DNA of 64,000 bases from Candidatus Hydrogenedentota bacterium (GTDB lineage: Bacteria > Hydrogenedentota > Hydrogenedentia > Hydrogenedentales > SLHB01). Positions 1-64,000 of this stretch are shown piece after piece. The stretch lies in contig CAXXTH010000023.1 of assembly GCA_963668025.2 (NCBI GenBank), positions 96,001 to 160,000 on the forward strand, given 5' to 3'. The first letter of the stretch is position 1. The number at the start of each line of letters is the position of its first letter. The notes beneath the pieces were generated by a model. It ran no database searches and was not told the origin of the DNA. It saw nothing but the letters and a program-made list of their open reading frames with translations. Position numbers and translations under genes: made by a program.

Positions 1-524
1 GGCCGAGTCTGCCCCACTTTGAGTGAAACCGGTTTGGGAGCCCAATCGAATTCTTGGGCGCGTTGGCACTCGAAGGGAAGCGTTTCGCCGGTGCTGAAGG
101 GCGTCGTGGTTCCGGCGCGGCAAGCATATTCCCACTCCGCTTCCGTGGGGAGGCGATAGGGTTTACCTTCTTTTTCGCTGAGCCACTTGCAGAAATCCAT
201 GGCTTCATTCCAAGATACGAAAAGCACCGCCTCATCGTCCTCCTGCGAGAGGGCGCGCTTGCCGCGCAATGCGCGATGTGCGGGATCAAACTGTTCGTAT
301 TGCGCATTGGTTACTTCCGTAACCGACATATAGAACGGCTGGCTAATCGTGACGGCGTGGACCGGCTGTTCGTCGAACTCGCCTTCGGTCGAGCCCATCT
401 GGAAATCGCCTGGCTCGATACGGACGAGCTTCATGCCAAGCGAATTGTTAATCACTTCGGCCTTAGCTGCGGCTGGCAAGGCCAGAAACAGGATCAACAG
501 GCCGAGACTACAAAGACCATTCAT
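1..524 (-). CDS. SUMF1/FGE-sulfatase domain secreted protein (5' part; runs off the window edge)
   Basis: Not in the ORF track. Manual translation from ATG at 524 gives MNGLCSLGLLILFLALPAAAKAEVINNSLGMKLVRIEPGDFQMGS...EQPVHAVTISQPFYMSVTEVTNAQY...VSWNEAMDFCKWLSEKEGKPYRLPTEAEWEYACRAGT, with signal peptide and the classic RLPTEAEWEYA motif. Confidence 0.9.
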   Translation of the reverse strand, partial: MNGLCSLGLLILFLALPAAAKAEVINNSLGMKLVRIEPGDFQMGSTEGEFDEQPVHAVTISQPFYMSVTEVTNAQYEQFDPAHRALRGKRALSQEDDEAVLFVSWNEAMDFCKWLSEKEGKPYRLPTEAEWEYACRAGTTTPFSTGETLPFECQRAQEFDWAPKPVSLKVGQTR

Positions 525-774
525 GGGAAAGCCCCCTATTGAATGCATCCAAAAAACTACCTCATGTCGCTCTAGAGTACCCTTTCCAGGAAATAAACAA
601 AAACTACGTTGCGAACAGATAATTCTAGGTTTCCAGTTCCACGACGCCTTCAGCACCGCCTCATCTCTCTTTTTACTATTGACGGGCCACAAAAATATCT
701 GGTATGCTCATTTTTGCTGATTGGAGCATAAACAATCACGAGTTTTCATCAAACATCATCTACGGAGGTGTCCC

Positions 775-2769
775 ATGAGCTTCTCTCTTGTTCGCACGCT
801 CTCCCTTGCCCTGGCTCTCATCTTGTCCTGGACCTCAATATGCCTAGCAGAACCGGTCGATGAAAAAGAAGCCGCACTCCTGCCCGGCGGCCCCCGGCCC
901 TTGCCAGCCTATGAGACTCTGGCCAGCGGCCCGCACCAGGTGCGCTGGCTCCCCCAGTCCACGGGGCCGGTCCTTTTCTTCGCCGTCGCATCGCACAAAC
1001 CGGCTCAGCGGATCATCGATGCGGTGAAGAAATATGAACTGGGTGATGGCTGGCTGCTCTTCTCTCCACCCATAGAACGCACGACGGCCGAACTAGATGT
1101 CTATCTGAAAACCCACTTGCCGCTCCTGCTCGCCTTCCCGACCACTGACATCGTGACCGGCGCTTTTGCTAATAACGCCGATTACAAGGCGCTCATGGAT
1201 GCATTGGCCGCCAGTTATGGCCAGGAGCAATACTATGGCGCTCTGGTCTGCGAGTGGGGCAATTGCTTGTACTGGCCGGATGGGTTGGAATCCATCTACC
1301 AGATCGACCGCAAGACGCTGGGGAAAAGCGGCCAGGAACATGCTGACCGCACCCACTTTTATGCGAAGTTGACAGAAGCCAATCAACGTTGGATCAAGAT
1401 GATCGGGAATTCCGTCGTGTCGCTCGACGGATATAATCAATTCCAGCACCTAGCCGCCGAAGCCGGTTACCCGGTCATCGCGAATGAGACGGGCGAAAAT
1501 ATTCCGGCCTCGCAGGTGCAGCGGGCCTTTATCCGGGGCGCTTCGCGCCAATTCGACCGCCCCTGGATCGAGGATGTCTCTCAATGGTACCTAACCACGG
1601 TTCCCTCGGGCGTTCCGGGGCTGCATAAGATTACTGCTGGCGGGGGTGCTGGTTTTGTCTTCCACATTGGGGAGCATGCGGGCCATTCGGTCAGTTACCT
1701 GGAGCGCATGTGGTATACCTCCTGGATGAGCGGCACGGCAGGCCTGATCAACGAAGCGTCGAGTGGATACATGTTTAATCTGCCCTATTGCAACATGGAA
1801 TATGATAATGGTGTCGAGGTGCCCGAAGACGTGGCCTTAAGCAAATGCGGCGAAGCCTCGCGGCGTTACTTCCGGCTCACAAAAGCCCACCAGCCCGGCA
1901 TTCCGTACACCCCCTTCGGCGTGCTGGTGAGTAAATACCATGGCCGGAACACCACCTGGGGCAAAGCTTGGCAACACCTCGAAGAAACTCCCGGCGATAA
2001 GTCGCTGGTCCGTTTCTTCGATCAGATTTTCCCCGGCCAATCCGCCGGTCCTGGCGATGAAGAGCGCCAGCTTTGCCCTTCGCCCTATGGCGATTCCTTT
2101 GATGTGTTGGTCAATGACGCCGACCCCGCAGCTTGGAGCGCCTATCCCGTTTTGCTGGCCGTAGGCGATATGCCCTGGACGCCCAAAGACATTGAGGCGC
2201 TCAAGGCTTATGTGAATAACGGTGGGACGCTGGCCCTGAATGAGACGCACCTGGCCGGGTGGCCCGACCGCGCGTTTTTGGGGCTGGCCGAAGAGGGATT
2301 CTCACCGGCGGGCAAAGGCCTCGCCGTCCTGGCCGGGAGCGAGGGGCAGGCCCTGCTTGTCCGGCATGACATCGGCCAAGGCCACGTATTCGTCGCGGCC
2401 CGGCAGTGCGAGCCTGGTTCAACGGAAGACTTTGCCTTCCCCACGGCCCTGCTCGATGCGCTGGCCCAGGCCTATCTCCCCTTCCAGGTGAGCGGGAAAA
2501 TCGAAACACTGCTCGCCCGCACACCCAAGGGCTGGACGATGCTCCTGGTCAACAACGGCGGGATCCGCAAGAAGCCGATGGAAGAAGAGCAGATCGATCC
2601 CTCGGCCGCGCAGACGGTTCGCATCGCCTGGAACGGGCCAGCCGCGCGCGTGAGCGACTGGCTGGAAGGCACGGAGCTCGATACGGCGTCCGCCGAGTCC
2701 AAGGATTCGCACGTACTCGAGGTCACCGTCGCCCCGGGCAGCCTGCGCTTGCTTAGCTTCGAGATGTAG
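775..2769 (+). CDS. Secreted hypothetical protein, possibly glycoside-hydrolase-like
   Basis: Long ORF; GGAGG RBS before ATG 775; signal peptide MSFSLVRTLSLALALILSWTSICLA. The C-terminal part (VLLAVGD...ALKAYVNNGGTL) resembles a beta-galactosidase trimerisation-like domain; function is inferred only. Confidence 0.6.
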   Translation: MSFSLVRTLSLALALILSWTSICLAEPVDEKEAALLPGGPRPLPAYETLASGPHQVRWLPQSTGPVLFFAVASHKPAQRIIDAVKKYELGDGWLLFSPPIERTTAELDVYLKTHLPLLLAFPTTDIVTGAFANNADYKALMDALAASYGQEQYYGALVCEWGNCLYWPDGLESIYQIDRKTLGKSGQEHADRTHFYAKLTEANQRWIKMIGNSVVSLDGYNQFQHLAAEAGYPVIANETGENIPASQVQRAFIRGASRQFDRPWIEDVSQWYLTTVPSGVPGLHKITAGGGAGFVFHIGEHAGHSVSYLERMWYTSWMSGTAGLINEASSGYMFNLPYCNMEYDNGVEVPEDVALSKCGEASRRYFRLTKAHQPGIPYTPFGVLVSKYHGRNTTWGKAWQHLEETPGDKSLVRFFDQIFPGQSAGPGDEERQLCPSPYGDSFDVLVNDADPAAWSAYPVLLAVGDMPWTPKDIEALKAYVNNGGTLALNETHLAGWPDRAFLGLAEEGFSPAGKGLAVLAGSEGQALLVRHDIGQGHVFVAARQCEPGSTEDFAFPTALLDALAQAYLPFQVSGKIETLLARTPKGWTMLLVNNGGIRKKPMEEEQIDPSAAQTVRIAWNGPAARVSDWLEGTELDTASAESKDSHVLEVTVAPGSLRLLSFEM

Positions 2770-2776
2770 TAATAGC

Positions 2777-2804
2777 CTTTGCGCTTTTGCGCCTTTGCGT
2801 GAAA
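2777..2804. repeat. Orphan arm of a periodic hairpin element (3 x 8 nt)
   Basis: CTTTGCGC TTTTGCGC CTTTGCGT GAAA between convergent genes. Confidence 0.55.
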
Positions 2805-2845
2805 ACGGAACGGGCTGGAACTATTCGCTACGTAGATGGTTCCGC

Positions 2846-3856
2846 CTATTCCGTGTCCGCATGCGCCTTCGCGACGACCTGGCGCAACGCTTCGAGCCGT
2901 TCCTCCGCTTTTGCAAGTGGATGATCGAGAACCTGCCGCCACATACGATTGAGGGTGGGGAGTCCATTTTGTTGTTCCTTAGCCCACTCGTCTGCAAACG
3001 CTCCATTACATATTTCTTGCATAGATTTGTCGGCGGCATCGAGCAACGCCTGCGGGGCCATGCGGCTGCTTCTGGTAAGTTGCCCGTATTGGCTCGTGTG
3101 TGAGTGCAGCTTCAATTGTTTGAAGAATCCTTCCGTGATCATGGCGCGGGCTATCTCAAGGAACTCACCTGATAAGTGTAATTCGGTGGCCACGATCTCC
3201 GGATCGCATCCTTGCTCGACAAGCTTTTCGAAGTAGAGCATGCACAAGGCGTTGATTCCTGGCCAAAGCATCTGTTCCGCATAAAGGTCGATTACCGTTT
3301 CTTCTCGAAACGACGACGCAAAAGCGCCTAGCTGGGTTGCCCCGATAGCTTTCGCGACGGCAAGCCCGGTTGCGAGCGCGTTGCCCGTCGCGTCTTGTTC
3401 AACACCCAATAGGCAGGGATAGCCTAGACCTTTTTGAAATAGGCTGCGAACCGCTTTGCCGATCATGCGAGGCGCGACGAGGATTACATCCACAAAATTC
3501 GGCGGCATCACTTGTTTGTAGTGGATGTTGTAGCCACTGGCGAAACACAACACCTTGCCATGCGCCAATCCATGTTTAACATCCGTCTCGAATACATGCG
3601 GCTGAATCTCGTCTGGGATAAGCATTAATATGATATCGCCGGTTCGGGATGCATCGGCAATACTCTGCACCGTGAATCCATCTTGAATGGACTGCTCCTT
3701 GTATGCATCCTCTCTGTTTCCGATCACCACATTGACGCCGCTGTCCCGCATGTTGAGTGCTTGAGCGCGGCCCTGGTTTCCGTAGCCAATGATACCCACG
3801 GTTTTGTTCTTGAGCGTATCGAGATTGGCGTCGCAGTCGTGGTAGATTTTAGACAT
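2846..3856 (-). CDS. ilvC: Ketol-acid reductoisomerase (class I)
   Basis: MSKIYHDCDANL..KTVGIIGYGNQGRAQALNMRDSG, MLIPDEIQ, ILVAPR, DLYAEQ, SHTSQYG. Confidence 0.9.
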   Translation of the reverse strand: MSKIYHDCDANLDTLKNKTVGIIGYGNQGRAQALNMRDSGVNVVIGNREDAYKEQSIQDGFTVQSIADASRTGDIILMLIPDEIQPHVFETDVKHGLAHGKVLCFASGYNIHYKQVMPPNFVDVILVAPRMIGKAVRSLFQKGLGYPCLLGVEQDATGNALATGLAVAKAIGATQLGAFASSFREETVIDLYAEQMLWPGINALCMLYFEKLVEQGCDPEIVATELHLSGEFLEIARAMITEGFFKQLKLHSHTSQYGQLTRSSRMAPQALLDAADKSMQEICNGAFADEWAKEQQNGLPTLNRMWRQVLDHPLAKAEERLEALRQVVAKAHADTE

Positions 3857-4157
3857 GACCTCAGCTCCTCCATCCTCCAAGTTTGGCCGCAAAGTGCGGC
3901 GTTTCCCGACATCCTATATCCAGATGGAAATCCCGGCGTGATTTGAGTATCTGATATGCATGCATCAGCCCGCAATCCTAAAGTCTCGCATGATTTCGCT
4001 AAACGGCCTTTTCTGAGAAGTCATGCCTGCTTACGCATCGAACAAACATGCGACGGCGTCAGTCTGGTTGCCGTAATATCTTTTGGAACACCCGCTCGTT
4101 TAGCATACATTATCATGAATTGAGAAACGGCGATGCGTTACCCATAGGAAGACAGAG

Positions 4158-5063
4158 ATGATGATAGCAGGCAATGGAATACGGCCGGGCGTATATCCGG
4201 TTCTTTTTACTCCGTTCACGGAGTCAGGTGAGATTGATTACCCGGCCCTGGATGAATTAGCGGATTTTTATATAAGCAGTGGCGTGGGTGGCCTGTTCGC
4301 GGTGTGCTTGTCAGGAGACATGTTCCATCTTACCCAGGAGGAACGCCTAGCGGTGAGCCGCCACCTGATCGAGCGGGCCGGTGAGAGGATGAGTATCGTA
4401 TGTGGAGGAAACTTCACGGGAGGACTCGATAATCAAGCGGCGGAACTCGAAGCCATGCACCATACGGGTGTTGACGCTGCCGTAGTGATTCTCTCGGTAT
4501 TGCCATCGAGGAGAGATCTTAGTGAACAATTGCTGCGCCTCTGCGGCCTGACGAAAGCCCCGCTAGGTCTTTATGAGTGTCCAGCGCCCGAGCATCGCCT
4601 CATGACTCCCGAGGAAATAGCCCGTGTCGCATCCACGGGCCGATTCGTGTTTATGAAAGAAACCTCTCCCACGCCCGAGCCGACCGTTGAAAAGACTCGG
4701 AAAACAGTAGGAACTCCGCTGGGCATGTATCCAGCCCGGTTGAAGAGCACACCCCAAGCGTTGGCCGCCGGTGCGGCAGGCTATTGTGGCGTCATGGCGA
4801 ATATCGCACCAGAATTATGCATGGTCATGTGCGACACCAACCGTACGGACGAAGAACGTAAACGGGCGTATGATGCACTTGTTGAACTACACGATGTCAT
4901 GGAAGCCCACCATTATCCGATCTCGGGCAAGTACATCCTGCAGCGGCGGGGATTACATCTCACCCTGAAATGCCGCGGCGCCGCCGCAAAAATCTTCACG
5001 GCATCGGACCGGGAAGCCCTCGATCGGTTTCTAGAAGGTTTCTGTTTTGATATACATAACTAG
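4158..5063 (+). CDS. Dihydrodipicolinate synthase / N-acetylneuraminate lyase family aldolase
   Basis: GVYPVLFTPFTESGEIDY, LYECP, Schiff-base Lys in FMKETS; CLSGD replaces GTTGE, so probably not true DapA. Confidence 0.85.
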   Translation: MMIAGNGIRPGVYPVLFTPFTESGEIDYPALDELADFYISSGVGGLFAVCLSGDMFHLTQEERLAVSRHLIERAGERMSIVCGGNFTGGLDNQAAELEAMHHTGVDAAVVILSVLPSRRDLSEQLLRLCGLTKAPLGLYECPAPEHRLMTPEEIARVASTGRFVFMKETSPTPEPTVEKTRKTVGTPLGMYPARLKSTPQALAAGAAGYCGVMANIAPELCMVMCDTNRTDEERKRAYDALVELHDVMEAHHYPISGKYILQRRGLHLTLKCRGAAAKIFTASDREALDRFLEGFCFDIHN

Positions 5064-5310
5064 ATATCTAATTCTAATTAGTTCTACGCGCCGCCTCTTG
5101 TTTTTTATTCCCCCATGCCTTGCATGTTCAGGACTCGCCAGCGGGAAAGGGCTTAGGTTCCACCCCTTAGGATATGAATTCAGGATATCTGATTTCGGGT
5201 GATTTAAGTTGAAAAAATGGCTATTATGAGGTACGGTATATCAAATACGGATTGGTGCTATGGCGCGCTGGAAATAAGCTGGTGCGGCAACTAAAGGGAA
5301 ATCCCTGATT

Positions 5311-5622
5311 ATGGCCTCGCTGATTGAGAATGTGCTGATGCTGGAAGGACAGGCCGATGAGGTCGTCTTGCACGCCCGCGCGGAAGCGGAGCGCGTGATG
5401 CAGCAGGCTCGCGAAGAAGCGGCAGCCGGACGGCAGCAAGTGCAAACCGAACTTGAAGCGCGCATGGGTGTTTTCGAGCAGCAAGCCCAGCTTCGCCATG
5501 AAGCCGAACTCGCTTCGGCGCAACAGGAGCTCAAGCAAGCGCTTCAACGTACGGATGAAATACAGCCCGCGGTGATTGATGCGCAGATAGGCCGCATTGT
5601 GGCCCGGTTCCGCGAGTGCTAA
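5311..5622 (+). CDS. V/A-type ATPase peripheral stalk subunit G/H
   Basis: 103-aa Ala/Glu/Gln coiled-coil protein; first gene of the V-ATPase operon. Confidence 0.75.
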   Translation: MASLIENVLMLEGQADEVVLHARAEAERVMQQAREEAAAGRQQVQTELEARMGVFEQQAQLRHEAELASAQQELKQALQRTDEIQPAVIDAQIGRIVARFREC

Positions 5623-5625
5623 GCC

Positions 5626-7696
5626 ATGGCCATTGATCGTATTAAAAAAGTCACCATATTGACACCGCTCACTGCAACGCGGCGCTTGATTCGTGCGTTG
5701 CATCGCCTTGAGGCAGTCGAAATGCTCAATTCGGCGGAAGCATGCGAGTGGACTCGCACCCATCTCGCGCAAGACGCCGCCGCCACGGAAAAAAGCGGAT
5801 GAGGAAATCCGCAAGATTGACTTCATCTTGAACGTGCTCGATACGCACGCGCCGGTGCAGCAGGGATTCTTTGAAGGTTTGACGCCGCTGCCACTTGTGG
5901 CGGATTCCGGAGAGATTAACGAGGTCACCAAAGAGTCCGTACTCGATGACCGTTTTTCTTCCGCAAAAGAGCTGGATGATATTTTCCGCCATGCGGACCG
6001 TGTTGTTAATGAAATCCGCTCCGAGATGCAGAATATTCTTCCATTCGAAGATGTGCCTTTTGAAGTGGCTGATATTAAGCGCCCTTCCCGCATGCGTTTC
6101 TTTTTTGGATATGCGCAGGAAGAAGCCATGCGCGCCGTGGAGGCGGACCCCGCATGGCAAGGGCGGTTTGCGTGGGAAGTGGTGCCGGCTGGATATCTTA
6201 TGCGCCGGGGTGCAAAGCCCGTAGCGCCTGCAAAAAAAACGATGGGGCCTCTCCGCGTAGTGGCGGCATGCTTGGCGGAGGATGCGGAGGCCGTGCGTGC
6301 GTCGCTGCTGGCGGCCGGTTTTGAAGAAATCTCCTTGCCCGATGTGCATGGCAAAGTCCGCGACCGTATCCGCGAATTGCGGGCGGATTTGGCGGAGTAT
6401 GAGGGCCGCCTCGCCATTGTCGCCAGCCGGGCCAAACTGATGTCCGAATGGCGCCGTCCCCTAACCATCTTAAAAGCCTACTGGCTGAGCCAGCGTAATA
6501 TGGAAACCGCGACGGCCCAAACGGCTCATGGCAAATGGGTCCGTGTCGTGTGCGGGTATGTCCGGGAGCGGGATTTAGCTGCCGTCGAGAATACCTTGCG
6601 GTATGAATTCCCGCGATGCTCCTATTTTCTCTGTGACCCGGAACCGGATGAAGAAGTCCCGGTAAGCCTTACCTCATCGAGCTTTGTGCGGCCCATCCAG
6701 ATGCTGACCGAGATGTTCGGCCTGCCAAATTACAGGGATTTTGATCCTTCGCCGTTCATGGTGGCGAATTTTTATATCTTCTTCGGAATCTGCTTTGGCG
6801 ATGTGGGTTATGGAACCATGCTGGTGTTGTTGAGTTTATACCTCAACGCGAAGACCCGTCCCTATCGCGGCGTGAACAACTTCGCGCGCGTCCTGCTCAT
6901 CGGTGGATGCAGCACCATTTTTTTCGGATTAATCCTAGGCTCTTGGTTTGGCGATCTGTTCAAGCCCGAGTATCTTGGTGAAAATAACCTCATGCTAAGG
7001 CTGCAAGAAACTTTTGTAGTACTAGATCCACTGGCCAAGACGATCGTCGCTTTGGTATGCGCCTTATCCATCGGTATCCTCAATCAGTTTTATGGCATCG
7101 CCCTCAAGATGTATGGCGCGTTCCGGCAAGGCGATATGGCTACGGCCCTCTTTGACGGGCTGCTGTGGCTCATCACGCTTCCGGGCATTGTCATACTGGC
7201 CTGCACGATGTTCACCAAGCTGCCCCCTTATTTGTTGAATATTGGGATGGGCCTTTTTTTTATCGGGGCGCTCGGTTTGGTGTTGACGCAAGGGCGTGAT
7301 TCCAAAAACATTTTTCTCCGGTTGATAACGGGAGTGACGAGCATATATGGCATTGTAGGCAGTTATGGCGTGACCGCATTCATAGGCGATACGTTGTCGT
7401 ACTGTCGTTTGCTTGCCCTTGGGCTGACGACTTCCATCGTCGCCCAGACATTCAATATGATGGCGGGGATGTTAAAAGAGACACCGGTGGTGGGATTTTT
7501 CCTCTTCATTCTGGTGCTTGTCGTCGGCCATATTTTTAATTTCATGATTAGCTTGCTCGGTGCATTTGTGCATTCGATGCGTTTGATTTTCGTGGAATTT
7601 TTTGGACGTTTCTACGATGGCGGGGCAAAGCCCTTCAGGCCGCTGATGTTTGACTCACCATTGTGTATCGTAAAGAAGCCAGCGGATACGCGCTGA
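5626..7696 (+). CDS. atpI: V/A-type ATPase subunit I (a); contains a +1 frameshift at the A6 run 5789-5794
   Basis: True N-terminus MAIDRIKKVTIL begins at ATG 5626 but stops at TGA 5800-5802. Deleting one A joins it (EK-ADEEIRK) to the 667-aa ORF, which has FDPSPF..FFGICFGDVGYG, LSYCRLLALGL and HSMRLIFVEFF. Confidence 0.9.
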
Positions 7697-7749
7697 TACT
7701 ATATAGTAACGAACAATTCGCACAAGACACGGAACGGAGGAACACGACC

Positions 7750-8286
7750 ATGACACCGGAGTGGATCGAGATTGGGCGCGGCCTAGCCTACGCGGGCGCG
7801 GGATTCGCCTTTGGCTTGGGCGGCGCGGGTTCGGCGTGGGGCATTGCTATCGCTTCACACCAAGCTGCAGGCGTGATGCGTGAAAAGCCGGAACTGTTCG
7901 GCCGGATGCTCATCATGATCGCATTGCCCGGCACGCAAGGATTCTATGGCTTCATCAGCGCCATCCTCATGATGACCCAAACGGGTTTGATTGGAGGTGG
8001 AGAAATCAAAATCACCTTGGGAACGGGCTTGGCCTTGTTCTTCGTCGGGCTTAGCTGCGGAATTGCCCAGCTTATTTCCGCTATTAAGCAGGGCGAAGCC
8101 TCTGCGGCGGGTATTTCGCTCGTTGCCAGGCGTCCTGAATCGGCTGGCCGTGCGCTCTTGTTCCCCGCGTTCGTCGAGACGTACGCCGTAGTAGCGCTGC
8201 TGGCCACTATTCTGTTCATCATTTTCTTGACCAGCCAGCCCAATGCGCTTCAATACTTGCAGACCGTCGAGCAAGTAGCGCGGTAA
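7750..8286 (+). CDS. atpK: V/A-type ATPase subunit K (c), 4-TM, Na+-binding signature
   Basis: GGAGG RBS; LPGTQG, KQG and VETYA motifs as in Enterococcus hirae NtpK. Confidence 0.92.
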   Translation: MTPEWIEIGRGLAYAGAGFAFGLGGAGSAWGIAIASHQAAGVMREKPELFGRMLIMIALPGTQGFYGFISAILMMTQTGLIGGGEIKITLGTGLALFFVGLSCGIAQLISAIKQGEASAAGISLVARRPESAGRALLFPAFVETYAVVALLATILFIIFLTSQPNALQYLQTVEQVAR

Positions 8287-8299
8287 GGGAATCCAGGCC

Positions 8300-8890
8300 A
8301 TGACCATGGATAGAATACAAGAGGCCATCCTCGAGAGCGCCCAGGCGGAGGCCGCCCGCATCATCCGCGCCGCGGAGATGCAAGTCGAAGAGTGGAAAGC
8401 CGCGCAGCTCGAAGAAGCCAAAGAAGAAGCGGAGCAGCAGTATCGGATGCGCACGCGTGCGATCGAGGAGGGCTTGGCTCGCCAGGTCACTCAATCGCGG
8501 GGCGCTTCAGGCAAGCAGCTTCTCGAACGGCGGAATGCCGTATTGAATAGCGTTTTCGACAAGGCGCGTACAGCTATTTTAGCGTTGCCATCCTCAGAAT
8601 ATGGCAAAAGCATGCGCCGATGGCTGGAGAGTTGCCTGGAAGATGCAAGCGGGAAGGTCCGCGTCCATCCATCCGAAGCGGCCTTGTTTTCCGCCATGCT
8701 GCAAGAAATGAATAAAAGCCGGAGCGCATCCGCGCAATTAGCGATGGATGAAGCGCATCCGTTGCCGGAACGCGGCGGATTTATTTTTGTAGGTGAAGGT
8801 TTTGAAGTGGATCAAACGTTGGACAAGGTGCTCGAAGGGGTGCGGCATGAGCTGTCACCCAGTATCGCGGCTTCCTTGTTCACCGAATGA
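8300..8890 (+). CDS. atpE: V/A-type ATPase subunit E
   Basis: Operon position; N-terminal coiled coil; C-terminal GGFIF..EVDQTL. Confidence 0.88.
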   Translation: MTMDRIQEAILESAQAEAARIIRAAEMQVEEWKAAQLEEAKEEAEQQYRMRTRAIEEGLARQVTQSRGASGKQLLERRNAVLNSVFDKARTAILALPSSEYGKSMRRWLESCLEDASGKVRVHPSEAALFSAMLQEMNKSRSASAQLAMDEAHPLPERGGFIFVGEGFEVDQTLDKVLEGVRHELSPSIAASLFTE

Positions 8891-8905
8891 GCCGGGGGCG
8901 TAACC

Positions 8906-9892
8906 GTGTTACCCAAGCTGCGCCAACAGCCTAAATGGGGCTTCGTCTGCGGGCGGATTAGCGTCCTTGAAGGACGCCTCCTCGATGATGGGTTCTGCAC
9001 CATGCTCATTGGGCAGGAAAAGGTGGAGGATATTCTCCCCCATCTGCAAGATACCTTTCTGCGCGATTATATAGACGCGGCAGCCCCATTCACGGAATTC
9101 AGCGCTCTTGCGGATCGCTGCTTTCGCGATTTAGTCCAATCGATCCGGGAAGAATGCCCCTCGACCATTCCAGCAGACTTGTTTATGCTGGGGTGGGATT
9201 ACCTCAATTTGAAAAACGCCCTTGCAGGCCAATCGGATATCGTTTTTCCATGCACTTTTTTCCCGGAAGAGCTGCTTGATGCGGTGGAGAAGGGAGAGCG
9301 GGGCGTTTTACCGCTGCCGGTGCGGGAAGCGGGTGGAGGCGTCTTATGTGAAATGGGCGACCTCGAACCTGCTTTGATGGATGTGCTGTTGGATGGGGCG
9401 TATCTGCGCCATTTCCTGTCTTTGGCGGCTGAATTGAACTCTCCCTTGATTTCGCTTTATGCGGAGGAGCGGGTATTAGTGCGCTCCGTGCTGGTGTATT
9501 GGCGCGCTGTACGGCAGCAGCGGCCGCTTTCTGTATTTCAGCAGTATTTTCTGCCGGTTGGCGATGTGGGGGCGGTTTTATCCGAATTGGCGGGGCTGGC
9601 GGACGTGCAGGCGTGGCCTGCCGTGATTCCAGGCGAATTGGGTGATCTATTCGGCGAATCGCTCGATGCTCCCGAAGATGAACAACCGTCGCGTTTCGAG
9701 GTGCTGGCCTCTAATTACCTGATGCGCCTGCTTGAGCCGGGCGCGTTTCAAACGGCTGGACCCGAAAGGGTCGTCGCTTTCCTAGCCGCATTCGCCCGTG
9801 AGATTCAGAATATCCGGGTGGCGGTATCGGGACGCCTCAGCCAAATCGAACCGGCGATCTTGCTACGCCAATTGAGGGAGCGCCATGTCTAG
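8906..9892 (+). CDS. atpC: V/A-type ATPase subunit C (d)
   Basis: GFVCGRISVLEGRLL, DYLNLK, EIQNIR; operon position. Confidence 0.85.
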   Translation: MLPKLRQQPKWGFVCGRISVLEGRLLDDGFCTMLIGQEKVEDILPHLQDTFLRDYIDAAAPFTEFSALADRCFRDLVQSIREECPSTIPADLFMLGWDYLNLKNALAGQSDIVFPCTFFPEELLDAVEKGERGVLPLPVREAGGGVLCEMGDLEPALMDVLLDGAYLRHFLSLAAELNSPLISLYAEERVLVRSVLVYWRAVRQQRPLSVFQQYFLPVGDVGAVLSELAGLADVQAWPAVIPGELGDLFGESLDAPEDEQPSRFEVLASNYLMRLLEPGAFQTAGPERVVAFLAAFAREIQNIRVAVSGRLSQIEPAILLRQLRERHV

Positions 9893-10214
9893 AGCAGTGG
9901 CCATTGGCGAGAAGCACGAAGTCTTAGGATTTAAAGGCGCGGGGTTTGAGATTATCCCGGTTTCCAATGCGCAGGTGTTATCGCGCGAACTGGGAGAATT
10001 GTCCCGGGAGCATGACGTGGCGCTGGTGCTTGTCACGGAAGAGCTGGCGATTGAAGCGGAATCAGCGATTAATGAATTCCGTGAACGGAGCTCCGCGCTG
10101 CTTACGGTGATTCCCAACCATGCGGGAAGCCGCCATACTAGTTTCGAAGCGATGCGCAAAGCCGTCGAGCGGTCCATGGGTGTGGACATCCTCGGCGCGC
10201 GCAACGAGGACTAA
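9885..10214 (+). CDS. atpF: V/A-type ATPase subunit F
   Basis: AVAIGEKHEVLGFKGAG...VERSMGVDIL. Confidence 0.9.
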   Translation: MSRAVAIGEKHEVLGFKGAGFEIIPVSNAQVLSRELGELSREHDVALVLVTEELAIEAESAINEFRERSSALLTVIPNHAGSRHTSFEAMRKAVERSMGVDILGARNED

Positions 10215-10236
10215 GCAACAACAAGGGCCCATAAAC

Positions 10237-11997
10237 ATGGACGGTAGTCAAGGTCAAGTGGTGAAAGTGTCCGGACCCCTCGTGGTGGCGCGGGGGCTTG
10301 CGGGTGCCCGCATGTACGAAATGGTCCGTGTGGGTGAAGCGCGCCTGTTCGGTGAAATCATCGAGATCCGGGGAGATGAGTACTCGATCCAGGTCTACGA
10401 GGAGACCGAAGGCATCGGCCCAGGCCAGCCCGTCTGGCGGACGGGCGAGCCGTTGAGCGTCGAGCTCGGGCCGGGCCTGATCCGTTCGATCTATGACGGC
10501 GTGCAGCGGCCGCTGGACGCTTTGGCGCGTGATTTTGGCGATTTCATCGAGCGTGGCGCGGCGCGTCCGGCGCTTGATCGCACCGCCCAATGGGAGTTTA
10601 TCCCATGCGTCAAAACCGGCGATACGGTTTCGCCTGGCGATGTGCTGGGAACCGTTCAAGAAAGCAAGATCGTCGTCCATAAAATCATGGTTCCCGCGGA
10701 AAAAGGCGGAACGGTCACCCGTATTGCGCCAGTCACGGGAAATGTGGAGACGGAAGTCGCGGTGCTTGAAACTTCCTCGGGGCCGCTATCGCTCACGATG
10801 GTGCAGCGCTGGCCCGTACGACTTTCACGCCCTGTACGCCGGAAATTGCCGCCGACCGAGTTCCTCACCACCGGCCAGCGGGTAATTGATATGTTCTTCC
10901 CGCTCACGAAGGGCGGCACGGCGTGTGTTCCCGGCCCCTTCGGCAGCGGAAAGACGGTCGTTCAGCATCAGCTCGCCAAATGGGCGGATGCGCAGATTAT
11001 TGTATATGTAGGCTGCGGCGAGCGCGGCAATGAAATGACCGACGTGCTCATGGAATTCCCGCACCTCAAAGATCCCCAGTCGGGCGAACCCCTCATGGAG
11101 CGCACCGTACTGGTGGCGAATACCTCAAACATGCCGGTGGCCGCGCGCGAAGCGAGCGTGTTTACGGGCATTTGCATCGCGGAATACTTCCGCGACATGG
11201 GCTACTCGGTGGCGTTGATGGCCGACTCGACCAGCCGCTGGGCGGAAGCCATGCGCGAGATCTCGGGCCGCCTCGAGGAAATGCCCGGCGAAGAAGGCTA
11301 TCCTGCCTATCTAGGTTCGCGTATCGCCAGTTTCTATGAACGTTCCGGTTCCGTCGTGTGCCTGGGTTCCGAAGAGCGTAAAGGCTCGCTTTCTCTTATC
11401 GGCGCGGTGTCGCCTCCGGGTGGCGACCTATCGGAGCCCGTCGTGCAGGCGACGTTGCGCGTGGTGAAAGTGTTCTGGGGCTTGGATGCCAATTTGGCCT
11501 TCGCGCGCCATTTCCCGGCCATCAATTGGCTCACTTCATACAGCTTATATCAAGAAACCGTGGATGCGCGCGCCAATGAAACCGTCGATCCAAAATGGTC
11601 CAGCGTACGCCTGCGGGCCATGGGGCTCCTCCAGCGTGAAGCCGAACTGGATGAACTGGTCCGGTTGGTTGGCATGGACGCGCTGGCCCATGAAGACCGC
11701 CTCTTGATGCAGGCCGCTAAGATGATTCGTGAAGACTTTCTGCATCAGAACGCCTTCGACGAGCGCGATACCTATACGTCGCACCCGAAGCAATTCCGCA
11801 TGTTATCGCTGATTTTGCATTATTTCGACGCCGTGCGCCCAGCGCTTCAAGAAGGTGTGACGCTTCATCACTTGCTAAACCTAAACGAGCTGGAAGCTAT
11901 CGCCAAAGCGAAGTTGATCCCTGAAGACGGCCTAGAGCAATTCGCGGCGATTGAGCAGCGCATCACGGAATCCATCGCGGCGCTGCCCAGATCGTAA
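10237..11997 (+). CDS. atpA: V/A-type ATPase catalytic subunit A
   Basis: Walker A GPFGSGKT, GCGERGNEM, PGEEGYPAYL. Confidence 0.97.
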   Translation: MDGSQGQVVKVSGPLVVARGLAGARMYEMVRVGEARLFGEIIEIRGDEYSIQVYEETEGIGPGQPVWRTGEPLSVELGPGLIRSIYDGVQRPLDALARDFGDFIERGAARPALDRTAQWEFIPCVKTGDTVSPGDVLGTVQESKIVVHKIMVPAEKGGTVTRIAPVTGNVETEVAVLETSSGPLSLTMVQRWPVRLSRPVRRKLPPTEFLTTGQRVIDMFFPLTKGGTACVPGPFGSGKTVVQHQLAKWADAQIIVYVGCGERGNEMTDVLMEFPHLKDPQSGEPLMERTVLVANTSNMPVAAREASVFTGICIAEYFRDMGYSVALMADSTSRWAEAMREISGRLEEMPGEEGYPAYLGSRIASFYERSGSVVCLGSEERKGSLSLIGAVSPPGGDLSEPVVQATLRVVKVFWGLDANLAFARHFPAINWLTSYSLYQETVDARANETVDPKWSSVRLRAMGLLQREAELDELVRLVGMDALAHEDRLLMQAAKMIREDFLHQNAFDERDTYTSHPKQFRMLSLILHYFDAVRPALQEGVTLHHLLNLNELEAIAKAKLIPEDGLEQFAAIEQRITESIAALPRS

Positions 11998-12011
11998 AAA
12001 AAAAGGCTTGC

Positions 12012-12353
12012 ATGAAAACACTCGAAGAAACAGCGGTAATCTCTGATTCAGATCGAGCGCTTCTGCATGAAGTGAAAAACGTTATCCAGCAGAAGCTTCC
12101 AAATGCCACTGTGTTTTTGTATGGGAGCGTGGCCCGGGGAGATCGACGGCCAGAATCGGATTACGATCTCCTCATATTAACGGACGAATCACTTAAATAT
12201 GACCAAAAAGACACCGTACAAGAGGTGGTATATTATTTTGAGCTAGAGCACAATGTGGTGCTTTCGACCGTTTTTTTTACAAAGGCGCACTGGTTTGAAC
12301 ATCCGCAACTGCCTTTGCATGTATCGATTGAGCGTGATGGCGTGCAATTGTGA
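12012..12353 (+). CDS. Minimal nucleotidyltransferase (MNT), putative antitoxin
   Basis: LYGSVARGDRRPESDYDL (GS-x10-DxD); overlaps the HEPN gene start (GTGA). Confidence 0.88.
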   Translation: MKTLEETAVISDSDRALLHEVKNVIQQKLPNATVFLYGSVARGDRRPESDYDLLILTDESLKYDQKDTVQEVVYYFELEHNVVLSTVFFTKAHWFEHPQLPLHVSIERDGVQL

Positions 12354-12748
12354 ATGAGGAAATTCAGACTTATATCCAATATCGTATGCAGATGGCGGCG
12401 GAAGCGCTGGCCATGGGCGAAGAAGGCATCAAAAAGGGCTTTCTTCACAGTGCGGTCAATCGCTTGTATTATGCTTGCTTTTATATGGTGACTGCGTTAT
12501 TGCTTATTGAAAACATGCAGGCATCAAAACACAGTGGAGTAGAAGCCCTTTTTAACCGGCATTGGATTGCCACAGGCCGTTTGCCTGTGGCTTTAGGCAA
12601 GCACTTTAGCTTGATGATGAAACGCCGGCATCAAAGCGATTATGTGGATATGATGGACTTGGAGCCTGAACAAGTAGCAAACTGGCAAGCCGATACGAAA
12701 CGTTTTATCGAAACATTACGAGATGAGATTTCAGGCCATTTGCGGTAG
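12350..12748 (+). CDS. HEPN domain protein, putative toxin/partner of MNT
   Basis: SAVNRLYYACF, SKHSGV, RHQSDY (R-x4-Y type HEPN). Confidence 0.88.
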   Translation: MNEEIQTYIQYRMQMAAEALAMGEEGIKKGFLHSAVNRLYYACFYMVTALLLIENMQASKHSGVEALFNRHWIATGRLPVALGKHFSLMMKRRHQSDYVDMMDLEPEQVANWQADTKRFIETLRDEISGHLR

Positions 12749-12853
12749 ATTTTATTCCTAAACGCCTGTACATCAATTTGAATCAGATTGCGGATAACAG
12801 AAGCCATAATTAAGCTTGGTACAGAAAAATATCTTCACGTAGAGGTGCATAAC

Positions 12854-14236
12854 ATGGCGACAGTGATGAAAGAATACCGGACCGTACGGCAGATCATCGG
12901 GCCTTTGATGCTCGTTGAAGGCGTCGAAGGAGTCACCTACGGCGAACTGACGGATATCGCCTTGGACGACGGCACGGTGCGCCGCGGGCGTGTACTCGAG
13001 GTCAACGGCGATAAGGCCATGGTGCAGGTTTTCGAAGGCACGAGCGGCCTCGCCCTTCGGGATATTAAGGTCAAGTTTCTAGGAAAAGGCATTGAGCTTG
13101 GTGTTTCTAGTGACCTTCTCGGCCGTGTGTTCGACGGATTCGGCCGTCCCATCGACGACGGCCCGGCCATCATCCCGGAGAAATATCTCAATATCAACGG
13201 CAATCCCATGAATCCCTTCGCGCGGGATTATCCGAACGAGTTCATCCAGACAGGCATATCGACCATCGATTTGCTGAACACGCTCGTGCGTGGCCAGAAA
13301 TTGCCTATTTTCTCGGCGTCCGGCCTTCCGCATTCGCGCATCGCCGCCCAAATCGCCCGGCAGGCGTCCGTGCTTAAAACGGGCGAAAAGTTCGCCGTGA
13401 TTTTCGCCGCCATGGGCATCACGTTCGAGGAAGCGGAGTTCTTCATCGCCGACTTCCGCCGTACAGGCGCCATCGAGCGCTCGGTGCTCTTCATGAATCT
13501 CGCCGATGATCCGCCCACGGAACGTATCGCGGTCCCGCGCATGGCCCTCACCGCCGCCGAATACCTGGCATATGAAAAAGGCATGCACGTGCTCGTGATC
13601 ATGACGGACTTGACCAACTACTGCGAGGCGTTGCGCGAGATTTCGGCTGCACGCAAAGAGGTGCCTGGCCGGCGCGGATATCCCGGTTATTTGTACACCG
13701 ACCTTTCAACCCTCTACGAACGTGCGGGGCGCATTAAAGGCCGTGAAGGCTCTATCACCCAGATCCCCGTGCTGACCATGCCGGAAGACGACAAAACGCA
13801 TCCGATCCCGGACCTTACGGGTTACATCACCGAGGGGCAGATCATCATCAACCGCAGCCTTCACGCCCAAGGCATCTATCCGCCCGTGGACGTGCTCCCG
13901 TCGCTGTCACGCCTCAAGGACAAGGGTATTGGCAAGGGCAAGACACGCGAAGACCACGCGGATGTCATGAACCAGCTTTATTCCGCTTATGCCCGTGGTA
14001 AAAACTCGAAAGAGCTGGCCGTGGTGCTGGGAGAATCGGCCCTGAGTGAAGCGGATCTATTGTTCGTAAAATTCGCCGACGCCTTCGAGGACCGCTTCGT
14101 CCGGCAAGGCGAAAACGAGAATCGTACAATAGAAGAGAGCTTGGCGATCTCCTGGGAGTTGCTGGCGATGCTGCCTCGAGGCGAACTCAAGCGCATCCGG
14201 GATGAATATATCGAGAAGTATTTGCCGAAGAAGTAA
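12854..14236 (+). CDS. atpB: V/A-type ATPase subunit B
   Basis: [49 protein letters not shown]; GAGGT RBS. Confidence 0.97.
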
Positions 14237-14490
14237 TGGACATACTACTTCATCCACATGCTATAGAGCGGGCGCATGAACGCGGAGCTACGGTGGAGGA
14301 GATTGAGTTAACCGTCAAAAATGGTGAACAATTCCCTGCTAAATTTGGGCGGGTGGCTTTTCACCACACCTTTGGGTGTAATAATTTTTGGAAAGGAAAG
14401 TGGTATAATTTTAAGCAAGTGGAAGCGATAGCAGTCGAGTCTGAGCAGGGTTGGTTAGTTTTGACGGTAATAGTCCGTTTCCATTTGTGA
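14236..14490 (+). CDS. DUF4258-like (RelE/BrnT-fold) putative toxin
   Basis: HPHAIERAHERGATVEEI; start overlaps the atpB stop (TAATG); lower GC. Confidence 0.7.
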   Translation: MDILLHPHAIERAHERGATVEEIELTVKNGEQFPAKFGRVAFHHTFGCNNFWKGKWYNFKQVEAIAVESEQGWLVLTVIVRFHL

Positions 14491-14498
14491 GGCAAGCC

Positions 14499-14738
14499 AT
14501 GCGACTAACATATGATCCAACAGCCAACATCGCCTATATCCGGTTTCGCGAAGCCGAGGTTGAAATCGAAACCCTTCATATTAGCGATGAGTTGAATGTG
14601 GATATAGCGCCTGATGGCGAAGTATATGGCATAGAATTGTTGAACGCAAACGCACAGCTAGGCGGAAAAGGTCTTCCGAAAGTGGTGTTTGAAAACGCAC
14701 TTTCTGGCGGAGTCACTGAAATGAAGCTGCCTAGTTGA
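14499..14738 (+). CDS. DUF2283 family protein, putative antitoxin
   Basis: MRLTYDPTANIAYIRF...LNVDIAPDGEVYGIELLNA. Confidence 0.85.
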   Translation: MRLTYDPTANIAYIRFREAEVEIETLHISDELNVDIAPDGEVYGIELLNANAQLGGKGLPKVVFENALSGGVTEMKLPS

Positions 14739-14780
14739 CAGTAATAAGCCTTTTCAAGTAAGGCGATAGGAAACGCAACG

Positions 14781-15419
14781 ATGCGGCTAGCGGTTAATCC
14801 GACGCGAATGGAATTGCTGCGCCTGCGCAAGCGGCAGGCCGTGGCCGTGCGCGGCCACAAGCTCCTCAAGGACAAGCTGGATGGGCTCATGAAGGAGTTC
14901 ATCCAAATCGCCCATGAATACAAAGCCTATCGCGTCGAGGTGGACCGCGAGCTTCCAGCGGTGTTGCGTTTGTTTGCGTTAGCGGAAATCACCTCGTCCC
15001 GCCAGATCACCGAGAGCGCCCTGGAATCTACGCGCCAAGAACTATCGCTTACCATGAAGCCCCGCCGTATTATGAGTGTCGTCATACCGCAGTTAGAAGC
15101 CACTTTTGGCGAGGCTGGCGGCGGCTACTCTTTGGTTCACACCACGCAAGAACTCGATCAAGCCATCACTGGCCTGAAGCGATTCCTCCCAAAACTCTTG
15201 AAGATGACGGAGCTCGAGGAAACCGTGCGGCGGATGGCCAAAGAAATCGAGCAGACCCGCCGCCGCGTGAATGCCCTCGAGCATACCTTCATCCCGCGTA
15301 TGCAGGAAACGATCAAGTACATTACCAGCAAACTGGATGAGATGGAACGCTCGACGACAAGCCGTCTGATGAAGATCAAAGCCCAGCGCATCGCCGAAGA
15401 GCTCGCACTCGAACAATAG
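14781..15419 (+). CDS. atpD: V/A-type ATPase subunit D
   Basis: VNPTRMELLRL..RGHKLLKDK, TRRRVNALEH. Confidence 0.96.
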   Translation: MRLAVNPTRMELLRLRKRQAVAVRGHKLLKDKLDGLMKEFIQIAHEYKAYRVEVDRELPAVLRLFALAEITSSRQITESALESTRQELSLTMKPRRIMSVVIPQLEATFGEAGGGYSLVHTTQELDQAITGLKRFLPKLLKMTELEETVRRMAKEIEQTRRRVNALEHTFIPRMQETIKYITSKLDEMERSTTSRLMKIKAQRIAEELALEQ

Positions 15420-15456
15420 GCTTCATTTGGCGTTTGCCGCCCTTTTGCCCGTAACG

Positions 15457-15609
15457 TTACGTCGCGGCTCCATCCGTGTGCTCAAACGGTTCTATATGCA
15501 CCAGCACATCTATGACATCCGGGCCTAAATTTAGCAGCCGGTGCTTGACGGCACCAGCGATGGTATCGCCTTCACGCACGGACAATAGCGGCTCCACTTT
15601 ACCACTCAT
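15457..15609 (-). pseudogene. C-terminal remnant of a cation diffusion facilitator (ZT_dimer domain)
   Basis: Manual translation MSGKVEPLLSVREGDTIAGAVKHRLLNLGPDVIDVLVHIEPFEHTDGAAT*; only 50 aa and no membrane domain upstream. Confidence 0.7.
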
Positions 15610-15745
15610 AATAAATACTCATAATAAATACGGCTCAAATCAATTATTGCTGCTCATACAGCCCAAAATGGCGCATGCCCAATTGTCTGCATTTCAGGAC
15701 AATTGGGCATGCGCCATTTCGTTCGCTTACTGCGCATAGTGGCGG

Positions 15746-16804
15746 TTACGCCCGATATATGCTCCGGCCGATACCGATGGCCATGCGGCATGCCTCGACT
15801 GTATCAAGGGCCACGGGCGTCACTCTTTTGGCGTTTTCGCACAAGAATTCACGCACGGCCGCTTCATCGTTGTCGGGCGCATTAAACCGTTCGATAATAG
15901 GAGCGTTGAACGCGTTCACATGCTCCGCCAATGTGGTCTTGAGCGTGCCGTAGAACTTCTCGCCCCGGCGGTATTTTCCAACGAAATCAAGGTATACCTC
16001 AGCCGGTGCAAGAAGATGGAGCAAACGATACAAAGCGCCTACGCTGGCGGGCATCTTCGGGATGATCACATCCGGATCGTCGCTCTCCGTATCGAGAGGC
16101 GCGGGGTCCGTAGTGGTGGGCACGCTCTTGAGTTTCTTGAGGACGGCCTTGGGGTCATCCAGCAGATCGAGGGTGTTATGATCGCTTTTACCCATTTTTG
16201 CCGCGCCATCAAGGCCGGGCAGGCGCAACGCGTTGCGCGAAACGGGCGCGGGCACTTTAAGCGTTTCACCGAAACGGCTGTTAAACTTCTGTGCGATGTC
16301 CATGGCCATTTCCACATGCTGGCGCTGGTCGTCGCCTACGGGGACAATGTCGGCCTTCACGATCAAGATGTCCGCCGCCATGAGCACCGGATAACCGAGC
16401 AGGCCGTACGAAAGTGGGTTGCCCTCCATGCCTTCGCGCTGTTCAAGCTTGTTCATCTTGTCTTTGTAGGTCGTGCCGCGCTCGAGATGGCCGATATTGG
16501 TCACCATGCCTAGAAGAAGGCTCAGCTCCGCCGTGCATGGCAAGTCGCTTTGGCGGTAGATCACGGATTGACTCGGATCGAGCCCGCAGGCCACATAGGT
16601 GCGCAGCATATCAATGGTCTGCTGGTAGAAATTGGTAGGCTCGGAGATCGTGGTTAATGCGTGATAATCCGCAATAAAGTAATAGCATCGATCGCCCTGC
16701 TCCTGGCGCTGGACGAAATGCTGGATCGCACCAAAATAATTGCCATAATGCAGCCGCCCTGTCGGGCGTATGCCGGAAAGGATGATTTTTCTCTCGTCAG
16801 CCAT
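15746..16804 (-). CDS. trpS: Tryptophan--tRNA ligase
   Basis: SGIRPTGRLHYGNY (HIGH-like), YPVLMAADIL, VPVGDDQRQH, KMGKS. Confidence 0.96.
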   Translation of the reverse strand: MADERKIILSGIRPTGRLHYGNYFGAIQHFVQRQEQGDRCYYFIADYHALTTISEPTNFYQQTIDMLRTYVACGLDPSQSVIYRQSDLPCTAELSLLLGMVTNIGHLERGTTYKDKMNKLEQREGMEGNPLSYGLLGYPVLMAADILIVKADIVPVGDDQRQHVEMAMDIAQKFNSRFGETLKVPAPVSRNALRLPGLDGAAKMGKSDHNTLDLLDDPKAVLKKLKSVPTTTDPAPLDTESDDPDVIIPKMPASVGALYRLLHLLAPAEVYLDFVGKYRRGEKFYGTLKTTLAEHVNAFNAPIIERFNAPDNDEAAVREFLCENAKRVTPVALDTVEACRMAIGIGRSIYRA

Positions 16805-16995
16805 AATAAACCTCTTGTTAATCGATTTTGGTTCCGCAGGATGCAATAAGGCGTGATGATACCGTAAATGCATTGGGCTCTTCCAGGGAAAATACGATAA
16901 AATACATGATAAAGACGAAGACAGGAAACCTGTTTTGATAACGGCATTGAAACGCATGGTGCGTCATGGCCGCAACCAAAGATCTGGATTATAGA

Positions 16996-17049
16996 GCACT
17001 AAATACACTAAATACACTAAAATTTAGATGACATAAAATTTAGATAACT
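16996..17049. repeat. Degenerate periodic hairpin element (3 x 9 nt left arm)
   Basis: GCACTAAAT ACACTAAAT ACACTAAAA followed by two TTTAGAT units. Confidence 0.5.
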
Positions 17050-17491
17050 AGGGTGGAGCTTGCCCCACCGTTCAAAGGATTCATCGACCAAAATGCTATG
17101 TAAAAACCGGTAACATTTTAGCCGATTGAAGTAGCATCTGATCTTTGGCAGCCTTGTTTATTGCCTTGGACCGGTGTTGATGGATCATTCCGCATATGAC
17201 GACTGACGCCCTCGCCGGTCATTCTTCACCACTTGGCTAAATTGTTACGAATTTTTCAATGTAATTGCCTGTACGGACGCCTAGCTAATCTGAGAATATC
17301 TCTCTATAATACCCACCAGATTTTTGGCGATTGGCCCACCATCGTGTCCATTCGTGATTTACAAAGACAAAACGATTCCAGTTGGCATTAACGAGTCAAA
17401 TCCCAGTCAGGACGCATTGTGCGTTTGAATGAATTCATGCCGCATTAAGTTACCGAGTATTTTTCTTGATGGCGGCTAGAGGAGCCTAAGG

Positions 17492-18652
17492 ATGGCGTTG
17501 CAGGAGGTTGAGATCGTTTCCATGGCCCATGGCGGGCGCGGTGTGGGGCGTATAGATGGGCAAGTGTGTTTCGTGGATGGCGGATTGCCCGGAGAACGCC
17601 TTTCCGTGCGCATCGACCGTAAATCAAAAGGTGTATTATGGGCTTCCATCGCGTCCATCCTCGAACCATCGCCCCATCGCATATCTCCCACATGCAGCGC
17701 CTTCGGCGCATGCGGCGGCTGTTCCTGGCTTCATTTCGCCTATCCTGCCCAAGAGGAATGGAAGCGCCGCATCGTGTCGGATGTATTCGCGCGCATTGGC
17801 GGGCTGGCAGTTGAACCCGGCTGGGCGGAAGAGCCTGATTTGCGGCTCGGCTACCGCACGCGGGCGGAATTTCACGGCGATGGCGTGAACTGGGGATTCT
17901 ACGCCAGCGGCAGCCATACGGTCGCGCCCATGGACTCGTGTGCCTTATGCCATCCCAAACTCAACGCGGCGTTTACGCGTTTGCGGGAGAAGAAACTGCG
18001 CGATGCGGTCGAGATTACGGTGAATCCGGATGGCGAGGAAGTGATGGCTTGGACGCGCTTGGCCCCGAGGCTTTTGCGCGGTTTTTTCCAGCAAGTGGAT
18101 GGCCCTGGGCGCGCCCCAGAAGCCCGGGCGCGATTTATGTTCGATGGCGCGCCCATCGTAAACGGCGCTTTCGCCCAATCGAGTCTGCTGCTCAACCGCA
18201 TGCTGGTCCGTATCGCGCACGAGGCGGTAGGCGGCGCATCGAGCGTGCTTGATCTGTATTGCGGCAATGGGAACTTATCACTGGGCCTCGTGGAGAAATC
18301 GCGTGTGCTGGGCATTGACCACAACCATGCCGCCGTGGGGGCCGCCGCCGCCGTGGGTGCGGGCGAATATGTGCAAGGGGGGGAGGACATGTTTTTACAG
18401 GCCCTCGCGCGGGAATCGTGGGACGCCGTGCTCCTTGATCCGCCGCGGACGGGAGCGAAAGAGATCATCGAGGCGCTCTGCGCACGCCATTCGGGCGTTA
18501 TCGTATATGTATCGTGTGATCCAGCTACACAAGCCCGTGATGCGCGGGCGCTCTGCGCCAGCGGCTGGCGAATCGACACCCTTACCGCCGTGGACATGTT
18601 TCCGAATACGCCCCATGTGGAAACCGTCTGCCGGTTCGTGCGTGCGGAATGA
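17492..18652 (+). CDS. RlmD/TrmA-family RNA uracil-C5 methyltransferase with TRAM domain
   Basis: TRAM N-terminus; Fe-S motif CSAFGACGGC; VLDLYCGNG, DPPRTG, YVSCDP, DMFPNTPHVE. Confidence 0.92.
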   Translation: MALQEVEIVSMAHGGRGVGRIDGQVCFVDGGLPGERLSVRIDRKSKGVLWASIASILEPSPHRISPTCSAFGACGGCSWLHFAYPAQEEWKRRIVSDVFARIGGLAVEPGWAEEPDLRLGYRTRAEFHGDGVNWGFYASGSHTVAPMDSCALCHPKLNAAFTRLREKKLRDAVEITVNPDGEEVMAWTRLAPRLLRGFFQQVDGPGRAPEARARFMFDGAPIVNGAFAQSSLLLNRMLVRIAHEAVGGASSVLDLYCGNGNLSLGLVEKSRVLGIDHNHAAVGAAAAVGAGEYVQGGEDMFLQALARESWDAVLLDPPRTGAKEIIEALCARHSGVIVYVSCDPATQARDARALCASGWRIDTLTAVDMFPNTPHVETVCRFVRAE

Positions 18653-18691
18653 GAATGGCGCATGTTGCATGAATCTTGGGATGGGCGGAGC

Positions 18692-19114
18692 TTACGTAGT
18701 GCCGCCGTGCTCCGCGAGATGGGTGTCTACGTCCCGATAGCCCATCTTGCGCGCCAGCATAAATGGAGTAAGCCCGCCGAATTCAGGAAGCGCCGCATTC
18801 ACATCCGCTCCCCGATTCACGAGCAGCTTCGCCATATCCAAGCAGCCGGTCAACGCCGCGTAATGCAATGGAGACAAGCCATTCTCGTCTTCTTCTTGCG
18901 GGCTTATCCCCTCTTCGATAAGCTCACGCACCCGCCGTACATTGGAATCGCGGATGCAGCGCCAGAATTCTTCCCGGCCTGGATGCCCTATGCCATCTTT
19001 TTCATGGGTGAGCATGTTAAGCATCTGCAGAATGGCCATGTCTGAACACAAAACCGCGCGAGTCACTGGCGTTTCACCTTCATCATCCATGACATGCATC
19101 CATTCATCCGCCAT
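18692..19114 (-). CDS. Ankyrin repeat protein
   Basis: GLSPLHYAALTGCLDMAKLLVNRGADVN; GLTPF..A. Confidence 0.85.
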   Translation of the reverse strand: MADEWMHVMDDEGETPVTRAVLCSDMAILQMLNMLTHEKDGIGHPGREEFWRCIRDSNVRRVRELIEEGISPQEEDENGLSPLHYAALTGCLDMAKLLVNRGADVNAALPEFGGLTPFMLARKMGYRDVDTHLAEHGGTT

Positions 19115-19283
19115 ACTCAATCCTGCCCGCCTGCTGTCCACTTGTTTCGATATGTAGTTCACGTAGCTAGATGCCCATTTAACATAAAATCGTGTCGCTC
19201 TTGCATATGCTGTTTAGAAGGACTGCCTCTGCAACTGCCGTGTCACTTTTTTCATAACGTGAAGCGGATGGGTGTATGAATGG

Positions 19284-19646
19284 CTACGATACTCGCTGCG
19301 AATGCGTATGGCGCAGCCGTGAGCGCTTCAACAACGCATAGGCCTCGTTCAGCGCACGCATGGTGTCGCCGTCTCCTCCGTGATCAGGGTGGTGAATTCT
19401 GGCCTTGGCCCGGTATGCGCGTTCGATCTCTTGCCAGGACGCTGAAGGAGATATCCCGAGCATTTGGCAGCATAGCGAGATAGCGGTTTCATCTGGGGCG
19501 GGCGGAGGAGGCTGGCATTCGCCGATTGTTTCTCCGCGAAGCTGCCGAATCCCTCGAATGACTTGCGGCCACACGCCGAAGCCGCTCAGGAGCAGGATGA
19601 TTCCAGCCAGTACGAGCAGTTCCTGCCATGACAGCCCTCCTAACAT
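19284..19646 (-). CDS. Small membrane-anchored J-domain protein
   Basis: N-terminal hydrophobic helix; LGISPSAS..EIERAYRAKARIHHPDHGG..LNEAY (HPD motif). Confidence 0.85.
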   Translation of the reverse strand: MLGGLSWQELLVLAGIILLLSGFGVWPQVIRGIRQLRGETIGECQPPPPAPDETAISLCCQMLGISPSASWQEIERAYRAKARIHHPDHGGDGDTMRALNEAYALLKRSRLRHTHSQRVS

Positions 19647-19684
19647 ACCCGGCTCTCTCCTTTACGGCGCGGTGCCACGATGTT

Positions 19685-20506
19685 CTACCGCCGCCGCTGT
19701 TTTTTCTCATCCTCAAACTTGAATATGTTGTCTATGGCGTCGCCGATATCCCCCTTTCGTGTGCGGGGGGATTGCTTGAACATCTGGCTCCACATCCGGC
19801 GGACATCAGGAGCCCACTTCATATACAGATATCCGGCCAGCATGCCGCCGAAATGGGTGGCCACGGACAGGTTGCTGCCGATTAGAAGCGCCGATACCAG
19901 GTTATACGCCACCACGATGGCGACAAGCGCCCGGGCGTTGATAGGAATAGGGAGGGGAAACAAAAAGATCTCCCGCTCGGGATTGATCATGGCGAAAGCG
20001 ACCAAAACTCCCAGCACGGCACCGCTGGCTCCCAGCACCAGTGGATTGCCGAAGCCAAGAGCCATTGGGATAAATGTCGCGAAAACGCCCAAAGCGCCGC
20101 AGAAGATGAAGAAACGGTAAAATTGGCGCGTGCCCAGCACGCGTTCCACCTCCGGCCCGAAAAAATAAAGAAAGAGCATGTTCTGAAACAGGTGCATCAA
20201 TCCCACATGGAGAAAGACATAGGTAACGGGAGTCCATAGCGCACCTTGGATGAAACGGGCCGGATCAAAAGCCAAAACCGATGTGAGCAGCCCCCCCGGC
20301 AAACCGGCAAATTCCGCAGGCCGGACCGCCCACCCGGGAATCCAGGCCTTTACCATGGCGGCCACATACAGCATAGGCGCGTCTGACAGCAACTGGACTG
20401 CAAACACGAGCACGTTCAATAAAATGATGCGCTGCACCGCACGTGTGACACGCGGGTATTGATATGCTGGCTGTGGTTGATACGTATAGAAATTCTGACG
20501 GTACAT
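19685..20506 (-). CDS. Rhomboid family intramembrane serine protease
   Basis: HLFQNM, GASGA (catalytic Ser), HFGG (catalytic His). Confidence 0.92.
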   Translation of the reverse strand: MYRQNFYTYQPQPAYQYPRVTRAVQRIILLNVLVFAVQLLSDAPMLYVAAMVKAWIPGWAVRPAEFAGLPGGLLTSVLAFDPARFIQGALWTPVTYVFLHVGLMHLFQNMLFLYFFGPEVERVLGTRQFYRFFIFCGALGVFATFIPMALGFGNPLVLGASGAVLGVLVAFAMINPEREIFLFPLPIPINARALVAIVVAYNLVSALLIGSNLSVATHFGGMLAGYLYMKWAPDVRRMWSQMFKQSPRTRKGDIGDAIDNIFKFEDEKKQRRR

Positions 20507-20643
20507 GTGCTCTCGTCCAGCATGCTGCTGAGGTTCTTTGCCTATGCTTGCCGTGAAGAGAATAGCATGCTCCGCCGCCGGGATGCGACAAACCGCTGCT
20601 TGCTTGATGTAAAAACGCAACACAAGTGATTGCCAGTATTCTG

Positions 20644-21486
20644 TCAAGGCTCTTCTTGGCGGGATAGCCGGTAACAAGTGGCGTTGCTCGCCAGTATAGG
20701 CTCGAAAGCCTTGTCAAGATTCCTTGTGCTTTCCGCGGCGCCTAAAAAGAGATAGCCATCGGGCGCAAGGGTCTCGCGGAGCCGCCCCAGCACCGTGCGC
20801 TTCGTATCCATGTCATAGTAGGTGAGTAGATTCCGCATGAAAACAAGGCCGGCGTTTTTTAGGTCCGGCCAATCTCGAGCGGGATTCATTTGCTGGAAGG
20901 TTATCCGTTCCCGTATTTCCTTCTTGATACGCCACAAGGATTGCTCGCGGTCGAAATACCGCGCCAGAAATGGCTCAGGCACGCCGTGGGCGGCTTCTTC
21001 GCTGGTATACCACCCGGCTTCCGCCCGTTGGACAATTTCCCTTGAGATGCCGGTCGCTAAAAAGGAGATATCCCAGTTGGCCAATTCCGGAAAATACTCG
21101 TATAAGACCATGGCGATGCTGTACGTTTCTTGGCCGGCCGAGTTGGATGCGCACCAAATCGAAAGGCGCTGTTCGGTGCGCCGTGTTTCTATCAGGCTTG
21201 GGAAAATATATTTTCGCAACGCTTCGAATGGATGCCAATCGCGGAAAAATGGGGTTTCTTGGGAAGCCAGCGCTTCCACGACGTTTTGCAGCAATTCTCC
21301 GCGCTGTTCTTGTTGCAATCGTTCGGGGAGCTCCGATGGCGACGATAGCCCATAACGGCACGCCACCCGTTCGAGGCGGGAAGACATGGCGGCTAATTTG
21401 TCAATCGTGATAAGCACGCCAGACTGGATGCGAATCAAATCCCGAATGGCGCTCAGTATTGCCGGTTCCACCACACTGACCCCCAC
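20644..21486 (-). CDS. cheR: CheR-type protein-glutamate O-methyltransferase
   Basis: QETPFFRD..PF, IWCASNSAGQETYSIAM, FMRNLLTYY, GYLFLGAAES. Confidence 0.88.
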   Translation of the reverse strand: MGVSVVEPAILSAIRDLIRIQSGVLITIDKLAAMSSRLERVACRYGLSSPSELPERLQQEQRGELLQNVVEALASQETPFFRDWHPFEALRKYIFPSLIETRRTEQRLSIWCASNSAGQETYSIAMVLYEYFPELANWDISFLATGISREIVQRAEAGWYTSEEAAHGVPEPFLARYFDREQSLWRIKKEIRERITFQQMNPARDWPDLKNAGLVFMRNLLTYYDMDTKRTVLGRLRETLAPDGYLFLGAAESTRNLDKAFEPILASNATCYRLSRQEEP

Positions 21487-21694
21487 ATCCGAAAACGCGC
21501 CGCTATTTCAAGCACAGTATAGCATATGCGGCCCACCCTCGCGATGGCCCTCGAGCGTTCCTGGCGGTTATCATGAATCAGCATTTTCCAATGATGGCTA
21601 TTGTGCCAGATAATGTACTGTGATAGAATCAAACAAGGAAGTTATGGGAGAGATGGGTACTGGGAACATAACGCGACAATAAGGAGATCGAGAA

Positions 21695-22117
21695 ATGGCT
21701 AATAAAGTTGAATACTACGCCAACACCATAGGGCCAGTTTCCGTGTATGTCCAGATCGAAAATCAAATTCAATTCGCCATTGCATCTGGAAAACTCAAGC
21801 CGGGCGATTGCCTCCCCTCCGTACGGGAAATGTCCGCCATGCTGGATGTGAATCCCAACACCGTCACCAAGGCATACCGCGATCTGGAATTGCTTCAGTT
21901 CGTGAATGCGCGCCGTGGGGTGGGCGTGATCGTAACGGAAAAAGCGCCAAAGATCGCCCATGAGCAGACGCTAAAAATGGTTCGCGAGCATCTGGCTGGC
22001 GCCGTGGCGGAATGTGTCGCCTCGGGGCTTACAGCGCAGGAAGTGCGGGCGGACGTATCCAAAGCCATAGAATCCGGCGCGCGCCCTTACCAATTGGCGA
22101 AAAACAACAAGAAATAA
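21695..22117 (+). CDS. GntR family (YtrA-like) transcriptional regulator
   Basis: LKPGDCLPSVREMS..VNPNTVTKAYRDLE; AAGGAG RBS. Confidence 0.92.
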   Translation: MANKVEYYANTIGPVSVYVQIENQIQFAIASGKLKPGDCLPSVREMSAMLDVNPNTVTKAYRDLELLQFVNARRGVGVIVTEKAPKIAHEQTLKMVREHLAGAVAECVASGLTAQEVRADVSKAIESGARPYQLAKNNKK

Positions 22118-22172
22118 GGCGTGCTGTTTCCGTTCCGAGGCAATAGGGGTGTTGCCGTCGGCGTACGGAAGC

Positions 22173-22853
22173 CTATGCTTTCCATCCATCGTACCCGATG
22201 AGGGGAACGAAGGTGCAAGCAAAGCCTTGCTCTTCCAAAAAATGGCCAGGCGTCCGCGTGATGATGATGAGTTTTTGCATGCGTTCCGAGCCTACGGGGC
22301 ATACGAGGCGTGCGCCAGGAGCAAGCTGTTCTTTCAAGGCCAGGGGCACATGCGGCGCTCCTGCGGTTACGACGATGGCGTCGTATAGCGCCTCGTCCGG
22401 AGCGCCGAGCGTGCCGTCCCCCGTGAGCACCGTGACATTGTGGTAACCAAGCGACGACAAGCGCCCGGCGGCTTCCTTCGCTAGCGCATCGATACGCTCC
22501 ATAGTGACGACATGCCGGGCCAGAAGCGATAGGATGGCGCTTTGATATCCCGAGCCGGTTCCAATCTCGAGCACCAGGCTATCCGGCTCGACGCGTAGCA
22601 GTTCTGTCATGGCGGCCACCATGTAGGGCTGCGAGATGGTCTGGCCTGAGCCGATGCGCAAGGGGCGGTCTTCATAGGCTGCTGCGCGAAGCGGCGCGGG
22701 CACGAAAGCATGGCGCGGCACCCGCCGCATCACATCCAGCACCCGGGGATCGGAAACGCCTCGCGCGATGAGCTGGTTCAAGATCATGCGCTCGCGTTCT
22801 GCGTGGAAAGCCCCGTCATCTGGGCAAGGCGAATATCCGTTTGGAGCAGGCAT
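22173..22853 (-). CDS. pcm: Protein-L-isoaspartate O-methyltransferase
   Basis: VPRHAFV, GQTISQPY, VLEIGTGSGY, FVPLIG. Confidence 0.95.
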   Translation of the reverse strand: MPAPNGYSPCPDDGAFHAERERMILNQLIARGVSDPRVLDVMRRVPRHAFVPAPLRAAAYEDRPLRIGSGQTISQPYMVAAMTELLRVEPDSLVLEIGTGSGYQSAILSLLARHVVTMERIDALAKEAAGRLSSLGYHNVTVLTGDGTLGAPDEALYDAIVVTAGAPHVPLALKEQLAPGARLVCPVGSERMQKLIIITRTPGHFLEEQGFACTFVPLIGYDGWKA

Positions 22854-22858
22854 GCGCG

Positions 22859-23146
22859 CTACCGAACGGGCGGCATTGCGCCCACGAAAATTTCACGCAT
22901 CAGCCATACCAGCAGCAGCGCCGCCAACGGACCGAAATCCATGGGGCCCATGGAAGGCAGCAGGCGGCGCAAGCGCTGGATGAGCGGATCAACGGCTGCC
23001 GTGATGAACCGCAGCCGGCCATGCTGGATATTCACATCCAGATAAGGCCCCACCCACCGAATCAAGATGCAAAGCATGTATAAGGTCATCGCATCCCATA
23101 ATACGGTGCGCACGATTTGCGTGCTTAAATAACTCATCCGAACCAA
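22859..23146 (-). CDS. yggT: YggT family membrane protein
   Basis: DPLIQRLRRLLPSMGPMDFGPL. Confidence 0.85.
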   Translation of the reverse strand: MVRMSYLSTQIVRTVLWDAMTLYMLCILIRWVGPYLDVNIQHGRLRFITAAVDPLIQRLRRLLPSMGPMDFGPLAALLLVWLMREIFVGAMPPVR

Positions 23147-23167
23147 ACCCCGCTATTCTTTGTGCTA

Positions 23168-23734
23168 TCAGGAAAAGAGAAACTCCCGCAGGCGGCGGTG
23201 AATAGGCCCCTGCGGCGTTAATTCACTCGAGAATAATGACACACCCGCCACCGGGAATGCACCCCCCTCGAAATCGCGCTCGCGCGATAGATAGGGCATA
23301 AGCCGTTTCCCGTATTCCGCTTCTTTGATCCGCGCAAGAGTCAGATGGGGAGTGAACGGGCGGCGCTCCCGGGGAAGCCCCAGGGCGCATGCTTCTTCTT
23401 CCGCAATCGCCTGCACGGCATCGAGCGCATTGCCGCTTCCCGTGATTCCCGCCCAGATAACGCTAGGCCGATGAATATTCGGAAACGCGCCCGTGCCGCA
23501 TACCTGCAATTCGAAATGCTTCATTCCCTGATATCGCAGCGCCAGTAGTTCCTCTAGGCGGAGCGCGTCCGCAGGGGTGATTTCGCCCAGAAAGCGCAAG
23601 GTCAAATGCATATGCTCGGGCCGCACCCAAGAGACGCGCGCCTCGGCTTCGCGCAGCCGCCCAATGAGTTCATGCAAAGCGGCCTTGATCGTATCTGGCA
23701 GCTCGATAGCAATGAATGCCCTCATGTCCGCCAC
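23168..23734 (-). CDS. thpR: RNA 2',3'-cyclic phosphodiesterase (2H family)
   Basis: MRAFIAI, two HxT motifs (HLTLRFLG, PHLTLAR). Confidence 0.93.
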   Translation of the reverse strand: MADMRAFIAIELPDTIKAALHELIGRLREAEARVSWVRPEHMHLTLRFLGEITPADALRLEELLALRYQGMKHFELQVCGTGAFPNIHRPSVIWAGITGSGNALDAVQAIAEEEACALGLPRERRPFTPHLTLARIKEAEYGKRLMPYLSRERDFEGGAFPVAGVSLFSSELTPQGPIHRRLREFLFS

Positions 23735-24399
23735 TCCGCTCTAAGCTTCCGCCAGGCTTCATCATCCGCACAAACATCGGGTATGCCGATGTCCGCGATC
23801 TCGAGCTGGCCCAGGTAATCGAGGGCGTCCGGCTTATCGAAGCCTCGCTTCTTGAATTGGAACGTGATGGTGCGCCATGCGCGCACGCAGCAACCGCAAG
23901 GCCGCCCCGTATCGGCGTCCAGGCCGGAAGGCACATCCACGGCGATGGTGGGCAAATCCGGCCAGGCGTTTATCGCGGCCCGGGCGACGCCGCGCACCTC
24001 GCCTTGGATTCCGGTGCCGAGAAGGGCGTCCACCAGCACGGCGCACCCCGCCAGGCCTCGCACGGCCCGCGCGGCTTCCGCTTCGGTGGATGCGCAGGTG
24101 AGTTTGCCGCCCAGCCGCCGGTAGGCATTCAGGAATATGGCGGCATCGCCTCGCACTTCTTCGGGTGTTGCAGTTAACACCGCGTGCGTTTCAAGGCCTG
24201 CGAGAAGCGCCAGCCGCGCCACGACATACCCGTCGCCGCCATTATTGCCCTTGCCGCATACCACGCCCACGGGGCCTTGGGTGATCGCGCGAAACACAGC
24301 GGCTCCCGCATTATGCATCAACACCGCGCCGGGAATGCCGAGTTCCTCAATGCACCGCCGGTCCGCCTCGCGCATTTGCACTACGCTGAGTGATTGCAT
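23722..24399 (-). CDS. nnrE: NAD(P)H-hydrate epimerase (stand-alone YjeF_N)
   Basis: CGKGNNGGDG, VDALLGTG, AVDVPSG. Confidence 0.92.
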   Translation of the reverse strand: MQSLSVVQMREADRRCIEELGIPGAVLMHNAGAAVFRAITQGPVGVVCGKGNNGGDGYVVARLALLAGLETHAVLTATPEEVRGDAAIFLNAYRRLGGKLTCASTEAEAARAVRGLAGCAVLVDALLGTGIQGEVRGVARAAINAWPDLPTIAVDVPSGLDADTGRPCGCCVRAWRTITFQFKKRGFDKPDALDYLGQLEIADIGIPDVCADDEAWRKLRAEWRT

Positions 24400-24554
24400 G
24401 GCGCGCTCCTTAAGTTTGGCGCATTTGTCGAGTTTCTCCAATGTCACCTTCTATTCTATACGAACGCATCCTGTGGGTGTATAATTGAAGCGAAAATTTC
24501 TCCATCAAGAAATGAGGCTGCCTGCGCTATTGCTTGCGACGGAAAGGAGCGGAG

Positions 24555-25499
24555 ATGTCAATGAGGCACGCCCGCCGACAATTGAAATTCGCAGTTGTGG
24601 TAGCGTTTGTACTTCTTGGCGTTATTGCCGTATGGCAGTTAACGGCAAGACATGAGCCGCAGCCTGCTGTTCTGTCGCCAGGAATACCCAATAGTATGGC
24701 CAATGTGGCGCAGGCAGCCGTAGAGAGTCCCTCTGTTTCATCGGACAGGATATCAGAGTCTGGTTCGGACGAAGTGCAAGGATATGGCGAGTCCGTCGAC
24801 CGTGCAGTGAAAAACGCGAGCGATCGTATACTGCATCTTTTCAAGACGAACTACACACGCAAGGAAGCCGCTAAGAAACTAACGAGTGGATTCCAGCGGA
24901 ACCTTCTGACTCTTAACAAAACGCAGTTGTTGGCCAAGGCCGAGCAGTGCGAACGGAATGCAGTGCGATGGCGAGACTCCGAAGCCGGAGGTCTCCAGAG
25001 CCGAACGGCCGCTGCTTACTATCGGAACGCGGCTGAATTGACGCCTTTCGAGTACTATCCAGAAGAGTACGTAAAATTGCTTCAGCGAGTGCTCGACAAC
25101 ATTGAGGACGCTGCTTTTGCAGAGCACCAGAACGATCCGGAAGTGGGCGCCTTCACCGCTGGTGCGGAACTCCTTTATTGTCTGAGAAGTGGGCATAGTG
25201 AGGGATTGACATTCCAAGGATCGGCAATTGACTATAACCGAGCGCTAGAATGGTTTGATAAGAGCGAAGCTTTATTGAATCAGAAAGAAGCGCTTCCTGA
25301 AGAGGAAATGTGGTTCCCGCCAAGTCTTCTGATGTCTCGAGGCGAATCTCTTTGGGCTCTCGGACGAGTTGGTGACGCTCTAGAATCATTCGACCAGCTA
25401 AAAGAGGATTATCCAAATTCGGATGCGTTCACCTTTCATCTAAGGAATTTCCTTGATCAGCCATCGAATCGTTATTACATGAGCCGATATTTCGAGTAA
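24555..25499 (+). CDS. Membrane-anchored hypothetical protein with TPR-like C-terminus
   Basis: N-terminal TM helix; C-terminal LMSRGESLWALGRVGDALESFDQLKEDYPNS. Confidence 0.6.
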   Translation: MSMRHARRQLKFAVVVAFVLLGVIAVWQLTARHEPQPAVLSPGIPNSMANVAQAAVESPSVSSDRISESGSDEVQGYGESVDRAVKNASDRILHLFKTNYTRKEAAKKLTSGFQRNLLTLNKTQLLAKAEQCERNAVRWRDSEAGGLQSRTAAAYYRNAAELTPFEYYPEEYVKLLQRVLDNIEDAAFAEHQNDPEVGAFTAGAELLYCLRSGHSEGLTFQGSAIDYNRALEWFDKSEALLNQKEALPEEEMWFPPSLLMSRGESLWALGRVGDALESFDQLKEDYPNSDAFTFHLRNFLDQPSNRYYMSRYFE

Positions 25500-25746
25500 T
25501 ACATATTCCGGCACGAATAGGCCATCGGATACGGTCGTTCACGCTCATCGAATGCGGAGGCGGGCGGTCGCGTGATTCGATGACGCGGTCCGGTGGTCCA
25601 TAGGAGATAGTAGAACGCGGGCGCCGCTAGTGCGAGGATACGAGACGTGAGAAAGGCAGACGATGGGTCCCATTTCTCCCCGGGACAAGACGACTGAACG
25701 CCAGCCATGATTACACTCGTCTGGAGTGTCTACTGAAGTCTGGTTC

Positions 25747-27762
25747 TCAATTGGCTGCCGAAGCCAGCCTTTTAGGGGTAATCGCACTGACGCCGGAAAC
25801 CCCCGTCACCGTGCTGAGGGTCCGCTTCACACGCTCGACGCTGTCCCGGTCCGTCGCTTCGAATGTAAAATCGAAGCAGCTCTTGCCGTTTTCTTCTTGG
25901 GCGAATTGGGCTTGAATGATGCATAAGTTCATGGGCCGCATGGCGTTGGTGATATCGGCCAGCATATTGGGCCGTTGCGTGACGCAGACCCGCAACGCCG
26001 CCACCAAGTGCCCTTCACCGGCCCAAGAGGCTTGGATCATCCGATTGGGGTCGCGCTTCGATACAGAAAAGTTCTTGCAGTCCGCTTGATGGATGGTAAT
26101 GCCAGTTCCCCTGGTGGCATATCCAATGACTGGCTGGCCGGGCATGGGATTGCAGCATTTCGCGAACGATACGGCGACGCCTCCACCTCCGTCGATGAGA
26201 ATCATCTTCTCGCGCGTTTCATCGTCCACATCATGGCGGACCTTTTGGCGCGGTTCCGCCACGGCGACGGCATCCGCGGCGTGTCGGCGGATTTGGCCAT
26301 CCAAGGGCTCGAGTGCGCCCAATTCGCGCAAGCGTTGCCGGATGCGCGTGCGCGCCTTTCCGCTCACCACGATGTCCAGCCAATCGAGATGGGGCGTTTG
26401 ATTCTTCGAGGTCAAGATCTCGACCACATCGCCGGTCTGCAAATTGTAGCGTAGCGGCACCATGCGGCTATTGACGCGCGCACCGATGCAATGATGGCCT
26501 ATATCCGAGTGGATGAGGTAAGCGAAATCGAGGGGCGTCGCGCCGCTGGGCAATTCTTTCACCTCGCCCTTGGGCGTGAACACATAGACATCCGACTCCT
26601 CGACATCGCGCCGCACGTTGTCCACGAACTCGTCCGGCGTATGGGCGTCTTGCAGCCACTCATACATTTGCCGGAGCCATTTAAGCTGGCGTTCGAGTTT
26701 CGGGTCTTGTTTGTGGCCTTCTTTATAGACCCAGTGGGCCGAAATGCCCTCGCGGGCGGTGCGGTCCATTTCTTCGGTGCGAATCTGCACTTCGAGGGGC
26801 AGCCCGTTATCGCGCATGACCGTCGTGTGGATGGATTGGTACATATTAATTTTCGGCATGGCGATATAGTCTTTGAAACGGCCTGGCACGGGGGGCCAGA
26901 GCCGGTGGACCACGCCCAAGGCGTTGTAGCAGCCGCTCACGGTCTGCGTGATGATCCGCACCGCGAGGACATCCATCACTTGATCAAAGTCTTTGCCCTG
27001 CTGGATCATCTTCTGGTAGATGCTATACAGGTGTTTCGGGCGGCCTATGACGCGCGCATCCACCTCCGCCTCGGACAAGCGTTCTTCGAGAAACCGGCAG
27101 GTGTCAGCAAGCCAGATCTCGCGCTCGCGCCGCTTCATGGCCACGCGTGCTGCGATGTTCTTATATTCCCCCGGATGGAGCTGGTGAAACGCATGGTCCT
27201 CGAGTTCCCATTTCCACCGGGCAATACCGAGGCGGTGGGCCAGCGGGGCATAGATATCGAGCGTCTCGCGGGAAATGCGCTTGCGCTTGTCTTCCGGCAA
27301 CACGTCGATGGTGCGCATGTTATGCAACCGGTCCGCGAGCTTAATCAGAATCACCCGCACATCCTGCGCCGTGGCCACGAGCATTTTTCGCAGATTCACC
27401 GCCTGTTTGGCTTCCTGGCTCGTAATCTCTTTCGGGAAACTCAAGGCGCTGATCTTCGTCATCGAGTCCACCAGCCGGGCGATCTCCTCGCCAAACTCCT
27501 GCACCAATTGCTCGCGCTTCCAGGAAGTGTCTTCGATGGTGTCATGCAGCAGGCCCGCTGCGATGGTGGTGGTATCGAGCCGCAACTGCGCCAAGATTTG
27601 GGCCACTTCGATGCAGTGCATGATATATGGCTCGCCGGAAATGCGGGTTTGCCCCGCATGGGCCTCGTTGGCCACCCGGTACGCCTTGCGGATCAACTCG
27701 ATATCGCCCTTGGGCGTGGTCTTGCGAAACTGCTTTAGAAGCTTGGCGAATGCTTGTCTCAT
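25747..27762 (-). CDS. rel: Bifunctional (p)ppGpp synthetase/hydrolase
   Basis: HD motif GLLHDTIED, LIKLADRLHNMRT, GRPKHLYSI, TGS (GATPLDFAY) and C-terminal ACT region. Confidence 0.96.
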   Translation of the reverse strand: MRQAFAKLLKQFRKTTPKGDIELIRKAYRVANEAHAGQTRISGEPYIMHCIEVAQILAQLRLDTTTIAAGLLHDTIEDTSWKREQLVQEFGEEIARLVDSMTKISALSFPKEITSQEAKQAVNLRKMLVATAQDVRVILIKLADRLHNMRTIDVLPEDKRKRISRETLDIYAPLAHRLGIARWKWELEDHAFHQLHPGEYKNIAARVAMKRREREIWLADTCRFLEERLSEAEVDARVIGRPKHLYSIYQKMIQQGKDFDQVMDVLAVRIITQTVSGCYNALGVVHRLWPPVPGRFKDYIAMPKINMYQSIHTTVMRDNGLPLEVQIRTEEMDRTAREGISAHWVYKEGHKQDPKLERQLKWLRQMYEWLQDAHTPDEFVDNVRRDVEESDVYVFTPKGEVKELPSGATPLDFAYLIHSDIGHHCIGARVNSRMVPLRYNLQTGDVVEILTSKNQTPHLDWLDIVVSGKARTRIRQRLRELGALEPLDGQIRRHAADAVAVAEPRQKVRHDVDDETREKMILIDGGGGVAVSFAKCCNPMPGQPVIGYATRGTGITIHQADCKNFSVSKRDPNRMIQASWAGEGHLVAALRVCVTQRPNMLADITNAMRPMNLCIIQAQFAQEENGKSCFDFTFEATDRDSVERVKRTLSTVTGVSGVSAITPKRLASAAN

Positions 27763-27851
27763 GATACCTCGAATTCATGCTAACTGGACGGACGCTTGCT
27801 CGCTCCGCCTCATTGTAACACGTTATATGAAGCGTATCATGCCTGCAAACG

Positions 27852-27905
27852 CCCGTAGCATGGCCGTCCCGGCCATGCGCATGGGCGGGACGCCCATGCT
27901 ACGGG
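27852..27905. repeat. REP-like (GTAG-type) inverted doublet
   Basis: CCCGTAGCATGGCCGTCCCGGCCATG-CG-CATGGGCGGGACGCCCATGCTACGGG; second copy at 36132-36203. Confidence 0.85.
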
Positions 27906-28058
27906 AATTGTGTGGCATAGGCTTTTTCTCTTCTCCGCGATTCGTAATGCTTTAGCCGAGTGGTGAAGAATGACCGGCGAGGGCGCCGGTCGCTATATAG
28001 AATATCGATACCGGTGCAAGGCAATAAACAAAACTCGATAGACACAATCCTTCAAGAA

Positions 28059-28340
28059 CTATCTTCCCATTGCGGGAAGAAATCCAATGACTACCGCGAG
28101 CGCCAGCAATATCAATTGGACCACCACACCGGTCCGTGTGCTCCACCAAGAATCAACGCGGCCTTGCCCTTCGCCTGTGCGCTCCTTGTATTTTTTGGCC
28201 CAACAAGCAATGAAGATTAAGGCTATGAGATAGAACCCCGAAAGCGCAATCCCATGGGAACCTTGAACCGCCCAAGGCGCGGCAACTGCCCCCAAAAGAA
28301 GGATTGTAGCTGCGGCAATGAAAACCCAGCTCTTAAACAT
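28059..28340 (-). CDS. Small hypothetical membrane protein (3 TM)
   Basis: 93-aa hydrophobic ORF directly downstream of glyA; GGAG RBS. Confidence 0.6.
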   Translation of the reverse strand: MFKSWVFIAAATILLLGAVAAPWAVQGSHGIALSGFYLIALIFIACWAKKYKERTGEGQGRVDSWWSTRTGVVVQLILLALAVVIGFLPAMGR

Positions 28341-28353
28341 GCTTTACTCCCAT

Positions 28354-29883
28354 TTATTGGACGGAAGTAAAATAGGTGCGCAGAAATTCGAGGTCGAGTT
28401 CCGGGTATACCGGGAAACGTCCTAGAAGCGCGCGCACGCGGGTGCGCGCTTCTTCATGCGCTTTCGGATTCACTGCGTACTTGGCTTTGCTGGTTTGGCC
28501 TGCGTTGGGGCCCGATTCGACCACTTCCGGTTTCGTGTTCGCAAGAACGAGCTTCAGTATCGCGGCGATTTCTTTCATTTCCGGTTCGCCCATGCCCAGC
28601 GTCGTGACGGCGGGCGTGCCGATGCGCAGGCCGCTCGTGTACCACGGGCCATTGGCGTCATACGGCAGCGAATTGCGGTTGAGGGTGATGCCGCACTCGC
28701 GCAAGGCGCTCTCCGCCTGGCGGCCGGTGAGGCCGAAGCCGGTCACATTGATCAGCATCAGGTGGTTGTCCGTACCGCCGGTGGCGATGGGCAGGCCTTC
28801 GTCCATGCAGGCTTGGGCCAGTATGCGGGCATTGGCCGCGATGCGATGGGCGTATTCCTTAAAGGCCGGCGTGCTGGCTTCCGTGAGCGTGATGGCTTTC
28901 GCCGCCATGACATGAGGCAGCGGCCCGCCGATGACGAGCGGGCATCCCTTGTTCACGGATTCCGCGAATTCCTCCGTGCAGAGCACAATGCCGCCGCGCG
29001 GCCCGCGCAAGGTTTTATGGGTCGTGCTGGTGACGACATGCGCATGCGCCACGGGGTTGAGGTCGCCCTCGAAGACGCCTCCCGCCACGAGGCCCGCGAA
29101 GTGGGCCATATCGACCATGAGGACCGAGCCTGCCTTGTCCGCGATCTCGCGTAGGCGGCGGAAGCTGATGGCGCGCGGATAGGCGCTATACCCCGCGAGG
29201 AGGATGAGCGGTTTGAGCTCGATAGCCATGCGTTCGAGTTCATCGTAATCGAGCAAGCCCGTCTCGCGGTTCACACCGTAATTATATGAGTCGAACATCA
29301 TCGCCGAGATGTTATGCCGGTAGCCATGGGTCAAGTGGCCGCCCGAGTAATAATCCATGCCCAACAAACGCTGGTTGCCCATCTTCGCGCGCAGGGCGTT
29401 CCAGTCCTCGCGCGCCATTTTGGACACGTCTTTCACCTCCATCCGCGCCAGTTCAGGCGTCTCGACGCGCGTCTGGAGGATGGCCCAATAGGCGATGAGA
29501 TTGGCGTCCGCGCCGCTGTGTGGCTGGACATAGGCGTGGTCGCATCCGAACAGCTTGCACGCCGTTTCGCAGGCATAGGCCTCGATGTCGTCGACATTGT
29601 GGCAGCCCGCGTAAAAACGGTGGCCCGCGTAGCCTTCCGCGTACTTATCCGTGAGCAGATTGCCCATGGCGAGCTGCGTGGCGAGTGAGCAATAATTCTC
29701 GCTCGCGATAAGTTTCAGATTCGAGCGTTGATCCGCGAGTTCGCTCACGATGGACTTGGCGACCGATGGGGCCGTTTGGGCCACGACGCTGAGATTGGAC
29801 AGATACGCCAAAAAACCGGCATCCACATGCGCCGGGTCTACGGATTTCAGATACGCTTGTATCGCCGCATTTGCTTGTGCCAC
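28354..29883 (-). CDS. glyA: Serine hydroxymethyltransferase (long form)
   Basis: [39 protein letters not shown]; GTG start with AAGGAG RBS. Confidence 0.96.
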
Positions 29884-30178
29884 GGATCGACTCCTTCTGA
29901 TATACATATCCTTCCACAAGGCATGATTCCACCCTTGATGGATAGACAGCTTCGAATGAGGAATGATAATACGCTTAGTCCTTAAGGATCAATCGAGACA
30001 CATCCATTCCAGCGGTGAAGAATAGCGGCGCCCCAGGGTCAGGCGTTGAGGTGATGCGGGTTAGACGGGGGGTGGCGAGGCCGACAGGCGACAGGAGGGG
30101 CAGCGGCTGTGCGTAAAGCCGGTGAATGGATGGGCGAGACGTGTAGGGCGGCGGCGCAACCGGGAACGCGCGGGCGCC

Positions 30179-31615
30179 CTATGCGGAACTGAAGCGGATC
30201 TGGATGGCCTCGGTGCAGAGGGCGTCATATTGTTCGCGGGACAGGGTGGCGTTGCGCAGGGCTTCGAGGAGGCGATGGGCAAGGTTTCTGGCGGAGCCAA
30301 AGCCTTTTGGAAAGTGGGCGGCCAGAAGGCTGCCATCCTCCAGGAGTTGCATGAGCAGATGGGCTATCTGCATCAAGAGGTAGTAGATCTTGCTGGCCTG
30401 TTCGTTTTGGGTATAGGCGTGTTCGAGGTTGTAGCCGCCGTTTTTCTGCACGTTGAATGCTTCATTTTCAATCTTCCAGCGTAAGCGTCCTCCTTCATTG
30501 GCCAAGGCGGCCGCATTGTGCGCGGATACGGATACGTTGGTCACCCATTTGAACTTGGTTTTCTTTATCATGCCTTCCGCGTCCGGGCGGGTGTCCACGC
30601 ATTCGAGCACGGACAGGATGTGTTCACGCCGCTCGGAATCGCGGTAGGGGATGTCGTTGACCCAGCGAAACTGCTGGTGGATTTCCTTCTTGTTGCCGCA
30701 ACGCCACGTAAGCTGGTTTTCGGGCGTCGCGGCCGCGAGGCTCTCGAATTCTTCGTTCACGGTGGCCAATTGGCCGTCCGTGAGCGTAATCATGAACTTC
30801 CAGCCATATTGCTGGCACAGCCGAAACACCGGTCCCGTGGCGTACAGGCCGTCCATCGCCAACAGCAGCGGCAAGCGGGGGAATCGGGCATGCAGGCGTG
30901 GGGCCAGCCGGTAGAAGGCTTTGGTCTCGCAATCCTGCTTGCGTTGTTGCTCGCTTTTCGCCAGGTCTTTCTCTGGATTCTCAATGAACTCCGTCATGAG
31001 CGAAAAGACCCACCCGTTTGGCGTGACGATCTTGGACTCCAGCACGGGATGGTAGTAGGTGATCTTGCCGCTCTTGTGCTTGCGCGTGAGGCAATGGGCG
31101 CAGTGGCGATGATCATAACTGCGTGTCCCCGTGGCGTCGATGGCCGCCACGTAGTAGCGCCCGAACAGGCGGTGGGGGTACAACACCTTCTTGTCGATGA
31201 GCGTCTGCGTCATGCCGGAAACGAGTTCCTGGACCGCCTCGAACGGCAAACCGCGAAATACCCCGTTCATCGTATCGCCATGCGGCACGCTGTCCACGTC
31301 AAACAAGACCTTGTACAGATGGACCATGAACGTCGTGTACAACTGCAGGCGGACTTGCCGGCGCGCCCCGAGCCGGCATGCGAACATCAGCACTCCCAAG
31401 AACACCAGCGACGCGACACTGTAGTCCACGTCGCCGGCTTGCTCGGGTTTGCGGGGATCGGGCAAGCCCGCAAAGCGCTTGCGCACCGGGCCAAAGAAGT
31501 GGGTGAACGTCCTCAAGAAGGCCCGGATGATTTCCGGATGCTCTTCTTGCGGGTTTGCAGGAACTGCCGTTGGGCCGCGCCCATGGCCTCGACGAGCTTC
31601 TTGAGCTTTTTCCAT
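30179..31615 (-). CDS. DDE transposase (IS4-like/ISNCY-like; family not firmly assigned)
   Basis: AAIDATG, LAMDGLY, RLRWKIENEAFNVQK; HCAHC insertion. Confidence 0.9.
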   Translation of the reverse strand: MEKAQEARRGHGRGPTAVPANPQEEHPEIIRAFLRTFTHFFGPVRKRFAGLPDPRKPEQAGDVDYSVASLVFLGVLMFACRLGARRQVRLQLYTTFMVHLYKVLFDVDSVPHGDTMNGVFRGLPFEAVQELVSGMTQTLIDKKVLYPHRLFGRYYVAAIDATGTRSYDHRHCAHCLTRKHKSGKITYYHPVLESKIVTPNGWVFSLMTEFIENPEKDLAKSEQQRKQDCETKAFYRLAPRLHARFPRLPLLLAMDGLYATGPVFRLCQQYGWKFMITLTDGQLATVNEEFESLAAATPENQLTWRCGNKKEIHQQFRWVNDIPYRDSERREHILSVLECVDTRPDAEGMIKKTKFKWVTNVSVSAHNAAALANEGGRLRWKIENEAFNVQKNGGYNLEHAYTQNEQASKIYYLLMQIAHLLMQLLEDGSLLAAHFPKGFGSARNLAHRLLEALRNATLSREQYDALCTEAIQIRFSSA

Positions 31616-31860
31616 TCCTCAATCCATTGCGCCACTTCGCGGCGCAATTCACGGGGCACGTGGAGGGTGCGGGTCTTCCCGCCCTCCTTCCACGTCAGCA
31701 GGGCCGTTTCATGGATCGGCCCTTCCTGGACGCACCGGCAGCGCGGGTTCCCGCAGCGGCTGCGGGTGATGGTGAGCGTGGCGGGAAGAAAGGGCCCCAG
31801 ACGCGCCAGGCGCGCCTGGACCTTGCGTCCCGCCGAGTTCGTGACAGGTTTCCCTTCCAT
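31513..31860 (-). CDS. DUF6788-like Cys/His-rich IS accessory protein
   Basis: SRCGNPRCRCVQEGPIH...WKEGGKTRTLHVP; overlaps the transposase ORF by 103 nt. Confidence 0.75.
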   Translation of the reverse strand: MEGKPVTNSAGRKVQARLARLGPFLPATLTITRSRCGNPRCRCVQEGPIHETALLTWKEGGKTRTLHVPRELRREVAQWIEEWKKLKKLVEAMGAAQRQFLQTRKKSIRKSSGPS

Positions 31861-31886
31861 GTACGGAAGTATATATACTTCCGTAC
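31861..31886. promoter_or_regulatory. Perfect 26-bp palindrome abutting the accessory ORF start (candidate operator)
   Basis: GTACGGAAGTATATATACTTCCGTAC; same in copy 2 at 63580-63605. Confidence 0.6.
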
Positions 31887-32002
31887 CAGAAGTCAACAAA
31901 AAAAAGCGCCGATGCGAAGAAAAAACTCCCCGCACCGGCGCATCCTCAACTCATTCAACTGCTTCTACGCGAAAAAAAAGCGGTTCTTCACCGCTGAATC
32001 GT

Positions 32003-32407
32003 TTATGCTTTCGCCTCTGGTTCATTCCAAAAACGGACAAGAGCGGCTAACAGCTCCTTTGGGCCAATCGGTTTGTTGAGGAAGGCGTTAAAACCGGCCT
32101 TTTGGCATGCATCTGCTTCATCAGGATCTATGCTGGCCGTGAGAGCCACAAGGGGAAGATTCTCGAATTCCTCCATGGAGCGAATGCGTTTTGCCGCCTC
32201 CAGGCCATTCATGACCGGCATTCGAATATCCATGATGACGAGCTCGGGACGTTCCGATTGGGTGAGAGAGACGGCCTCCGCTCCATTACGCGCCACTAAA
32301 ACCTGATATTCGCCAATTTCTAGATATTCGGTGAACAGGAATATGTTCACTTCATTATCTTCAGCGAGCAAGATTTTCCGTTTCTTTGGATAATGGACTA
32401 CAGCCAT
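32003..32407 (-). CDS. Single-domain response regulator (CheY/DivK-like)
   Basis: ILLAEDN, IMDIRMPVMNG, ALTA, FLNKP. Confidence 0.92.
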   Translation of the reverse strand: MAVVHYPKKRKILLAEDNEVNIFLFTEYLEIGEYQVLVARNGAEAVSLTQSERPELVIMDIRMPVMNGLEAAKRIRSMEEFENLPLVALTASIDPDEADACQKAGFNAFLNKPIGPKELLAALVRFWNEPEAKA

Positions 32408-32729
32408 TATTCGCCTCTCTTACGAAAGGCCGCTTTGCGCGGAACAGGATTCCGCAAACATTGCGGCGTTTGAATGTTAGGCCAGCTCTTAGGGATTTCC
32501 GCCCACCATATAGTTCAGGCTGCTCAATGTTCTAAGATGAGTGTACCGTATTTTTATATGAATTGAGAAATCCGCCTTAATCGACATCATTTTATTGTGC
32601 TTTATGATGCATTCATATCCGCTCAAACAGGATACCTTGTGTTTATGAGTGCAATGCAAATCCTCCAATACCACCGCATCCGGAAAAAAGGCAGGGCATA
32701 TCTGAAACGCCATCCCCCACATTTTATGA

Positions 32730-32804
32730 GAATGAGCCACAAAAGACGTAAAAGATACAAAAATGAATTGTTCTTGCGTCTTTTGCGCCTCTTGAGGCTA
32801 ATTC
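32730..32804. repeat. Periodic hairpin element (3 x 9 nt arms)
   Basis: GAATGAG CCACAAAAG ACGTAAAAG ATACAAAAA ... TTCTTGCGT CTTTTGCGC CTCTTGAGG CTAATTC. Confidence 0.75.
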
Positions 32805-32948
32805 GGGAAAAGTTCTATTGCCTTATTCGCATAAACGATCTAGAGTAAGCGTGCATACAGTTTCAACTATAGGATATGGGCCTATTGGCTCACGGGGAGC
32901 TTCTTTTCGGGTGGGCGGCAGGCTCGCGAATTAATGGGAGGAGAAGAA

Positions 32949-33740
32949 ATGGGTAAGCAGTTACGCCGGTATGTGCCTCTTTTTTGCATCGTAGGGTGTT
33001 GGTTTTTGCTGACAGCCTGCCCTTGCACAGGAATTAGCTACAGCCTATTTAATTATCTGCCAGCGGATATTGGCAATAGCTGGATCTATGGCTGCAACTC
33101 AGCTAATTCCGAGGTTACAGCAGAAGAATATGTCGCCAACGAAGGCATGTCAACACAATTTAAGATTATGTCTAAAGGCGTGGTGAATAACCATTCCGTG
33201 TGGCTCGTGGAAAATAGAGATAGTTTGTCGTTGGAGAATGAGAACTTCCAAGCCTACTATTTCTTCTATCAAGATGGCGTAATGTATTATACATTAAGCC
33301 TGGATGTGATCCGCGCCCTGCCGGAACTGACGACTCCCGCGACCAATACGACAGAGACGCTGTATGTAGCGTATCCATTTGTCCACTTGGACTTAACTCC
33401 GCGCACAATTACCGACGCCACGGACCCCCTGGTGATAGAAAACAATGGGAATCCCGTGCGTTATGTACGGGGGGCATTCGCGGATTTCTTCCCTATGGCC
33501 CTCAATCCCTATATAAATGATGGCAGCCTTACTATTGAATCTTTTGCCGCGGGAGTGCAAGGGTGGGAAGACTGCATCGCCCTTGAGAAATTTGTACCCA
33601 CCGAGGTCAAGAAAGACGAGGGCGAGTGGTATATCGAGATGATTTTTGGACGTGATTTGGGTCCGATGATGATTGATTGGTATATGCCTGTCTTATCGGG
33701 CGATATTTGTGGCGGTTTTCCAGAGATAATTGAAAATTAG
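32949..33740 (+). CDS. Hypothetical lipoprotein
   Basis: Signal peptide ending in LTAC (lipobox); GGAGGAG RBS. Confidence 0.65.
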   Translation: MGKQLRRYVPLFCIVGCWFLLTACPCTGISYSLFNYLPADIGNSWIYGCNSANSEVTAEEYVANEGMSTQFKIMSKGVVNNHSVWLVENRDSLSLENENFQAYYFFYQDGVMYYTLSLDVIRALPELTTPATNTTETLYVAYPFVHLDLTPRTITDATDPLVIENNGNPVRYVRGAFADFFPMALNPYINDGSLTIESFAAGVQGWEDCIALEKFVPTEVKKDEGEWYIEMIFGRDLGPMMIDWYMPVLSGDICGGFPEIIEN

Positions 33741-33780
33741 AAGAAGCGTCTTATTTTAAGAGAGACGGTCGAAACAGATA

Positions 33781-33819
33781 AAAAGGCAAGGCGGACTAGA
33801 AAATTCGGCCTTGCCTTTT
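33781..33819. terminator. Bidirectional intrinsic terminator
   Basis: AAAAGGCAAGGC...GCCTTGCCTTTT between convergent genes. Confidence 0.7.
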
Positions 33820-33832
33820 CTGTTATAACGAC

Positions 33833-34504
33833 CTACGGCTGCACGACTTCACGCCCCACGAACCACTCAGCGCCATGTATCTGCCCCGCAGGCAGATGGC
33901 CGCGCCGGGCCTCCGCGAATGCGGGGGCTTTATCGGCTCCGCTAACCAAGAACCATTTGCGCTTGGCCGCATTCAATACGGGAAATGTCAGCGTAATCCG
34001 GGGCGGCTCGAGCTGGGGAGCCTCATTGCGCACGGCTAGCCGCTGGGTTTCCCCAAGCGCGTGCGTTCCAGGGAATAGGGAAGCCGTATGCCCATCCGCG
34101 CCCATGCCCAGGAGTACGAGATCAAAGACCGGCATGCCTGCGGCGTTCATAAGCAGCTTAGCGCGCAAAAGCTGTTCATAATCCTCCGCAGCCCTTTCGC
34201 GTTCTGCCTCCATCCGGAACGCCTTTACGGGAGGCACATGCGCCAGCAATTCATGGAGGAGCATCCTCCAGTTAGATCGAGGATCCGAGGGGGAAACACA
34301 GCGTTCATCCACCTGGTAAAACGATAATGCATTCCAGGGTATGCGCGCTCGATATTCCGCCGCAAGGAGGGAATAGAACGTGGCGGGCGTCCGGCCGCCA
34401 GACACCGCGACCGTGCATGTATCGCCCCGGCTTGCGAATTCTGTAAAACGCAAGGCCATTTCGGCGGCGGGATCATCGCTTATATGGAGTAGCATATCTT
34501 CCAT
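33833..34504 (-). CDS. pgl: 6-phosphogluconolactonase
   Basis: AVSGGRTP, VDERCV..DPRSN, LGMGADGHTASLFP; exact start uncertain. Confidence 0.93.
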   Translation of the reverse strand: MEDMLLHISDDPAAEMALRFTEFASRGDTCTVAVSGGRTPATFYSLLAAEYRARIPWNALSFYQVDERCVSPSDPRSNWRMLLHELLAHVPPVKAFRMEAERERAAEDYEQLLRAKLLMNAAGMPVFDLVLLGMGADGHTASLFPGTHALGETQRLAVRNEAPQLEPPRITLTFPVLNAAKRKWFLVSGADKAPAFAEARRGHLPAGQIHGAEWFVGREVVQP

Positions 34505-34691
34505 CCGTACAAAATTCAGCTCTTTTGACAAAAAAGCTCGACCGGTTGAAAATACACCAAATAACAGCCCAAGGGAAACTGCCGCGCTTGAAGCCGCACG
34601 CGCACTCGGTTATAAGAACGGTGCGGATGGAGGCGGGATGTGATAGACCATCCGCTATCTTGAGAAACATTGAAAATGGAGTAAACGTTTC

Positions 34692-36131
34692 GTGGCTTCC
34701 ACGCCATTCACAGATGCGGCGATCATGGCCCTCTTGCGCCGTTTTAATCCATGGTGGAGCGGCGGATATCCGGCTGCACTGCCTGCGGCGCGTCGCAGCG
34801 TGTTTCAAACGTTATGGGAGCGCGTCTACGCCCAAGACGGGCCGCCGGTGCTTTTATTAAGCGGCCCGCGCGGCGCGGGTAAAACCACGCTGCTCCAGCA
34901 ACTGGCGGCGGAACTCCTCAAGAGTGGGGCCCCTCCGTTATATGTCCTGTATGCGCCCATCGAGCACCCCCTTTTCAAGCTTGCGGGGCTCGAGGCCATC
35001 ATGCGGGCATGGTCCGCCGCCACGCCCAAGGCGGGCGATACGCTGTATTTGCTGCTGGATGAAATCGAGTATGCGAAAAACTGGGAGGCCTGGCTTGCGC
35101 ATCATGCCCGGGCGGGGCTTAAATGCCGCATCATCGCGGCGGCGTCCGTGTTGCCACCCGCTGAAAAAGCGAATGCGGAATCGCCATGGCCGGTTTTGCG
35201 CATATCCTCGCTCTTGTTCGCGGACTATCTGCGCCTGCAAAATGCCCTGCCCCGGGGGCTGCCTTCTGGGCAAAATCTGCGGGAACTCTTTGCTTGGGAC
35301 GCGGGCGCGTTCGAGGCGGTGGCGGTGGCGGCCTATCCGCTGGCGGCGCAATTCCACGATTACCTCCTTCGAGGCGGTTTCCCAGGCGTGAGTTTCCAGC
35401 GCGAATTGGCGTCCGTACAGGCGGATCTGCGCGGGGTGATTATCGACCGCATACTCAAGGGCGATCTTGCGGCGATATACGGCGTGCGGAGCATCGCCGA
35501 ACTCGAACACTTATACCTAGAGCTGTGCGCCCACGATGGAGAGCCCGTGGATATCCTGGAATTAAGCGAACGGCTGGGCGTTTCCAAAAATACGGTGCGC
35601 AAGCATCTGGAGCTGCTGGCGTCGGCTCATTTGATCTGCCAGACGCCCCAGTTCGGTTACGGCAGCGAAGTGCTGCGCGGGCATATGAAAATATGCCTGT
35701 CTGATCCGGCTCTCGGATTTGCCATGCATGCCCGGGGCCGCGAGGCGCTCGAGGATGACGCCCGCATGCTCGGGGCCGCTGAGTCTTGCGTTTTCAAGCA
35801 CTTGTATGCGCGGGACGCCTGGGGCGGGCCTGCTTATTCGTATTGGCGGCTGCGCACGGGCGAGCATGTCAGCTTCATCGCCACGGGCGGTGCGGGAAAA
35901 AGCAGGCCCTTCCATGTCGTCGAAGGCGACAATGGCCTCGACCCCGCCGCATTGGCCGGCCTGCGCCGGTTTTGCGCGGATAAGCAAGTGCCGATGGCCT
36001 ACGTCATCACGCGCAGGCTCGATGATTTCGGCCCCGCGGCTCTCCCCGGGCCGGGCCGGGCATCAAAGGAAAAACTGGCCACGCAGTGCATGCGGATACC
36101 TGCGGCGCTGTTTTGTTATTGGATGTCTTAA
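34692..36131 (+). CDS. AAA+ ATPase (AAA_14 + DUF4143-like)
   Basis: Walker A GPRGAGKT, Walker B LLLDEI, YLLRGGFP, HTH-like GVSKNTVRKHL. Confidence 0.85.
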   Translation: MASTPFTDAAIMALLRRFNPWWSGGYPAALPAARRSVFQTLWERVYAQDGPPVLLLSGPRGAGKTTLLQQLAAELLKSGAPPLYVLYAPIEHPLFKLAGLEAIMRAWSAATPKAGDTLYLLLDEIEYAKNWEAWLAHHARAGLKCRIIAAASVLPPAEKANAESPWPVLRISSLLFADYLRLQNALPRGLPSGQNLRELFAWDAGAFEAVAVAAYPLAAQFHDYLLRGGFPGVSFQRELASVQADLRGVIIDRILKGDLAAIYGVRSIAELEHLYLELCAHDGEPVDILELSERLGVSKNTVRKHLELLASAHLICQTPQFGYGSEVLRGHMKICLSDPALGFAMHARGREALEDDARMLGAAESCVFKHLYARDAWGGPAYSYWRLRTGEHVSFIATGGAGKSRPFHVVEGDNGLDPAALAGLRRFCADKQVPMAYVITRRLDDFGPAALPGPGRASKEKLATQCMRIPAALFCYWMS

Positions 36132-36203
36132 CGTAGCATGGGCGTCCCGCCCATGAAAAATGTGCTAGAGCCAATGTTTCATGGGCGGGACGCCCATGCT
36201 ACG
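36132..36203. repeat. REP-like (GTAG-type) inverted doublet
   Basis: CGTAGCATGGGCGTCCCGCCCATG...CATGGGCGGGACGCCCATGCTACG directly after the ATPase stop codon. Confidence 0.85.
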
Positions 36204-36247
36204 GGAGCAGGTTGAAGCGGGGTTTTTATTGACAAATCAAGGAGCAT

Positions 36248-36781
36248 ATGATGCAAGAAGAATCCAAACTGCTGGTGGCGGTCATCATGGGAAGCAAATC
36301 GGATTGGGAGACCATGAGCCCGGCTTCAGAGGTGTTGTCCGAATTCGGCGTGCCCCATGAATGCCGCGTGCTGTCGGCCCATCGCACGCCCGAGGCGTTG
36401 TTTACCTTCGTAGCGGATGCGGAAGCGCGTGGATGCGAAGTGTTCATCGCGGGCGCGGGCGGCGCGGCCCACCTCGCGGGGGTCATCGCCGCGCACACCC
36501 TCCGCCCCGTGCTGGGCGTGCCCATCGAGAGCAAACTCCAAGGGCTCGATTCACTGTTGTCCACCGTGCAAATGCCGGGCGGCATCCCCGTGGGCACGCT
36601 GGCCATTGGCCGTGCGGGGGCCACTAATGCCGCGCTGCTGGCGGCGGCCATCCTGGGCAACAGCCGTCCCGAGTTGCGCGAACAACTCCGCACCTACCGT
36701 GCGAAACGAGCGGAGGCCATTCTGAATGAGACATTGCCGCCCGCTGGCGCGCCAAAAGGATTTATATCGTCTTCCCGGTGA
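36248..36781 (+). CDS. purE: N5-CAIR mutase
   Basis: IMGSKSD, SAHRTP, AGAGGAAHL, STVQMPGG. Confidence 0.96.
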   Translation: MMQEESKLLVAVIMGSKSDWETMSPASEVLSEFGVPHECRVLSAHRTPEALFTFVADAEARGCEVFIAGAGGAAHLAGVIAAHTLRPVLGVPIESKLQGLDSLLSTVQMPGGIPVGTLAIGRAGATNAALLAAAILGNSRPELREQLRTYRAKRAEAILNETLPPAGAPKGFISSSR

Positions 36782-37166
36782 GTATCACTTTCTCTGCAAA
36801 CAAAACAGTGTAATGACACGTGAGGCAAGGTCTCAGATGGCTTTGCCTCGTTTGTTCTTATCATATGCCCGCATTAAATACCAAATTAACATATTTATTA
36901 TTAAATTATTTTACAATATTTCGTCAATATATATCCGCTGTATACTCAAAAGTGTAAATCTATATTGAATAAGCAAAATTAAAATTTCGTAATCTTATTG
37001 GCATAAACGGGATTCCATATGGTACAAACCCGTTTGGGTGGGGATGATGGTTTTTCTTGATTGCATGCCGGGGTAGTCGTGCTTCTCGGGAGTCTAGATG
37101 AAGTTTATTTGAGGTGCGGCTATGCGGAACAAGGCTTTAGCGAGCCTAAAAGAAGAGGGAAACACT

Positions 37167-40100
37167 ATGCGTTGTACAAAGCCAGCAAGATTGTTTGGGG
37201 CGGTGGAGTATGGAAAGTCATTTTGGTTGATGGCTTCGCTTGTTATTTTTATTGCATCGCCGGGCCTGGAGGCGCATGCAACGGGTCTTGCATTGAGCGG
37301 GCGGGTGCAGCTTGATGGAGCAGGATTGAGCGGCGTCACCATGACGCTGAGCCGGACGGGGGCGGCGGATCAGGTATACACCACGAGCACCGATGGTTCG
37401 TATCAATTCACGGGCATCGCTTCCGCCAACTACACGCTCACCCCGAGTTTGGCGAAGCATGCGTTTAAGCCCGCCCAGATAAGCTATGCGCCACTGGCTC
37501 AAAGCCAGACAAATCAAAATTTTACGGCATCGAAGGCGTATACAATTAGCGGGAATGTATCACTTGAGGGCGGGGATGTGACCCAAGTGGAGATGGTGTT
37601 ATCGGGAGATGCGTCACAAACGGTTTATCCCGACTCCACTGGCGCATATGCCTTCACTAACCTGGCCGCTGGTGGATATGTCATTAAGCCCAAGCTTACT
37701 GGTGCTGTGTTTACGCCTGCGTCAAAAACGTATACGGATTTGGCCGCGGACCAAAGCGGCCAGGATTTTGTGGGAGATGCGTTGCATCAGATCACGGGAA
37801 AAGTGGCCAAAGATAGCGCAGGGCTTTCCGGGGTGGTGATGACCCTTAAGCAAACCGGGGCCGCGGATCGTGTCTATACGACGGGGCAAAATGGCGTGTA
37901 TGTGTTCGAGAGCCTGCCCACTGCGGAATACACCCTTGCACCGGCCAAAGCCAGCCATGTCTTTACGCCGGAGCAACGGGCATATGCGCCGCTGCTGGCG
38001 GATCAGACGGATCAGAATTTCGAAGCGCAGGAAGTGTATAGCATAAGCGGAACGGTGGTTTTGTCAGACGGCGGCGATGTGGCGCAAGTGGCGCTGGCGC
38101 TCACCGGCGACGCCGCTCGCACCGTGTATCCAGATGCATCGGGCGCATATGTTTTCGAGCAGCTTCCCGCTGGGAATTACACGGTAACACCCACGATGGC
38201 GGGCTGCACCTTCACGCCAGAGCAGCGGTGTTATGAAGGGCTTGCCGCAAGCCAGACAGGCCAGGATTTCCAGGGCAATAACCTGCACAGCATCACGGGA
38301 CACGTGTTGAAGGATGGCGCGGGGCTTGCCGGTGTCACGATGACTCTCCGCCAAACAGACGGCGCGGACCAGGTGTACGCCACGACCGGAGAGGGCGTAT
38401 TTGTCTTTAACAATGTCCCTACAGGCGATTACACGCTTACACCCAGCCTGGAAAATCATTCTTTCACACCGGAATTGCGGTCGTATGCGCCGCTCGCACA
38501 GGACGAGCTCGGCCAAGATTTTGAAGCCTTCGCGACCTATGCCATTCGAGGGATTGTAAGCCTGACGGATGGCGGCGATGTGGCCGCAGCCAAGGTGGTC
38601 CTGTCGGGCGACAAGGATGCGGAGGTTGCGCCAGATGAAGAAGGCGCATATGCCTTCACCGATCTCGAACCGGGCAATTATGAGGTCAAAGCCGTATTGC
38701 GCGGGTATCGATTCGAGCCGGAATTGGAGCAGTTTGCCCCGCTTGAATCGGATGAGGAAGGTGTAGACTTTGAAGGCGTCCGCGCCTATGGCGTCTGTGT
38801 GCCGTTTTTCCAAGACAATGCGCCTGCGGAAGGCCGCGTACCCGGCAGCCGGGGCAACCAGTCGTTTATTGGAGTGAAAAACCTTTCCGGCGAACCGAAT
38901 ACGCTGACGATTCACTACACGAATCAAAATGGAGAAGACCGCACGCCAGAAGCCAACACCTATGTGTTGAATGCATATGAGGGGCTTTCGTGGAGGCCAT
39001 GCCGCCAGGATGCAAACATTGAAGGCGTCGCGGCCGCCATTCCCGACATGACGGAAGAGTTTATTGGAAGCGCCTTGGTGTGGTCGACAGGCCCCGTGGC
39101 GGGGCGCATGCTCTTTGTGTCGGCCAATGGCTCGGAAAGCGCCTATACCTTGCCGGGTATTGAAGGCTCGGAACAAGTGGTGGCGCCGTTCTTCATGGAT
39201 TCATCACCCACCAACGGCACGGTGTTCCCCGGTACAGGCATGTCCACTTACCTTGGCGTGTTGAATATGGACAGCTCGGACATGGAAGCGCAGCTTCGGG
39301 TGTGGTACTCGAATTCGGCTAGTGTAGATCAAACGCCGGAAGAGAATTGCTTCACACTGGGAAGCTGGCTGGGCATTTCATGGCGGCCAGGAAAAGATGA
39401 TCCGAATCTCGAGGGCCATGGCGCGGCAGTGCCCAATATGATGTCCGGCGGCGTAGGCAGCGCGGTGGTCACGGGAGGCAAGTATCTTGCGGGCCGCGTG
39501 TTGTGCATGGCCTCGACTGGGGCGCAATATGCCTATACGATGAGTGGAGAAGGCTCGGAAGACCTCGTGGTTCCGTTCTTCATGGACAACGCCCCGGTGG
39601 AAGGCAAGCTCATTCCGAGTTCAGGCGACGCCACGTATATTGGGGTGAAGAACCTTTCGGCCGAACCCGTGACACTCACCATCCGGTATGCCAATATAAG
39701 CAATCTGGATGTAACGCCTGCCGTAAACACGTACGTGCTGGCGGCGAACGGCGCGGTATCGTGGCGTCCAAGCAAGAATGCTCCATTGCTTGAAGGCGTT
39801 GCAGTGAATGTGCCCGACATGGCGGCTGGCGTGGGCGGCAGCGCGGTTATCACTGCAACCGGGCCTATCGCGGGCCGCTTGCTCACGATAGCAACGAATG
39901 GCTCGATGAGCGCCTATACCCTTCGAAGCGCTGAAGGCGCAAAGACAGTAGTCGCCCCCTTCTTCCAGGACAACGCCCCAGCCGATGGCGCGTATCCGCC
40001 CGTGACAAATGCGGCGTCCTTTATCGGGATAAAAAACCTCACGGCGGAACCCGTGACGCTCACCATCCGGTATGCTAATGGCGCGGGAACCGACCGCACT

Positions 40101-40322
40101 CCCGCGAACAATACTTATGTGCTTGCGGGCAACGCGAACATATCCTGGCGGCCGACGCGTAATGATCCGGCCGTGGAAGGCGGAGCTGCCGCCGTGCCTG
40201 ATATGACATTGGGCGGCGTGGGCAGCGCTGTTATCGAGTCTACTGGGCCGGTGGCCGGGCGGTTGCTGACCGTTTCGTCCAAGTCGCAAAGCGCCTACGA
40301 ATTACCATCCAGCGAAGAATAG
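37167..40322 (+). CDS. Large secreted repeat protein: six carboxypeptidase-regulatory/Cna-B-like units plus four ~128-aa unrecognised units
   Basis: Signal-like segment; repeats I(S/T)GxV...G.Y.F..L..G.Y.LTP; C-terminal repeats (V/A)PFFxDN.P...IGVKNL...SWRP...VPDM...GSA...GPVAGR...SAY.L. Confidence 0.8.
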   Translation: MRCTKPARLFGAVEYGKSFWLMASLVIFIASPGLEAHATGLALSGRVQLDGAGLSGVTMTLSRTGAADQVYTTSTDGSYQFTGIASANYTLTPSLAKHAFKPAQISYAPLAQSQTNQNFTASKAYTISGNVSLEGGDVTQVEMVLSGDASQTVYPDSTGAYAFTNLAAGGYVIKPKLTGAVFTPASKTYTDLAADQSGQDFVGDALHQITGKVAKDSAGLSGVVMTLKQTGAADRVYTTGQNGVYVFESLPTAEYTLAPAKASHVFTPEQRAYAPLLADQTDQNFEAQEVYSISGTVVLSDGGDVAQVALALTGDAARTVYPDASGAYVFEQLPAGNYTVTPTMAGCTFTPEQRCYEGLAASQTGQDFQGNNLHSITGHVLKDGAGLAGVTMTLRQTDGADQVYATTGEGVFVFNNVPTGDYTLTPSLENHSFTPELRSYAPLAQDELGQDFEAFATYAIRGIVSLTDGGDVAAAKVVLSGDKDAEVAPDEEGAYAFTDLEPGNYEVKAVLRGYRFEPELEQFAPLESDEEGVDFEGVRAYGVCVPFFQDNAPAEGRVPGSRGNQSFIGVKNLSGEPNTLTIHYTNQNGEDRTPEANTYVLNAYEGLSWRPCRQDANIEGVAAAIPDMTEEFIGSALVWSTGPVAGRMLFVSANGSESAYTLPGIEGSEQVVAPFFMDSSPTNGTVFPGTGMSTYLGVLNMDSSDMEAQLRVWYSNSASVDQTPEENCFTLGSWLGISWRPGKDDPNLEGHGAAVPNMMSGGVGSAVVTGGKYLAGRVLCMASTGAQYAYTMSGEGSEDLVVPFFMDNAPVEGKLIPSSGDATYIGVKNLSAEPVTLTIRYANISNLDVTPAVNTYVLAANGAVSWRPSKNAPLLEGVAVNVPDMAAGVGGSAVITATGPIAGRLLTIATNGSMSAYTLRSAEGAKTVVAPFFQDNAPADGAYPPVTNAASFIGIKNLTAEPVTLTIRYANGAGTDRTPANNTYVLAGNANISWRPTRNDPAVEGGAAAVPDMTLGGVGSAVIESTGPVAGRLLTVSSKSQSAYELPSSEE

Positions 40323-40337
40323 GTCATTTGTTTATAC

Positions 40338-40382
40338 ACACGCCGCCCGGATTCCCTCACAGGGAGCCGGGCGGCGTGTTTT
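40338..40382 (+). terminator. Intrinsic terminator
   Basis: ACACGCCGCCCGG...CCGGGCGGCGTGT followed by TTT. Confidence 0.75.
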
Positions 40383-40563
40383 AACGTGGTTTTTCGATGT
40401 GCTTCAGCTTGAGCGCCTGATGCTAAAGCGTTTCGAGAAGACACGTTAAAGAGCACTACTTAAATAGTCCTTACCATCAGAACACACCAACTGAAGCCGG
40501 ATGCCAAAAAGAACCTACTCAAGCAGGCTAAAAAGATGGGGCCTGTTGCATACAATCTTGAGC

Positions 40564-40624
40564 CACTCAATACCTCACTCAATACCCCCAAACCCAAGAC
40601 CCTAAACCCAAGACCCTAAACCCT
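40564..40624. repeat. Short tandem repeats (2 x 12 nt, then 5 x 7 nt)
   Basis: CACTCAATACC(T/C) x2; AAACCCA AGACCCT AAACCCA AGACCCT AAACCCT. Confidence 0.7.
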
Positions 40625-40694
40625 ATTTGCACCTCATGGCCATCCTTTGGCAATATAGCCGTTCATTGGATGAGAAAGAAAATGGAGAAGTTTC

Positions 40695-43319
40695 GTGAAA
40701 AGTGATGACATCCGTTCGCAGTATCTCGAGTTCTTCCGCCAGCGCGGCCATGTGGTCGAACGCAGCGACAAGATAGTTCCGAGCAATGACCCGACGCTGT
40801 TGTTCTCCAGTGCGGGGATGGTGCAGTTCAAGCCGTATTATACGGGCCAGGTGCCCGTGCCCTACCGCCGCGCCACGACCTCGCAGAAATGCCTGCGGGC
40901 GGGCGGAAAGGCGAATGATCTGGATGAAGTGGGCAAAACCTCGCGGCACCTGACGTTTTTCGAGATGCTGGGCAATTTCTCGTTCGGCGATTACTTCAAA
41001 CGCGAGGCCATCACGTGGGCGTGGGAATTCAGCACGCGGGTGATCGGCTTCAAGCCCGAGCAAATCTGGGTGTCCGTGTTTACGGATGACGACGAAGCCC
41101 ATGATATTTGGGCGAAAGAGATCGGCGTTTCTGAGTCGCGCATTGTGCGCATGGGCGTGAAAGACAATTTCTGGGGCCCGGCGGGCGATACGGGGGCGTG
41201 CGGCCCTTGTTCGGAATTGCATCTCGACCGGGGCGCGCACATTGATCCGAACGGCACGCTCGAAGAGAATGACAAAGAGCGCTTTATTGAGTTTTGGAAT
41301 TTGGTGTTTCCGCAATTCGACCAACAGGCCGATGGCTCGCGCCCGCCCCTCAAGAATCGCGGCATCGACACCGGCATGGGCCTTGAACGCATGGCGGCGC
41401 TCCTGCAAGGCGTCGATACGGTATTTGATACGGACGGGATTTTCCCCATTATCGAGGCGACGCAGGCCCTTTCCAAAATACCCTACAAGAAAAATCCCGT
41501 GCCGTACCGAGTCATTGCCGACCATGTGCGGTCCCTGTCCTTCATGATTGCAGACGGCGTGCTGCCCGCCAATGACGGCCGGGGCTATGTCGAGCGGCGC
41601 TTGCTGCGCCGGGCGGCGCGGTTTGGCCGTGAGATCGGACTCGAAAAGCCGTTCCTGCACCAAGTGTGCGCGACGGTGGTCGAATTGATGGGCCACCATT
41701 ATCCCGAATTGTGCGAGCGCCAGCATCAGATTGAAAAGATCGTCCTCACGGAGGAGCAGCGGTTCCAAAGCACCTTGGCGCGCGGCATGGATCTGCTCGA
41801 AGAGATTTTCACCAAGATGGGCGGCGGGAAGACCGTTCCCGGCGAAGAATTGTTCCGCCTTCACGACACCTTTGGCTTCCCTCTCGATTTGGCTACGGAC
41901 ATCGCCGAGGATCGCGGCCTGGCGGTGGACCGGGAAGGATTCCAGGCGGCCATGACGCGCCAGCGCGAGAAGGCTCGAAGCGCCTGGGCGGGTTCGGGTG
42001 AATCGGGCATCGCGCCGGTCTACGGTGTTGTGCGCGGCGAAGTGGGCGATACCGAGTTTGTGGGGTACGACGCCTTGAACGCCGAATCGCGCATCGCGGC
42101 GATTATTCGCAACGGCCAGCGGGTTGGCAAGCTGGCGGAAGGCGAAGAAGGTGAGATCGTCCTCGATAAGACGCCGTTCTACGCCGAGTCTGGCGGACAA
42201 GTAGGCGATGTAGGCACGTTTGAATCCAAAGACGGCTGCGCCCATATCTCCGTCGCAAAAAAATTCGCGGGCAAGATGGTGATTCATCTCGCCCGTATCA
42301 CCACCGGCGCGCTCCAAGTGGGTGATGCCATCGAAGCCCAAGTGGACACGGCGGCCCGCGAGGCTACGCAGGGCCATCATACGGCGACCCACCTGCTCCA
42401 GGCGGCGCTCCAGGATATCCTGGGCGATCATGTGCAGCAGGCAGGCTCGCATGTCGGGCCGGACCGGCTCCGTTTCGATTTCACCCATTTCGAGGGCGTG
42501 GACGCGGAACGCTTGCGCGATATCGAGCGCATGGTGAACCAGTTCATCCGCACGGATTCCCCGGTGGATATTGAAAGCATGCCGCTGGATAAGGCCCGCG
42601 AGGCGGGCGCGATGGCGCTGTTCGGTGAGAAATACGAGGATGTGGTGCGCGTCGTGAAAGTCGATGGCATCAGCATGGAGCTGTGCGGCGGCACGCATGT
42701 GGCGCGCACCGGCGTGATCGGCTATTTCACGGTTTTGAGCGAGTCGTCCATTTCGGCGGGCGTGCGGCGCATCGAGGCGGTGTGCGGCGAATCCGCAGTG
42801 GACGCCGTGCAGGAACGCGAACGGCGTCTAACAGCGGCGGCGCGGCTGATGAACGCAAGCCCGGATGATATCGAGGCGCGCGTGCAAGCCATGCAGGACG
42901 AGCTCAAGCGCCTGAACCGGGAAGTCGCTAAATGGAAACAGGCCGCCGCCACCGGCGGTTCGGTGGATTATATGTCCAAAGTGGTGGACCTCGAAGGCGT
43001 GAAGCTGCTGGCCTGTGAAGTGGATGGCCAGGACGCGGCGGGGCTGCGCATGGTCATGGACAACCTGCGCGATAAGCTAGGTTCAGGCGTACTGGTGCTG
43101 GGCAGCGCCGCCGAGGGGAAAGTCTCGTTGTGCGCCGCCGTATCGAAAGACCTCGTCGGCCGGGTGCATGCGGGTAATATCGTCAAGCAACTGGCGCCCA
43201 TCGTGGGCGGCGGCGGCGGCGGTAAACCCGACATGGCGCAAGCGGGTGGCAAGCTCCCCGATAAGTTGAGCGAAGCCATCGCCCAGGTGGAAGTGGTCGT
43301 GCGGGGGATGCTGGCGTAA
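40695..43319 (+). CDS. alaS: Alanine--tRNA ligase
   Basis: DPTLLF..AGM, HLTFFEMLGNFSFGDYFK, DTGMGLER, HHTATHLL, ELCGGTH, GGGGGK. Confidence 0.98.
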   Translation: MKSDDIRSQYLEFFRQRGHVVERSDKIVPSNDPTLLFSSAGMVQFKPYYTGQVPVPYRRATTSQKCLRAGGKANDLDEVGKTSRHLTFFEMLGNFSFGDYFKREAITWAWEFSTRVIGFKPEQIWVSVFTDDDEAHDIWAKEIGVSESRIVRMGVKDNFWGPAGDTGACGPCSELHLDRGAHIDPNGTLEENDKERFIEFWNLVFPQFDQQADGSRPPLKNRGIDTGMGLERMAALLQGVDTVFDTDGIFPIIEATQALSKIPYKKNPVPYRVIADHVRSLSFMIADGVLPANDGRGYVERRLLRRAARFGREIGLEKPFLHQVCATVVELMGHHYPELCERQHQIEKIVLTEEQRFQSTLARGMDLLEEIFTKMGGGKTVPGEELFRLHDTFGFPLDLATDIAEDRGLAVDREGFQAAMTRQREKARSAWAGSGESGIAPVYGVVRGEVGDTEFVGYDALNAESRIAAIIRNGQRVGKLAEGEEGEIVLDKTPFYAESGGQVGDVGTFESKDGCAHISVAKKFAGKMVIHLARITTGALQVGDAIEAQVDTAAREATQGHHTATHLLQAALQDILGDHVQQAGSHVGPDRLRFDFTHFEGVDAERLRDIERMVNQFIRTDSPVDIESMPLDKAREAGAMALFGEKYEDVVRVVKVDGISMELCGGTHVARTGVIGYFTVLSESSISAGVRRIEAVCGESAVDAVQERERRLTAAARLMNASPDDIEARVQAMQDELKRLNREVAKWKQAAATGGSVDYMSKVVDLEGVKLLACEVDGQDAAGLRMVMDNLRDKLGSGVLVLGSAAEGKVSLCAAVSKDLVGRVHAGNIVKQLAPIVGGGGGGKPDMAQAGGKLPDKLSEAIAQVEVVVRGMLA

Positions 43320-43351
43320 CACAAAAATAGAGGCGTCTCGCCTGTGCCTTT

Positions 43352-43500
43352 TTTTAGACATGATTTACAAGATGAACAAGATTTTTTAGATTGGATTTAT
43401 TATGCGAAAGAATCCATGTCTAAAATAAAGAAAACAATGTATGAACTAATGAGAATGCTATGAAAAATCGTTGCTATCATCTTGTAAATCATGCCCAAAA
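43352..43500. repeat. Hairpin element A flanking the GxxExxY gene
   Basis: TTTTA GACATGATT TACAAGATG AACAAGATT ... CATCTTGTA AATCATGCC CAAAA; diverged direct repeat of 43916-44076. Confidence 0.85.
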
Positions 43501-43518
43501 AAGTAGGGATGCGGAACG

Positions 43519-43905
43519 ATGGAAGTAAACGAATTGACCAAGCTGGTTATTGGTTCCGCCTACACGGTCCATAATGTTCTGGGTTCCGGTTTTTTAGAGA
43601 AAGTGTACGAAAATGCGCTGTTGATCGAGTTGTTGGAGATAGGGTTGTCGGCGAAGCAGCAGGCAGAAATACCGGTTTACTATCGAGGGAAGAACGTAGG
43701 AGATTTTGTGGCGGATCTGATTGTTGAGGATAGGCTTATTATCGAGTTGAAAGCCGTGCAATCCCTTGCCAAAGAGCATGAAGTCCAACTAGTCAATTAT
43801 CTGAACGCGACGGAAATAGAGAATGGGTTGCTCATTAATTTTGGATCTTCCGTCACGGTGAAACGAAAATTCCGCCGATATGAATCCGCGGAAGATATTC
43901 TATAA
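43519..43905 (+). CDS. GxxExxY protein (PD-(D/E)XK-like putative nuclease)
   Basis: GSGFLEKVY, ADLIVEDRLIIELKAV, QLVNYL, GLLINFG. Confidence 0.93.
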   Translation: MEVNELTKLVIGSAYTVHNVLGSGFLEKVYENALLIELLEIGLSAKQQAEIPVYYRGKNVGDFVADLIVEDRLIIELKAVQSLAKEHEVQLVNYLNATEIENGLLINFGSSVTVKRKFRRYESAEDIL

Positions 43906-43915
43906 GGTGCTGTTT

Positions 43916-44076
43916 TTTTAGACATGATATACAAGATGGACAAGATTTTTATTGATTGGGTTTACAATAGAAATAAATGAATGACATAAATAAAACACAT
44001 GAGAATGAGTGAACTTATGAGAATGCTATTAAAAATCTTCGTTATCATCTTGTAAATCTTGTTAATCATGTCTAAA
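43916..44076. repeat. Hairpin element B flanking the GxxExxY gene
   Basis: TTTTA GACATGATA TACAAGATG GACAAGATT ... CATCTTGTA AATCTTGTT AATCATGTC TAAA. Confidence 0.85.
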
Positions 44077-44112
44077 TAAAGCATGTGGGGAAACAACATC
44101 AGGATACGCTTT

Positions 44113-44556
44113 ATGTTGGAAGGCCGGATGATCGGGTTAGATATAGGCGATGTGCGGATCGGCGTCGCCGTGAGCGATGGACTGGGCATCACGGCCCAGC
44201 CGCGCGAAGTGATCGCCGTGTCCACGCCCGAGAAGGATATCGCGGTCATCCGGGCCATTATCGAGGAGACGCGCGCCGTGCGCATCGTAGCGGGCTTGCC
44301 GCTTGACCGCGAAGGCAAGGCGGGGCATCAGGCGCAGAAAGTGCTTGGTTTTCTGGATCAGTTGCGCGCCACCATTGAAATTCCCATTGTAATGCAGGAT
44401 GAACGTTTCACGACGGCCTCCGTACAGCGCAGCATGATCGCCGCCGATGTGAGCCGCAAGAAGCGCAAGCAAATAGTGGATAAGCTGGCGGCGCAGCAGA
44501 TTCTACAAGCGTATCTGGACCGGCAGGCCCACGAGCGGAAATACCCTTCGACATGA
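44113..44556 (+). CDS. ruvX: YqgF/RuvX family RNase H-fold nuclease
   Basis: IGLDIGDVRIGVAVSD, GLP, DERFTT, VDKLAA..IL. Confidence 0.93.
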   Translation: MLEGRMIGLDIGDVRIGVAVSDGLGITAQPREVIAVSTPEKDIAVIRAIIEETRAVRIVAGLPLDREGKAGHQAQKVLGFLDQLRATIEIPIVMQDERFTTASVQRSMIAADVSRKKRKQIVDKLAAQQILQAYLDRQAHERKYPST

Positions 44557-45695
44557 GCAGCGAACACGGCGAGGTGATATTCGGAACGGACGAAGAAAAG
44601 CCCAAGCGTTCCCGCGCCGGATGTTGTCTTCGGGTATTGATTCGCACGGCGCTTGCCTTGCTGGCAATTGCAGCGCTGGCGGCTGCGGGTGTGGGCGTGC
44701 TCGGATATCTGGCCTACGACCGCATCACTGGCACGGGCGCACCAGGTGAAAAGGTGCATGTTGAGATTCCCGAAGGGGCCACGGGCCGTAGCGCGGGACA
44801 GATACTATCCAGCGCGGGCCTCATCGAACACGAATTCATGCTGCGCGGCGCGATGCATCTCGATAAAACAGGCAAGACCATCAAGCATGGCGCATACGAG
44901 CTGCCCAAGGGGCTGTCAGCCATGCAATATCTCGAATTGCTGGACAAGGGGCCAAACGCCGTCTTTGATGCGGGGGGAATTCCGCCGGAACGCCGGTTGA
45001 CTGTTCCCGAGGGCCTCAGCATCAACCAGATGGCCGCCCTCTTCGATGACCCCGAGGCGTTCAAGGAAGCTGCCGCTGATCCAGGCCTCCGCACACGCAT
45101 GGGCGTCCGCGCGGCTACCCTCGAAGGCTTTCTGATGCCGGACACGTATTATTTTGATCAGAAGCCCACGCCGCGCGAGGCCGTCGAGCGCATGGCGTCG
45201 CAGTTCGAACGCGAATTCGCGGAACTGCTTGCTTTGTATCCTCTGCCCGCGGATTATGACCGCGACGCGGTGGTGGCGGTGGCGTCGCTGGTGGAGGAAG
45301 AGGCCAAAGTGGATGAAGAACGTCCGCTGGTGGCGGCGGTCATTTATAATCGATTGAAAAAGGGGATTCCTTTGGGCATGGATTCCACCCTCCAATTTTC
45401 GCTGAACAAATACGGCCAGCGCATGCTCGATGCCGATAAGGAAGTGGATTCGCCTTACAATACGTATAAGAACGCGGGCTTGCCGCCAGGGCCCATATGC
45501 AGCCCTGGCCTTGCCGCCTTGCGCGCCGCGCTCGATCCCGCCCGTGAGAATTACTTATACTTCGTATCGAATGCGGATGGGCGCACGCATACCTTTAGCA
45601 AGACGCTAGAGGAGCATAACCGCGCCGTATCGCGTTTCCGTAAAGAAATTCGGGTGCAGCGGCGGCAGCTTAAGCAGGATACCGATGGCAATTGA
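44553..45695 (+). CDS. mltG: Endolytic transglycosylase MltG
   Basis: LEGFLMPDTY, ASLVEEE, SPYNTY, GLPPGPI, YLYFV. Confidence 0.94.
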   Translation: MSSEHGEVIFGTDEEKPKRSRAGCCLRVLIRTALALLAIAALAAAGVGVLGYLAYDRITGTGAPGEKVHVEIPEGATGRSAGQILSSAGLIEHEFMLRGAMHLDKTGKTIKHGAYELPKGLSAMQYLELLDKGPNAVFDAGGIPPERRLTVPEGLSINQMAALFDDPEAFKEAAADPGLRTRMGVRAATLEGFLMPDTYYFDQKPTPREAVERMASQFEREFAELLALYPLPADYDRDAVVAVASLVEEEAKVDEERPLVAAVIYNRLKKGIPLGMDSTLQFSLNKYGQRMLDADKEVDSPYNTYKNAGLPPGPICSPGLAALRAALDPARENYLYFVSNADGRTHTFSKTLEEHNRAVSRFRKEIRVQRRQLKQDTDGN

Positions 45696-46491
45696 GCGTA
45701 CACATCACCAGCCCATAGCGCCACGGGAGCGCATTCTTGTGGCGGCGGCCCATGAGCCTGAGCGGGAATTGCGCCTGGCGGAAGCATACGGCACGGGCGT
45801 GGAAATCCAGTATTTTTCATTTCCCCAGACACTTGCGGGTGATTTCGAGCCCGCCCTTTCCCAGTTAGCGGAACGCCTCAATGATTTTCCAGGCCGGATA
45901 GGCGCGCATGGCGCGTTTATCGACACCTGCCATTTCAGCGCCGACCCTGAGGTCCGGCGCGTGGCGCGCATGCGATATATCCAGTCGCTCGATATTGCAG
46001 AACGCCTCGGTGCGCGTTACGTGGTTTTCCACAGCCAATACAATCCCGTGATCAAGGTCGCCGCATATCCACAAATCTATCTCGATGGCAGCCTCGAATT
46101 CTGGCCGCCCATGATTGAAGAGGCCTCGAGGCGCGGCATCGTCCTCTATATGGAGAATATGTTCGATCACTCGCCCGAGCCGCTGCGGCGGCTCATGGAG
46201 CGATTGCACGGGCCGTATTTCCGCGTCTGTATCGATATCGCGCATGTTGCGGTGTTTTCGAGCCTGGATTTTTCGGGCTGGATAGACGAGTTGCAGCCCT
46301 ACTTGGCCCATGTCCACATGAACGATTGCGATGGCGAATTGGATGATCATCTCGGCCTTGGCCGGGGCAAGCTGGATCTGCCGCAGGCTTTCCAATTGCT
46401 GCGCGCCGCCAACTCTGAACTGACCTATACACTCGAAACCAGCCGTGATACGGACGCGAGCATGGCCTATATCGGCCTTGAACCTCTATAA
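45685..46491 (+). CDS. Sugar phosphate isomerase/epimerase (AP endonuclease 2 TIM barrel)
   Basis: VVFH, YMENM, CIDIAH, HVHMND..DDHL.LG.G. Confidence 0.85.
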   Translation: MAIERTHHQPIAPRERILVAAAHEPERELRLAEAYGTGVEIQYFSFPQTLAGDFEPALSQLAERLNDFPGRIGAHGAFIDTCHFSADPEVRRVARMRYIQSLDIAERLGARYVVFHSQYNPVIKVAAYPQIYLDGSLEFWPPMIEEASRRGIVLYMENMFDHSPEPLRRLMERLHGPYFRVCIDIAHVAVFSSLDFSGWIDELQPYLAHVHMNDCDGELDDHLGLGRGKLDLPQAFQLLRAANSELTYTLETSRDTDASMAYIGLEPL

Positions 46492-46632
46492 CACCGTTGG
46501 GAAGGATTTGATCCGCCATTCGAGGTTTTCTGCACGCTCGGCGGGGAAAGCCGATGTTTTTTCCGCTTACAAATGCGTGAACCTCGATTTCAAGTCATGT
46601 ACAATGACGTGGGCGTTGCCCACAACCAAAGA

Positions 46633-46793
46633 TCCGGATATTTCACCACGAGATACGAAGGACACGAAGTTTTTCTGTAGATGCTGCTCACAATATCATG
46701 GGCTGAATACCGTTTCGAGAGGCAGCCATTGGTTATGATCATACCGTTTTCTGCTTCGTGTTCTTCGTGCTCTTCGTGGTGAAGCTATCCGGA
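46633..46793. repeat. Periodic hairpin element (3 x ~9 nt arms)
   Basis: TCCGGATA TTTCACCACGAGATACGAAGGACACGAAG ... CTTCGTGTT CTTCGTGCT CTTCGTGGTGAA GC TATCCGGA. Confidence 0.8.
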
Positions 46794-46853
46794 AATTCTG
46801 ACCACAAATATACACAGCGCAGTAGAGCCGTAACCAAAGTGCTTCACTTTTTT

Positions 46854-46882
46854 ACCGCGAATGGACGCGAATGAACGCGAAT
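46854..46882. repeat. Orphan arm of a periodic element (3 x ~10 nt)
   Basis: ACCGCGAAT GGACGCGAAT GAACGCGAAT. Confidence 0.6.
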
Positions 46883-47118
46883 ATGTTCTCTGACTTGGGT
46901 TTTGGCCACAATGTAGTATTTGTCGCAGTTTTATCAGTTCCGTCACCAAGGCTAAGCTATTGATTTTAGGAGAATTACAGTCTGCAGGCACTATTGGCGC
47001 CGCAACTTCTTGTTGTTCTTTGCAGCTTCTAAGTTTTAAGGTACTGATATACATGAAATGGAGCAATATTGCTCCTAATGGCGTTGGACTCCTAAAAAAT
47101 AGACTCGCGGGATATCAC

Positions 47119-47754
47119 ATGCTGCATGTGTTTATAAAAGGTATTGGAGCGGGCTTCGCCATAGCGGCCCCGGTGGGGCCCGTGGGTGTTTTGTGTATAC
47201 GGCGGACTCTTGCGCAAGGCCAATGGGTGGGGCTGGCGTCTGGCATGGGGGCCGTTGCCGCCGACACCGCGTATGCGTGCCTGGCGGGCTTTGGCCTGCA
47301 TTACATCCATCAATTGCTGGCGGAGTACGGCCCCTGGCTACAATTGGCGCTAGGTTTAGTATTGCTGGCGGTGGGTATTGACACGTTTTACGCGAAGGCC
47401 CGGAAGAGCGAGCGCCCGGTATCAGATGCAGGCACTATCGTTGGGGCGTTTGCATCGGCTTTCGCCATCACGCTGGCTAATCCCTTCACGTTTTTCGCGT
47501 ATCTTGCCGTATTTTCCGCTTTTCAGTTTGCCGCAGCCCCTGGCGGGATTAGCGAAGCCTTTCTTGTGGCCGCGGGGGCCATGTTAGGTTCCGCAGTGTG
47601 GTGGATTACCCTCGCGATTGCTTCATCTTCTTTTAGCCATTGGTTTCATTCCGGACACCTCGTATGGATTAATAGAATCGCGGGGCTGGTGATAGGCATG
47701 TTCGGCCTCTGGGCGCTGGTGGATTGGGCTGGCCTGCGCCTGTCTGGAAGCTGA
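47119..47754 (+). CDS. LysE family transporter
   Basis: GFAIAAPVGPVGVLCIRRTL, TLANP. Confidence 0.92.
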   Translation: MLHVFIKGIGAGFAIAAPVGPVGVLCIRRTLAQGQWVGLASGMGAVAADTAYACLAGFGLHYIHQLLAEYGPWLQLALGLVLLAVGIDTFYAKARKSERPVSDAGTIVGAFASAFAITLANPFTFFAYLAVFSAFQFAAAPGGISEAFLVAAGAMLGSAVWWITLAIASSSFSHWFHSGHLVWINRIAGLVIGMFGLWALVDWAGLRLSGS

Positions 47755-47775
47755 GAACGCCAGGAGAAGCGAAAC

Positions 47776-48117
47776 ATGAAATGTTGCCACAATTGCGGGC
47801 ATCCTTGGGAAAGCGCCAAGAATCAGCCTGCCGTGAAAGACTTCTGTGAGCAGTGTTCGGCGTATCTCCATTGCTGCCTCAACTGCCGTTTCCGTGATCC
47901 CGCGAAACACAACGAATGTGCGATACCTAACACCGACTGGGTGGGTGATCGAGCTGGGGCGAATTTCTGCGACGAGTTCGATTTCAAGCATATGCATGAG
48001 GAACAAGGAAAAGCCGACGCGGAAACGAAAGCGAAGGGCCAATTTGACCGGCTCTTTGGAGAGTCTAGCGCCGGTGGCGGAAATCCGAAGAGTTTTGATG
48101 ACCTTTTTAAGAATTAA
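47776..48117 (+). CDS. Small Cys-rich (zinc-binding-like) hypothetical protein
   Basis: CHNC..CEQC..HCCLNC..C..NFC; AGGAG RBS. Confidence 0.75.
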   Translation: MKCCHNCGHPWESAKNQPAVKDFCEQCSAYLHCCLNCRFRDPAKHNECAIPNTDWVGDRAGANFCDEFDFKHMHEEQGKADAETKAKGQFDRLFGESSAGGGNPKSFDDLFKN

Positions 48118-48146
48118 CCTGCAAGTGTCCTTGGCGAGGCGCAGCG

Positions 48147-49328
48147 TTGCGTATCATTTTTCATGAACCCCTATGCGCGGGCGTCGTGCATGCGCCTTTC
48201 AACGCGGCCCTGGTGCGTACGGCGTTGGCGGCATGGCCCGAAGATCAGGGTTTGTTCCTGGGCGAGCCGGGCCATATCGCCCATGTGCGCGGGTTATTCG
48301 AGCGCCATTGGCCGGAAGAAGCGTCCCGGATGCAATGGCAGGCCGCGCCTATTCGGCCCGAAAGCGGCGGCTGGCGCATCATGCGTGCGGAATGGGCAGG
48401 ATACCGGCGCACACTCGATGAGGCGGCGGCCCCTGGCGTACGCTGCCTGCTCCTTTGCGCCGCATCCGGTTCGAGCCTGCTGCCGTTAAAAATGCTGATG
48501 CATGCCCGGCGCACGAATACGCCGGTCGTGGCGGTGTTGCACGGCGTGCTGGGATATCTGGCCGAACCCTCGCCAAAAACGCCTTGGCGCTGGGCCTTGA
48601 GCTTGCGGCAAACCTTGCGCATTCCCCATCCCAAAGCCTTGCGCTATATCGCCTTGGGGCTATCCATCCATGCCCGCTTGGCGGAGGTTGTTCCCTGGGC
48701 CTCGCCGTGGTTTGATTCGATGGACCATCCCTATTTTTGGGAGGCCTTGGAGCCTGCATCGCCGCCGGACAATGCCCCTGTATGCTTTGGCTTTTTAGGT
48801 GTCACAGACCGGCAAAAAGGCTTCGACGCCTTCATTCGCCTGGCCAGGGATGTGCGCGCGCAGATTGCTGAAGCGCGCTTCTTGCTCGTGGGACATCTGG
48901 GCGCGGGAAATATTCCAGCGGATGCTGAATCGTTGATCGAGGGAGTGGGCCGGGAGCCATTGCCGCCCGCAGCGTATGCCTCCCGGGCGCGGGAAACGGC
49001 GTATGCGGTGTGGACTGGTAATCCGGCGTTCTACCAGCTCACCGCCAGCGCCTCGTTTCTCGACGCGCTTTCATTCCTCAAGCCGGTGATTTGCCTGCGC
49101 AATCCGTACGCCGGGCATTATTTCGAGCGCATGGGGGATATCGGTTATCTGTGCGATACATACGAGGACGTGCGCCGTACGATGGAATCCGTGGCAAGCG
49201 CGTTTCCATCCGTGCGCTACCGCCAGCAACAACTAAACATGCTGGCAGGGCGCAAGTTGCTTGAGCCGGAGCGGGTGGCTGCCCAATTGCGTGCGAGCGT
49301 GGAACGAAACATGCCGCATCCGCACTAA
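48147..49328 (+). CDS. GT-B fold glycosyltransferase-like protein
   Basis: FGFLG..DRQKGFDAF, ASFLDALSFLKPVI. Confidence 0.7.
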   Translation: MRIIFHEPLCAGVVHAPFNAALVRTALAAWPEDQGLFLGEPGHIAHVRGLFERHWPEEASRMQWQAAPIRPESGGWRIMRAEWAGYRRTLDEAAAPGVRCLLLCAASGSSLLPLKMLMHARRTNTPVVAVLHGVLGYLAEPSPKTPWRWALSLRQTLRIPHPKALRYIALGLSIHARLAEVVPWASPWFDSMDHPYFWEALEPASPPDNAPVCFGFLGVTDRQKGFDAFIRLARDVRAQIAEARFLLVGHLGAGNIPADAESLIEGVGREPLPPAAYASRARETAYAVWTGNPAFYQLTASASFLDALSFLKPVICLRNPYAGHYFERMGDIGYLCDTYEDVRRTMESVASAFPSVRYRQQQLNMLAGRKLLEPERVAAQLRASVERNMPHPH

Positions 49329-50686
49329 ATAAGGCCGTGGGAAATCAGCAGCGCCGCCATCGAGAGCACGAGGAAGAAGCCACACATGTCGCCGAACGTC
49401 GTAACTACGAGCGGTGCAGCCAGAGCGGGATCAAAACCTAGTCGTTTCCAAAACAACGGAATCAGCCCGCCCACCGTCAAAGCGACGAAAATATTCATGG
49501 ACAGCGCGCCCCCAGCGAGCAAGCCTATAAACGGATTATGGTGCAACAGATAAGCGATGGCTCCTAACGATGCGCCCATGACCGTGGCGATGATGAGCCC
49601 CACCTGCATCTCTTTTCGCCACACGCGCAGGTAATCCTGGGGTTGGATTAGGCCCATGGCCAGCTCACGAATGCTGACCGCCACCGCCTGGTTGCCGCAG
49701 CAGCCGCTCATATTGGCGATGACCGGGATAAAAAACACCAGTGCGATTTTGCGGGCTATCGTGTCCTCGAACTGCAGAATGACGCTTGCCGCGCATAAGC
49801 TCAGGCCCATGTTGATCAACAGCCACGCCAAACGCCGCGAAGCACGCGGAAAGACAGGCATGTTCCGGAATTCCTCGCCGCCGATGATACCGCCGAACCG
49901 CATCAACGACTGCTCGGCCCGCTCACTATACGCTTCCTCGGCGTCGCCCCGGCGCACCACGCCCGCCATCACCCCGTTGTGGTCCGTCACGGGCACTCCC
50001 ACAAAGGCGTAACGATCGAAAAACTCGTCGAGTTCATCCAGCGTGCTGTCCACATAGACATACAGCGGATTGGGTATCATGACGCTCGTGAGCGGCGCTT
50101 CGGGTTTCGACAAGATCAAATCCCGCAATCGAATTACGCCCACCAAGCGCTCGTGCTCGTTGATGACATACGCGTATTGGACGCCATAATCCGAATACAT
50201 ATCCGCATTATCCCGGAGATCCTGGAGCACGTCCTTCACATGCAGATTCATGTGGTATGACAAGAACTCCGTAATCATGATGCCGCCCGCCAGATCCTCG
50301 GGATACGTGAGCAATTGCCGGGCGTCCTCGGCTTCCTCCGGATCCATCTTGTCAAGGATGGCTTCGGCCTCATCTTCCTCCATCTCGCCCAGCACGTCCA
50401 CGCGGTGGCCGCTATCCATTTCGTCGATGATGGCGGCGGCGTGGTCCGGCTCGAGTTCTTCAATGAGGTCCGCGCCTTGCGTGTCCGACAATTCTTCAAG
50501 GAGGTCGGCCGCATCTTCCGGTTCGAGCAGCATGAGGAGCGCCGCCTGCTGGCTGTCATCCAAACGCGATACCGCCCGGGCGATCTCGGCCGAGGAGAGC
50601 GTGGCGAGAAACTCCGTGACTTTGTCCGGATTTCCCTGGGCTACAAGGCCTTCGATCACTTCCCATGGCTGTAAAACATCGGTCAT
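49325..50686 (-). CDS. mgtE: Magnesium transporter MgtE
   Basis: Acidic N-domain, YPEDLAGGIM, CBS pair, five TM helices, DPALAAPLVVTTFGD. Confidence 0.95.
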   Translation of the reverse strand: MTDVLQPWEVIEGLVAQGNPDKVTEFLATLSSAEIARAVSRLDDSQQAALLMLLEPEDAADLLEELSDTQGADLIEELEPDHAAAIIDEMDSGHRVDVLGEMEEDEAEAILDKMDPEEAEDARQLLTYPEDLAGGIMITEFLSYHMNLHVKDVLQDLRDNADMYSDYGVQYAYVINEHERLVGVIRLRDLILSKPEAPLTSVMIPNPLYVYVDSTLDELDEFFDRYAFVGVPVTDHNGVMAGVVRRGDAEEAYSERAEQSLMRFGGIIGGEEFRNMPVFPRASRRLAWLLINMGLSLCAASVILQFEDTIARKIALVFFIPVIANMSGCCGNQAVAVSIRELAMGLIQPQDYLRVWRKEMQVGLIIATVMGASLGAIAYLLHHNPFIGLLAGGALSMNIFVALTVGGLIPLFWKRLGFDPALAAPLVVTTFGDMCGFFLVLSMAALLISHGLI

Positions 50687-51088
50687 AAGCGCTCCTCTCT
50701 CGCGGCGCACGGCCGGATGAATAGCTTATGTCATGGCCTCAGGCGGCATGGCCTCCTAGAGACGGGCAACTACGCAAATTATAGGCCCTTACGTCGGCGT
50801 TTCACACCCATGTATCCGTCTACCCAAAGTGGAGATTTTACGTCCAAGCAAGAGGCGCCCACCCCTGGTGAAGCAAAAAGGCATTCGGCAAGGGCTATAC
50901 CAAAGTGTATCAGAGCAGCCGAAAAGCCTCAAGGAAGATGAAAAACAGGTGAGTGCGTTTGCCGGTTCTGTCAAGTGTATTCACCGCCTATTGACAGCCC
51001 AATGATAGTGTGCGATACTAGACGTACTAAAAAGCGATTACCCGATTGCGCGTACCAGGGAACGTGCTCTCGCAAAAGGGAGGCCGCC

Positions 51089-54000
51089 ATGCATATGCAA
51101 ACCGTCCGCGCCCTGTCCATTCTCATTCTCCTCTCCGCCAGCCTGCCCAGCGCCGCAGCCGTGTGGTACGTCAACCAGGCCAATACCTCCGGAACTCATG
51201 ACGGCGCCTCCTGGGCCACCGCCTTATCCACCATCCAAGCTGGTGTACTCGCCGCCGGAGCCGCTGGCGGCGGCGAAGTCTGGGTGGCGCAGGGGGAATA
51301 CATCGAGTATGTGACCCTTCAATCCAATGTCTCGCTGCTTGGAGGTTTTAGTGGGAATGAAAACAGCGCCGAGTCGAGGAATTTTAAACAAAATGTAACT
51401 GCTATACGGGCAGAAAAACATTCGCGAGAAATTTTGAGCCGATTGTTGGCGGAAAATATACAAGCGTTTTGCGTGGATGGATTTTTCCTGAAGGGCGCAA
51501 ATCCCTCTACGGAAAAGGCTTCTGGTTTACGGTCCAAAGATTCGGAAGGGATTATTCGGAATTGCAGATTTGAGGGGATAGGAGGCAGTAGCGCTATTGG
51601 ATGCATGGATACTTCCATTATCATTCAAAAATGTGATTTTACAAATAACCGATATGATTACTCAGCTGGAGGTGTCATTTCACTTTTTAGAGGAACCGCC
51701 ACCATTGAGGACTGCAATATTTGGGGAAACAAGAAGCTCGACACAGGCATGCTGGATTTCGTTGCCTTGACGGTGGACATGAAACGATGCCGCATCTATG
51801 AGAATTCAGCAATAGCAATAATGTCTCCAACTCGAATGGAGAACTGCTTGATTGCCAACAACTACGTGACGTTTTCCGCCCCACAAACCTCCATACGAAA
51901 TTGCACTTTTCTGCAGAATGCGCCCAAGTATACAAGGGGAATTACGTTTGGAGCTTCAGGGATCATTGTTCAAAACAGCATAGTATGGTTTGGGATGACT
52001 GAGTTCGACCAGTTTTTTTGGAATAATCTGGCGTCTGGGACACGCGCTCTCTATTGGGACTCGCCAGCATATCAGCCCACATTAACTAATTGCCTTTTCT
52101 ATCACCAAATTCACGACGGAGAAAATGTTATTTCCTTGCCGCTGGCTGGTGTGGCGGATCTGGTCTACAATAATGTACGCGAACTGGAACTAAGCTTTAG
52201 CACATGCAAAGACAATATAGATGCTGATCCGCTTTTCGCAGAATCATCGTCCATGAATAAGCCGCTATCGAATGGATCTCCGGCCATTGATAGGGGTGAT
52301 CCTGCCCTGGCGCCCGAGGATGATTTGCTCGGAAACGCCCGACCGGGCGATGATGGGCTCGTGGATATCGGTGCCTATGAATCCGAATCAGCTTATATTC
52401 CTCCGATGGATGTGCTTCCTCCTACAAGCGAAATACGAAACGCTCCATTATCCACTAAAGAAACGATATTTGGCATAGACTGGTATGGTTATGATCCCGA
52501 TGGAAAGCTAAAAGATGCCGCGTTGTATTACCGGAAAGATGGCGGCGCATGGCAAATATATGCCTCGGGCGCTTTCACGGAATCTCCTATTCAGTTTGAT
52601 ATTTCGACTACAGGAGGCGCCGGAATATATGAATTCTATATCAAGGCAACGGATATGGCCGGGCATGTGGAAGAAACTCCCACAACCGCTGAATGGACGA
52701 CTGCCGTTTGGCCTTCTGATTTTACGGTGGACAGGCTGTATGTGAACATGGCGGCGCCTGCTGGTGGAGACGGATTGTCATGGGAAACGGCGATGAACTC
52801 GGTTGGTCCAGCGCTTTCCAGTTTTGATGCCGGCCAAGGAGGTGAAGTCTGGATCGCCAAAGGTGATTATGCAGCAATGACCGTAGCAATACCTGCAGGC
52901 GTGCATGTGGCCCTATATGGCGGTTTTATGGGGAATGAAACCGATCTATCCCAAAGGAATGTTGAAAACAACCCGGTTGTACTGAGGAGCTTGGGACCAA
53001 GCGAAGTCTTGAGCGCGTCCGGATGGCAGAGCCAAGGCTCTATCGTATTAGACGGTCTTACCTTGAACAGCACAACAGGAGGCATTTCATTTGAAGGAGT
53101 TGCGTCCGTCCATATTGCGAAATGTCTGTTTACCGGTTGCGGGAACGGCACGAGCCAATATGCGGGCGGCGGGCGGATCGAGGATTGCGCATCCGTGGAG
53201 ATCACGGATACACGGTTTGTGGAGAATTTCGGCTATAACGGCGGCGGCCTCTATCTTAAAAACTGCAGTGCGGCCTTTCGGCGGTGTTTCTTCGACAACA
53301 ATTGGGCCTCTCAAGATAATATGGCATTGTATGCTGAAAACTGCATCTTAGGTTTTGTAGATAGCCATTTCGCAAGTGGCAATCTAGACCCAACAAACCG
53401 TATAGAATATGTGATTGCCTATACAAGCGGACAGATCCAGGCACGCAACTGTGTCATGGATGGAGGCAAAGGTGGATGGGAGGCGGCGGCCACCACGGGA
53501 ACCAGCTTGTTTGAAGGATGCACATTCCGCGGAATTGATTCTTCCCGTGGCGGTTTACGTGCGTCGAAAACGGGCTCCGCTGGATTCCAAATCACGGAAT
53601 GCACGTTTGATGGCAACCAATGTGGCTTATACAGTTATAATGGGGTCGTGGAGACGTCCAAATGCCTTTTCAAGAACAATGGGATAGGGGGCTTTGGTGG
53701 AAAATATGATTCTTGCGTATTTCAGAACAACCTGAATATTGGCTGCCTGTACGGCAAAGCAACCAATTGCATCGCAGAGCAAAATGGAACTTATGGATTC
53801 TATTCCACCGATTCGTCCTACTGCACGTCAGTGGCCAATGGCATAGCGGGCTTTTATGCGTATTATGCCAATGATCGTATCACGAATTGCATTTCCGCGT
53901 ATAACGAGCAGGCCGCTTTTGGCGTCCACCCATCTTCGTCATCCGATGAACCAATTATAGCCATCACCAAATGCCTATTATATGGTAATCCGATGGCAGC

Positions 54001-56206
54001 CGGTGAAGGTAATGGCAATGTTGAAAACAGCGCCATCCGGCATAGTGATTGGGGCAAGGATTTAACTGAATTTCAGATTAATTGGCCGCATGCGAAAGAC
54101 AATCTGGTAGGCGATCCGTGCTTTGTGGACCGGGAGAATGGAGACTATCATCTGGCCTCCGGCAGCGCCGCCGTGGGCATGGGCGCGCTGGACGCCGGTC
54201 CCGCCGTGGATTTTGATGACCAGCCGCGTCCTGGCAACGATGGCTTGGCGGATCTGGGCGTGTTCGAGTCCGATGGACTCACTCCGCTCACGGATTCGAC
54301 TCCGCCCACGGGGCGCGTTTATAACATCACCATAGGCACGGAAACGATTTCCACGTCTTACTCGTGGCCGATTGATGGTATCCTCCGATTAGTAGCGCGT
54401 GCGCAATCCGATGATATTGCCCTGTATTGGGGCGGAGCGGACAATCAAAGCAGTATCACGCAAGCGGAGATTTATTATCGCGCCTACAATGGCGAATGGC
54501 AGTCGCTTGGGTCCTACGACAGCAGTCCAGTCCACATACCGCCGTCCATTTTCTCGGAAGATAATCTGTACGAATTCATGGCTCTGTGTACGGACTCCGC
54601 CGGGAATAAGGAGCCAATGGATGGCCTTGCGGAATTGCAGTTCTTGTGGAGCCAGAGCCCGCTTGCCTCGCCGCTGTATGTGAACATCCAATCGACGGGT
54701 GCGCAGCGAGGCGATGGGTGGGGTGCCGCGTTCCAGTCCATTCGTGATGCTTCCATCGTTGCCTATTATCAAGTACAAAAATATGGCGTTCAGCCCTTCG
54801 ATATATGGGTGGCGTCCGGCGAGTATCATGAGGCGGCTAGTTTCGGATATGATTATGTAGAGAATCTGTATGGCAGCTTCGCCGGAACAGAATCTTCTCT
54901 GGATGAGCGCGTTTCCACGAATCCCTCAACAGTTATGACGATTACAGATATACCTTGGTACAATAGTTACACATATGCACTTTTGTATTGTGGCAGCCAT
55001 GGAATTGTCGATGGCTTTGTTTTAAGAGACAGCCCCATAGACGGCCTAACAGGATCTTGCAGTGCCATACGAAACTGCGTGATAGAAAGCAGCGCGGGTG
55101 ATGGCATGTATTTCGAGCGCTATTATTCGCGCACGACTCCTCCCGGCAGTTTGCCCGCCATTGAGCATTGCGTGATTCAGAATAACCGAAGCAACGGGAT
55201 CGATGTGGAGCTTATTCAATCTTACGAAGATTGGGAAAAGGGTTCCGTAACAAAAGGCGATTCGCCTGGCCTCGATCAAAGCAATGCCAAGGGAATCCTG
55301 CAACTGCAAATTCGAGACAGTTCTTTGAAAGGAAATGGGAGCGTGGCAATTGATCTAAGCAACAAGGTCATCGCCACGAACTGCGTCATCTCGGGCAACA
55401 GAAAAGGCATATCGGCGGGCTGGGTTGAATTGTACAACTGCACCGTGGATGGAAACGGTCATGTGTTGAGCGAGCCAGGGGTGAATGGCGTGGACTCGGA
55501 GATTTTCCACATCAGGAACTCCATCATTTCGAGAACCACGGGATGCGCACTGCAAGGGACACCTTCTAGCTCGACATTGTCCTCCACGCTGTTCTATGGA
55601 AATGAGGACGGCGATTTCAGAGATCCTGCAGGCAACATCTATTTCGGCGCGGAGGCCATTGAAGGCGCTATTCCCGGCGTGATCGGCATCCTAGATGTGG
55701 ATCCCTTATTCGTTGACGCAGGAGCGGAAAATTATCATCTACTGGAGCAGTCGCCAGCGATTGATGCGGGCATCGCCGAAGGTGCGCCGGATGTGGATAT
55801 CGAAGGCACGCATCGGCCGCAAGGGGATGGCTGGGATTTGGGCGCGTATGAGTATGTGCCGAAGGGAACGGATGACCGGGATGGCGATGGATTGACCAAC
55901 GATCAGGAAACCGCGCTGGGCACAAATCCTCGCTTGAAGGATACGGATGGCGATGGCGTATCCGATTTGGATGAAATCGGGTGGGATGGCGATCTCTCAA
56001 GCTATACGCCAGGTATGGATACCGATCCTTTGAATCGAGATACGGATGGCGATGGCCTAACCGACGATATTGAGCGGGATATCGGTTTGAATCCGCTGGA
56101 TCCCAGCGATGCGGCGAGTGTTGTGCCTGCGGCTTCGTGTCTGTTGACGTTTATCGGGTTGTCGGCCGTAATGCTCCTGTTATGGATGCGGCGGCGCTCC
56201 GCTTAG
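51089..56206 (+). CDS. Large surface protein: three beta-helix (pectin-lyase-like) modules, choice-of-anchor Q-like segments, DxDGDG repeats and C-terminal TM anchor
   Basis: GGGAGG RBS; signal peptide; YVN..G.DG.SW..A...(E/D)(V/I)W(V/I)A.G.Y x3; SPAID.G...D.GA(Y/F)E x3; DTDGDG repeats; C-terminus VPAASCLLTFIGLSAVMLLLWMRRRSA. Confidence 0.85.
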   Translation: MHMQTVRALSILILLSASLPSAAAVWYVNQANTSGTHDGASWATALSTIQAGVLAAGAAGGGEVWVAQGEYIEYVTLQSNVSLLGGFSGNENSAESRNFKQNVTAIRAEKHSREILSRLLAENIQAFCVDGFFLKGANPSTEKASGLRSKDSEGIIRNCRFEGIGGSSAIGCMDTSIIIQKCDFTNNRYDYSAGGVISLFRGTATIEDCNIWGNKKLDTGMLDFVALTVDMKRCRIYENSAIAIMSPTRMENCLIANNYVTFSAPQTSIRNCTFLQNAPKYTRGITFGASGIIVQNSIVWFGMTEFDQFFWNNLASGTRALYWDSPAYQPTLTNCLFYHQIHDGENVISLPLAGVADLVYNNVRELELSFSTCKDNIDADPLFAESSSMNKPLSNGSPAIDRGDPALAPEDDLLGNARPGDDGLVDIGAYESESAYIPPMDVLPPTSEIRNAPLSTKETIFGIDWYGYDPDGKLKDAALYYRKDGGAWQIYASGAFTESPIQFDISTTGGAGIYEFYIKATDMAGHVEETPTTAEWTTAVWPSDFTVDRLYVNMAAPAGGDGLSWETAMNSVGPALSSFDAGQGGEVWIAKGDYAAMTVAIPAGVHVALYGGFMGNETDLSQRNVENNPVVLRSLGPSEVLSASGWQSQGSIVLDGLTLNSTTGGISFEGVASVHIAKCLFTGCGNGTSQYAGGGRIEDCASVEITDTRFVENFGYNGGGLYLKNCSAAFRRCFFDNNWASQDNMALYAENCILGFVDSHFASGNLDPTNRIEYVIAYTSGQIQARNCVMDGGKGGWEAAATTGTSLFEGCTFRGIDSSRGGLRASKTGSAGFQITECTFDGNQCGLYSYNGVVETSKCLFKNNGIGGFGGKYDSCVFQNNLNIGCLYGKATNCIAEQNGTYGFYSTDSSYCTSVANGIAGFYAYYANDRITNCISAYNEQAAFGVHPSSSSDEPIIAITKCLLYGNPMAAGEGNGNVENSAIRHSDWGKDLTEFQINWPHAKDNLVGDPCFVDRENGDYHLASGSAAVGMGALDAGPAVDFDDQPRPGNDGLADLGVFESDGLTPLTDSTPPTGRVYNITIGTETISTSYSWPIDGILRLVARAQSDDIALYWGGADNQSSITQAEIYYRAYNGEWQSLGSYDSSPVHIPPSIFSEDNLYEFMALCTDSAGNKEPMDGLAELQFLWSQSPLASPLYVNIQSTGAQRGDGWGAAFQSIRDASIVAYYQVQKYGVQPFDIWVASGEYHEAASFGYDYVENLYGSFAGTESSLDERVSTNPSTVMTITDIPWYNSYTYALLYCGSHGIVDGFVLRDSPIDGLTGSCSAIRNCVIESSAGDGMYFERYYSRTTPPGSLPAIEHCVIQNNRSNGIDVELIQSYEDWEKGSVTKGDSPGLDQSNAKGILQLQIRDSSLKGNGSVAIDLSNKVIATNCVISGNRKGISAGWVELYNCTVDGNGHVLSEPGVNGVDSEIFHIRNSIISRTTGCALQGTPSSSTLSSTLFYGNEDGDFRDPAGNIYFGAEAIEGAIPGVIGILDVDPLFVDAGAENYHLLEQSPAIDAGIAEGAPDVDIEGTHRPQGDGWDLGAYEYVPKGTDDRDGDGLTNDQETALGTNPRLKDTDGDGVSDLDEIGWDGDLSSYTPGMDTDPLNRDTDGDGLTDDIERDIGLNPLDPSDAASVVPAASCLLTFIGLSAVMLLLWMRRRSA

Positions 56207-57288
56207 AGGTGGAAATCGCCTGCGGCTTCAGGCTGGTAGAGAAGCGCTTTCACCAAATACCGGCGAGGAAGCGGGTTCGCGTTGGTCTCGACGATGTCAT
56301 TAATGCGGCTTCCGAGGAGCCGTGTGCCTAAGGGCGACAATATCGAGATATTTTCCTTTTTAGAAGCGGCGTCGCGTGGGAACACGAGCCGGCAGGTTTC
56401 TTCCATACCTGTATCTGCGTTTTGCAATTGCACGACGGAATGCATGGTAATAAGGTCACCTGGCACTTCGTGAGGGCTGACGACTTTCGCACTTGCCAAG
56501 CGTATTTCTAGTTCTTGCAGAAAAGCGCGCGTCTTTTCGTTTCCAAAATCATGGGCCACATGGATCAACTCGCGGAGCCGTTCTAAGTCAAACCGGCTGA
56601 TATGGATAGAGCGTTCCATAGCCTCGCCGGCCTTTTCCGCGGGAATGGCCCCTATCGTTTGAAGGGTCACGGGGCTCAAGTGCATATGTACGATATGGCG
56701 CGCGATGTCGTCCAGCGAGCCCGATTGGCCAGGCCGCTCCCAATAAGCCATGAACACCTGGATGGCCGCTTCCAGGCTCAAAGTTAGGTGCAGCGGCACG
56801 ACTCCAATAAGGCGTTTACGTTCGATCACCCGCCGGAAAAGCCCTTCTATAAGATGCACATATTCCCGGTAGAGCGCTTCCACATGATGCGGCAAACTGC
56901 TCGGATCGGGCAGCACCCCAGCATGGCCTTCCGCTGAAAATGCTTGAAAGAACAGCCGGTCCTTGGTGAAGTTGTATAGCCGCAGCTTGACGGCTTCCCC
57001 CATGGCTTGCTCCGGATCCATTCCCTGGCTGGCGGCTTGCTTGGTCCGGCGCAATACGGCAATCCCGATCCGGGCGATCACCTCCGCATAAATCCCCTCT
57101 TTATCGCGAAACAGGTTATATAGCGTTCCCACGGAATACCCGGATTCCCGGGCAATATCGTCCGTGGTGGTTAAGAAATACCCACGCGTCGTAAACAGCT
57201 TGTCGGCGGCATCAAGAATGACTTCCCGTTTGAGGGCCTTGTCTTTTTCCCGGCGTGAACCATTGTCGTGTAGGGAAATAGAATGCAT
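56203..57288 (-). CDS. TetR-family regulator fused to an Rnk (GreA/GreB-like) domain
   Basis: N-terminal ILDAADKLF..RGY..TTTDDIARESGYSVGTLYNLFRDKE; C-terminal ISRFDLERL...VPGDLITMHS...LVFP...ISILSPLG..LLG...YQPEAAGD. Confidence 0.9.
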   Translation of the reverse strand: MHSISLHDNGSRREKDKALKREVILDAADKLFTTRGYFLTTTDDIARESGYSVGTLYNLFRDKEGIYAEVIARIGIAVLRRTKQAASQGMDPEQAMGEAVKLRLYNFTKDRLFFQAFSAEGHAGVLPDPSSLPHHVEALYREYVHLIEGLFRRVIERKRLIGVVPLHLTLSLEAAIQVFMAYWERPGQSGSLDDIARHIVHMHLSPVTLQTIGAIPAEKAGEAMERSIHISRFDLERLRELIHVAHDFGNEKTRAFLQELEIRLASAKVVSPHEVPGDLITMHSVVQLQNADTGMEETCRLVFPRDAASKKENISILSPLGTRLLGSRINDIVETNANPLPRRYLVKALLYQPEAAGDFHL

Positions 57289-57306
57289 GCCTGGGCCTCC
57301 TTGGCG

Positions 57307-57367
57307 TGAGCGAACACTCAGTTTATGAATATATACTCATCCTAAGCTTTAGGCATTCGCGTGTCAA
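57307..57367 (-). promoter_or_regulatory. Sigma70-type promoter with two candidate TetR operators
   Basis: TTGACA (57367-57362)-17 bp-TAGGAT (57344-57339); TGAG-N6-CTCA at 57307-57320 and TGAA-N6-CTCA at 57326-57339. Confidence 0.65.
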
Positions 57368-57438
57368 TTTTTTATATAGGATGAGACTGGGGCCCGAGAG
57401 GGAGATTATCATTACTAGTAACGTGAATTTTGGAGAGC

Positions 57439-57511
57439 CTCTTTGTGTCTTCATGGCTTTGTGGTGAATTTTTCCGGAGCTTTCACCATGAAGTCACGAA
57501 GACGCAAAGAG
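57439..57511. repeat. Periodic hairpin element (8-nt units, arms back to back)
   Basis: CTCTTTGTGTCTTCATGGCTTTGTGGTGAA ... TTCACCATGAAGTCACGAAGACGCAAAGAG; 30-bp stem with 5 mismatches. Confidence 0.8.
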
Positions 57512-57611
57512 TTCAAAGCGCTTTTCATGGGTATGCCATTTATACAAAAATATGTTTCTACGGTAGCTTGCTGCCGCTTTTATTAGCAATCTTCAGATTG
57601 CCGGTTCTATC

Positions 57612-58580
57612 TTACTGATTCTTTCTCGCACGTGTGCGGCATACCGTCCATAAGCCTGCCATGAGCATACACACAAGCGCCACGGGCCACTCGAGTGGCG
57701 CTTCTTGAGCATCTGGGCCTTCCCATCCGGCCAGGCGCGCCCAGAGCCACCATGCCGCGTAAGCTTTCCGGTTGGCGTTGAGCGGTTCGGTGTGCGCCGC
57801 GCCGCAGGAGTACCAATCGGTTCCTTCCGTGTGCGATGCCTGCCATTCCTGCGCCCAATTGCCTAGGGCGGTGGGGCTGTCGCCGTTGTCGTAATAGCTG
57901 CAATCGTCGCTGGCATACGGAAAATGCACGCCGTCAGGGTCATAACTTTCGATGTCCGAGAAGTCGAACAGCGTCTTGCCATTGGCGTTGCAGTAATCCC
58001 GGATGCGCTGGTTATTAGCGGTAATCGTGCCGTAGGACCAAATGTCCAAATGGCCGGTCATATAGACAAACCGCACACTCGGGAAATCCGTTTCGAGCTG
58101 GTTCATCTGGGAGAGATACAGGTCCACGTCCTCCGTGCTGGCCCAGCTCAATTCGCCGCACCACGACCACATCATCACGTTGATCTGGCTATTCGCAGGA
58201 TCCTCAAGATAGGCGTGCGTGGCCGTGTACCAGGTGGTGAAATCAGGATTGCCTAGGTCCTCCGCGCCGCCGGGAAAACCGCCGTAAAAATCGAATACCG
58301 TGAGTACACTGTTGCTGAGATCTCCCGATAAATCCACTGCATACAGGGATGGATCGTTCGGGGCGCCCGCAAATGTCTGTAATCCTTGCATGCCCTCGGT
58401 GATTTGGCTTCCATGCGAGGTATGGCCATACGCAATGCGAAGCGTTGATTTCGCCTGCTCGATGGCGCTCACCGGCACGCTCGCCAAATCTGTGCATGTG
58501 TGGTCAATGATGAGTTGCGCCATGGCTGGCACGCTAACGATTCCGCAAACAATCCCCGCGATCATACGAATGGTGAACAT
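57612..58580 (-). CDS. Secreted conserved hypothetical protein (possibly SGNH-like hydrolase) with C-terminal TM anchor
   Basis: Signal peptide; YGHTSHGSQ, MWSWCG, FVYMTGHLD, LFDFSDIES; C-terminus APLEWPVALVCMLMAGLWTVCRTRARK. Confidence 0.7.
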   Translation of the reverse strand: MFTIRMIAGIVCGIVSVPAMAQLIIDHTCTDLASVPVSAIEQAKSTLRIAYGHTSHGSQITEGMQGLQTFAGAPNDPSLYAVDLSGDLSNSVLTVFDFYGGFPGGAEDLGNPDFTTWYTATHAYLEDPANSQINVMMWSWCGELSWASTEDVDLYLSQMNQLETDFPSVRFVYMTGHLDIWSYGTITANNQRIRDYCNANGKTLFDFSDIESYDPDGVHFPYASDDCSYYDNGDSPTALGNWAQEWQASHTEGTDWYSCGAAHTEPLNANRKAYAAWWLWARLAGWEGPDAQEAPLEWPVALVCMLMAGLWTVCRTRARKNQ

Positions 58581-58932
58581 CCCGCACCTCCAGTATTCAA
58601 AAATGCTCCTACCCCAAATGTCCATGATCCCCAAACGGCCTGATCTGATTATACCATGTTGTTTTTCGGAAGGGGGGTAATACGGGGAAAGCTTCCTTAA
58701 AAAAAAGGTTTTCTCCGAATCATTTTCCAAGAATAATTTTTTTCCGTTTTGAAAAGCGGTAGTTCTTGGGGAATTCTGTTTACGAGGTGGACTTTTCCAA
58801 CAACTGGACCAGGCCAGCCAAAGCAGGGAAATACGGATGATGCGCGCGAAAAAGAGTACAATAAGGCACCGGCAGGTTGTGCGGTTTCTCTGCTACGTCT
58901 TGGCGATTTCGGACAACCATTCCATCCCACAG

Positions 58933-59072
58933 TCAGAGCTTGTCGAGTTCCTCAAGGCCTTTGATGAACTGTTCCGTCATCGGATAGGGGCCAGGATATT
59001 TGACATACTCCTGGTGGCCGTCCATGTAGAGGACATTGCCCCCGTCTGGAACGTGGTGGCCGGGACGTTCAA
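58933..59072 (-). pseudogene. 3' remnant of an H-X9-DG-CTERM (DUF1559-associated) gene cut by IS1380
   Basis: Manual translation ERPGHHVPDGGNVLYMDGHQEYVKYPGPYPMTEQFIKGLEELDKL*, beginning exactly at the IS end. Confidence 0.8.
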
Positions 59073-60763
59073 CCTAAAAAAGGCAGTAGGAACTTGCTTT
59101 GGGATTTTTCCAGCCCAATTTTGTAAAGAAATAACTGTCCTGGCCCGCTCTTTACGTTGGCGCCGGCAGCAGGTTGGGGGTGGCCAGCGGCCTTCCCTCG
59201 AGTATTTTGGCGAAGATCCGGCTGAGGATCGTCCGCCATCGTTCGTTCCAGTTCAACTGCCGCGCAGTTGCTTTCATCTCCAATAAAAAGGCGTTTACGG
59301 ATTTCAGAACTTGTTCCATAGCATGTCCTTGCGCATGCACGGGGGTGATGGTGAGCGTGGTTTGGCCTCCGTGGCGGGTCTGCTGTCCCACGCCGTAGAG
59401 CAGCAGAGGGCGGCTTGTGATCGCTTCGGCGTGGCGCTCCGGAATCGCCAAGCGCACGTACAAAGACCACCAATTGTAAATCAGGGCTATGATTCGCGCC
59501 ATGATTTGGCAGCGCTTCATATCGTGGGTGGTATACCCGCCCCACCCCCACTGGTTTTTCTGTTCATCGTAGATGTTTTCCGCATCGCCCCGGTCGCGAT
59601 AATGCTGGGCCAAGGCCGATAGGGGGTCTGTCAGCGAAGTGGCCAGCAGCGCGTATTCATACTGCTGCACGGCTCCCGCTTGGATCTCGATGAGCTGTAG
59701 TTGGGGGGAGGGGTCAGGCAATAGCGGCTCCGTTTCCAGAACGATACTCCCTTTGAGCTTGCGCCGCAGAACGATTACCCGGCGTTTGCTCGTCCATCCC
59801 ATAAGCTCCAGACGGTCTTCCAAACCTTCCCAGCCTTGGCCTGCTGGCGTCCAGTCCTTAGAACAAAAGGCCTGCTGGATAAGCCGTTTCACGTTGCTGG
59901 TCTGCCGCAATTTGAACAGATAGGGCACTCCGCGCGCTTCGGCTTCGCTCATGTCGCGTTCGTTGCCGAAGGCGCAGTCGCCGCGAATCATGCCCGGCCA
60001 GGCCGCGCGCGGCAAGCCATCGAGAAAATGCCACAATCCAGGCATGGTGTATTTCGCCGCCGTCTCGTTGCCCGGCCGGACTTCCACGTCCAGCACCAAG
60101 CGCGTGTTCGCCATAAAATAGGTATGCAGCACATGAGAAGGACGGCCCTGTTTCGCCGGATTGTAGCCCAGCACGGCCCCTTCTTGATGGCCGAACAGGG
60201 GCTTCACGCTTGTATCCACGTCCAAAATCCAAGGCTCATAAAGCAACGGCTCATAACAGCGGCGCAGGTGCTTCTGTAGCCAGCCCGCGCAGGCTTCCCC
60301 GTCCGCCAGTATAAATGCCCGCCGCGCCGAGGAGGCGCTCATGATCTTGCTCATACCCAGCAAGCCCGGGTTCACCGCGTCGTAACGGACCGCGTCAATG
60401 TGCGCATAGCGGGTGTGGCCCGCCAGCACTGATAAAAATAGCGTGCCCAGCACATCCCTCTTGCGCGGCGCATTATTGCTGGCGTACGCCAGCGGACAGT
60501 CCTCCACCCACGCTTCAAAAAGCTCCGCCGTCTTGAGGAAATCGATAAAGAACGCCAACTGGCCAAACGGCGTCGTTGCCGCCTCCCGGTCCCATTCCAC
60601 ATGCACCCGGCCCCCGTAGCTATCTACGAAAATCGGCACCTCCAAAGACAACCATTCCTCCTCTCCCAATGGGGGAGCATCTTGCTGTTGCGATTCTGTT
60701 TCCATGTTCTTTATCTTGAACTACTTCCTGCTCGACACTCAAGATTCAACTGGCGTTTTTAGG
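59073..60763 (-). mobile_element. IS1380-family insertion sequence (1691 bp)
   Basis: Imperfect IRs CCTAAAAAAGGCAGTAGGAACTTG vs CCTAAAAACGCCAGTTGAATCTTG (reverse complement of the right end), 19/24 identical. Confidence 0.85.
59152..60705 (-). CDS. IS1380-family transposase
   Basis: ILDVDTSV..FGHQEGA..GYN, IRGDCAF, YRDRGDAENIYDEQK. Confidence 0.88.
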   Translation of the reverse strand: METESQQQDAPPLGEEEWLSLEVPIFVDSYGGRVHVEWDREAATTPFGQLAFFIDFLKTAELFEAWVEDCPLAYASNNAPRKRDVLGTLFLSVLAGHTRYAHIDAVRYDAVNPGLLGMSKIMSASSARRAFILADGEACAGWLQKHLRRCYEPLLYEPWILDVDTSVKPLFGHQEGAVLGYNPAKQGRPSHVLHTYFMANTRLVLDVEVRPGNETAAKYTMPGLWHFLDGLPRAAWPGMIRGDCAFGNERDMSEAEARGVPYLFKLRQTSNVKRLIQQAFCSKDWTPAGQGWEGLEDRLELMGWTSKRRVIVLRRKLKGSIVLETEPLLPDPSPQLQLIEIQAGAVQQYEYALLATSLTDPLSALAQHYRDRGDAENIYDEQKNQWGWGGYTTHDMKRCQIMARIIALIYNWWSLYVRLAIPERHAEAITSRPLLLYGVGQQTRHGGQTTLTITPVHAQGHAMEQVLKSVNAFLLEMKATARQLNWNERWRTILSRIFAKILEGRPLATPNLLPAPT

Positions 60764-61322
60764 TTGAAAGGTTCTTCTCTTTACGGCGCTGCTTGTACGC
60801 CATCCACTCCTCCTCGCTTGCGCGCTTGCCAGGCTTCTTGGCGGGGGAAGACTCCTCGAAACGCACGGGCAAGGCGCGGCAACTAAAGGCGCCGCCTTGG
60901 TGAAGCGGTACGAGAAGGGAGGCCTGCAGGAAACGCAGGCCCAGAATGAGATTGGTGTGGAACGGCGGGGACAGGGGGTCGCGCTGATGAAAAGCCTGGA
61001 CAATGCACCGGCCGGTCTTGTGCAGCTTGGTATCATCGACGGCGACGCCTACAAGCGGGTCTTCACACTGGGGCAGGGCTCCTTCCCAAATAGGGTCGAA
61101 GAGCTGCTGGGGGTCCCACTTGGCGCGGCCGTACATGTGGTATTCAGCCTGCCACGGCAGATTCTCGCGACCACAGGCCCAAAGGGTCCGCGTGATTGTG
61201 CGCCGCCCCAAACAGACCAGTGACCCAAGTCCCTGCCGCACCGCACGCACGGTGGTGCGCTCTTGGGCAAAAGCATCGCGCCAGCGCTCGGTAACGTTGA
61301 GCCATTCGTGTAAAAGACTCAT
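60764..61322 (-). pseudogene. 5' fragment of an IS701-like (DDE_5) transposase truncated by IS1380
   Basis: AFAQERT..GRRTIT...VAVDDTKLHKTG...RDPLSPPF; reading frame ends within the IS1380 IR. Confidence 0.8.
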
Positions 61323-61654
61323 CGCTTGCCTCCTTTGAGTCCGAAGGTGTTCTTGTCCGCGCGGACAAAGCGGTCTTCCCGAGCCACCTTTTTGGTGAGG
61401 GAAGACACCAGGCTTTCCCGGTCCACCGTAATGCCGAAGACCGCATGAATGCGACTCAGGATCTCATTGACATGAAGGGGATGAGCGGCCCTCAAGAGTA
61501 TGTCATATGCCATATCTACTTGCGACATACTTGTTCTGGGTCGTGGCTCCTCCCTGGATTCTTCCCCCCTACGCAGACGGCGCACCGCCCGAAGCTGCGC
61601 CTCAAGCCCTTTTTCCATAGCCTCTAGGATCGTGTCACGCAATTCGTCATTCAT
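61319..61654 (-). CDS. Winged-helix (HARE-HTH-like) protein coupled to the IS701-like transposase
   Basis: AYDILLRAAHPLHVNEI...SLVSSL...FVRADKNTFGL; stop overlaps the transposase ATG (ATGA); GGAGG RBS. Confidence 0.75.
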   Translation of the reverse strand: MNDELRDTILEAMEKGLEAQLRAVRRLRRGEESREEPRPRTSMSQVDMAYDILLRAAHPLHVNEILSRIHAVFGITVDRESLVSSLTKKVAREDRFVRADKNTFGLKGGKR

Positions 61655-61682
61655 GGCGCTGCCCTCCTGCCTAGCCAACAAG

Positions 61683-61711
61683 ATTGTAGCACAAACGAGT
61701 CGGTATGTCAA
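61683..61711 (-). promoter_or_regulatory. Near-consensus sigma70 promoter
   Basis: TTGACA-17 bp-TACAAT with extended TG, upstream of the wHTH gene. Confidence 0.7.
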
Positions 61712-61897
61712 TATATCTTTTCAATGACCGGCGGTGAAGAATAGCGGCGCCCCAGGGTCAGGCGTTGAGGTGATGCGGGTTAGACGGGGGGTGGCGAGGC
61801 CGACAGGCGACAGGAGGGGCAGCGGCTGTGCGTAAAGCCGGTGAATGGATGGGCGAGACGTGTAGGGCGGCGGCGCAACCGGGAACGCGCGGGCGCC

Positions 61898-63334
61898 CTA
61901 TGCGGAACTGAAGCGGATCTGGATGGCCTCGGTGCAGAGGGCGTCATATTGTTCGCGGGACAGGGTGGCGTTGCGCAGGGCTTCGAGGAGGCGATGGGCA
62001 AGGTTTCTGGCGGAGCCAAAGCCTTTTGGAAAGTGGGCGGCCAGAAGGCTGCCATCCTCCAGGAGTTGCATGAGCAGATGGGCTATCTGCATCAAGAGGT
62101 AGTAGATCTTGCTGGCCTGTTCGTTTTGGGTATAGGCGTGTTCGAGGTTGTAGCCGCCGTTTTTCTGCACGTTGAATGCTTCATTTTCAATCTTCCAGCG
62201 TAAGCGTCCTCCTTCATTGGCCAAGGCGGCCGCATTGTGCGCGGATACGGATACGTTGGTCACCCATTTGAACTTGGTTTTCTTTATCATGCCTTCCGCG
62301 TCCGGGCGGGTGTCCACGCATTCGAGCACGGACAGGATGTGTTCACGCCGCTCGGAATCGCGGTAGGGGATGTCGTTGACCCAGCGAAACTGCTGGTGGA
62401 TTTCCTTCTTGTTGCCGCAACGCCACGTAAGCTGGTTTTCGGGCGTCGCGGCCGCGAGGCTCTCGAATTCTTCGTTCACGGTGGCCAATTGGCCGTCCGT
62501 GAGCGTAATCATGAACTTCCAGCCATATTGCTGGCACAGCCGAAACACCGGTCCCGTGGCGTACAGGCCGTCCATCGCCAACAGCAGCGGCAAGCGGGGG
62601 AATCGGGCATGCAGGCGTGGGGCCAGCCGGTAGAAGGCTTTGGTCTCGCAATCCTGCTTGCGTTGTTGCTCGCTTTTCGCCAGGTCTTTCTCTGGATTCT
62701 CAATGAACTCCGTCATGAGCGAAAAGACCCACCCGTTTGGCGTGACGATCTTGGACTCCAGCACGGGATGGTAGTAGGTGATCTTGCCGCTCTTGTGCTT
62801 GCGCGTGAGGCAATGGGCGCAGTGGCGATGATCATAACTGCGTGTCCCCGTGGCGTCGATGGCCGCCACGTAGTAGCGCCCGAACAGGCGGTGGGGGTAC
62901 AACACCTTCTTGTCGATGAGCGTCTGCGTCATGCCGGAAACGAGTTCCTGGACCGCCTCGAACGGCAAACCGCGAAATACCCCGTTCATCGTATCGCCAT
63001 GCGGCACGCTGTCCACGTCAAACAAGACCTTGTACAGATGGACCATGAACGTCGTGTACAACTGCAGGCGGACTTGCCGGCGCGCCCCGAGCCGGCATGC
63101 GAACATCAGCACTCCCAAGAACACCAGCGACGCGACACTGTAGTCCACGTCGCCGGCTTGCTCGGGTTTGCGGGGATCGGGCAAGCCCGCAAAGCGCTTG
63201 CGCACCGGGCCAAAGAAGTGGGTGAACGTCCTCAAGAAGGCCCGGATGATTTCCGGATGCTCTTCTTGCGGGTTTGCAGGAACTGCCGTTGGGCCGCGCC
63301 CATGGCCTCGACGAGCTTCTTGAGCTTTTTCCAT
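61898..63334 (-). CDS. DDE transposase (copy 2)
   Basis: Translation identical to 30179-31615. Confidence 0.9.
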   Translation of the reverse strand: MEKAQEARRGHGRGPTAVPANPQEEHPEIIRAFLRTFTHFFGPVRKRFAGLPDPRKPEQAGDVDYSVASLVFLGVLMFACRLGARRQVRLQLYTTFMVHLYKVLFDVDSVPHGDTMNGVFRGLPFEAVQELVSGMTQTLIDKKVLYPHRLFGRYYVAAIDATGTRSYDHRHCAHCLTRKHKSGKITYYHPVLESKIVTPNGWVFSLMTEFIENPEKDLAKSEQQRKQDCETKAFYRLAPRLHARFPRLPLLLAMDGLYATGPVFRLCQQYGWKFMITLTDGQLATVNEEFESLAAATPENQLTWRCGNKKEIHQQFRWVNDIPYRDSERREHILSVLECVDTRPDAEGMIKKTKFKWVTNVSVSAHNAAALANEGGRLRWKIENEAFNVQKNGGYNLEHAYTQNEQASKIYYLLMQIAHLLMQLLEDGSLLAAHFPKGFGSARNLAHRLLEALRNATLSREQYDALCTEAIQIRFSSA

Positions 63335-63579
63335 TCCTCAATCCATTGCGCCACTTCGCGGCGCAATTCACGGGGCACGTGGAGGGTGCGGGTCTTCCCG
63401 CCCTCCTTCCACGTCAGCAGGGCCGTTTCATGGATCGGCCCTTCCTGGACGCACCGGCAGCGCGGGTTCCCGCAGCGGCTGCGGGTGATGGTGAGCGTGG
63501 CGGGAAGAAAGGGCCCCAGACGCGCCAGGCGCGCCTGGACCTTGCGTCCCGCCGAGTTCGTGACAGGTTTCCCTTCCAT
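63232..63579 (-). CDS. DUF6788-like accessory protein (copy 2)
   Basis: Translation identical to 31513-31860. Confidence 0.75.
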   Translation of the reverse strand: MEGKPVTNSAGRKVQARLARLGPFLPATLTITRSRCGNPRCRCVQEGPIHETALLTWKEGGKTRTLHVPRELRREVAQWIEEWKKLKKLVEAMGAAQRQFLQTRKKSIRKSSGPS

Positions 63580-63864
63580 GTACGGAAGTATATATACTTC
63601 CGTACCAGAAGTCAACAAAAAAAAGCGCCGATGCGAAGAAAAAACTCCCCGCACCGGCGCATCCTCAACTCATTCAACTGCTTCTACGCGAAAAAAAAGC
63701 GGTTCTTCACCGCTGCATCCATTCAAGATTCCACGGAAACAGCCAAGCCTGGTTTTGCCTATGCCATGCTTCGGATTGGTTGTGCCTCGTGGGAAGGGCG
63801 TGATACCATGCCCTCCCTACCGGCGAAGAAGCATGCCCATTATACTTTGGAACGGATGAATTGA

Positions 63865-64000
<136 letters not shown>

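What the first reader, a model, noticed from the sequence alone, without database searches (positions are those of the whole stretch)
2777..57511. Dispersed family of intergenic triple-unit hairpins: same architecture, different sequences
Seen: six further intergenic sites share the design of the GxxExxY flanks, namely an arm of three 8-10-nt units, often with its reverse-complement arm. They are 2777-2804 (CTTTGCGC x3, one arm), 16996-17049 (ACACTAAAT x3), 32730-32804 (full hairpin), 46633-46793 (full hairpin), 46854-46882 (ACGCGAAT core x3, one arm) and 57439-57511 (arms back to back). Read on the purine-rich strand, units resemble (C/A)(C/G)(A/G)CnAA, but unit sequences differ between sites, so a simple repeat search would miss them. 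Inference: these are scars or non-autonomous derivatives of the same cassette system, each left by a variant with its own unit sequence. That would be a structure-defined repeat family at roughly one site per 10 kb.
Basis: partly seen in the sequence, partly recalled or inferred. Interest (0 to 1): 0.75.

Follow-up and report, generated by a model that had tools for sequence, protein, structure and literature searches.

The report
Hairpin repeats paired with small nuclease
These scattered hairpins are gene-less members of a widespread, apparently undescribed family of small DNA repeats that travel with a tiny uncharacterised nuclease gene, each nuclease lineage having its own repeat type, which points to a new kind of selfish element and a large untested set of sequence-specific enzymes.

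Summary
All six sites are real. A detector given no motif finds 7 triple-unit arms in the window, all intergenic (shuffled mean 0.04; 0 of 300 shuffles reach it). The full hairpins fold at z -5 to -8.

The arms belong to a repeat family tied to GxxExxY (PF13366) genes, which encode a RecB/Cas4-like PD-(D/E)XK nuclease fold with intact catalytic motifs. Of 73 GTDB loci, 51 have an arm within 250 nt of the gene, against 60 of 1197 control windows. Arm type follows the protein lineage across phyla.

Gene-less arms of the matching type cluster near the gene (12 per 100 kb within 2 kb, 1.4 at 5-10 kb), at neighbouring operon junctions. Some sites are filled in one genome and empty in relatives.

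The window's six sites are of a different type from its own gene's arms; they match arms of another GxxExxY lineage.

It works like the Ssn/NTS and RAYT/REP systems but is a member of neither. Nuclease activity and mobility are inferred, not shown, and presence or absence of these six sites in close relatives stayed unchecked. Nine literature searches found no description.

The parts
2775..2804 (-). Single triple-unit arm, 8-nt units, type D; starts 5 nt after a stop codon between convergent genes
   Evidence: 24 of 29 identical to the arm upstream of the GxxExxY gene in L007
16961..16992 (+). Second motif: short GC stem-loop, then AACCAAAG, then the shared outer junction, directly outside the arm
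16996..17049 (+). Triple-unit arm (9-nt units, 16996-17022) with a degenerate partner arm
32730..32804 (.). Gene-less full hairpin, arms facing inward, 9-nt units, in a divergent intergenic region
   Evidence: (z -5.4/-8.0)
43348..43502 (+). Left hairpin of the GxxExxY cassette (type A 9-nt units); a direct repeat of the right hairpin, loop included
   Evidence: (D3, D8, I11)
43519..43905 (+). GxxExxY gene (PF13366/TIGR04256), 128 aa, PD-(D/E)XK fold, inserted between alaS and ruvX
43913..44081 (+). Right hairpin of the GxxExxY cassette; ends 1 nt before the predicted ruvX start (44083)
   Evidence: (I4, I5)
46609..46631 (+). Second motif: GC stem-loop with stem letters changed on both sides relative to the other copies, then AACCAAAG
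46633..46793 (.). Gene-less full hairpin, 9-nt units, type D, bounded by TCCGGA on both sides; no GxxExxY remnant in the loop
   Evidence: (z -8.1)
46819..46839 (+). Second motif copy (degenerate stem-loop, then AACCAAAG)
46854..46882 (+). Single triple-unit arm, 10-nt units, type D
   Evidence: the same 10-nt type occurs gene-less in L028 and L089
46894..46906 (-). Degenerate inverted copy of the second motif, closing the 46854 arm
57439..57511 (.). Two arms back to back (8-nt units) sharing one TCCGGA; has the form of a tandem or circle junction
   Evidence: (z -8.1)

Best explanation
The six sites are non-autonomous members of a nuclease-plus-repeat family. The full element is a small GxxExxY gene set between two inverted arms of about three 8-10-nt units, or between two whole hairpins. 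It sits at junctions between host genes, so that the arms can pair and leave the operon usable. Most likely mechanism: the RecB/Cas4-like nuclease recognises its own arm or stem type in DNA (probably single-stranded or extruded), cuts it, and host repair copies or moves the hairpin, mainly in cis, to neighbouring gene junctions. Loss of the gene from the loop, or recombination between the two flanking hairpins, leaves solo hairpins, single arms and back-to-back junctions. Shown by sequence: gene-arm association, lineage-specific arm type, matched left and right arms, local clustering of cognate gene-less copies, filled and empty sites, intact catalytic motifs. Inferred: nuclease activity, its substrate, that it causes the spread, and the route of gene loss. 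The window's six sites are attributed to C/D-lineage genes that were not seen in the 64 kb.
For: Association: 51 of 73 loci vs 60 of 1197 control windows; commonest layout is arm>gene<arm, 26 of 79. Lineage match: type A label needs 4 changes on an 89-protein tree vs 27.0 shuffled, 0 of 500 as low. Protein ends read into arms by lineage: 23 A and 1 D of 120 relatives of the window gene; 49 D and 35 C of 120 relatives of the L007 gene; 26 C and 5 D of 120 relatives of the second L020 gene. Left and right arms of one element match better than same-type arms of others (A 21.3 vs 13.1, n=14, p=0.005; B 19.0 vs 9.4, n=10, p=0.002). Cognate gene-less sites: 29 in 241 kb (0.3-2 kb from the gene), 7 in 343 kb, 6 in 428 kb; non-cognate 1, 4, 2 (p=7e-10). 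They match their own gene's arms best in 11 of 21 loci (p=2e-4) and lie in host operons such as exbB-exbD, moxR-batA and pilin clusters. Filled vs empty: hisC-hisB hairpin of 188 nt in L038 vs 7, 24 and 99 nt in L069, L074 and L081; cassette of 374 nt in L074 vs 20 nt in L069. One protein clade occupies ispF-cysS, uppS-cdsA and other sites. L090 has hairpin-gene-hairpin plus the same hairpin gene-less 8 kb away. E27, D66, E76, K78, Q90 and Y94 are kept in 87-89 of 89 proteins; top Foldseek matches are Cas4 SSO0001, an alkaline exonuclease and Hjc. Precedent: Ssn nucleases cut their own flanking hairpins (PMC11893778).
Against: No biochemical or genetic evidence; PD-(D/E)XK nucleases have no strand-transfer chemistry of their own (own knowledge). 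No target-site duplication or exact boundary was defined: the filled/empty pairs are too diverged, and the L038 hairpin has a unit outside types A-D. 20 of 79 genes have no detectable arm. The tree is a quick one: 6 of 86 inner branches are starred and the type-A group has support 82. Only 2 D-type and 1 C-type loci are on it, and the sets are near relatives, not independent. Some of the 29 near sites are far ends of cargo-carrying cassettes and were not removed. G.U vs A.C asymmetry gave no clear strand (33:23, 17:6, 8:11). No cognate gene for the window's six sites was seen.
Confidence: 0.57

Rival explanations
1. Passive spread. The arms are homology patches for host recombination or natural transformation. 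Gene and nearby hairpins arrive together on a donor segment. The nuclease recognises its arms but only restricts incoming DNA, as SsnA does, and does not spread them.
For: SsnA modulates transformation rather than shown mobility (PMC11893778 discussion). Co-import explains clustering near the gene, the similarity to the gene's own arms and variable cargo between arms at ispF-cysS. The protein tree mixes phyla.
Against: Does not explain how new hairpins first appear at empty junctions. The clusters lie in ordinary host operons on both sides of the gene (15 up, 14 down).
Confidence: 0.18
2. RNA-level element. The arms pair in the mRNA as processing or stability stems, like an intervening sequence, and copies are made by a reverse transcriptase in trans. 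The protein acts on RNA or is a passenger.
For: 31 of 40 left arms start within -9 to +36 nt of an upstream long-ORF stop (no control). Near copies lie mostly in co-directional gene runs. Individual hairpins fold better on one strand. Gene-adjacent hairpins show 17:6 sense G.U excess.
Against: No sense-strand excess in gene-enclosing (33:23) or gene-less (8:11) hairpins. In the window the better-folding strand is antisense at 57439, and sites lie in divergent and convergent regions. Clustering is symmetric around the gene. No Rfam match.
Confidence: 0.1
3. The arms are double-stranded binding arrays (iteron-like units about one helical turn apart, as in transposon subterminal repeats). GxxExxY is a binding or cutting subunit and an unlinked recombinase or transposase does the joining.
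For: Three units with fixed cores and 8-10-nt period; single arms persist; TCCGGA bounds 46633 on both sides and is shared once at 57439.
Against: Left and right arms co-vary within an element beyond the type consensus. No recombinase was found linked: 1 weak Y1 transposase hit among 100 ORFs next to gene-less arms. Back-to-back junctions are rare (4 vs 42 inward pairs).
Confidence: 0.09
4. The window's six sites belong to another small-gene family with tandem-repeat arms (for example four-helix-bundle genes), not to GxxExxY.
For: They are not of the local gene's type. A decayed small gene with 8-nt tandem arms lies between cas genes in L024 (four-helix-bundle identity is my recall from its translation and was not tested). 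D-type gene-flanking examples at DNA level are few.
Against: No four-helix-bundle Pfam match among 100 ORFs beside gene-less arms. D and C arms abut GxxExxY genes in L006, L007, L020, L074 and L090 and in protein ends.
Confidence: 0.04
5. Chance microsatellites and terminators.
For: Intergenic DNA is rich in hairpins; 48 of 117 gene-less detector hits in other loci fit none of types A-D.
Confidence: 0.02

Closest known systems
Ssn/NTS (SRM) system, Chenal et al. 2025, PMC11893778 (abstract and sections 7, 10, 12 read)
   Same: Small single-domain nuclease gene flanked by its own hairpin repeats; repeat-gene pairs vary together across phyla; many gene-less copies; similar strength of association (71% of Ssn genes there, 51 of 73 here).
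   Different: Nuclease fold is PD-(D/E)XK, not GIY-YIG. The repeat is a long stem of three tandem 8-10-nt units per arm, often with the gene in the loop, not a 20-50-nt inverted repeat. Activity here is untested. Local clustering along operons is not reported in the sections read.
RAYT/REP, REPIN and BIME (PMC3733652 and bioRxiv 10.1101/2021.07.10.451892, passages read)
   Same: Gene-less extragenic inverted doublets with a variable spacer, tandem clusters (L086, L090), cognate enzyme flanked by the same repeat.
   Different: No HUH/Y1 transposase, no GTAG/CGTC tag, arms are tandem repeats rather than short palindromes. RAYTs are described as single-site and vertically inherited; GxxExxY genes occupy many sites and mix phyla.
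MITEs of classical DDE insertion sequences (own knowledge)
   Same: Terminal inverted repeats around a gene or an empty core; filled and empty sites.
   Different: No DDE transposase, no target-site duplication defined, unit-built arms.
Heptamer tandem repeats (STRR-like, TAACTGA, GGGAATC; PMC4679880 and PMC4692102, passages read) and cyanobacterial small dispersed repeats (Elhai 2008, recalled; not held)
   Same: Short intergenic tandem units, sometimes in inverted pairs, patchy across phyla.
   Different: Units of 7 nt with variable copy number; no link to a nuclease gene in the passages read.
PDDEXK_3 / PF13366 / TIGR04256 GxxExxY protein family (PMC3424549, one table passage read)
   Same: The window's gene is a member; the table lists function unknown and multiple transfers.
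   Different: The flanking and dispersed repeats are not mentioned in that passage.

Membership tests
Ssn/NTS | Cognate nuclease is a single-domain GIY-YIG (cd10448) protein | tested here: not met
   PF13366/TIGR04256; PD-(D/E)XK fold matches
Ssn/NTS | Nuclease gene flanked by its own hairpin repeats, with gene-less copies elsewhere | tested here: met
Ssn/NTS | Repeat matches the NTS/SRM consensus | not tested
   The SRM consensus was not read; the arms are tandem-unit stems, unlike the description
Ssn/NTS | Sequence-specific cleavage of single-stranded DNA at the cognate repeat | not testable with these tools
   needs purified protein
RAYT/REP (REPIN) | Cognate HUH Y1 transposase next to the repeats | tested here: not met
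   The adjacent gene is GxxExxY; 1 weak Y1_Tnp hit among 100 ORFs beside gene-less arms
RAYT/REP (REPIN) | Each half is a short palindrome tagged GTAG or CGTC | tested here: not met
   Arms are direct tandem units
RAYT/REP (REPIN) | Extragenic inverted doublets with a variable spacer | tested here: met
MITE of a DDE insertion sequence | Target-site duplication and a cognate DDE transposase | tested here: inconclusive
   TCCGGA on both sides of 46633 is palindromic and cannot be told from the stem; filled/empty pairs too diverged; the gene between the arms is not a DDE enzyme
Rfam structured RNA families | Match to a covariance model | tested here: not met
   0 gathering-level hits in the window; only a sub-threshold miRNA hit in L051/L081
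PD-(D/E)XK nuclease, RecB/Cas4-like (protein) | Fold and E..D..ExK..QxxxY motifs (motif scheme recalled) | tested here: met
   pLDDT 92 model; Cas4 SSO0001 E 4e-5, Z 8.2, rmsd 4.0, 101 aligned; residues kept in 87-89 of 89 proteins. Several unrelated PD-(D/E)XK families tie in Z, so the subfamily rests on the motifs.
GxxExxY-associated triple-unit arm family (described here) | The six window sites share unit grammar and sequence with arms that flank GxxExxY genes | tested here: met
   (best scores 10-17 to C/D gene-flanking arms vs 4-8 to the window gene's arm; best of six vs one, no shuffle control)
GxxExxY-associated triple-unit arm family (described here) | These six sites are present or absent among close relatives and a cognate gene exists in this genome | not testable with these tools

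The most novel reading that the evidence does not exclude
GxxExxY defines a new class of minimal mobile element in which a 125-aa RecB/Cas4-like nuclease, with no transposase or recombinase, seeds its cognate hairpin in cis at successive junctions of the operon it sits in. The hairpin loops then act as landing sites for cargo genes and other repeats. The family (10,316 clusters at 50% identity with E up to 1e-10) would be a natural library of nuclease-repeat pairs with distinct specificities.
Probability: 0.33. Interest if true: 0.88.

Novelty: new variant of a known kind. Interest (0 to 1): 0.72.

Why it matters
GxxExxY is a very large family listed as function unknown (PMC3424549); a full-text search finds the name in two listed papers, one passage read and unrelated to repeats. 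The link to a lineage-specific hairpin gives the family a predicted substrate and a direct assay. It would be a second nuclease fold, after the GIY-YIG Ssn family, paired with its own dispersed repeats, which suggests the design arose more than once. The sharp clustering of cognate copies around the gene bears on the open question of how REP-like repeats arise and spread. If the enzymes are specific for their arms, they are candidate tools. The family also explains a common annotation artefact: repeat-derived protein tails and read-through fusions.

Tried and rejected
Rfam: no family. tRNA/tmRNA: none.

blastn of 46600-46930 and 57420-57530 against plasmids gave only chance-level hits (E 0.9-4). 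One led to L089, which has gene-less 10-nt arms. tblastn against phages gave 2 records of one halovirus with a partial match, so there is no sign of phage carriage. Plasmid searches with three queries returned the same 8 records.

G.U vs A.C strand test: inconclusive; strand calls for gene-less sites rest on a crude ORF rule. Search for GxxExxY remnants in the window with a broad profile, stops read as X: none besides the intact gene. Four-helix-bundle genes beside gene-less arms: 0 of 100 ORFs (279 candidates were cut to 109 by dropping frames nested in long ORFs, and 100 were sent). Specificity residues between A and B lineages: only position 96 and the C-terminal tail separate them cleanly; not interpretable. 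The careful tree did not finish and the quick tree was used. Target-site duplications could not be defined. The second motif (stem-loop plus AACCAAAG) is next to arms in the window, but was found in only 4 places in other loci by the structure scan, 1 of them (L081) inside a cassette by eye, plus a truncated copy in L051; it is not a general part of the family.

A homodimer prediction was not obtained; no claim on binding is made. The identity of the 89%-identical relative P0002 stayed unknown. The host organism was not determined.

Literature searches that found no description of these repeats. Most subscription papers are not in the library, and no supplements were read; those of PMC11893778 could list related gene-repeat associations.
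Full report
Observation. The six stretches are present as described. A detector that knows no motif (three 7-mers spaced 8-11 nt, at most 2 summed mismatches) found 7 arms in the 64 kb, all intergenic: four of the six sites and three arms around the GxxExxY gene. Shuffles of the 6,607 intergenic bases gave a mean of 0.04 and never more than 1 in 300. The sites at 32730 and 57439 need 4 mismatches (9 intergenic vs 0.55), where 14 hits outside those stretches also appear, so their case rests on folding: z -5.4/-8.0 and -8.1/-6.7; 46633-46793 gives -8.1/-7.0. A common unit pattern, written after seeing the sites, finds 10 three-unit arms vs 0.49 and no further site. 16996 has only a degenerate partner arm. 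Three sites share a 15-nt outer junction, and a short stem-loop plus AACCAAAG lies beside the arms at 16969, 46619, 46827 and 46894. There is no Rfam match.

The gene. The window has one GxxExxY gene (43519-43905; PF13366, TIGR04256), between alaS and ruvX. It is flanked by two hairpins that are direct repeats of each other, loops included. The model (pLDDT 92) has a PD-(D/E)XK fold. Foldseek ranks Cas4 SSO0001, an alkaline exonuclease and Hjc first; VIA-align gives a tie of several PD-(D/E)XK families at Z 8.0-8.6. E27, D66, E76, K78, Q90 and Y94 are kept in 87-89 of 89 proteins. I read these as the RecB/Cas4-type motif set (recalled). The family is large: 10,316 clusters at 50% identity with E up to 1e-10.

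Association. Of 73 loci with full flanks, 51 have an arm within 250 nt of the gene and 28 on both sides, against 60 of 1197 control windows from the same loci. The 8 plasmid genes also show tandem-unit flanks by eye, weakly in L004 and L005. Among 79 genes with full flanks, arm>gene<arm is commonest (26), 20 have no arm detected, and hairpin-gene-hairpin forms are fewer. 31 of 40 left arms start within -9 to +36 nt of an upstream stop (no control). Insertion points include fabD-fabG, ispF-cysS, uppS-cdsA and a pair of BatA-domain genes.

Unit type follows the protein. I sorted arms into A (ACADGAT, mostly 9-nt period), B (CRCDGAT), C (CRCRGAG) and D (CRCNAAD). On a quick tree of 89 proteins (33 A, 27 B, 2 D, 1 C, 26 unlabelled), all 33 A lie in one 38-row group that includes the window gene. 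The A label needs 4 changes vs 27.0 shuffled (0 of 500). The groups mix many phyla. Support is weak (82 for that group; 6 of 86 branches starred), and co-inheritance of gene and flanks would give this pattern without specific recognition. Protein ends that read into the arms agree: relatives of the window gene carry A signatures (23 of 120; 1 D), relatives of the L007 gene D or C (49 and 35 of 120), relatives of the second L020 gene C or D (26 and 5 of 120); shuffled tails gave 0-2.4. These sets are near relatives. Left and right arms of one element match each other better than same-type arms of other elements (p=0.005, n=14; p=0.002, n=10), which fits pairing or copying of one arm from the other.

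Gene-less copies elsewhere. The flanks (about 1.0 Mb) hold 117 detector hits away from the gene, 69 of types A-D and 48 other, including the window's 8-, 9- and 10-nt D types. Type matches the local gene: among 35 loci I placed in the A group, 11 have gene-less A arms and 1 has B; among the other 45, 1 has A and 12 have B (p=3e-5). Cognate sites fall from 12 per 100 kb at 0.3-2 kb to about 2 at 2-5 kb and 1.4 at 5-10 kb, equally up- and downstream; non-cognate sites show no such fall (1, 4, 2 sites). Some near sites are far ends of cassettes with cargo (ispF-cysS clade) and were not removed; others are separated from the gene by ordinary host genes. Arms over 600 nt away match their own locus's gene arms best in 11 of 21 loci (p=2e-4). 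L090 shows hairpin-gene-hairpin and the same hairpin alone 8 kb away. Filled and empty alleles exist: hisC-hisB carries a 188-nt hairpin in L038 (its unit lies outside A-D) and 7, 24 or 99 nt in three relatives; a 374-nt type C cassette in L074 is a 20-nt gap in L069; L016 has a hairpin where L026 has one arm. Loops can hold other palindromic repeats (L016, L038).

The window's six sites. They are D-like and score 10-17 against the best of six C/D gene-flanking arms vs 4-8 against the window gene's type A arm; 2777 is 24 of 29 identical to the arm before the L007 gene. No gene remnant lies in their loops. They therefore do not derive from the neighbouring gene. The cognate genes are presumed elsewhere in the genome or lost, which I could not check.

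Mechanism. I favour (0.57) a selfish nuclease-repeat element: the enzyme cuts its own arm type in DNA, host repair copies or moves the hairpin mostly nearby, and gene loss leaves solo hairpins, single arms and back-to-back junctions such as 57439. The sequence patterns are shown; activity, substrate and causation are inferred. Against it: no joining enzyme, no defined boundary, no strand signal (G.U vs A.C 33:23, 17:6, 8:11), and rare back-to-back junctions (4 vs 42). Rivals are passive co-import with a restriction-only nuclease (0.18), an RNA-level element (0.10), double-stranded binding arrays for an unlinked recombinase (0.09), another small-gene family (0.04; 0 four-helix-bundle matches in 100 ORFs) and chance (0.02).

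Comparison with what is known. It works like Ssn/NTS (PMC11893778; abstract and sections 7, 10 and 12 read) and like RAYT/REP (PMC3733652 and bioRxiv 10.1101/2021.07.10.451892; passages), but fails membership of both on the enzyme and, for REP, on repeat form. Heptamer repeat papers (PMC4679880, PMC4692102; passages) describe other units without a nuclease link. The name GxxExxY occurs in two listed papers: PMC8934634 mentions it once as a Cas4 look-alike beside a reverse transcriptase, and PMC12085832 was seen only in the listing. PMC3424549 lists PDDEXK_3 as unknown (one passage). Nine searches found no description of the repeats; subscription papers and supplements were not seen.

Verdict. 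Real, widespread and apparently undescribed: a new variant of the nuclease-plus-cognate-repeat kind, with a different fold, a different repeat design and marked local clustering. Interest 0.72.

Noticed in passing
window 16961-16992, 46609-46631, 46819-46839, 46894-46906; L081 about 11570-11610; L051 about 12975-12995: A second motif, a short GC stem-loop followed by AACCAAAG, lies just outside arms; stem letters change on both sides between copies. It may be a separate repeat that serves as a target.
   Followed up: partly
window 36132-36203 and 27839-27918: Paired palindromes in inverted doublets with the look of REP/REPIN elements (I2, I3, I12, I13); unrelated to the triple-unit arms.
   Followed up: no
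window 17154-17252 (-) and 27940-28031: Two copies of a repeat of about 100 nt containing a stretch like the end of the 2-kb IS (copies at about 30009-31995 and 61728-63712); possibly its target or a miniature derivative.
   Followed up: no
window 40571-40625: Tandem 7/14-nt units upstream of alaS, a heptamer-type repeat distinct from the 8-10-nt arms.
   Followed up: no
window 12012-12748 and 14237-14750: A nucleotidyltransferase-HEPN pair and a second small gene pair interrupt the V/A-type ATPase operon, without triple-unit arms.
   Followed up: no
L038, L069, L074, L081 (ispF-cysS); L065 (uppS-cdsA); L055: In one protein clade the arms enclose GxxExxY plus different unannotated genes, as if the loop captures cargo.
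   Followed up: partly
L016 4212-4534; L038 4090-4250: Hairpin loops hold other palindromic repeats, nested one in another.
   Followed up: no
L023 and L024: GxxExxY sits inside what reads as a cas operon (labels recalled from the translations); L024 has a decayed small gene with 8-nt tandem arms where L023 has a 15-nt gap, suggesting a parallel system.
   Followed up: no
proteins P0154, P0166, P0167, P0193; L029, L033: GxxExxY reads through its right arm into prepilin-type genes, giving fusions; arms recur in pilin clusters.
   Followed up: no
L086 10694-10900; L090 1685-1810 and 11596-11720; L013 14852-15272: Arms form alternating tandem clusters like BIMEs.
   Followed up: no

Follow-up and report, generated by a model that had tools for sequence, protein, structure and literature searches.

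A composite-transposon-like unit around alaS and a third IS copy that bears both of its inner flanks

When two copies of an insertion sequence (IS) bracket a block of genes and a short target duplication is present at the outer ends only, the arrangement is often regarded as proving composite transposition. Such an arrangement lies in the stretch of contig C23 analysed here (64,000 nucleotides, "the window"), where it sets a block of core genes between glyA and cmk. Did this block arrive as a composite transposon, or did some other process leave the same picture? The new result that bears on this question is a third copy of the IS, on contig C20, with both inner flanks of the window unit. As proof of composite transposition, an outer-only duplication is unsafe: three ordinary insertions that recombine with one another give the same picture, and it is the third copy, found by a search of the whole genome, that distinguishes the two.

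Anatomy of the IS-bracketed unit

The two bracketing IS copies are each 1,987 bp long and in direct orientation (Table 1). Their terminal inverted repeats begin CAGCGGTGAAGAA, and they differ only at IS position 2, which is A in copy 1 and G in copy 2 (window position 61730). This G, at the inner (left) end of copy 2, is unique among the 17 full-length copies in the genome; the outer inverted repeats of copies 1 and 2 match the remaining 15 exactly, and both outer ends are intact. The 9-mer CATCCATTC is confined to the outer sides of the pair, and the inner flanks (AATCGTTTA beside copy 1, TTCAATGAC beside copy 2) do not match. An earlier note on this DNA had described the near-identical direct copies, the 9-mer at the outer ends only, the perfect outer repeats and the mutated inner repeat of copy 2, and all of these descriptions hold. 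Its 33.7-kb unit also stands as a structure, with the sizes corrected to 29,732 bp for the passenger block and 33,706 bp for the unit without the 9-mers.

The passenger block contains a response regulator gene, pgl, an AAA/DUF4143 ATPase gene, purE, a gene for a 1,066-aa protein, alaS, a GxxExxY protein gene, ruvX, mltG, mgtE, a gene for a 1,743-aa protein and a TetR-GreA-like fusion, and then a nest of ISs that occupies its right 2.7 kb. The identities given earlier to alaS, purE, pgl, ruvX, mltG and mgtE within the block, and to glyA and cmk beside it, are borne out by NCBIfam profiles, each of which exceeds its curated cut-off. The block is single-copy in the genome, except for the IS nest and a single short match at about 46.6-47.0 kb, and alaS is single-copy as well; no second copy of the block, and hence of the IS-block-IS unit, is present elsewhere in the genome. 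Short-read depth is 5.4 over the block and 7.4 over the flank, and so is not higher over the block. The depth over the IS itself (49, versus 5-7, in run X7, with far higher ratios in run X9) is not readable as copy numbers.

Table 1. Features of the unit and its surroundings (window coordinates)
Feature	Coordinates	Strand	Basis or remark
glyA (glycine hydroxymethyltransferase), next to the unit on its left	28354..29919	-	NF010094, 805 bits, cut-off 735
9-mer CATCCATTC, left half of target duplication a	30001..30009	.	flank comparison
IS copy 1, 1,987 bp	30010..31996	+	master haplotype, both ends intact
Transposase ORF of copy 1, 478 aa	30179..31615	-	weak DDE_Tnp_1 / DDE_Tnp_1_assoc signals
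Upstream ORF of copy 1, 140 aa	31513..31935	-	DUF6788
9-mer AATCGTTTA, right half of target duplication x	31997..32005	.	partner left of the C20 IS
Passenger block, 29,732 bp	31997..61728	.	
Another IS, IS1380-family transposase of 517 aa	59066..60765	-	>20 genome copies
IS-Z left part, 967 bp, interrupted by IS copy 2	60762..61728	.	other 110 bp at C20 17218-17109
9-mer TTCAATGAC, left half of target duplication y	61720..61728	.	once in intact IS-Z
IS copy 2	61729..63715	+	as copy 1 save for the position-2 G
9-mer CATCCATTC, right half of target duplication a	63716..63724	.	
cmk start, continuing beyond the window end (224 aa in full)	63872..64000	+	TIGR00017, 234.5 bits, cut-off 135.55

The IS, its copies and its target duplications

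The IS contains a transposase ORF and an upstream DUF6788 ORF, which overlap by 103 nt, the transposase ORF being in the -1 frame relative to the DUF6788 ORF. The transposase ORF is 25-28% identical to plasmid genes labelled ISNCY family transposase or hypothetical protein; of its annotated relatives, the nearest bear the ISNCY label. Among Pfam and NCBIfam profiles, it gives DDE_Tnp_1, DDE_Tnp_1_assoc and IS1380 signals only, all of them sub-threshold (for Pfam, below the gathering scores), and no IS6-family signal. The IS is lineage-specific; in a set of 20 relatives, its transposase is present in one, as a weak fragment only.

The genome is saturated with ISs, containing the 17 near-identical copies of this one together with dozens of copies of at least four other types. 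Four other IS types have fuzzy boundaries and seemingly too-short duplications and are unsuited to cross-matching of flanks. IS-driven rearrangement occurs in IS-rich bacterial genomes, and the present setting, with its near-identical copies, its other IS types and a GC skew that shifts along contig C23 (its sign flips every 50-100 kb), favours ectopic recombination. A comparison of GC skew between the block and its flanks is uninformative as a marker of a move, since the skew is patchy over the whole contig.

The usual target duplication of this IS is 9 bp, as the earlier note had expected for other copies. Among the 17 full-length copies, the duplication is a perfect 9 bp in 10 and matches at 8 of 9 positions in one; in three it is exchanged, and in the last three the flanks are unmatched. 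The flanks of these last three have no partners among the copies, except that the right flank of the copy at C20:11826 is the same as that of the copy at C18:330306.

A third copy and a three-way exchange of flanks

The earlier note had suggested a search for the inner 9-mers beside other IS copies, and this search is positive. A solo IS on contig C20 (17219-19209) is flanked by AATCGTTTA (left) and TTCAATGAC (right), exactly both inner flanks of the window unit. Because this copy bears both, the exchange of target duplications is a closed, three-way one: the left/right flanks are a/x at copy 1, y/a at copy 2 and x/y at the C20 copy. By chance, a 9-mer to the left of one copy would be expected to recur to the right of another only ~0.001 times over all 17 copies.

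Duplication y is proven to be a genuine target duplication. The left flank of window copy 2 (60762-61728) and a segment adjoining the C20 copy (17218-17109) are the two halves of one IS, "IS-Z"; they align to a single intact IS-Z, where they overlap by exactly TTCAATGAC, and the intact element has this 9-mer once. Such an unoccupied target with a single copy of the 9-mer is seen for y alone. In the case of duplication x, AATCGTTTA includes the stop codon of the response-regulator gene, and joining the two sides brings together two convergent genes with stop codons 4 nt apart, which looks like a native junction. With x to the left of the solo IS on C20 and y to the right, the C20 site appears to be where the block originated. 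By the logic of target duplications, it also holds that the glyA flank and the cmk flank were formerly contiguous and that the block now lies between them. Of the claim that the block was relocated into the glyA-cmk region by Tn5/Tn10-type transposition, the relocation stands, and the mechanism is not the preferred one.

The haplotypes of the three copies, like the exchanged 9-mers and the split IS-Z, are directly visible. Copies 1 and 2 have the master haplotype, which in copy 2 follows the unique position-2 G. The C20 copy differs from both window copies at five substitution columns: it has G, C, C and T at alignment columns 524, 525, 558 and 570, as do two other copies, and at column 1812 an A that no other copy has. 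Four of the five substitutions occur in other genomic copies and therefore are not new mutations. Divergence of the C20 copy thus begins at column 524, a pattern compatible with one crossover. The simplest account is that one diverged copy was split by a crossover, which would have fallen between columns 2 and 524. The C20 haplotype argues against movement of the whole unit in the manner of Tn5 or Tn10, and it fits either crossovers among three insertions of separate origin or the resolution of a cointegrate through recombination.

In classical composite transposition, the outer ends would have been used to carry IS-block-IS whole into the glyA-cmk region, and the donor would later have collapsed to one IS. 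There are true resemblances to Tn5 and Tn10 in the two IS copies around a passenger, the 9-bp duplication at the outer ends only and the intactness of those ends. The unique change at position 2 alters one inner end and could disable it, and the left flank of the a site has a CAA motif at -20, as do 9 of the 17 copies. However, the IS copies of Tn5 and Tn10 are inverted, and here they are direct. In addition, classical transposition predicts that copy 2 is the whole y copy and that copies 1 and 2 together account, as a mosaic, for the donor IS, but the donor IS has a distinct haplotype, differing at five columns and not derived from the flanking copies. Cut-and-paste movement would leave the donor without an IS, but one is present, and the genome has no second copy of the block. 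Rescue of this account requires a later gene conversion, and the account is considered very unlikely. The unit as it now stands is built like a composite transposon, and there is no sign that it ever moved as one. A model in which a single-IS translocatable unit arises by intramolecular replicative deletion and then forms a cointegrate predicts three mutual replicas; it is rejected, since the three copies are not replicas of each other.

Possible routes of the block

The third copy, with both inner flanks, makes ordinary recombination, rather than composite jumping, the most likely way in which the block moved. The preferred reading, to which we give a probability of about 0.58, is that homologous (ectopic) recombination among three separately inserted copies of the 1,987-bp IS produced the structure. 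The starting state would be three independent insertions, each with its own 9-bp target duplication: a first in the glyA-cmk intergenic region (duplication a), a second where a GH2-type glycosidase gene and the response-regulator gene converge, between their stop codons (duplication x), and a third within IS-Z (duplication y). The 29.7-kb block would initially have lain between the x and y copies, at the present-day contig C20. Two reciprocal crossovers inside IS copies would then shift the block to the glyA-cmk copy, and the old site would keep one IS, bordered by x (left) and y (right). This may have occurred by excision of the block as a circle followed by re-integration, by the same steps through a sister chromosome and a transient duplication, or by two successive inversions. 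A free circle with the sole alaS would be lethal unless it was re-integrated or a second copy of the chromosome was present. We infer the order of events, the route and host recombination as the agent of the crossovers.

An outer-only duplication is just as much the signature of three simple insertions that have recombined, or of a cointegrate that recombination has resolved. A replicative cointegrate followed by recombination yields the identical final structure and haplotypes; thus, the copy in the glyA-cmk region need not predate the block as a simple insertion. This second route resembles that of IS26 and the IS6 family, with their translocatable units and their pseudo-compound transposons, the latter defined by direct flanking copies and by a single IS in the donor after transfer; the IS6 target duplication is 8 bp (PMC7986276). 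The x copy would transpose replicatively into the glyA-cmk region, for example on a sister chromosome, to give a cointegrate and duplicate 9 bp anew; the y copy would then recombine with the newly made one, and the block would be handed over, one IS staying at the donor. As in those systems, the copies here are direct, the new duplication is outside only, and the donor is left with a single IS bearing both inner flanks. The haplotypes fit too. Copy 1 would correspond to the x copy, with the master haplotype; copy 2 would start with the left tip of the y copy and continue as master sequence; and the donor IS would consist largely of the y copy, the crossover having fallen between columns 2 and 524. 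This route also needs one event fewer than three insertions and two crossovers.

The cointegrate route is nevertheless judged unlikely. The duplication is 9 bp rather than 8 bp, and the transposase lies outside the IS6 family; its weak, sub-gathering Pfam signals point only to DDE_Tnp_1 and DDE_Tnp_1_assoc, and the DDE_Tnp_1 superfamily is known for cut-and-paste transposition, which counts against this route. Furthermore, 10 of the 17 copies are simple insertions with their duplications intact, and no arrays of overlapping IS-bounded units are seen. The passenger also differs from those of IS26, being 29.7 kb of chromosomal housekeeping genes rather than resistance genes. It is improbable that a non-IS6, unclassified IS (with a weak DDE_Tnp_1-type transposase and a DUF6788 ORF) moves large chromosomal segments in the style of IS26, by cointegrate or translocatable unit, and that it has so moved 29.7 kb of core genes, including the sole alaS, leaving one IS at the donor. 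If this were true, the scope of pseudo-compound transposition would widen to include a new IS lineage and essential chromosomal genes.

Could the exchange be an artefact of assembly? The true layout would then be glyA-IS-cmk in one place and glycosidase-IS-block-IS-(rest of IS-Z) in another, with three paths misthreaded through a 2-kb repeat. One repeat does underlie all three exchanged joins, and the unrearranged layout restores the three duplications together. The assembly is in 24 contigs, several with repeat ends, and the joins through the three IS copies rest on it; the public read data (four runs, all as Logan short-read contigs) end ~30 bp inside the IS. The contigs of run X7 (27962-30037, 30010-31996 and 31968-34500) are compatible with the assembled and unrearranged orders alike. 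However, an artefact demands three coordinated misjoins that form a cyclic permutation rather than a single swap. In addition, the 17 copies and many copies of other ISs sit within contigs and have copy-specific substitutions and homopolymer differences, which suggests that reads longer than the repeat went into the assembly. Gene order in four relatives also partly resembles the assembled order (see below). Misassembly is thus held to be quite unlikely, and the structure supplies three concrete junctions at which the assembly can be checked.

The 20 relatives available for comparison are all from other genera, too distant to give the ancestral gene order, and the parental arrangement is not seen in any of them. 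Resemblances to the present order are found in G016, with alaS, relA, glyA and purE inside 40 kb; in G004, with cmk and its downstream neighbour 7 kb from alaS-ruvX-mltG; and in G011 and G013, where the glycosidase gene adjoins a homologue of C20:3919-4929. Resemblances to the inferred earlier order are found in G018, with a 39% identical glycosidase 3.3 kb from alaS, and in G003. The adjacency of glyA and cmk, which the earlier note had proposed as a check in relatives, was not found: the two genes share a contig only in G003, 8 kb apart and in a different orientation. These hints are contradictory, and synteny as a means of polarising the move was set aside. In a metagenome collection, the 20-mer that adjoins copy 1 on its left has a single match, which has unrelated flanks and is due to chance.

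Read as recombination among three inserted copies, the locus documents a recent rearrangement, reconstructible base by base, in an IS-saturated genome, by which the only alanine-tRNA ligase gene was placed beside glyA and cmk. The case is ordinary, yet unusually well reconstructible; it does not demonstrate that essential genes travel on a mobile element. Exchanged target duplications together with chimeric copies are an accepted signature of ectopic recombination, as set out in a study of the Galileo-mediated inversion 2z3 in Drosophila buzzatii (PMC2775673). Unlike that inversion, which involved two copies, the present case has three copies whose cyclic exchange results in a translocation, and its parental chromosome is not observed among the 20 relatives. 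The two cases are alike in having near-identical copies at the breakpoints, with each duplication split over two copies. One copy may be chimeric here as well, and for the IS-Z site the original single target is known.

Exchanged flanks of three copies of one insertion sequence

The two copies of the insertion sequence (IS) that enclose the block share one orientation and differ at a single base, position 2 of the element: copy 1 has A there, copy 2 has G (window 61730). The observation in the earlier note proved correct in all respects: CATCCATTC directly borders copy 1 on the left and copy 2 on the right, the inner flanks (AATCGTTTA and TTCAATGAC) do not match, and the inner end of copy 2 is altered. 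When the inner 9-mers were sought beside other IS copies, as that note had proposed, both were found at a third copy on contig C20, whose two flanks are exactly the inner flanks of the unit (copy 1, block and copy 2). Each of the three 9-mers (a, x and y) flanks one copy on the left and a different copy on the right; about 0.001 chance 9-mer matches are expected over all cross pairs of 17 IS copies.

Features of the window and of related loci (window coordinates unless a contig is named; flanks of the third copy in IS orientation)
Feature	Location	Left flank	Right flank	Remarks
IS copy 1	30010-31996	a, CATCCATTC	x, AATCGTTTA	1,987 bp; same orientation as copy 2
IS copy 2	61729-63715	y, TTCAATGAC	a, CATCCATTC	1,987 bp; same orientation as copy 1
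Third IS copy	C20:17219-19209	x, AATCGTTTA	y, TTCAATGAC	
IS-Z, left part	60762-61728			967 bp
IS-Z, remaining part	C20:17218-17109			110 bp
Overlap of the two IS ORFs	31513-31615, minus strand			103 nt, -1 frame
Positions -20 to -18 left of copies 1 and 2	29990-29992; 61709-61711			
IS copy without duplication	C20:11826-13812			
Counterpart of its right part, GACACGCTG and the adjoining IS	C18:332578-335486			99.9% identical
Interrupted IS copy	C18:330306-333670	GACACGCTG	GACACGCTG	
IS-saturated stretch (example)	C20:34600-40287			
Palindromic repeat	27734-27998; 17194-17252			inverted repeats I1, I2
58-nt direct repeat	43436-43493; 44004-44061			86% identical
58-nt stretch, three times	38867-40079			71-84% identical; spacings 771 and 384 nt
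ORF containing it	37122-40322			1,066 aa

The y site lies within another element, IS-Z, which is cut by copy 2 and has its remaining part beside the third copy. C23, the contig of the window, contains an intact IS-Z at another place; aligned to it, the two pieces share exactly TTCAATGAC, of which this IS-Z has a single copy, so that y is proven to be a true target duplication. When the two x sides are brought together, a GH2-type glycosidase gene (C20) and the response-regulator gene of the block meet tail to tail, their stop codons separated by 4 nt. The flank exchange therefore implies that, at the time of the three IS insertions, the glyA and cmk flanks adjoined each other, and the block had the glycosidase gene on one side and the remainder of IS-Z on the other. 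Given the assembly, the earlier note's relocation of the block into the glyA-cmk spacer is supported.

All three exchanged joins cross one 2-kb repeat, and short-read contigs of public runs end about 30 bp into the IS, confirming each flank-IS junction but not the pairing of flank with flank. A misassembly would take three coordinated wrong joins, and very many IS copies are resolved inside contigs with copy-specific differences. Consequently, misassembly is given a chance of about one in eight.

Route of the exchange

The third copy carries G, C, C and T at alignment columns 524, 525, 558 and 570. Since two other genomic copies have the same haplotype, new mutations are not the source of these bases. 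The third copy further differs by an A at column 1812, found in no other copy, and by the length of some homopolymers. At all five columns copies 1 and 2 match the master haplotype, and only copy 2 has G at position 2. The haplotypes fit a single diverged y copy (position-2 G, GCCT and the 1812 A) that would have been divided by a crossover falling between columns 2 and 524.

The preferred sequence of events would start with three simple IS insertions, at the a, x and y sites, after which IS copies would have recombined in two reciprocal crossovers. These could have proceeded by excision and re-integration of a circle, by the same exchange with a sister chromosome involved and a duplication arising transiently, or, if one IS copy was inverted, by two inversions, which would require no circular intermediate. 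Exchanged duplications together with chimeric copies are the textbook signature of ectopic recombination (PMC2775673). The same haplotypes also fit a cointegrate route of the pseudo-compound kind described for the IS6 family, whose layout matches: the x copy would transpose replicatively into the a site, forming a cointegrate, and a single crossover would follow. However, the transposase shows no IS6-family character, most IS copies are simple insertions, and the genome, in which at least four other IS types have dozens of copies and the GC skew along C23 flips sign every 50-100 kb, provides abundant substrate for recombination. For these reasons we favor insertion followed by two crossovers, as an inference.

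Composite transposition, the mechanism favored in the earlier note, is not the best reading. If the whole unit had transposed and the donor later collapsed, copy 2 should be the entire y copy, and the donor IS should combine stretches of both window copies; the C20 copy is no such mosaic. A translocatable unit derived from a single IS was rejected, as it predicts three replicas and the substitutions show that the three copies are not replicas.

Gene order was compared with the 20 nearest genomes, all of other genera and heavily rearranged. Two relatives resemble the inferred earlier order: cmk lies 8 kb from glyA in G003, and a 39%-identical glycosidase gene lies 3.3 kb from alaS in G018. Others resemble the present order. 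In G016, alaS, relA, glyA and purE fall within 40 kb (C27:77000-116000); in G004, cmk and its downstream neighbor are 7 kb from alaS-ruvX-mltG; and in G011 and G013 the glycosidase gene adjoins a homologue of C20:3919-4929. G016 belongs to another family, and almost no other gene in its alaS-purE region is syntenic with the genome studied here. We take these mixed orders to mean that block, flank and glycosidase genes descend from one loose ancestral neighborhood; they leave the argument from the duplications intact. With its previously unclassified IS, the case is a well-documented one of recombination mediated by IS copies in a genome rich in them.

The IS and its copies in the genome

The IS ends in inverted repeats starting CAGCGGTGAAGAA and contains two minus-strand ORFs, of 140 aa (with a DUF6788 domain) and 478 aa; the latter is also open in the other full-length copies. 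Their overlap, which includes an A5G run, could mean that the two ORFs are joined by programmed frameshifting or that each encodes a protein of its own. Because the signals of the 478-aa ORF (DDE_Tnp_1, DDE_Tnp_1_assoc and IS1380) are all sub-threshold, and because its matches among plasmid genes, labelled "ISNCY family transposase" or hypothetical protein, are 25-28% identical, the IS is left unclassified.

The assembly (6.15 Mb, 24 contigs) contains 17 full-length copies, one of them interrupted by another insertion, and one fragment. A perfect 9-bp direct repeat flanks 10 of the 17, and one more matches at 8 of 9 bases; three belong to the three-way exchange and three are without matching flanks. 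From these counts the IS's own target duplication is 9 bp, as the earlier note had assumed. Seven copies, including copy 1, are identical end to end, and copy 2 departs from them at position 2 alone. Among the 20 relatives the transposase was detected in one, as a weak fragment. The expansion of the IS is recent and lineage-specific. The genome is IS-saturated: at least four other IS types (1.7-1.9 kb) are each present in about 10 to more than 30 copies at >99% identity, some nested in each other, and several contigs end in them.

Left of the IS, positions -20 to -18 are C in 13, A in 12 and A in 14 of the 17 copies, with the complete CAA in nine (about 0.27 expected). This target motif is asymmetric, its mirror not being found to the right of the 17 copies. 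In three copies GGCCTGC immediately follows the duplication. The right part of the C20 copy without a duplication, together with GACACGCTG and an adjoining 1.8-kb IS, has a near-identical counterpart on C18 at the interrupted copy; this is a second recombination or conversion event in which the same IS took part.

The block and its surroundings

The left neighbors of the unit are relA and glyA and its right neighbor is cmk. About 90 bp separate copy 1 from the glyA reading frame and about 156 bp separate copy 2 from cmk, with the IS on the upstream side each time; therefore, the original insertion was in a divergent promoter region. The block, 29,732 bp long, encodes a response regulator, pgl, purE, alaS, a GxxExxY protein, ruvX, mltG, mgtE and two very large proteins, and ends on the right in a nest of two other IS elements. 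A genome search returned a single alaS. Since this only alaS would be deleted if copies 1 and 2 recombined, the loss should be lethal; a duplication is possible. At the start of the block, short-read depth is not raised (5.4 vs 7.4 on the glyA side).

Between relA and glyA lies a short palindromic repeat with many contig joints. Its short-read depth, about 200 vs 7 on adjoining sequence, suggests a high-copy REP- or MITE-like element. Within the block, a 58-nt direct repeat has one copy just ahead of the GxxExxY gene and one just ahead of ruvX. Another 58-nt stretch, present three times within the 1,066-aa ORF, points to repeated domains in a putative large secreted-type protein.

Follow-up and report, generated by a model that had tools for sequence, protein, structure and literature searches.

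A GxxExxY gene with a predicted nuclease fold between repeated-unit hairpins: a candidate small mobile element in the alaS-ruvX operon of a Hydrogenedentota bacterium

The window analysed here is a 64,000-nt stretch of a Candidatus Hydrogenedentota genome. Within it, alaS and ruvX, the latter followed by mltG/YceG, are separated by a unit in which a single small gene of the GxxExxY (PDDEXK_3) family stands between two complete hairpins (Table 1). Upstream of alaS, on the same strand, lies a 1066-aa ORF (window 37122-40322) with internal repeat modules of ~110 aa and ~180 aa.

Table 1. Genes and sequence features of the alaS-ruvX region (window coordinates)
Feature	Position	Strand	Remarks
alaS	40695-43319		left neighbour of insert
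small G+C stem	43331..43343	+	right after alaS stop; host spacer left of insert
left hairpin element	43349..43503	+	155 bp; repeat/palindrome search, ssDNA fold
left hairpin outer (5') arm	43349..43386	+	left terminal arm of whole 730-bp unit
left hairpin inner arm	43477..43503	+	ends 15 nt ahead of start codon
GxxExxY / PDDEXK_3 gene	43519..43905	+	128 aa
right hairpin element	43913..44081	+	~169 bp; direct repeat of left; begins 7 nt past stop codon
right hairpin outer (3') arm	44047..44081	+	pairs with 43348-43382
ruvX (PF03652)	44113..44556	+	homology to relatives from about residue 11-14 of ORF listed from 44083
mltG/YceG (PF02618)	44553-45695		after ruvX

The G+C content is ~62% outside the insert, ~45% in the gene and 27-30% in the hairpins. 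The left element reads as a T-run, the units AGACATGAT / TTACAAGAT / GAACAAGAT, an AT-rich loop of ~90 nt, the complementary units and an A-run. Aligned over their whole length, the two elements show 84% column identity; their 38-nt arms are 95% identical as direct repeats, and identity is 86% over 58 nt (43436-43493 versus 44004-44061) containing the loop segment singled out in the preliminary description. Each hairpin has complementary arms of its own (left, 26 nt at 92%; right, 34 nt at 85%), and the outermost arms of the unit pair over 35 nt at 89%. The small stem after alaS together with the T-run of the element gives a terminator-like score.

A period of 9 was detected by TRF at 44047-44071 (2.8 copies, 87%) and is readable by eye in the remaining arms, such that the window arms comprise three 9-nt units with the core ACAWGAT. 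The 20-mer TAGACATGATTTACAAGATG occurs five times in the window at up to three mismatches and not once in 100 shuffles. When folded as ssDNA, the left and right elements gave z values of -5.5 and -4.1, respectively, each surpassing all 200 shuffles, and RNA folding of the whole 793-nt stretch gave -3.5. The preliminary description, made from the same letters, had proposed two AT-rich, directly repeated palindromes with arms of 9-nt units around the gene and a pairing between the outermost arms; both are borne out here, as is the folding, with the boundaries shifted by ~3-5 bases.

The product of the gene accounts for the sole Pfam match of the insert (PF13366, E 8e-41, 139.5 bits against a cut-off of 22) and also matches TIGR04256 GxxExxY (E 1.7e-40, 138 bits against a cut-off of 35). 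All residues invariant in the family are present (G22, G24, E27, Y30, D66, E76, K78, Q90 and Y94) and, G22 aside, these are invariant across 36 aligned sequences that include the window's own. The GxxExxY motif and the D...ExK catalytic core are thus both present in the protein. The best structural matches to an AF2 model (pLDDT 90.7) were all PD-(D/E)XK nucleases, with Z values from 8.5 down to 6, among them 3ijm (8.5), the BpuSI nuclease domain (8.3), Cas4 SSO0001 (4ic1; 8.2) and Hjc (6.3). From this model the protein is predicted to have a PD-(D/E)XK (restriction-endonuclease-like) fold; since the Z values are middling and tied among subfamilies, we name the fold and no subfamily. A search for sequence relatives among solved structures found none.

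Comparison with other genomes indicates that the unit entered the operon. Nineteen junction loci were compared, all of them from other genera within the same family and order: alaS directly adjoins ruvX in 14, another gene precedes ruvX in the remaining five, and none has a GxxExxY gene at the alaS-ruvX junction. The same genome carries a second, diverged hairpin-gene-hairpin unit between sufC and sufD (C17:83037-83767), where the gap measures 766 nt as against ~25-146 nt in 23 of 24 relatives. One relative with a sufC-sufD gap of ~598 nt (L216, genome G020) was considered and set aside: the ORF in its gap encodes a small hydrophobic membrane protein and has no relation to the GxxExxY units. 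The two units of this genome align over their full length, up to the outer ends of the hairpins, where their similarity stops, and both share the orientation of the host operon. The window unit was inserted into a short operon spacer in a lineage-specific manner, which upholds the earlier reading of it as an inserted unit.

The two hairpin-gene-hairpin copies are old. Their genes share 81% DNA identity, with a dS of 1.27 and a dN/dS of 0.05, and the protein is under strong purifying selection. Read off the alignment, 35 of 39 positions are the same in their left outer arms, whereas little of the loops can be aligned. Given this divergence, the low dN/dS and the agreement of the arms together argue that both protein and arms are constrained; alternatively, exchange with other hairpin copies keeps the arms alike.

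At the ends of 43 hairpin copies and 13 gene-bearing elements, nothing that could be a target-site duplication is visible beyond the T/A runs. A search of metagenome contigs gave no close relative of RuvX, the best match reaching 60%. Sequencing contigs of the likely source sample contain the cassette, broken up at the repeats, and yielded no empty site. Two read joints (43385-44054 and 43384-43950) were considered as excision products; both have only short sides and are compatible with other hairpin copies, and we therefore regard them as repeat artefacts.

The association between gene and arms extends well beyond the window. In this genome there are 12 PF13366 loci, seven intact and five decayed, and flank repeats relating both sides are found at 11 of them. 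The unit sequences vary by locus (CACTAAATA/CACGAAATA, CGCGAATGGA, CCACAGAGG, CTTCGCGC, CGCAAAGG). Loci were scored as bracketed if their flanks were in an inverted or direct relation over at least 17 nt. By this measure 27 loci were bracketed out of 29 sampled from as many other genomes of the phylum, compared with 0/49 shifted controls; of the two negatives, one (L078) has arms visible by eye and the other (L087) has a hairpin on one side only. In a broader set, which covers Acidobacteriota, Planctomycetota, Verrucomicrobiota, Chloroflexota, Bacteroidota, several Proteobacteria, a cyanobacterium, Chlamydiae and one archaeal bin, 56 of 80 loci were bracketed (54 of 75 where both flanks reach at least 200 nt), compared with 3/145 shifted controls, two of the three positives coming from one array region. 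The preliminary description had proposed a check of the flanks of further GxxExxY genes, and its outcome is strongly positive. On these sequence comparisons, gene and arms travel together, both within the genome and across phyla.

Of 121 genomes of the phylum, 100 contain PF13366, most of them more than once; GxxExxY proteins from different phyla are 57-68% identical, and nearly the same architecture recurs in many other phyla. This breadth, the cross-phylum identity and the intact and decayed copies in one genome are signs of a selfish element. Of the 100 PF13366-positive genomes of the phylum, 83 have arms of the CCACRRAG type, compared with 6 of the 21 PF13366-negative ones. One of these six, from the same order (G043, 91% complete), contains 71 arms in tandem hairpin arrays and has no PF13366 match even at E 0.1; its CACAGAG-type arrays have a period of ~195 nt and lie mostly at contig ends (e.g. 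C4:76121-76780, C26:121425-122039, C53:55239-55901). A search of Rfam gave nothing over threshold in the window (one match, E 0.47) and only sub-threshold microRNA-hairpin and similar matches at 16 related loci. In the searched literature (supplements and subscription journals excluded) we found no treatment of the function or flanks of GxxExxY, PDDEXK_3, PF13366 or TIGR04256, and ACCACAGAG combined with 'inverted repeat' gave unrelated matches only. Within that literature the gene-arm association is apparently undescribed.

The arms share a common architecture. They are built of three to four tandem units, typically (T)CACCAC followed by RRAG, whose starts are spaced by 8, 9 or 10 nt in 184, 194 and 108 cases, respectively. 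Two layouts occur among the 109 loci from other genomes: the commoner, in which a single pair of arms brackets the gene (arm-gene-arm'), accounts for 62, and the rarer, that of the window copy, with the gene between complete hairpins, for 15. The latter could not be derived from the former by circular permutation or by a single insertion. Some genomes contain arrays of hairpin, gene or gene fragment, and hairpin. In the present genome, hairpins of the CGCAAAG type alternate with whole, truncated or frameshifted GxxExxY genes in the manner of a cassette array (C21:32149-39033, C23:334152-334797, C8:158454-161340).

When unit type was mapped onto the protein tree, 14 changes were required; when the labels were shuffled 500 times, the average was 23.4 and the lowest value 19. 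Unit type thus follows the protein tree, which shows joint inheritance of gene and arms; this co-variation may be plain co-inheritance and by itself is no proof of recognition. A second line of evidence comes from the arms themselves. At 48 loci, the 7-nt cores of the two arms differed at 3.6% of positions, as against 33.5% for the spacers (Fisher 1.6e-34); the cores were set on one arm by a loose pattern, yet the two free core positions mismatch at only 12.8% and 1.4%. Because cores are matched and spacers are not, the conserved entity is the repeated core at 9-nt spacing rather than a continuous helix. Such conservation would fit several protomers on one duplex face better than a mere RNase III stem.

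Taken together, these results point to a model in which the segment 43349-44081 represents one copy of a selfish mobile element of small size, with a GxxExxY PD-(D/E)XK nuclease of ~125 aa as its only gene and inverted unit arrays as its ends, each array consisting of three to four tandem units with a 7-nt core and an 8-10-nt period. We judge the chances of this model to be evenly balanced. Counting against it are the arms in PF13366-negative genomes, G043 above all, the ends free of any visible target-site duplication and, as set out below, the many hairpins inside an IS66-derived MITE and the similar frame of PF05635 genes. Three other explanations have to be weighed against it.

The first takes the arms to act in RNA. 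Here they would pair in the transcript, where RNase III cuts or the insert is insulated, so that it is removed from or tolerated in the alaS-ruvX mRNA, and the unit structure would be a by-product. The window hairpins fold well, as this explanation expects, and further support comes from a different gene family in other genomes of the phylum. PF05635 is the ORF family of 23S rRNA intervening sequences (IVS), encoding a four-helix-bundle protein that is not a nuclease. At 22 of 28 PF05635 loci (L228-L257) the gene is bracketed by inverted arrays of tandem 7-nt units, compared with 0/51 controls. Their units (e.g. GGGTCTA/GGGTTTA) are in no case of the CACRRAG type, so that the two families each keep a unit type of their own; GGGTTTA/TTTAGGG, read in several of these arrays, is the plant-type telomere repeat. 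Since PF05635 genes have the same kind of frame, the frame needs no nuclease, and the action of stems in RNA, offered as an alternative in the preliminary description, becomes a serious co-explanation. The orientation of neighbouring genes is also in keeping with a dependence on read-through: by a crude longest-ORF rule, both neighbouring long ORFs run in the direction of the GxxExxY gene at 50 and are both opposed to it at 10 of the 81 loci judged among the 109 from other genomes. This bias fits read-through expression and IVS-like RNA processing, and equally strand-biased insertion.

One account (PMC4990558) describes IVS, known with an S23p/PF05635 ORF from Leptospira and Coxiella, as sporadic, horizontally transferred inserts of ~430 nt that are regarded as selfish, whose terminal inverted repeats can form a stem of ~30 bp around the ORF, and whose origin, mobility and mode of moving have been open since 1990. 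The GxxExxY element resembles IVS in size (0.4-0.8 kb), in having one small ORF and in terminal inverted repeats able to form a stem around it. It differs in its location outside rRNA: the window copy lies between alaS and ruvX, and none of 110 other GxxExxY loci matches 23S rRNA. It differs further in its units, CACRRAG-like and repeating every 8-10 nt (in the window, ACAAGAT) rather than 7-nt and GGGTYTA-like, in its ORF, a predicted PD-(D/E)XK nuclease rather than a four-helix-bundle protein, and, in the window copy, in having a complete hairpin on each side in place of one stem. Against an exclusive role in RNA stand this absence from 23S rRNA, the spacers, mismatched ten times as often as the cores, which places selection on core sequence instead of an unbroken helix, and the arrival at new sites, which such a role leaves unexplained. 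We consider the explanation unlikely in itself; it is compatible with that of a mobile element.

The second holds that the hairpins are non-autonomous and depend for their movement on an enzyme from another locus; the GxxExxY gene would be a passenger in a composite unit, and its nuclease would have some other role, for instance in defence or repair. It has to be read against the hairpin family of this genome. With the 38-nt outer left arm as query, 43 paired elements and 33 solo arm matches were found in 6.1 Mb. The paired hairpins span 91-336 bp, mostly 130-165 bp, with arms of ~35 nt; short, non-coding and present in 43 copies with terminal inverted repeats, they resemble MITEs in these respects. 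Twenty-five of them lie at a fixed position and orientation inside ends GTAACACTTTAGC (12 with both ends, 13 with one). These ends, which differ from those of the hairpins, belong to an IS66-family element with five full copies. Much of the hairpin copy number may therefore stem from a conventional MITE, and the MITE-borne hairpins may have spread by a different transposase. The remaining 18 hairpins have no GTAACACTTTAGC ends within 200 nt, and among these are the four that flank the two hairpin-gene-hairpin GxxExxY genes. No long element that could be a parent IS with the hairpin family's own ends was found among the 33 solo arms. Variants of the 20-mer were found in 6 of 30 relatives versus one control match. 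Gene-less, MITE-/REPIN-like derivatives of the hairpin are thus scattered through the genome.

The IS66-family element measures 1.54 kb and its copies are near-identical (PF03050, E 2.7e-42, and zf-IS66; C10:340300-341950, L227); the others lie at C10:383932, 776382 and 822980 and at C17:1524905. Its MITE derivatives hold the ACAAGAT hairpin at a fixed internal position. A strict exact-seed scan of the whole genome (75 hits) listed other palindrome families: a G+C-rich, REP-like one, CGTAGCATGGGCGTCCCGCCCATGA, with at least 13 copies and loops of 20-25 nt, and two more, GTAGGGTGGGGCTTGCCCCACC and CCTTAGCACCTGGCTTCAGCCAGGGTGGA. Example sites are C23:132132-132203 (window 36132-36203), C10:14051-14122 and C17:267932-267999.

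A passenger gene would sit well with this fixed place of most hairpins in an IS66-type MITE whose parent IS has full copies, with the genome that contains arms and no GxxExxY gene, and with the position of the window gene outside both hairpins, as in a composite transposon. The window unit itself, however, has no IS66 ends nearby. Moreover, the gene-arm link spans phyla despite differing arm sequences, unit type tracks the protein clade, the arms in the commoner layout directly bracket the gene with nothing else inside, and no other gene recurs beside the loci (by eye). For these reasons we rate it as rather improbable. Very improbable indeed is the third explanation, that an ordinary resident gene happens to stand beside intergenic palindromes of a generic kind (REP-like stabilisers or terminators): the genome does hold several other palindrome families, but bracketing far exceeds that of the shifted controls, the relatives' site is empty and a second copy occupies another operon.

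Other known systems resemble the unit in part. Like a REP/REPIN-RAYT system (REPtron), it has a single small gene flanked by palindromic repeats and many dispersed gene-less copies. It departs from it in that its protein is a predicted PD-(D/E)XK nuclease instead of a Y1 HUH IS200-like transposase, its arms are AT-rich arrays of tandem units and not G+C-rich REPs, and the GxxExxY gene is itself present in several copies, undergoes decay and passes from one phylum to another. With a MITE and its parent IS it shares terminal inverted repeats, small size, intergenic location, multiple copies and the coexistence of arm-gene-arm' and gene-less arm-loop-arm' forms; unlike them, it encodes no DDE or other known transposase and its ends are tandem-unit arrays; no target-site duplication is visible at the ends of the copies compared. 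An integron cassette likewise has a promoterless-looking small ORF beside an imperfect palindrome, and some genomes contain hairpin-gene-hairpin arrays. The window copy, by contrast, stands alone within a housekeeping operon, and its boundaries read as a T-run and then AGACATG, with no attC-like core (by reading). Of the two analogies first drawn for this locus, that with REP/RAYT fits in layout, whereas that with attC cassettes does not hold, there being neither an array nor an attC-like boundary. Hairpins at both ends also recall IS200/IS605, but PF13366 is the only gene and neither TnpA (HUH) nor TnpB is present.

Within the mobile-element model, the most economical mechanism would be recognition and cleavage of the unit arrays by the nuclease, a proposal that, to our minds, could equally well prove right or wrong. 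Putative recognition of its own arms has indirect support, in that unit type tracks the protein clade and cores are conserved and spacers are not. Several nuclease protomers would bind the repeated cores on both arms, either as duplex or as extruded hairpin, and cut at the arms. PD-(D/E)XK nucleases are hydrolytic and cannot on their own join strands; mobility must therefore borrow host functions, and host repair or recombination would complete the copying, with a new site or a gene-less hairpin as its target. Once transcribed, the arms would probably also pair into stems like those of rRNA intervening sequences, and operons could thereby tolerate the insert. A function of the stems in RNA likely coexists with nuclease recognition of the arms.

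To our knowledge, GxxExxY/PDDEXK_3 is a large family without a known function, and the fixed DNA frame described here provides it with a testable one. The frame also accounts for many of the 'orphan' hairpin repeats that break metagenome assemblies, and it connects the family with rRNA intervening sequences. More tentatively, we suggest that GxxExxY genes and their unit-array arms may constitute unrecognised, pan-bacterial minimal mobile elements, in which the nuclease would read 7-nt cores 9 nt apart and drive its own spread via host repair. If true, this would be a new way of moving DNA, unlike that of the DDE, HUH, serine and tyrosine enzymes, and rRNA intervening sequences, with their S23p ORF and partly telomere-like arrays of 7-nt units, would be a sister class that shares this basic design. 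Practical uses are also conceivable for so small a nuclease, whose repeated core looks programmable.
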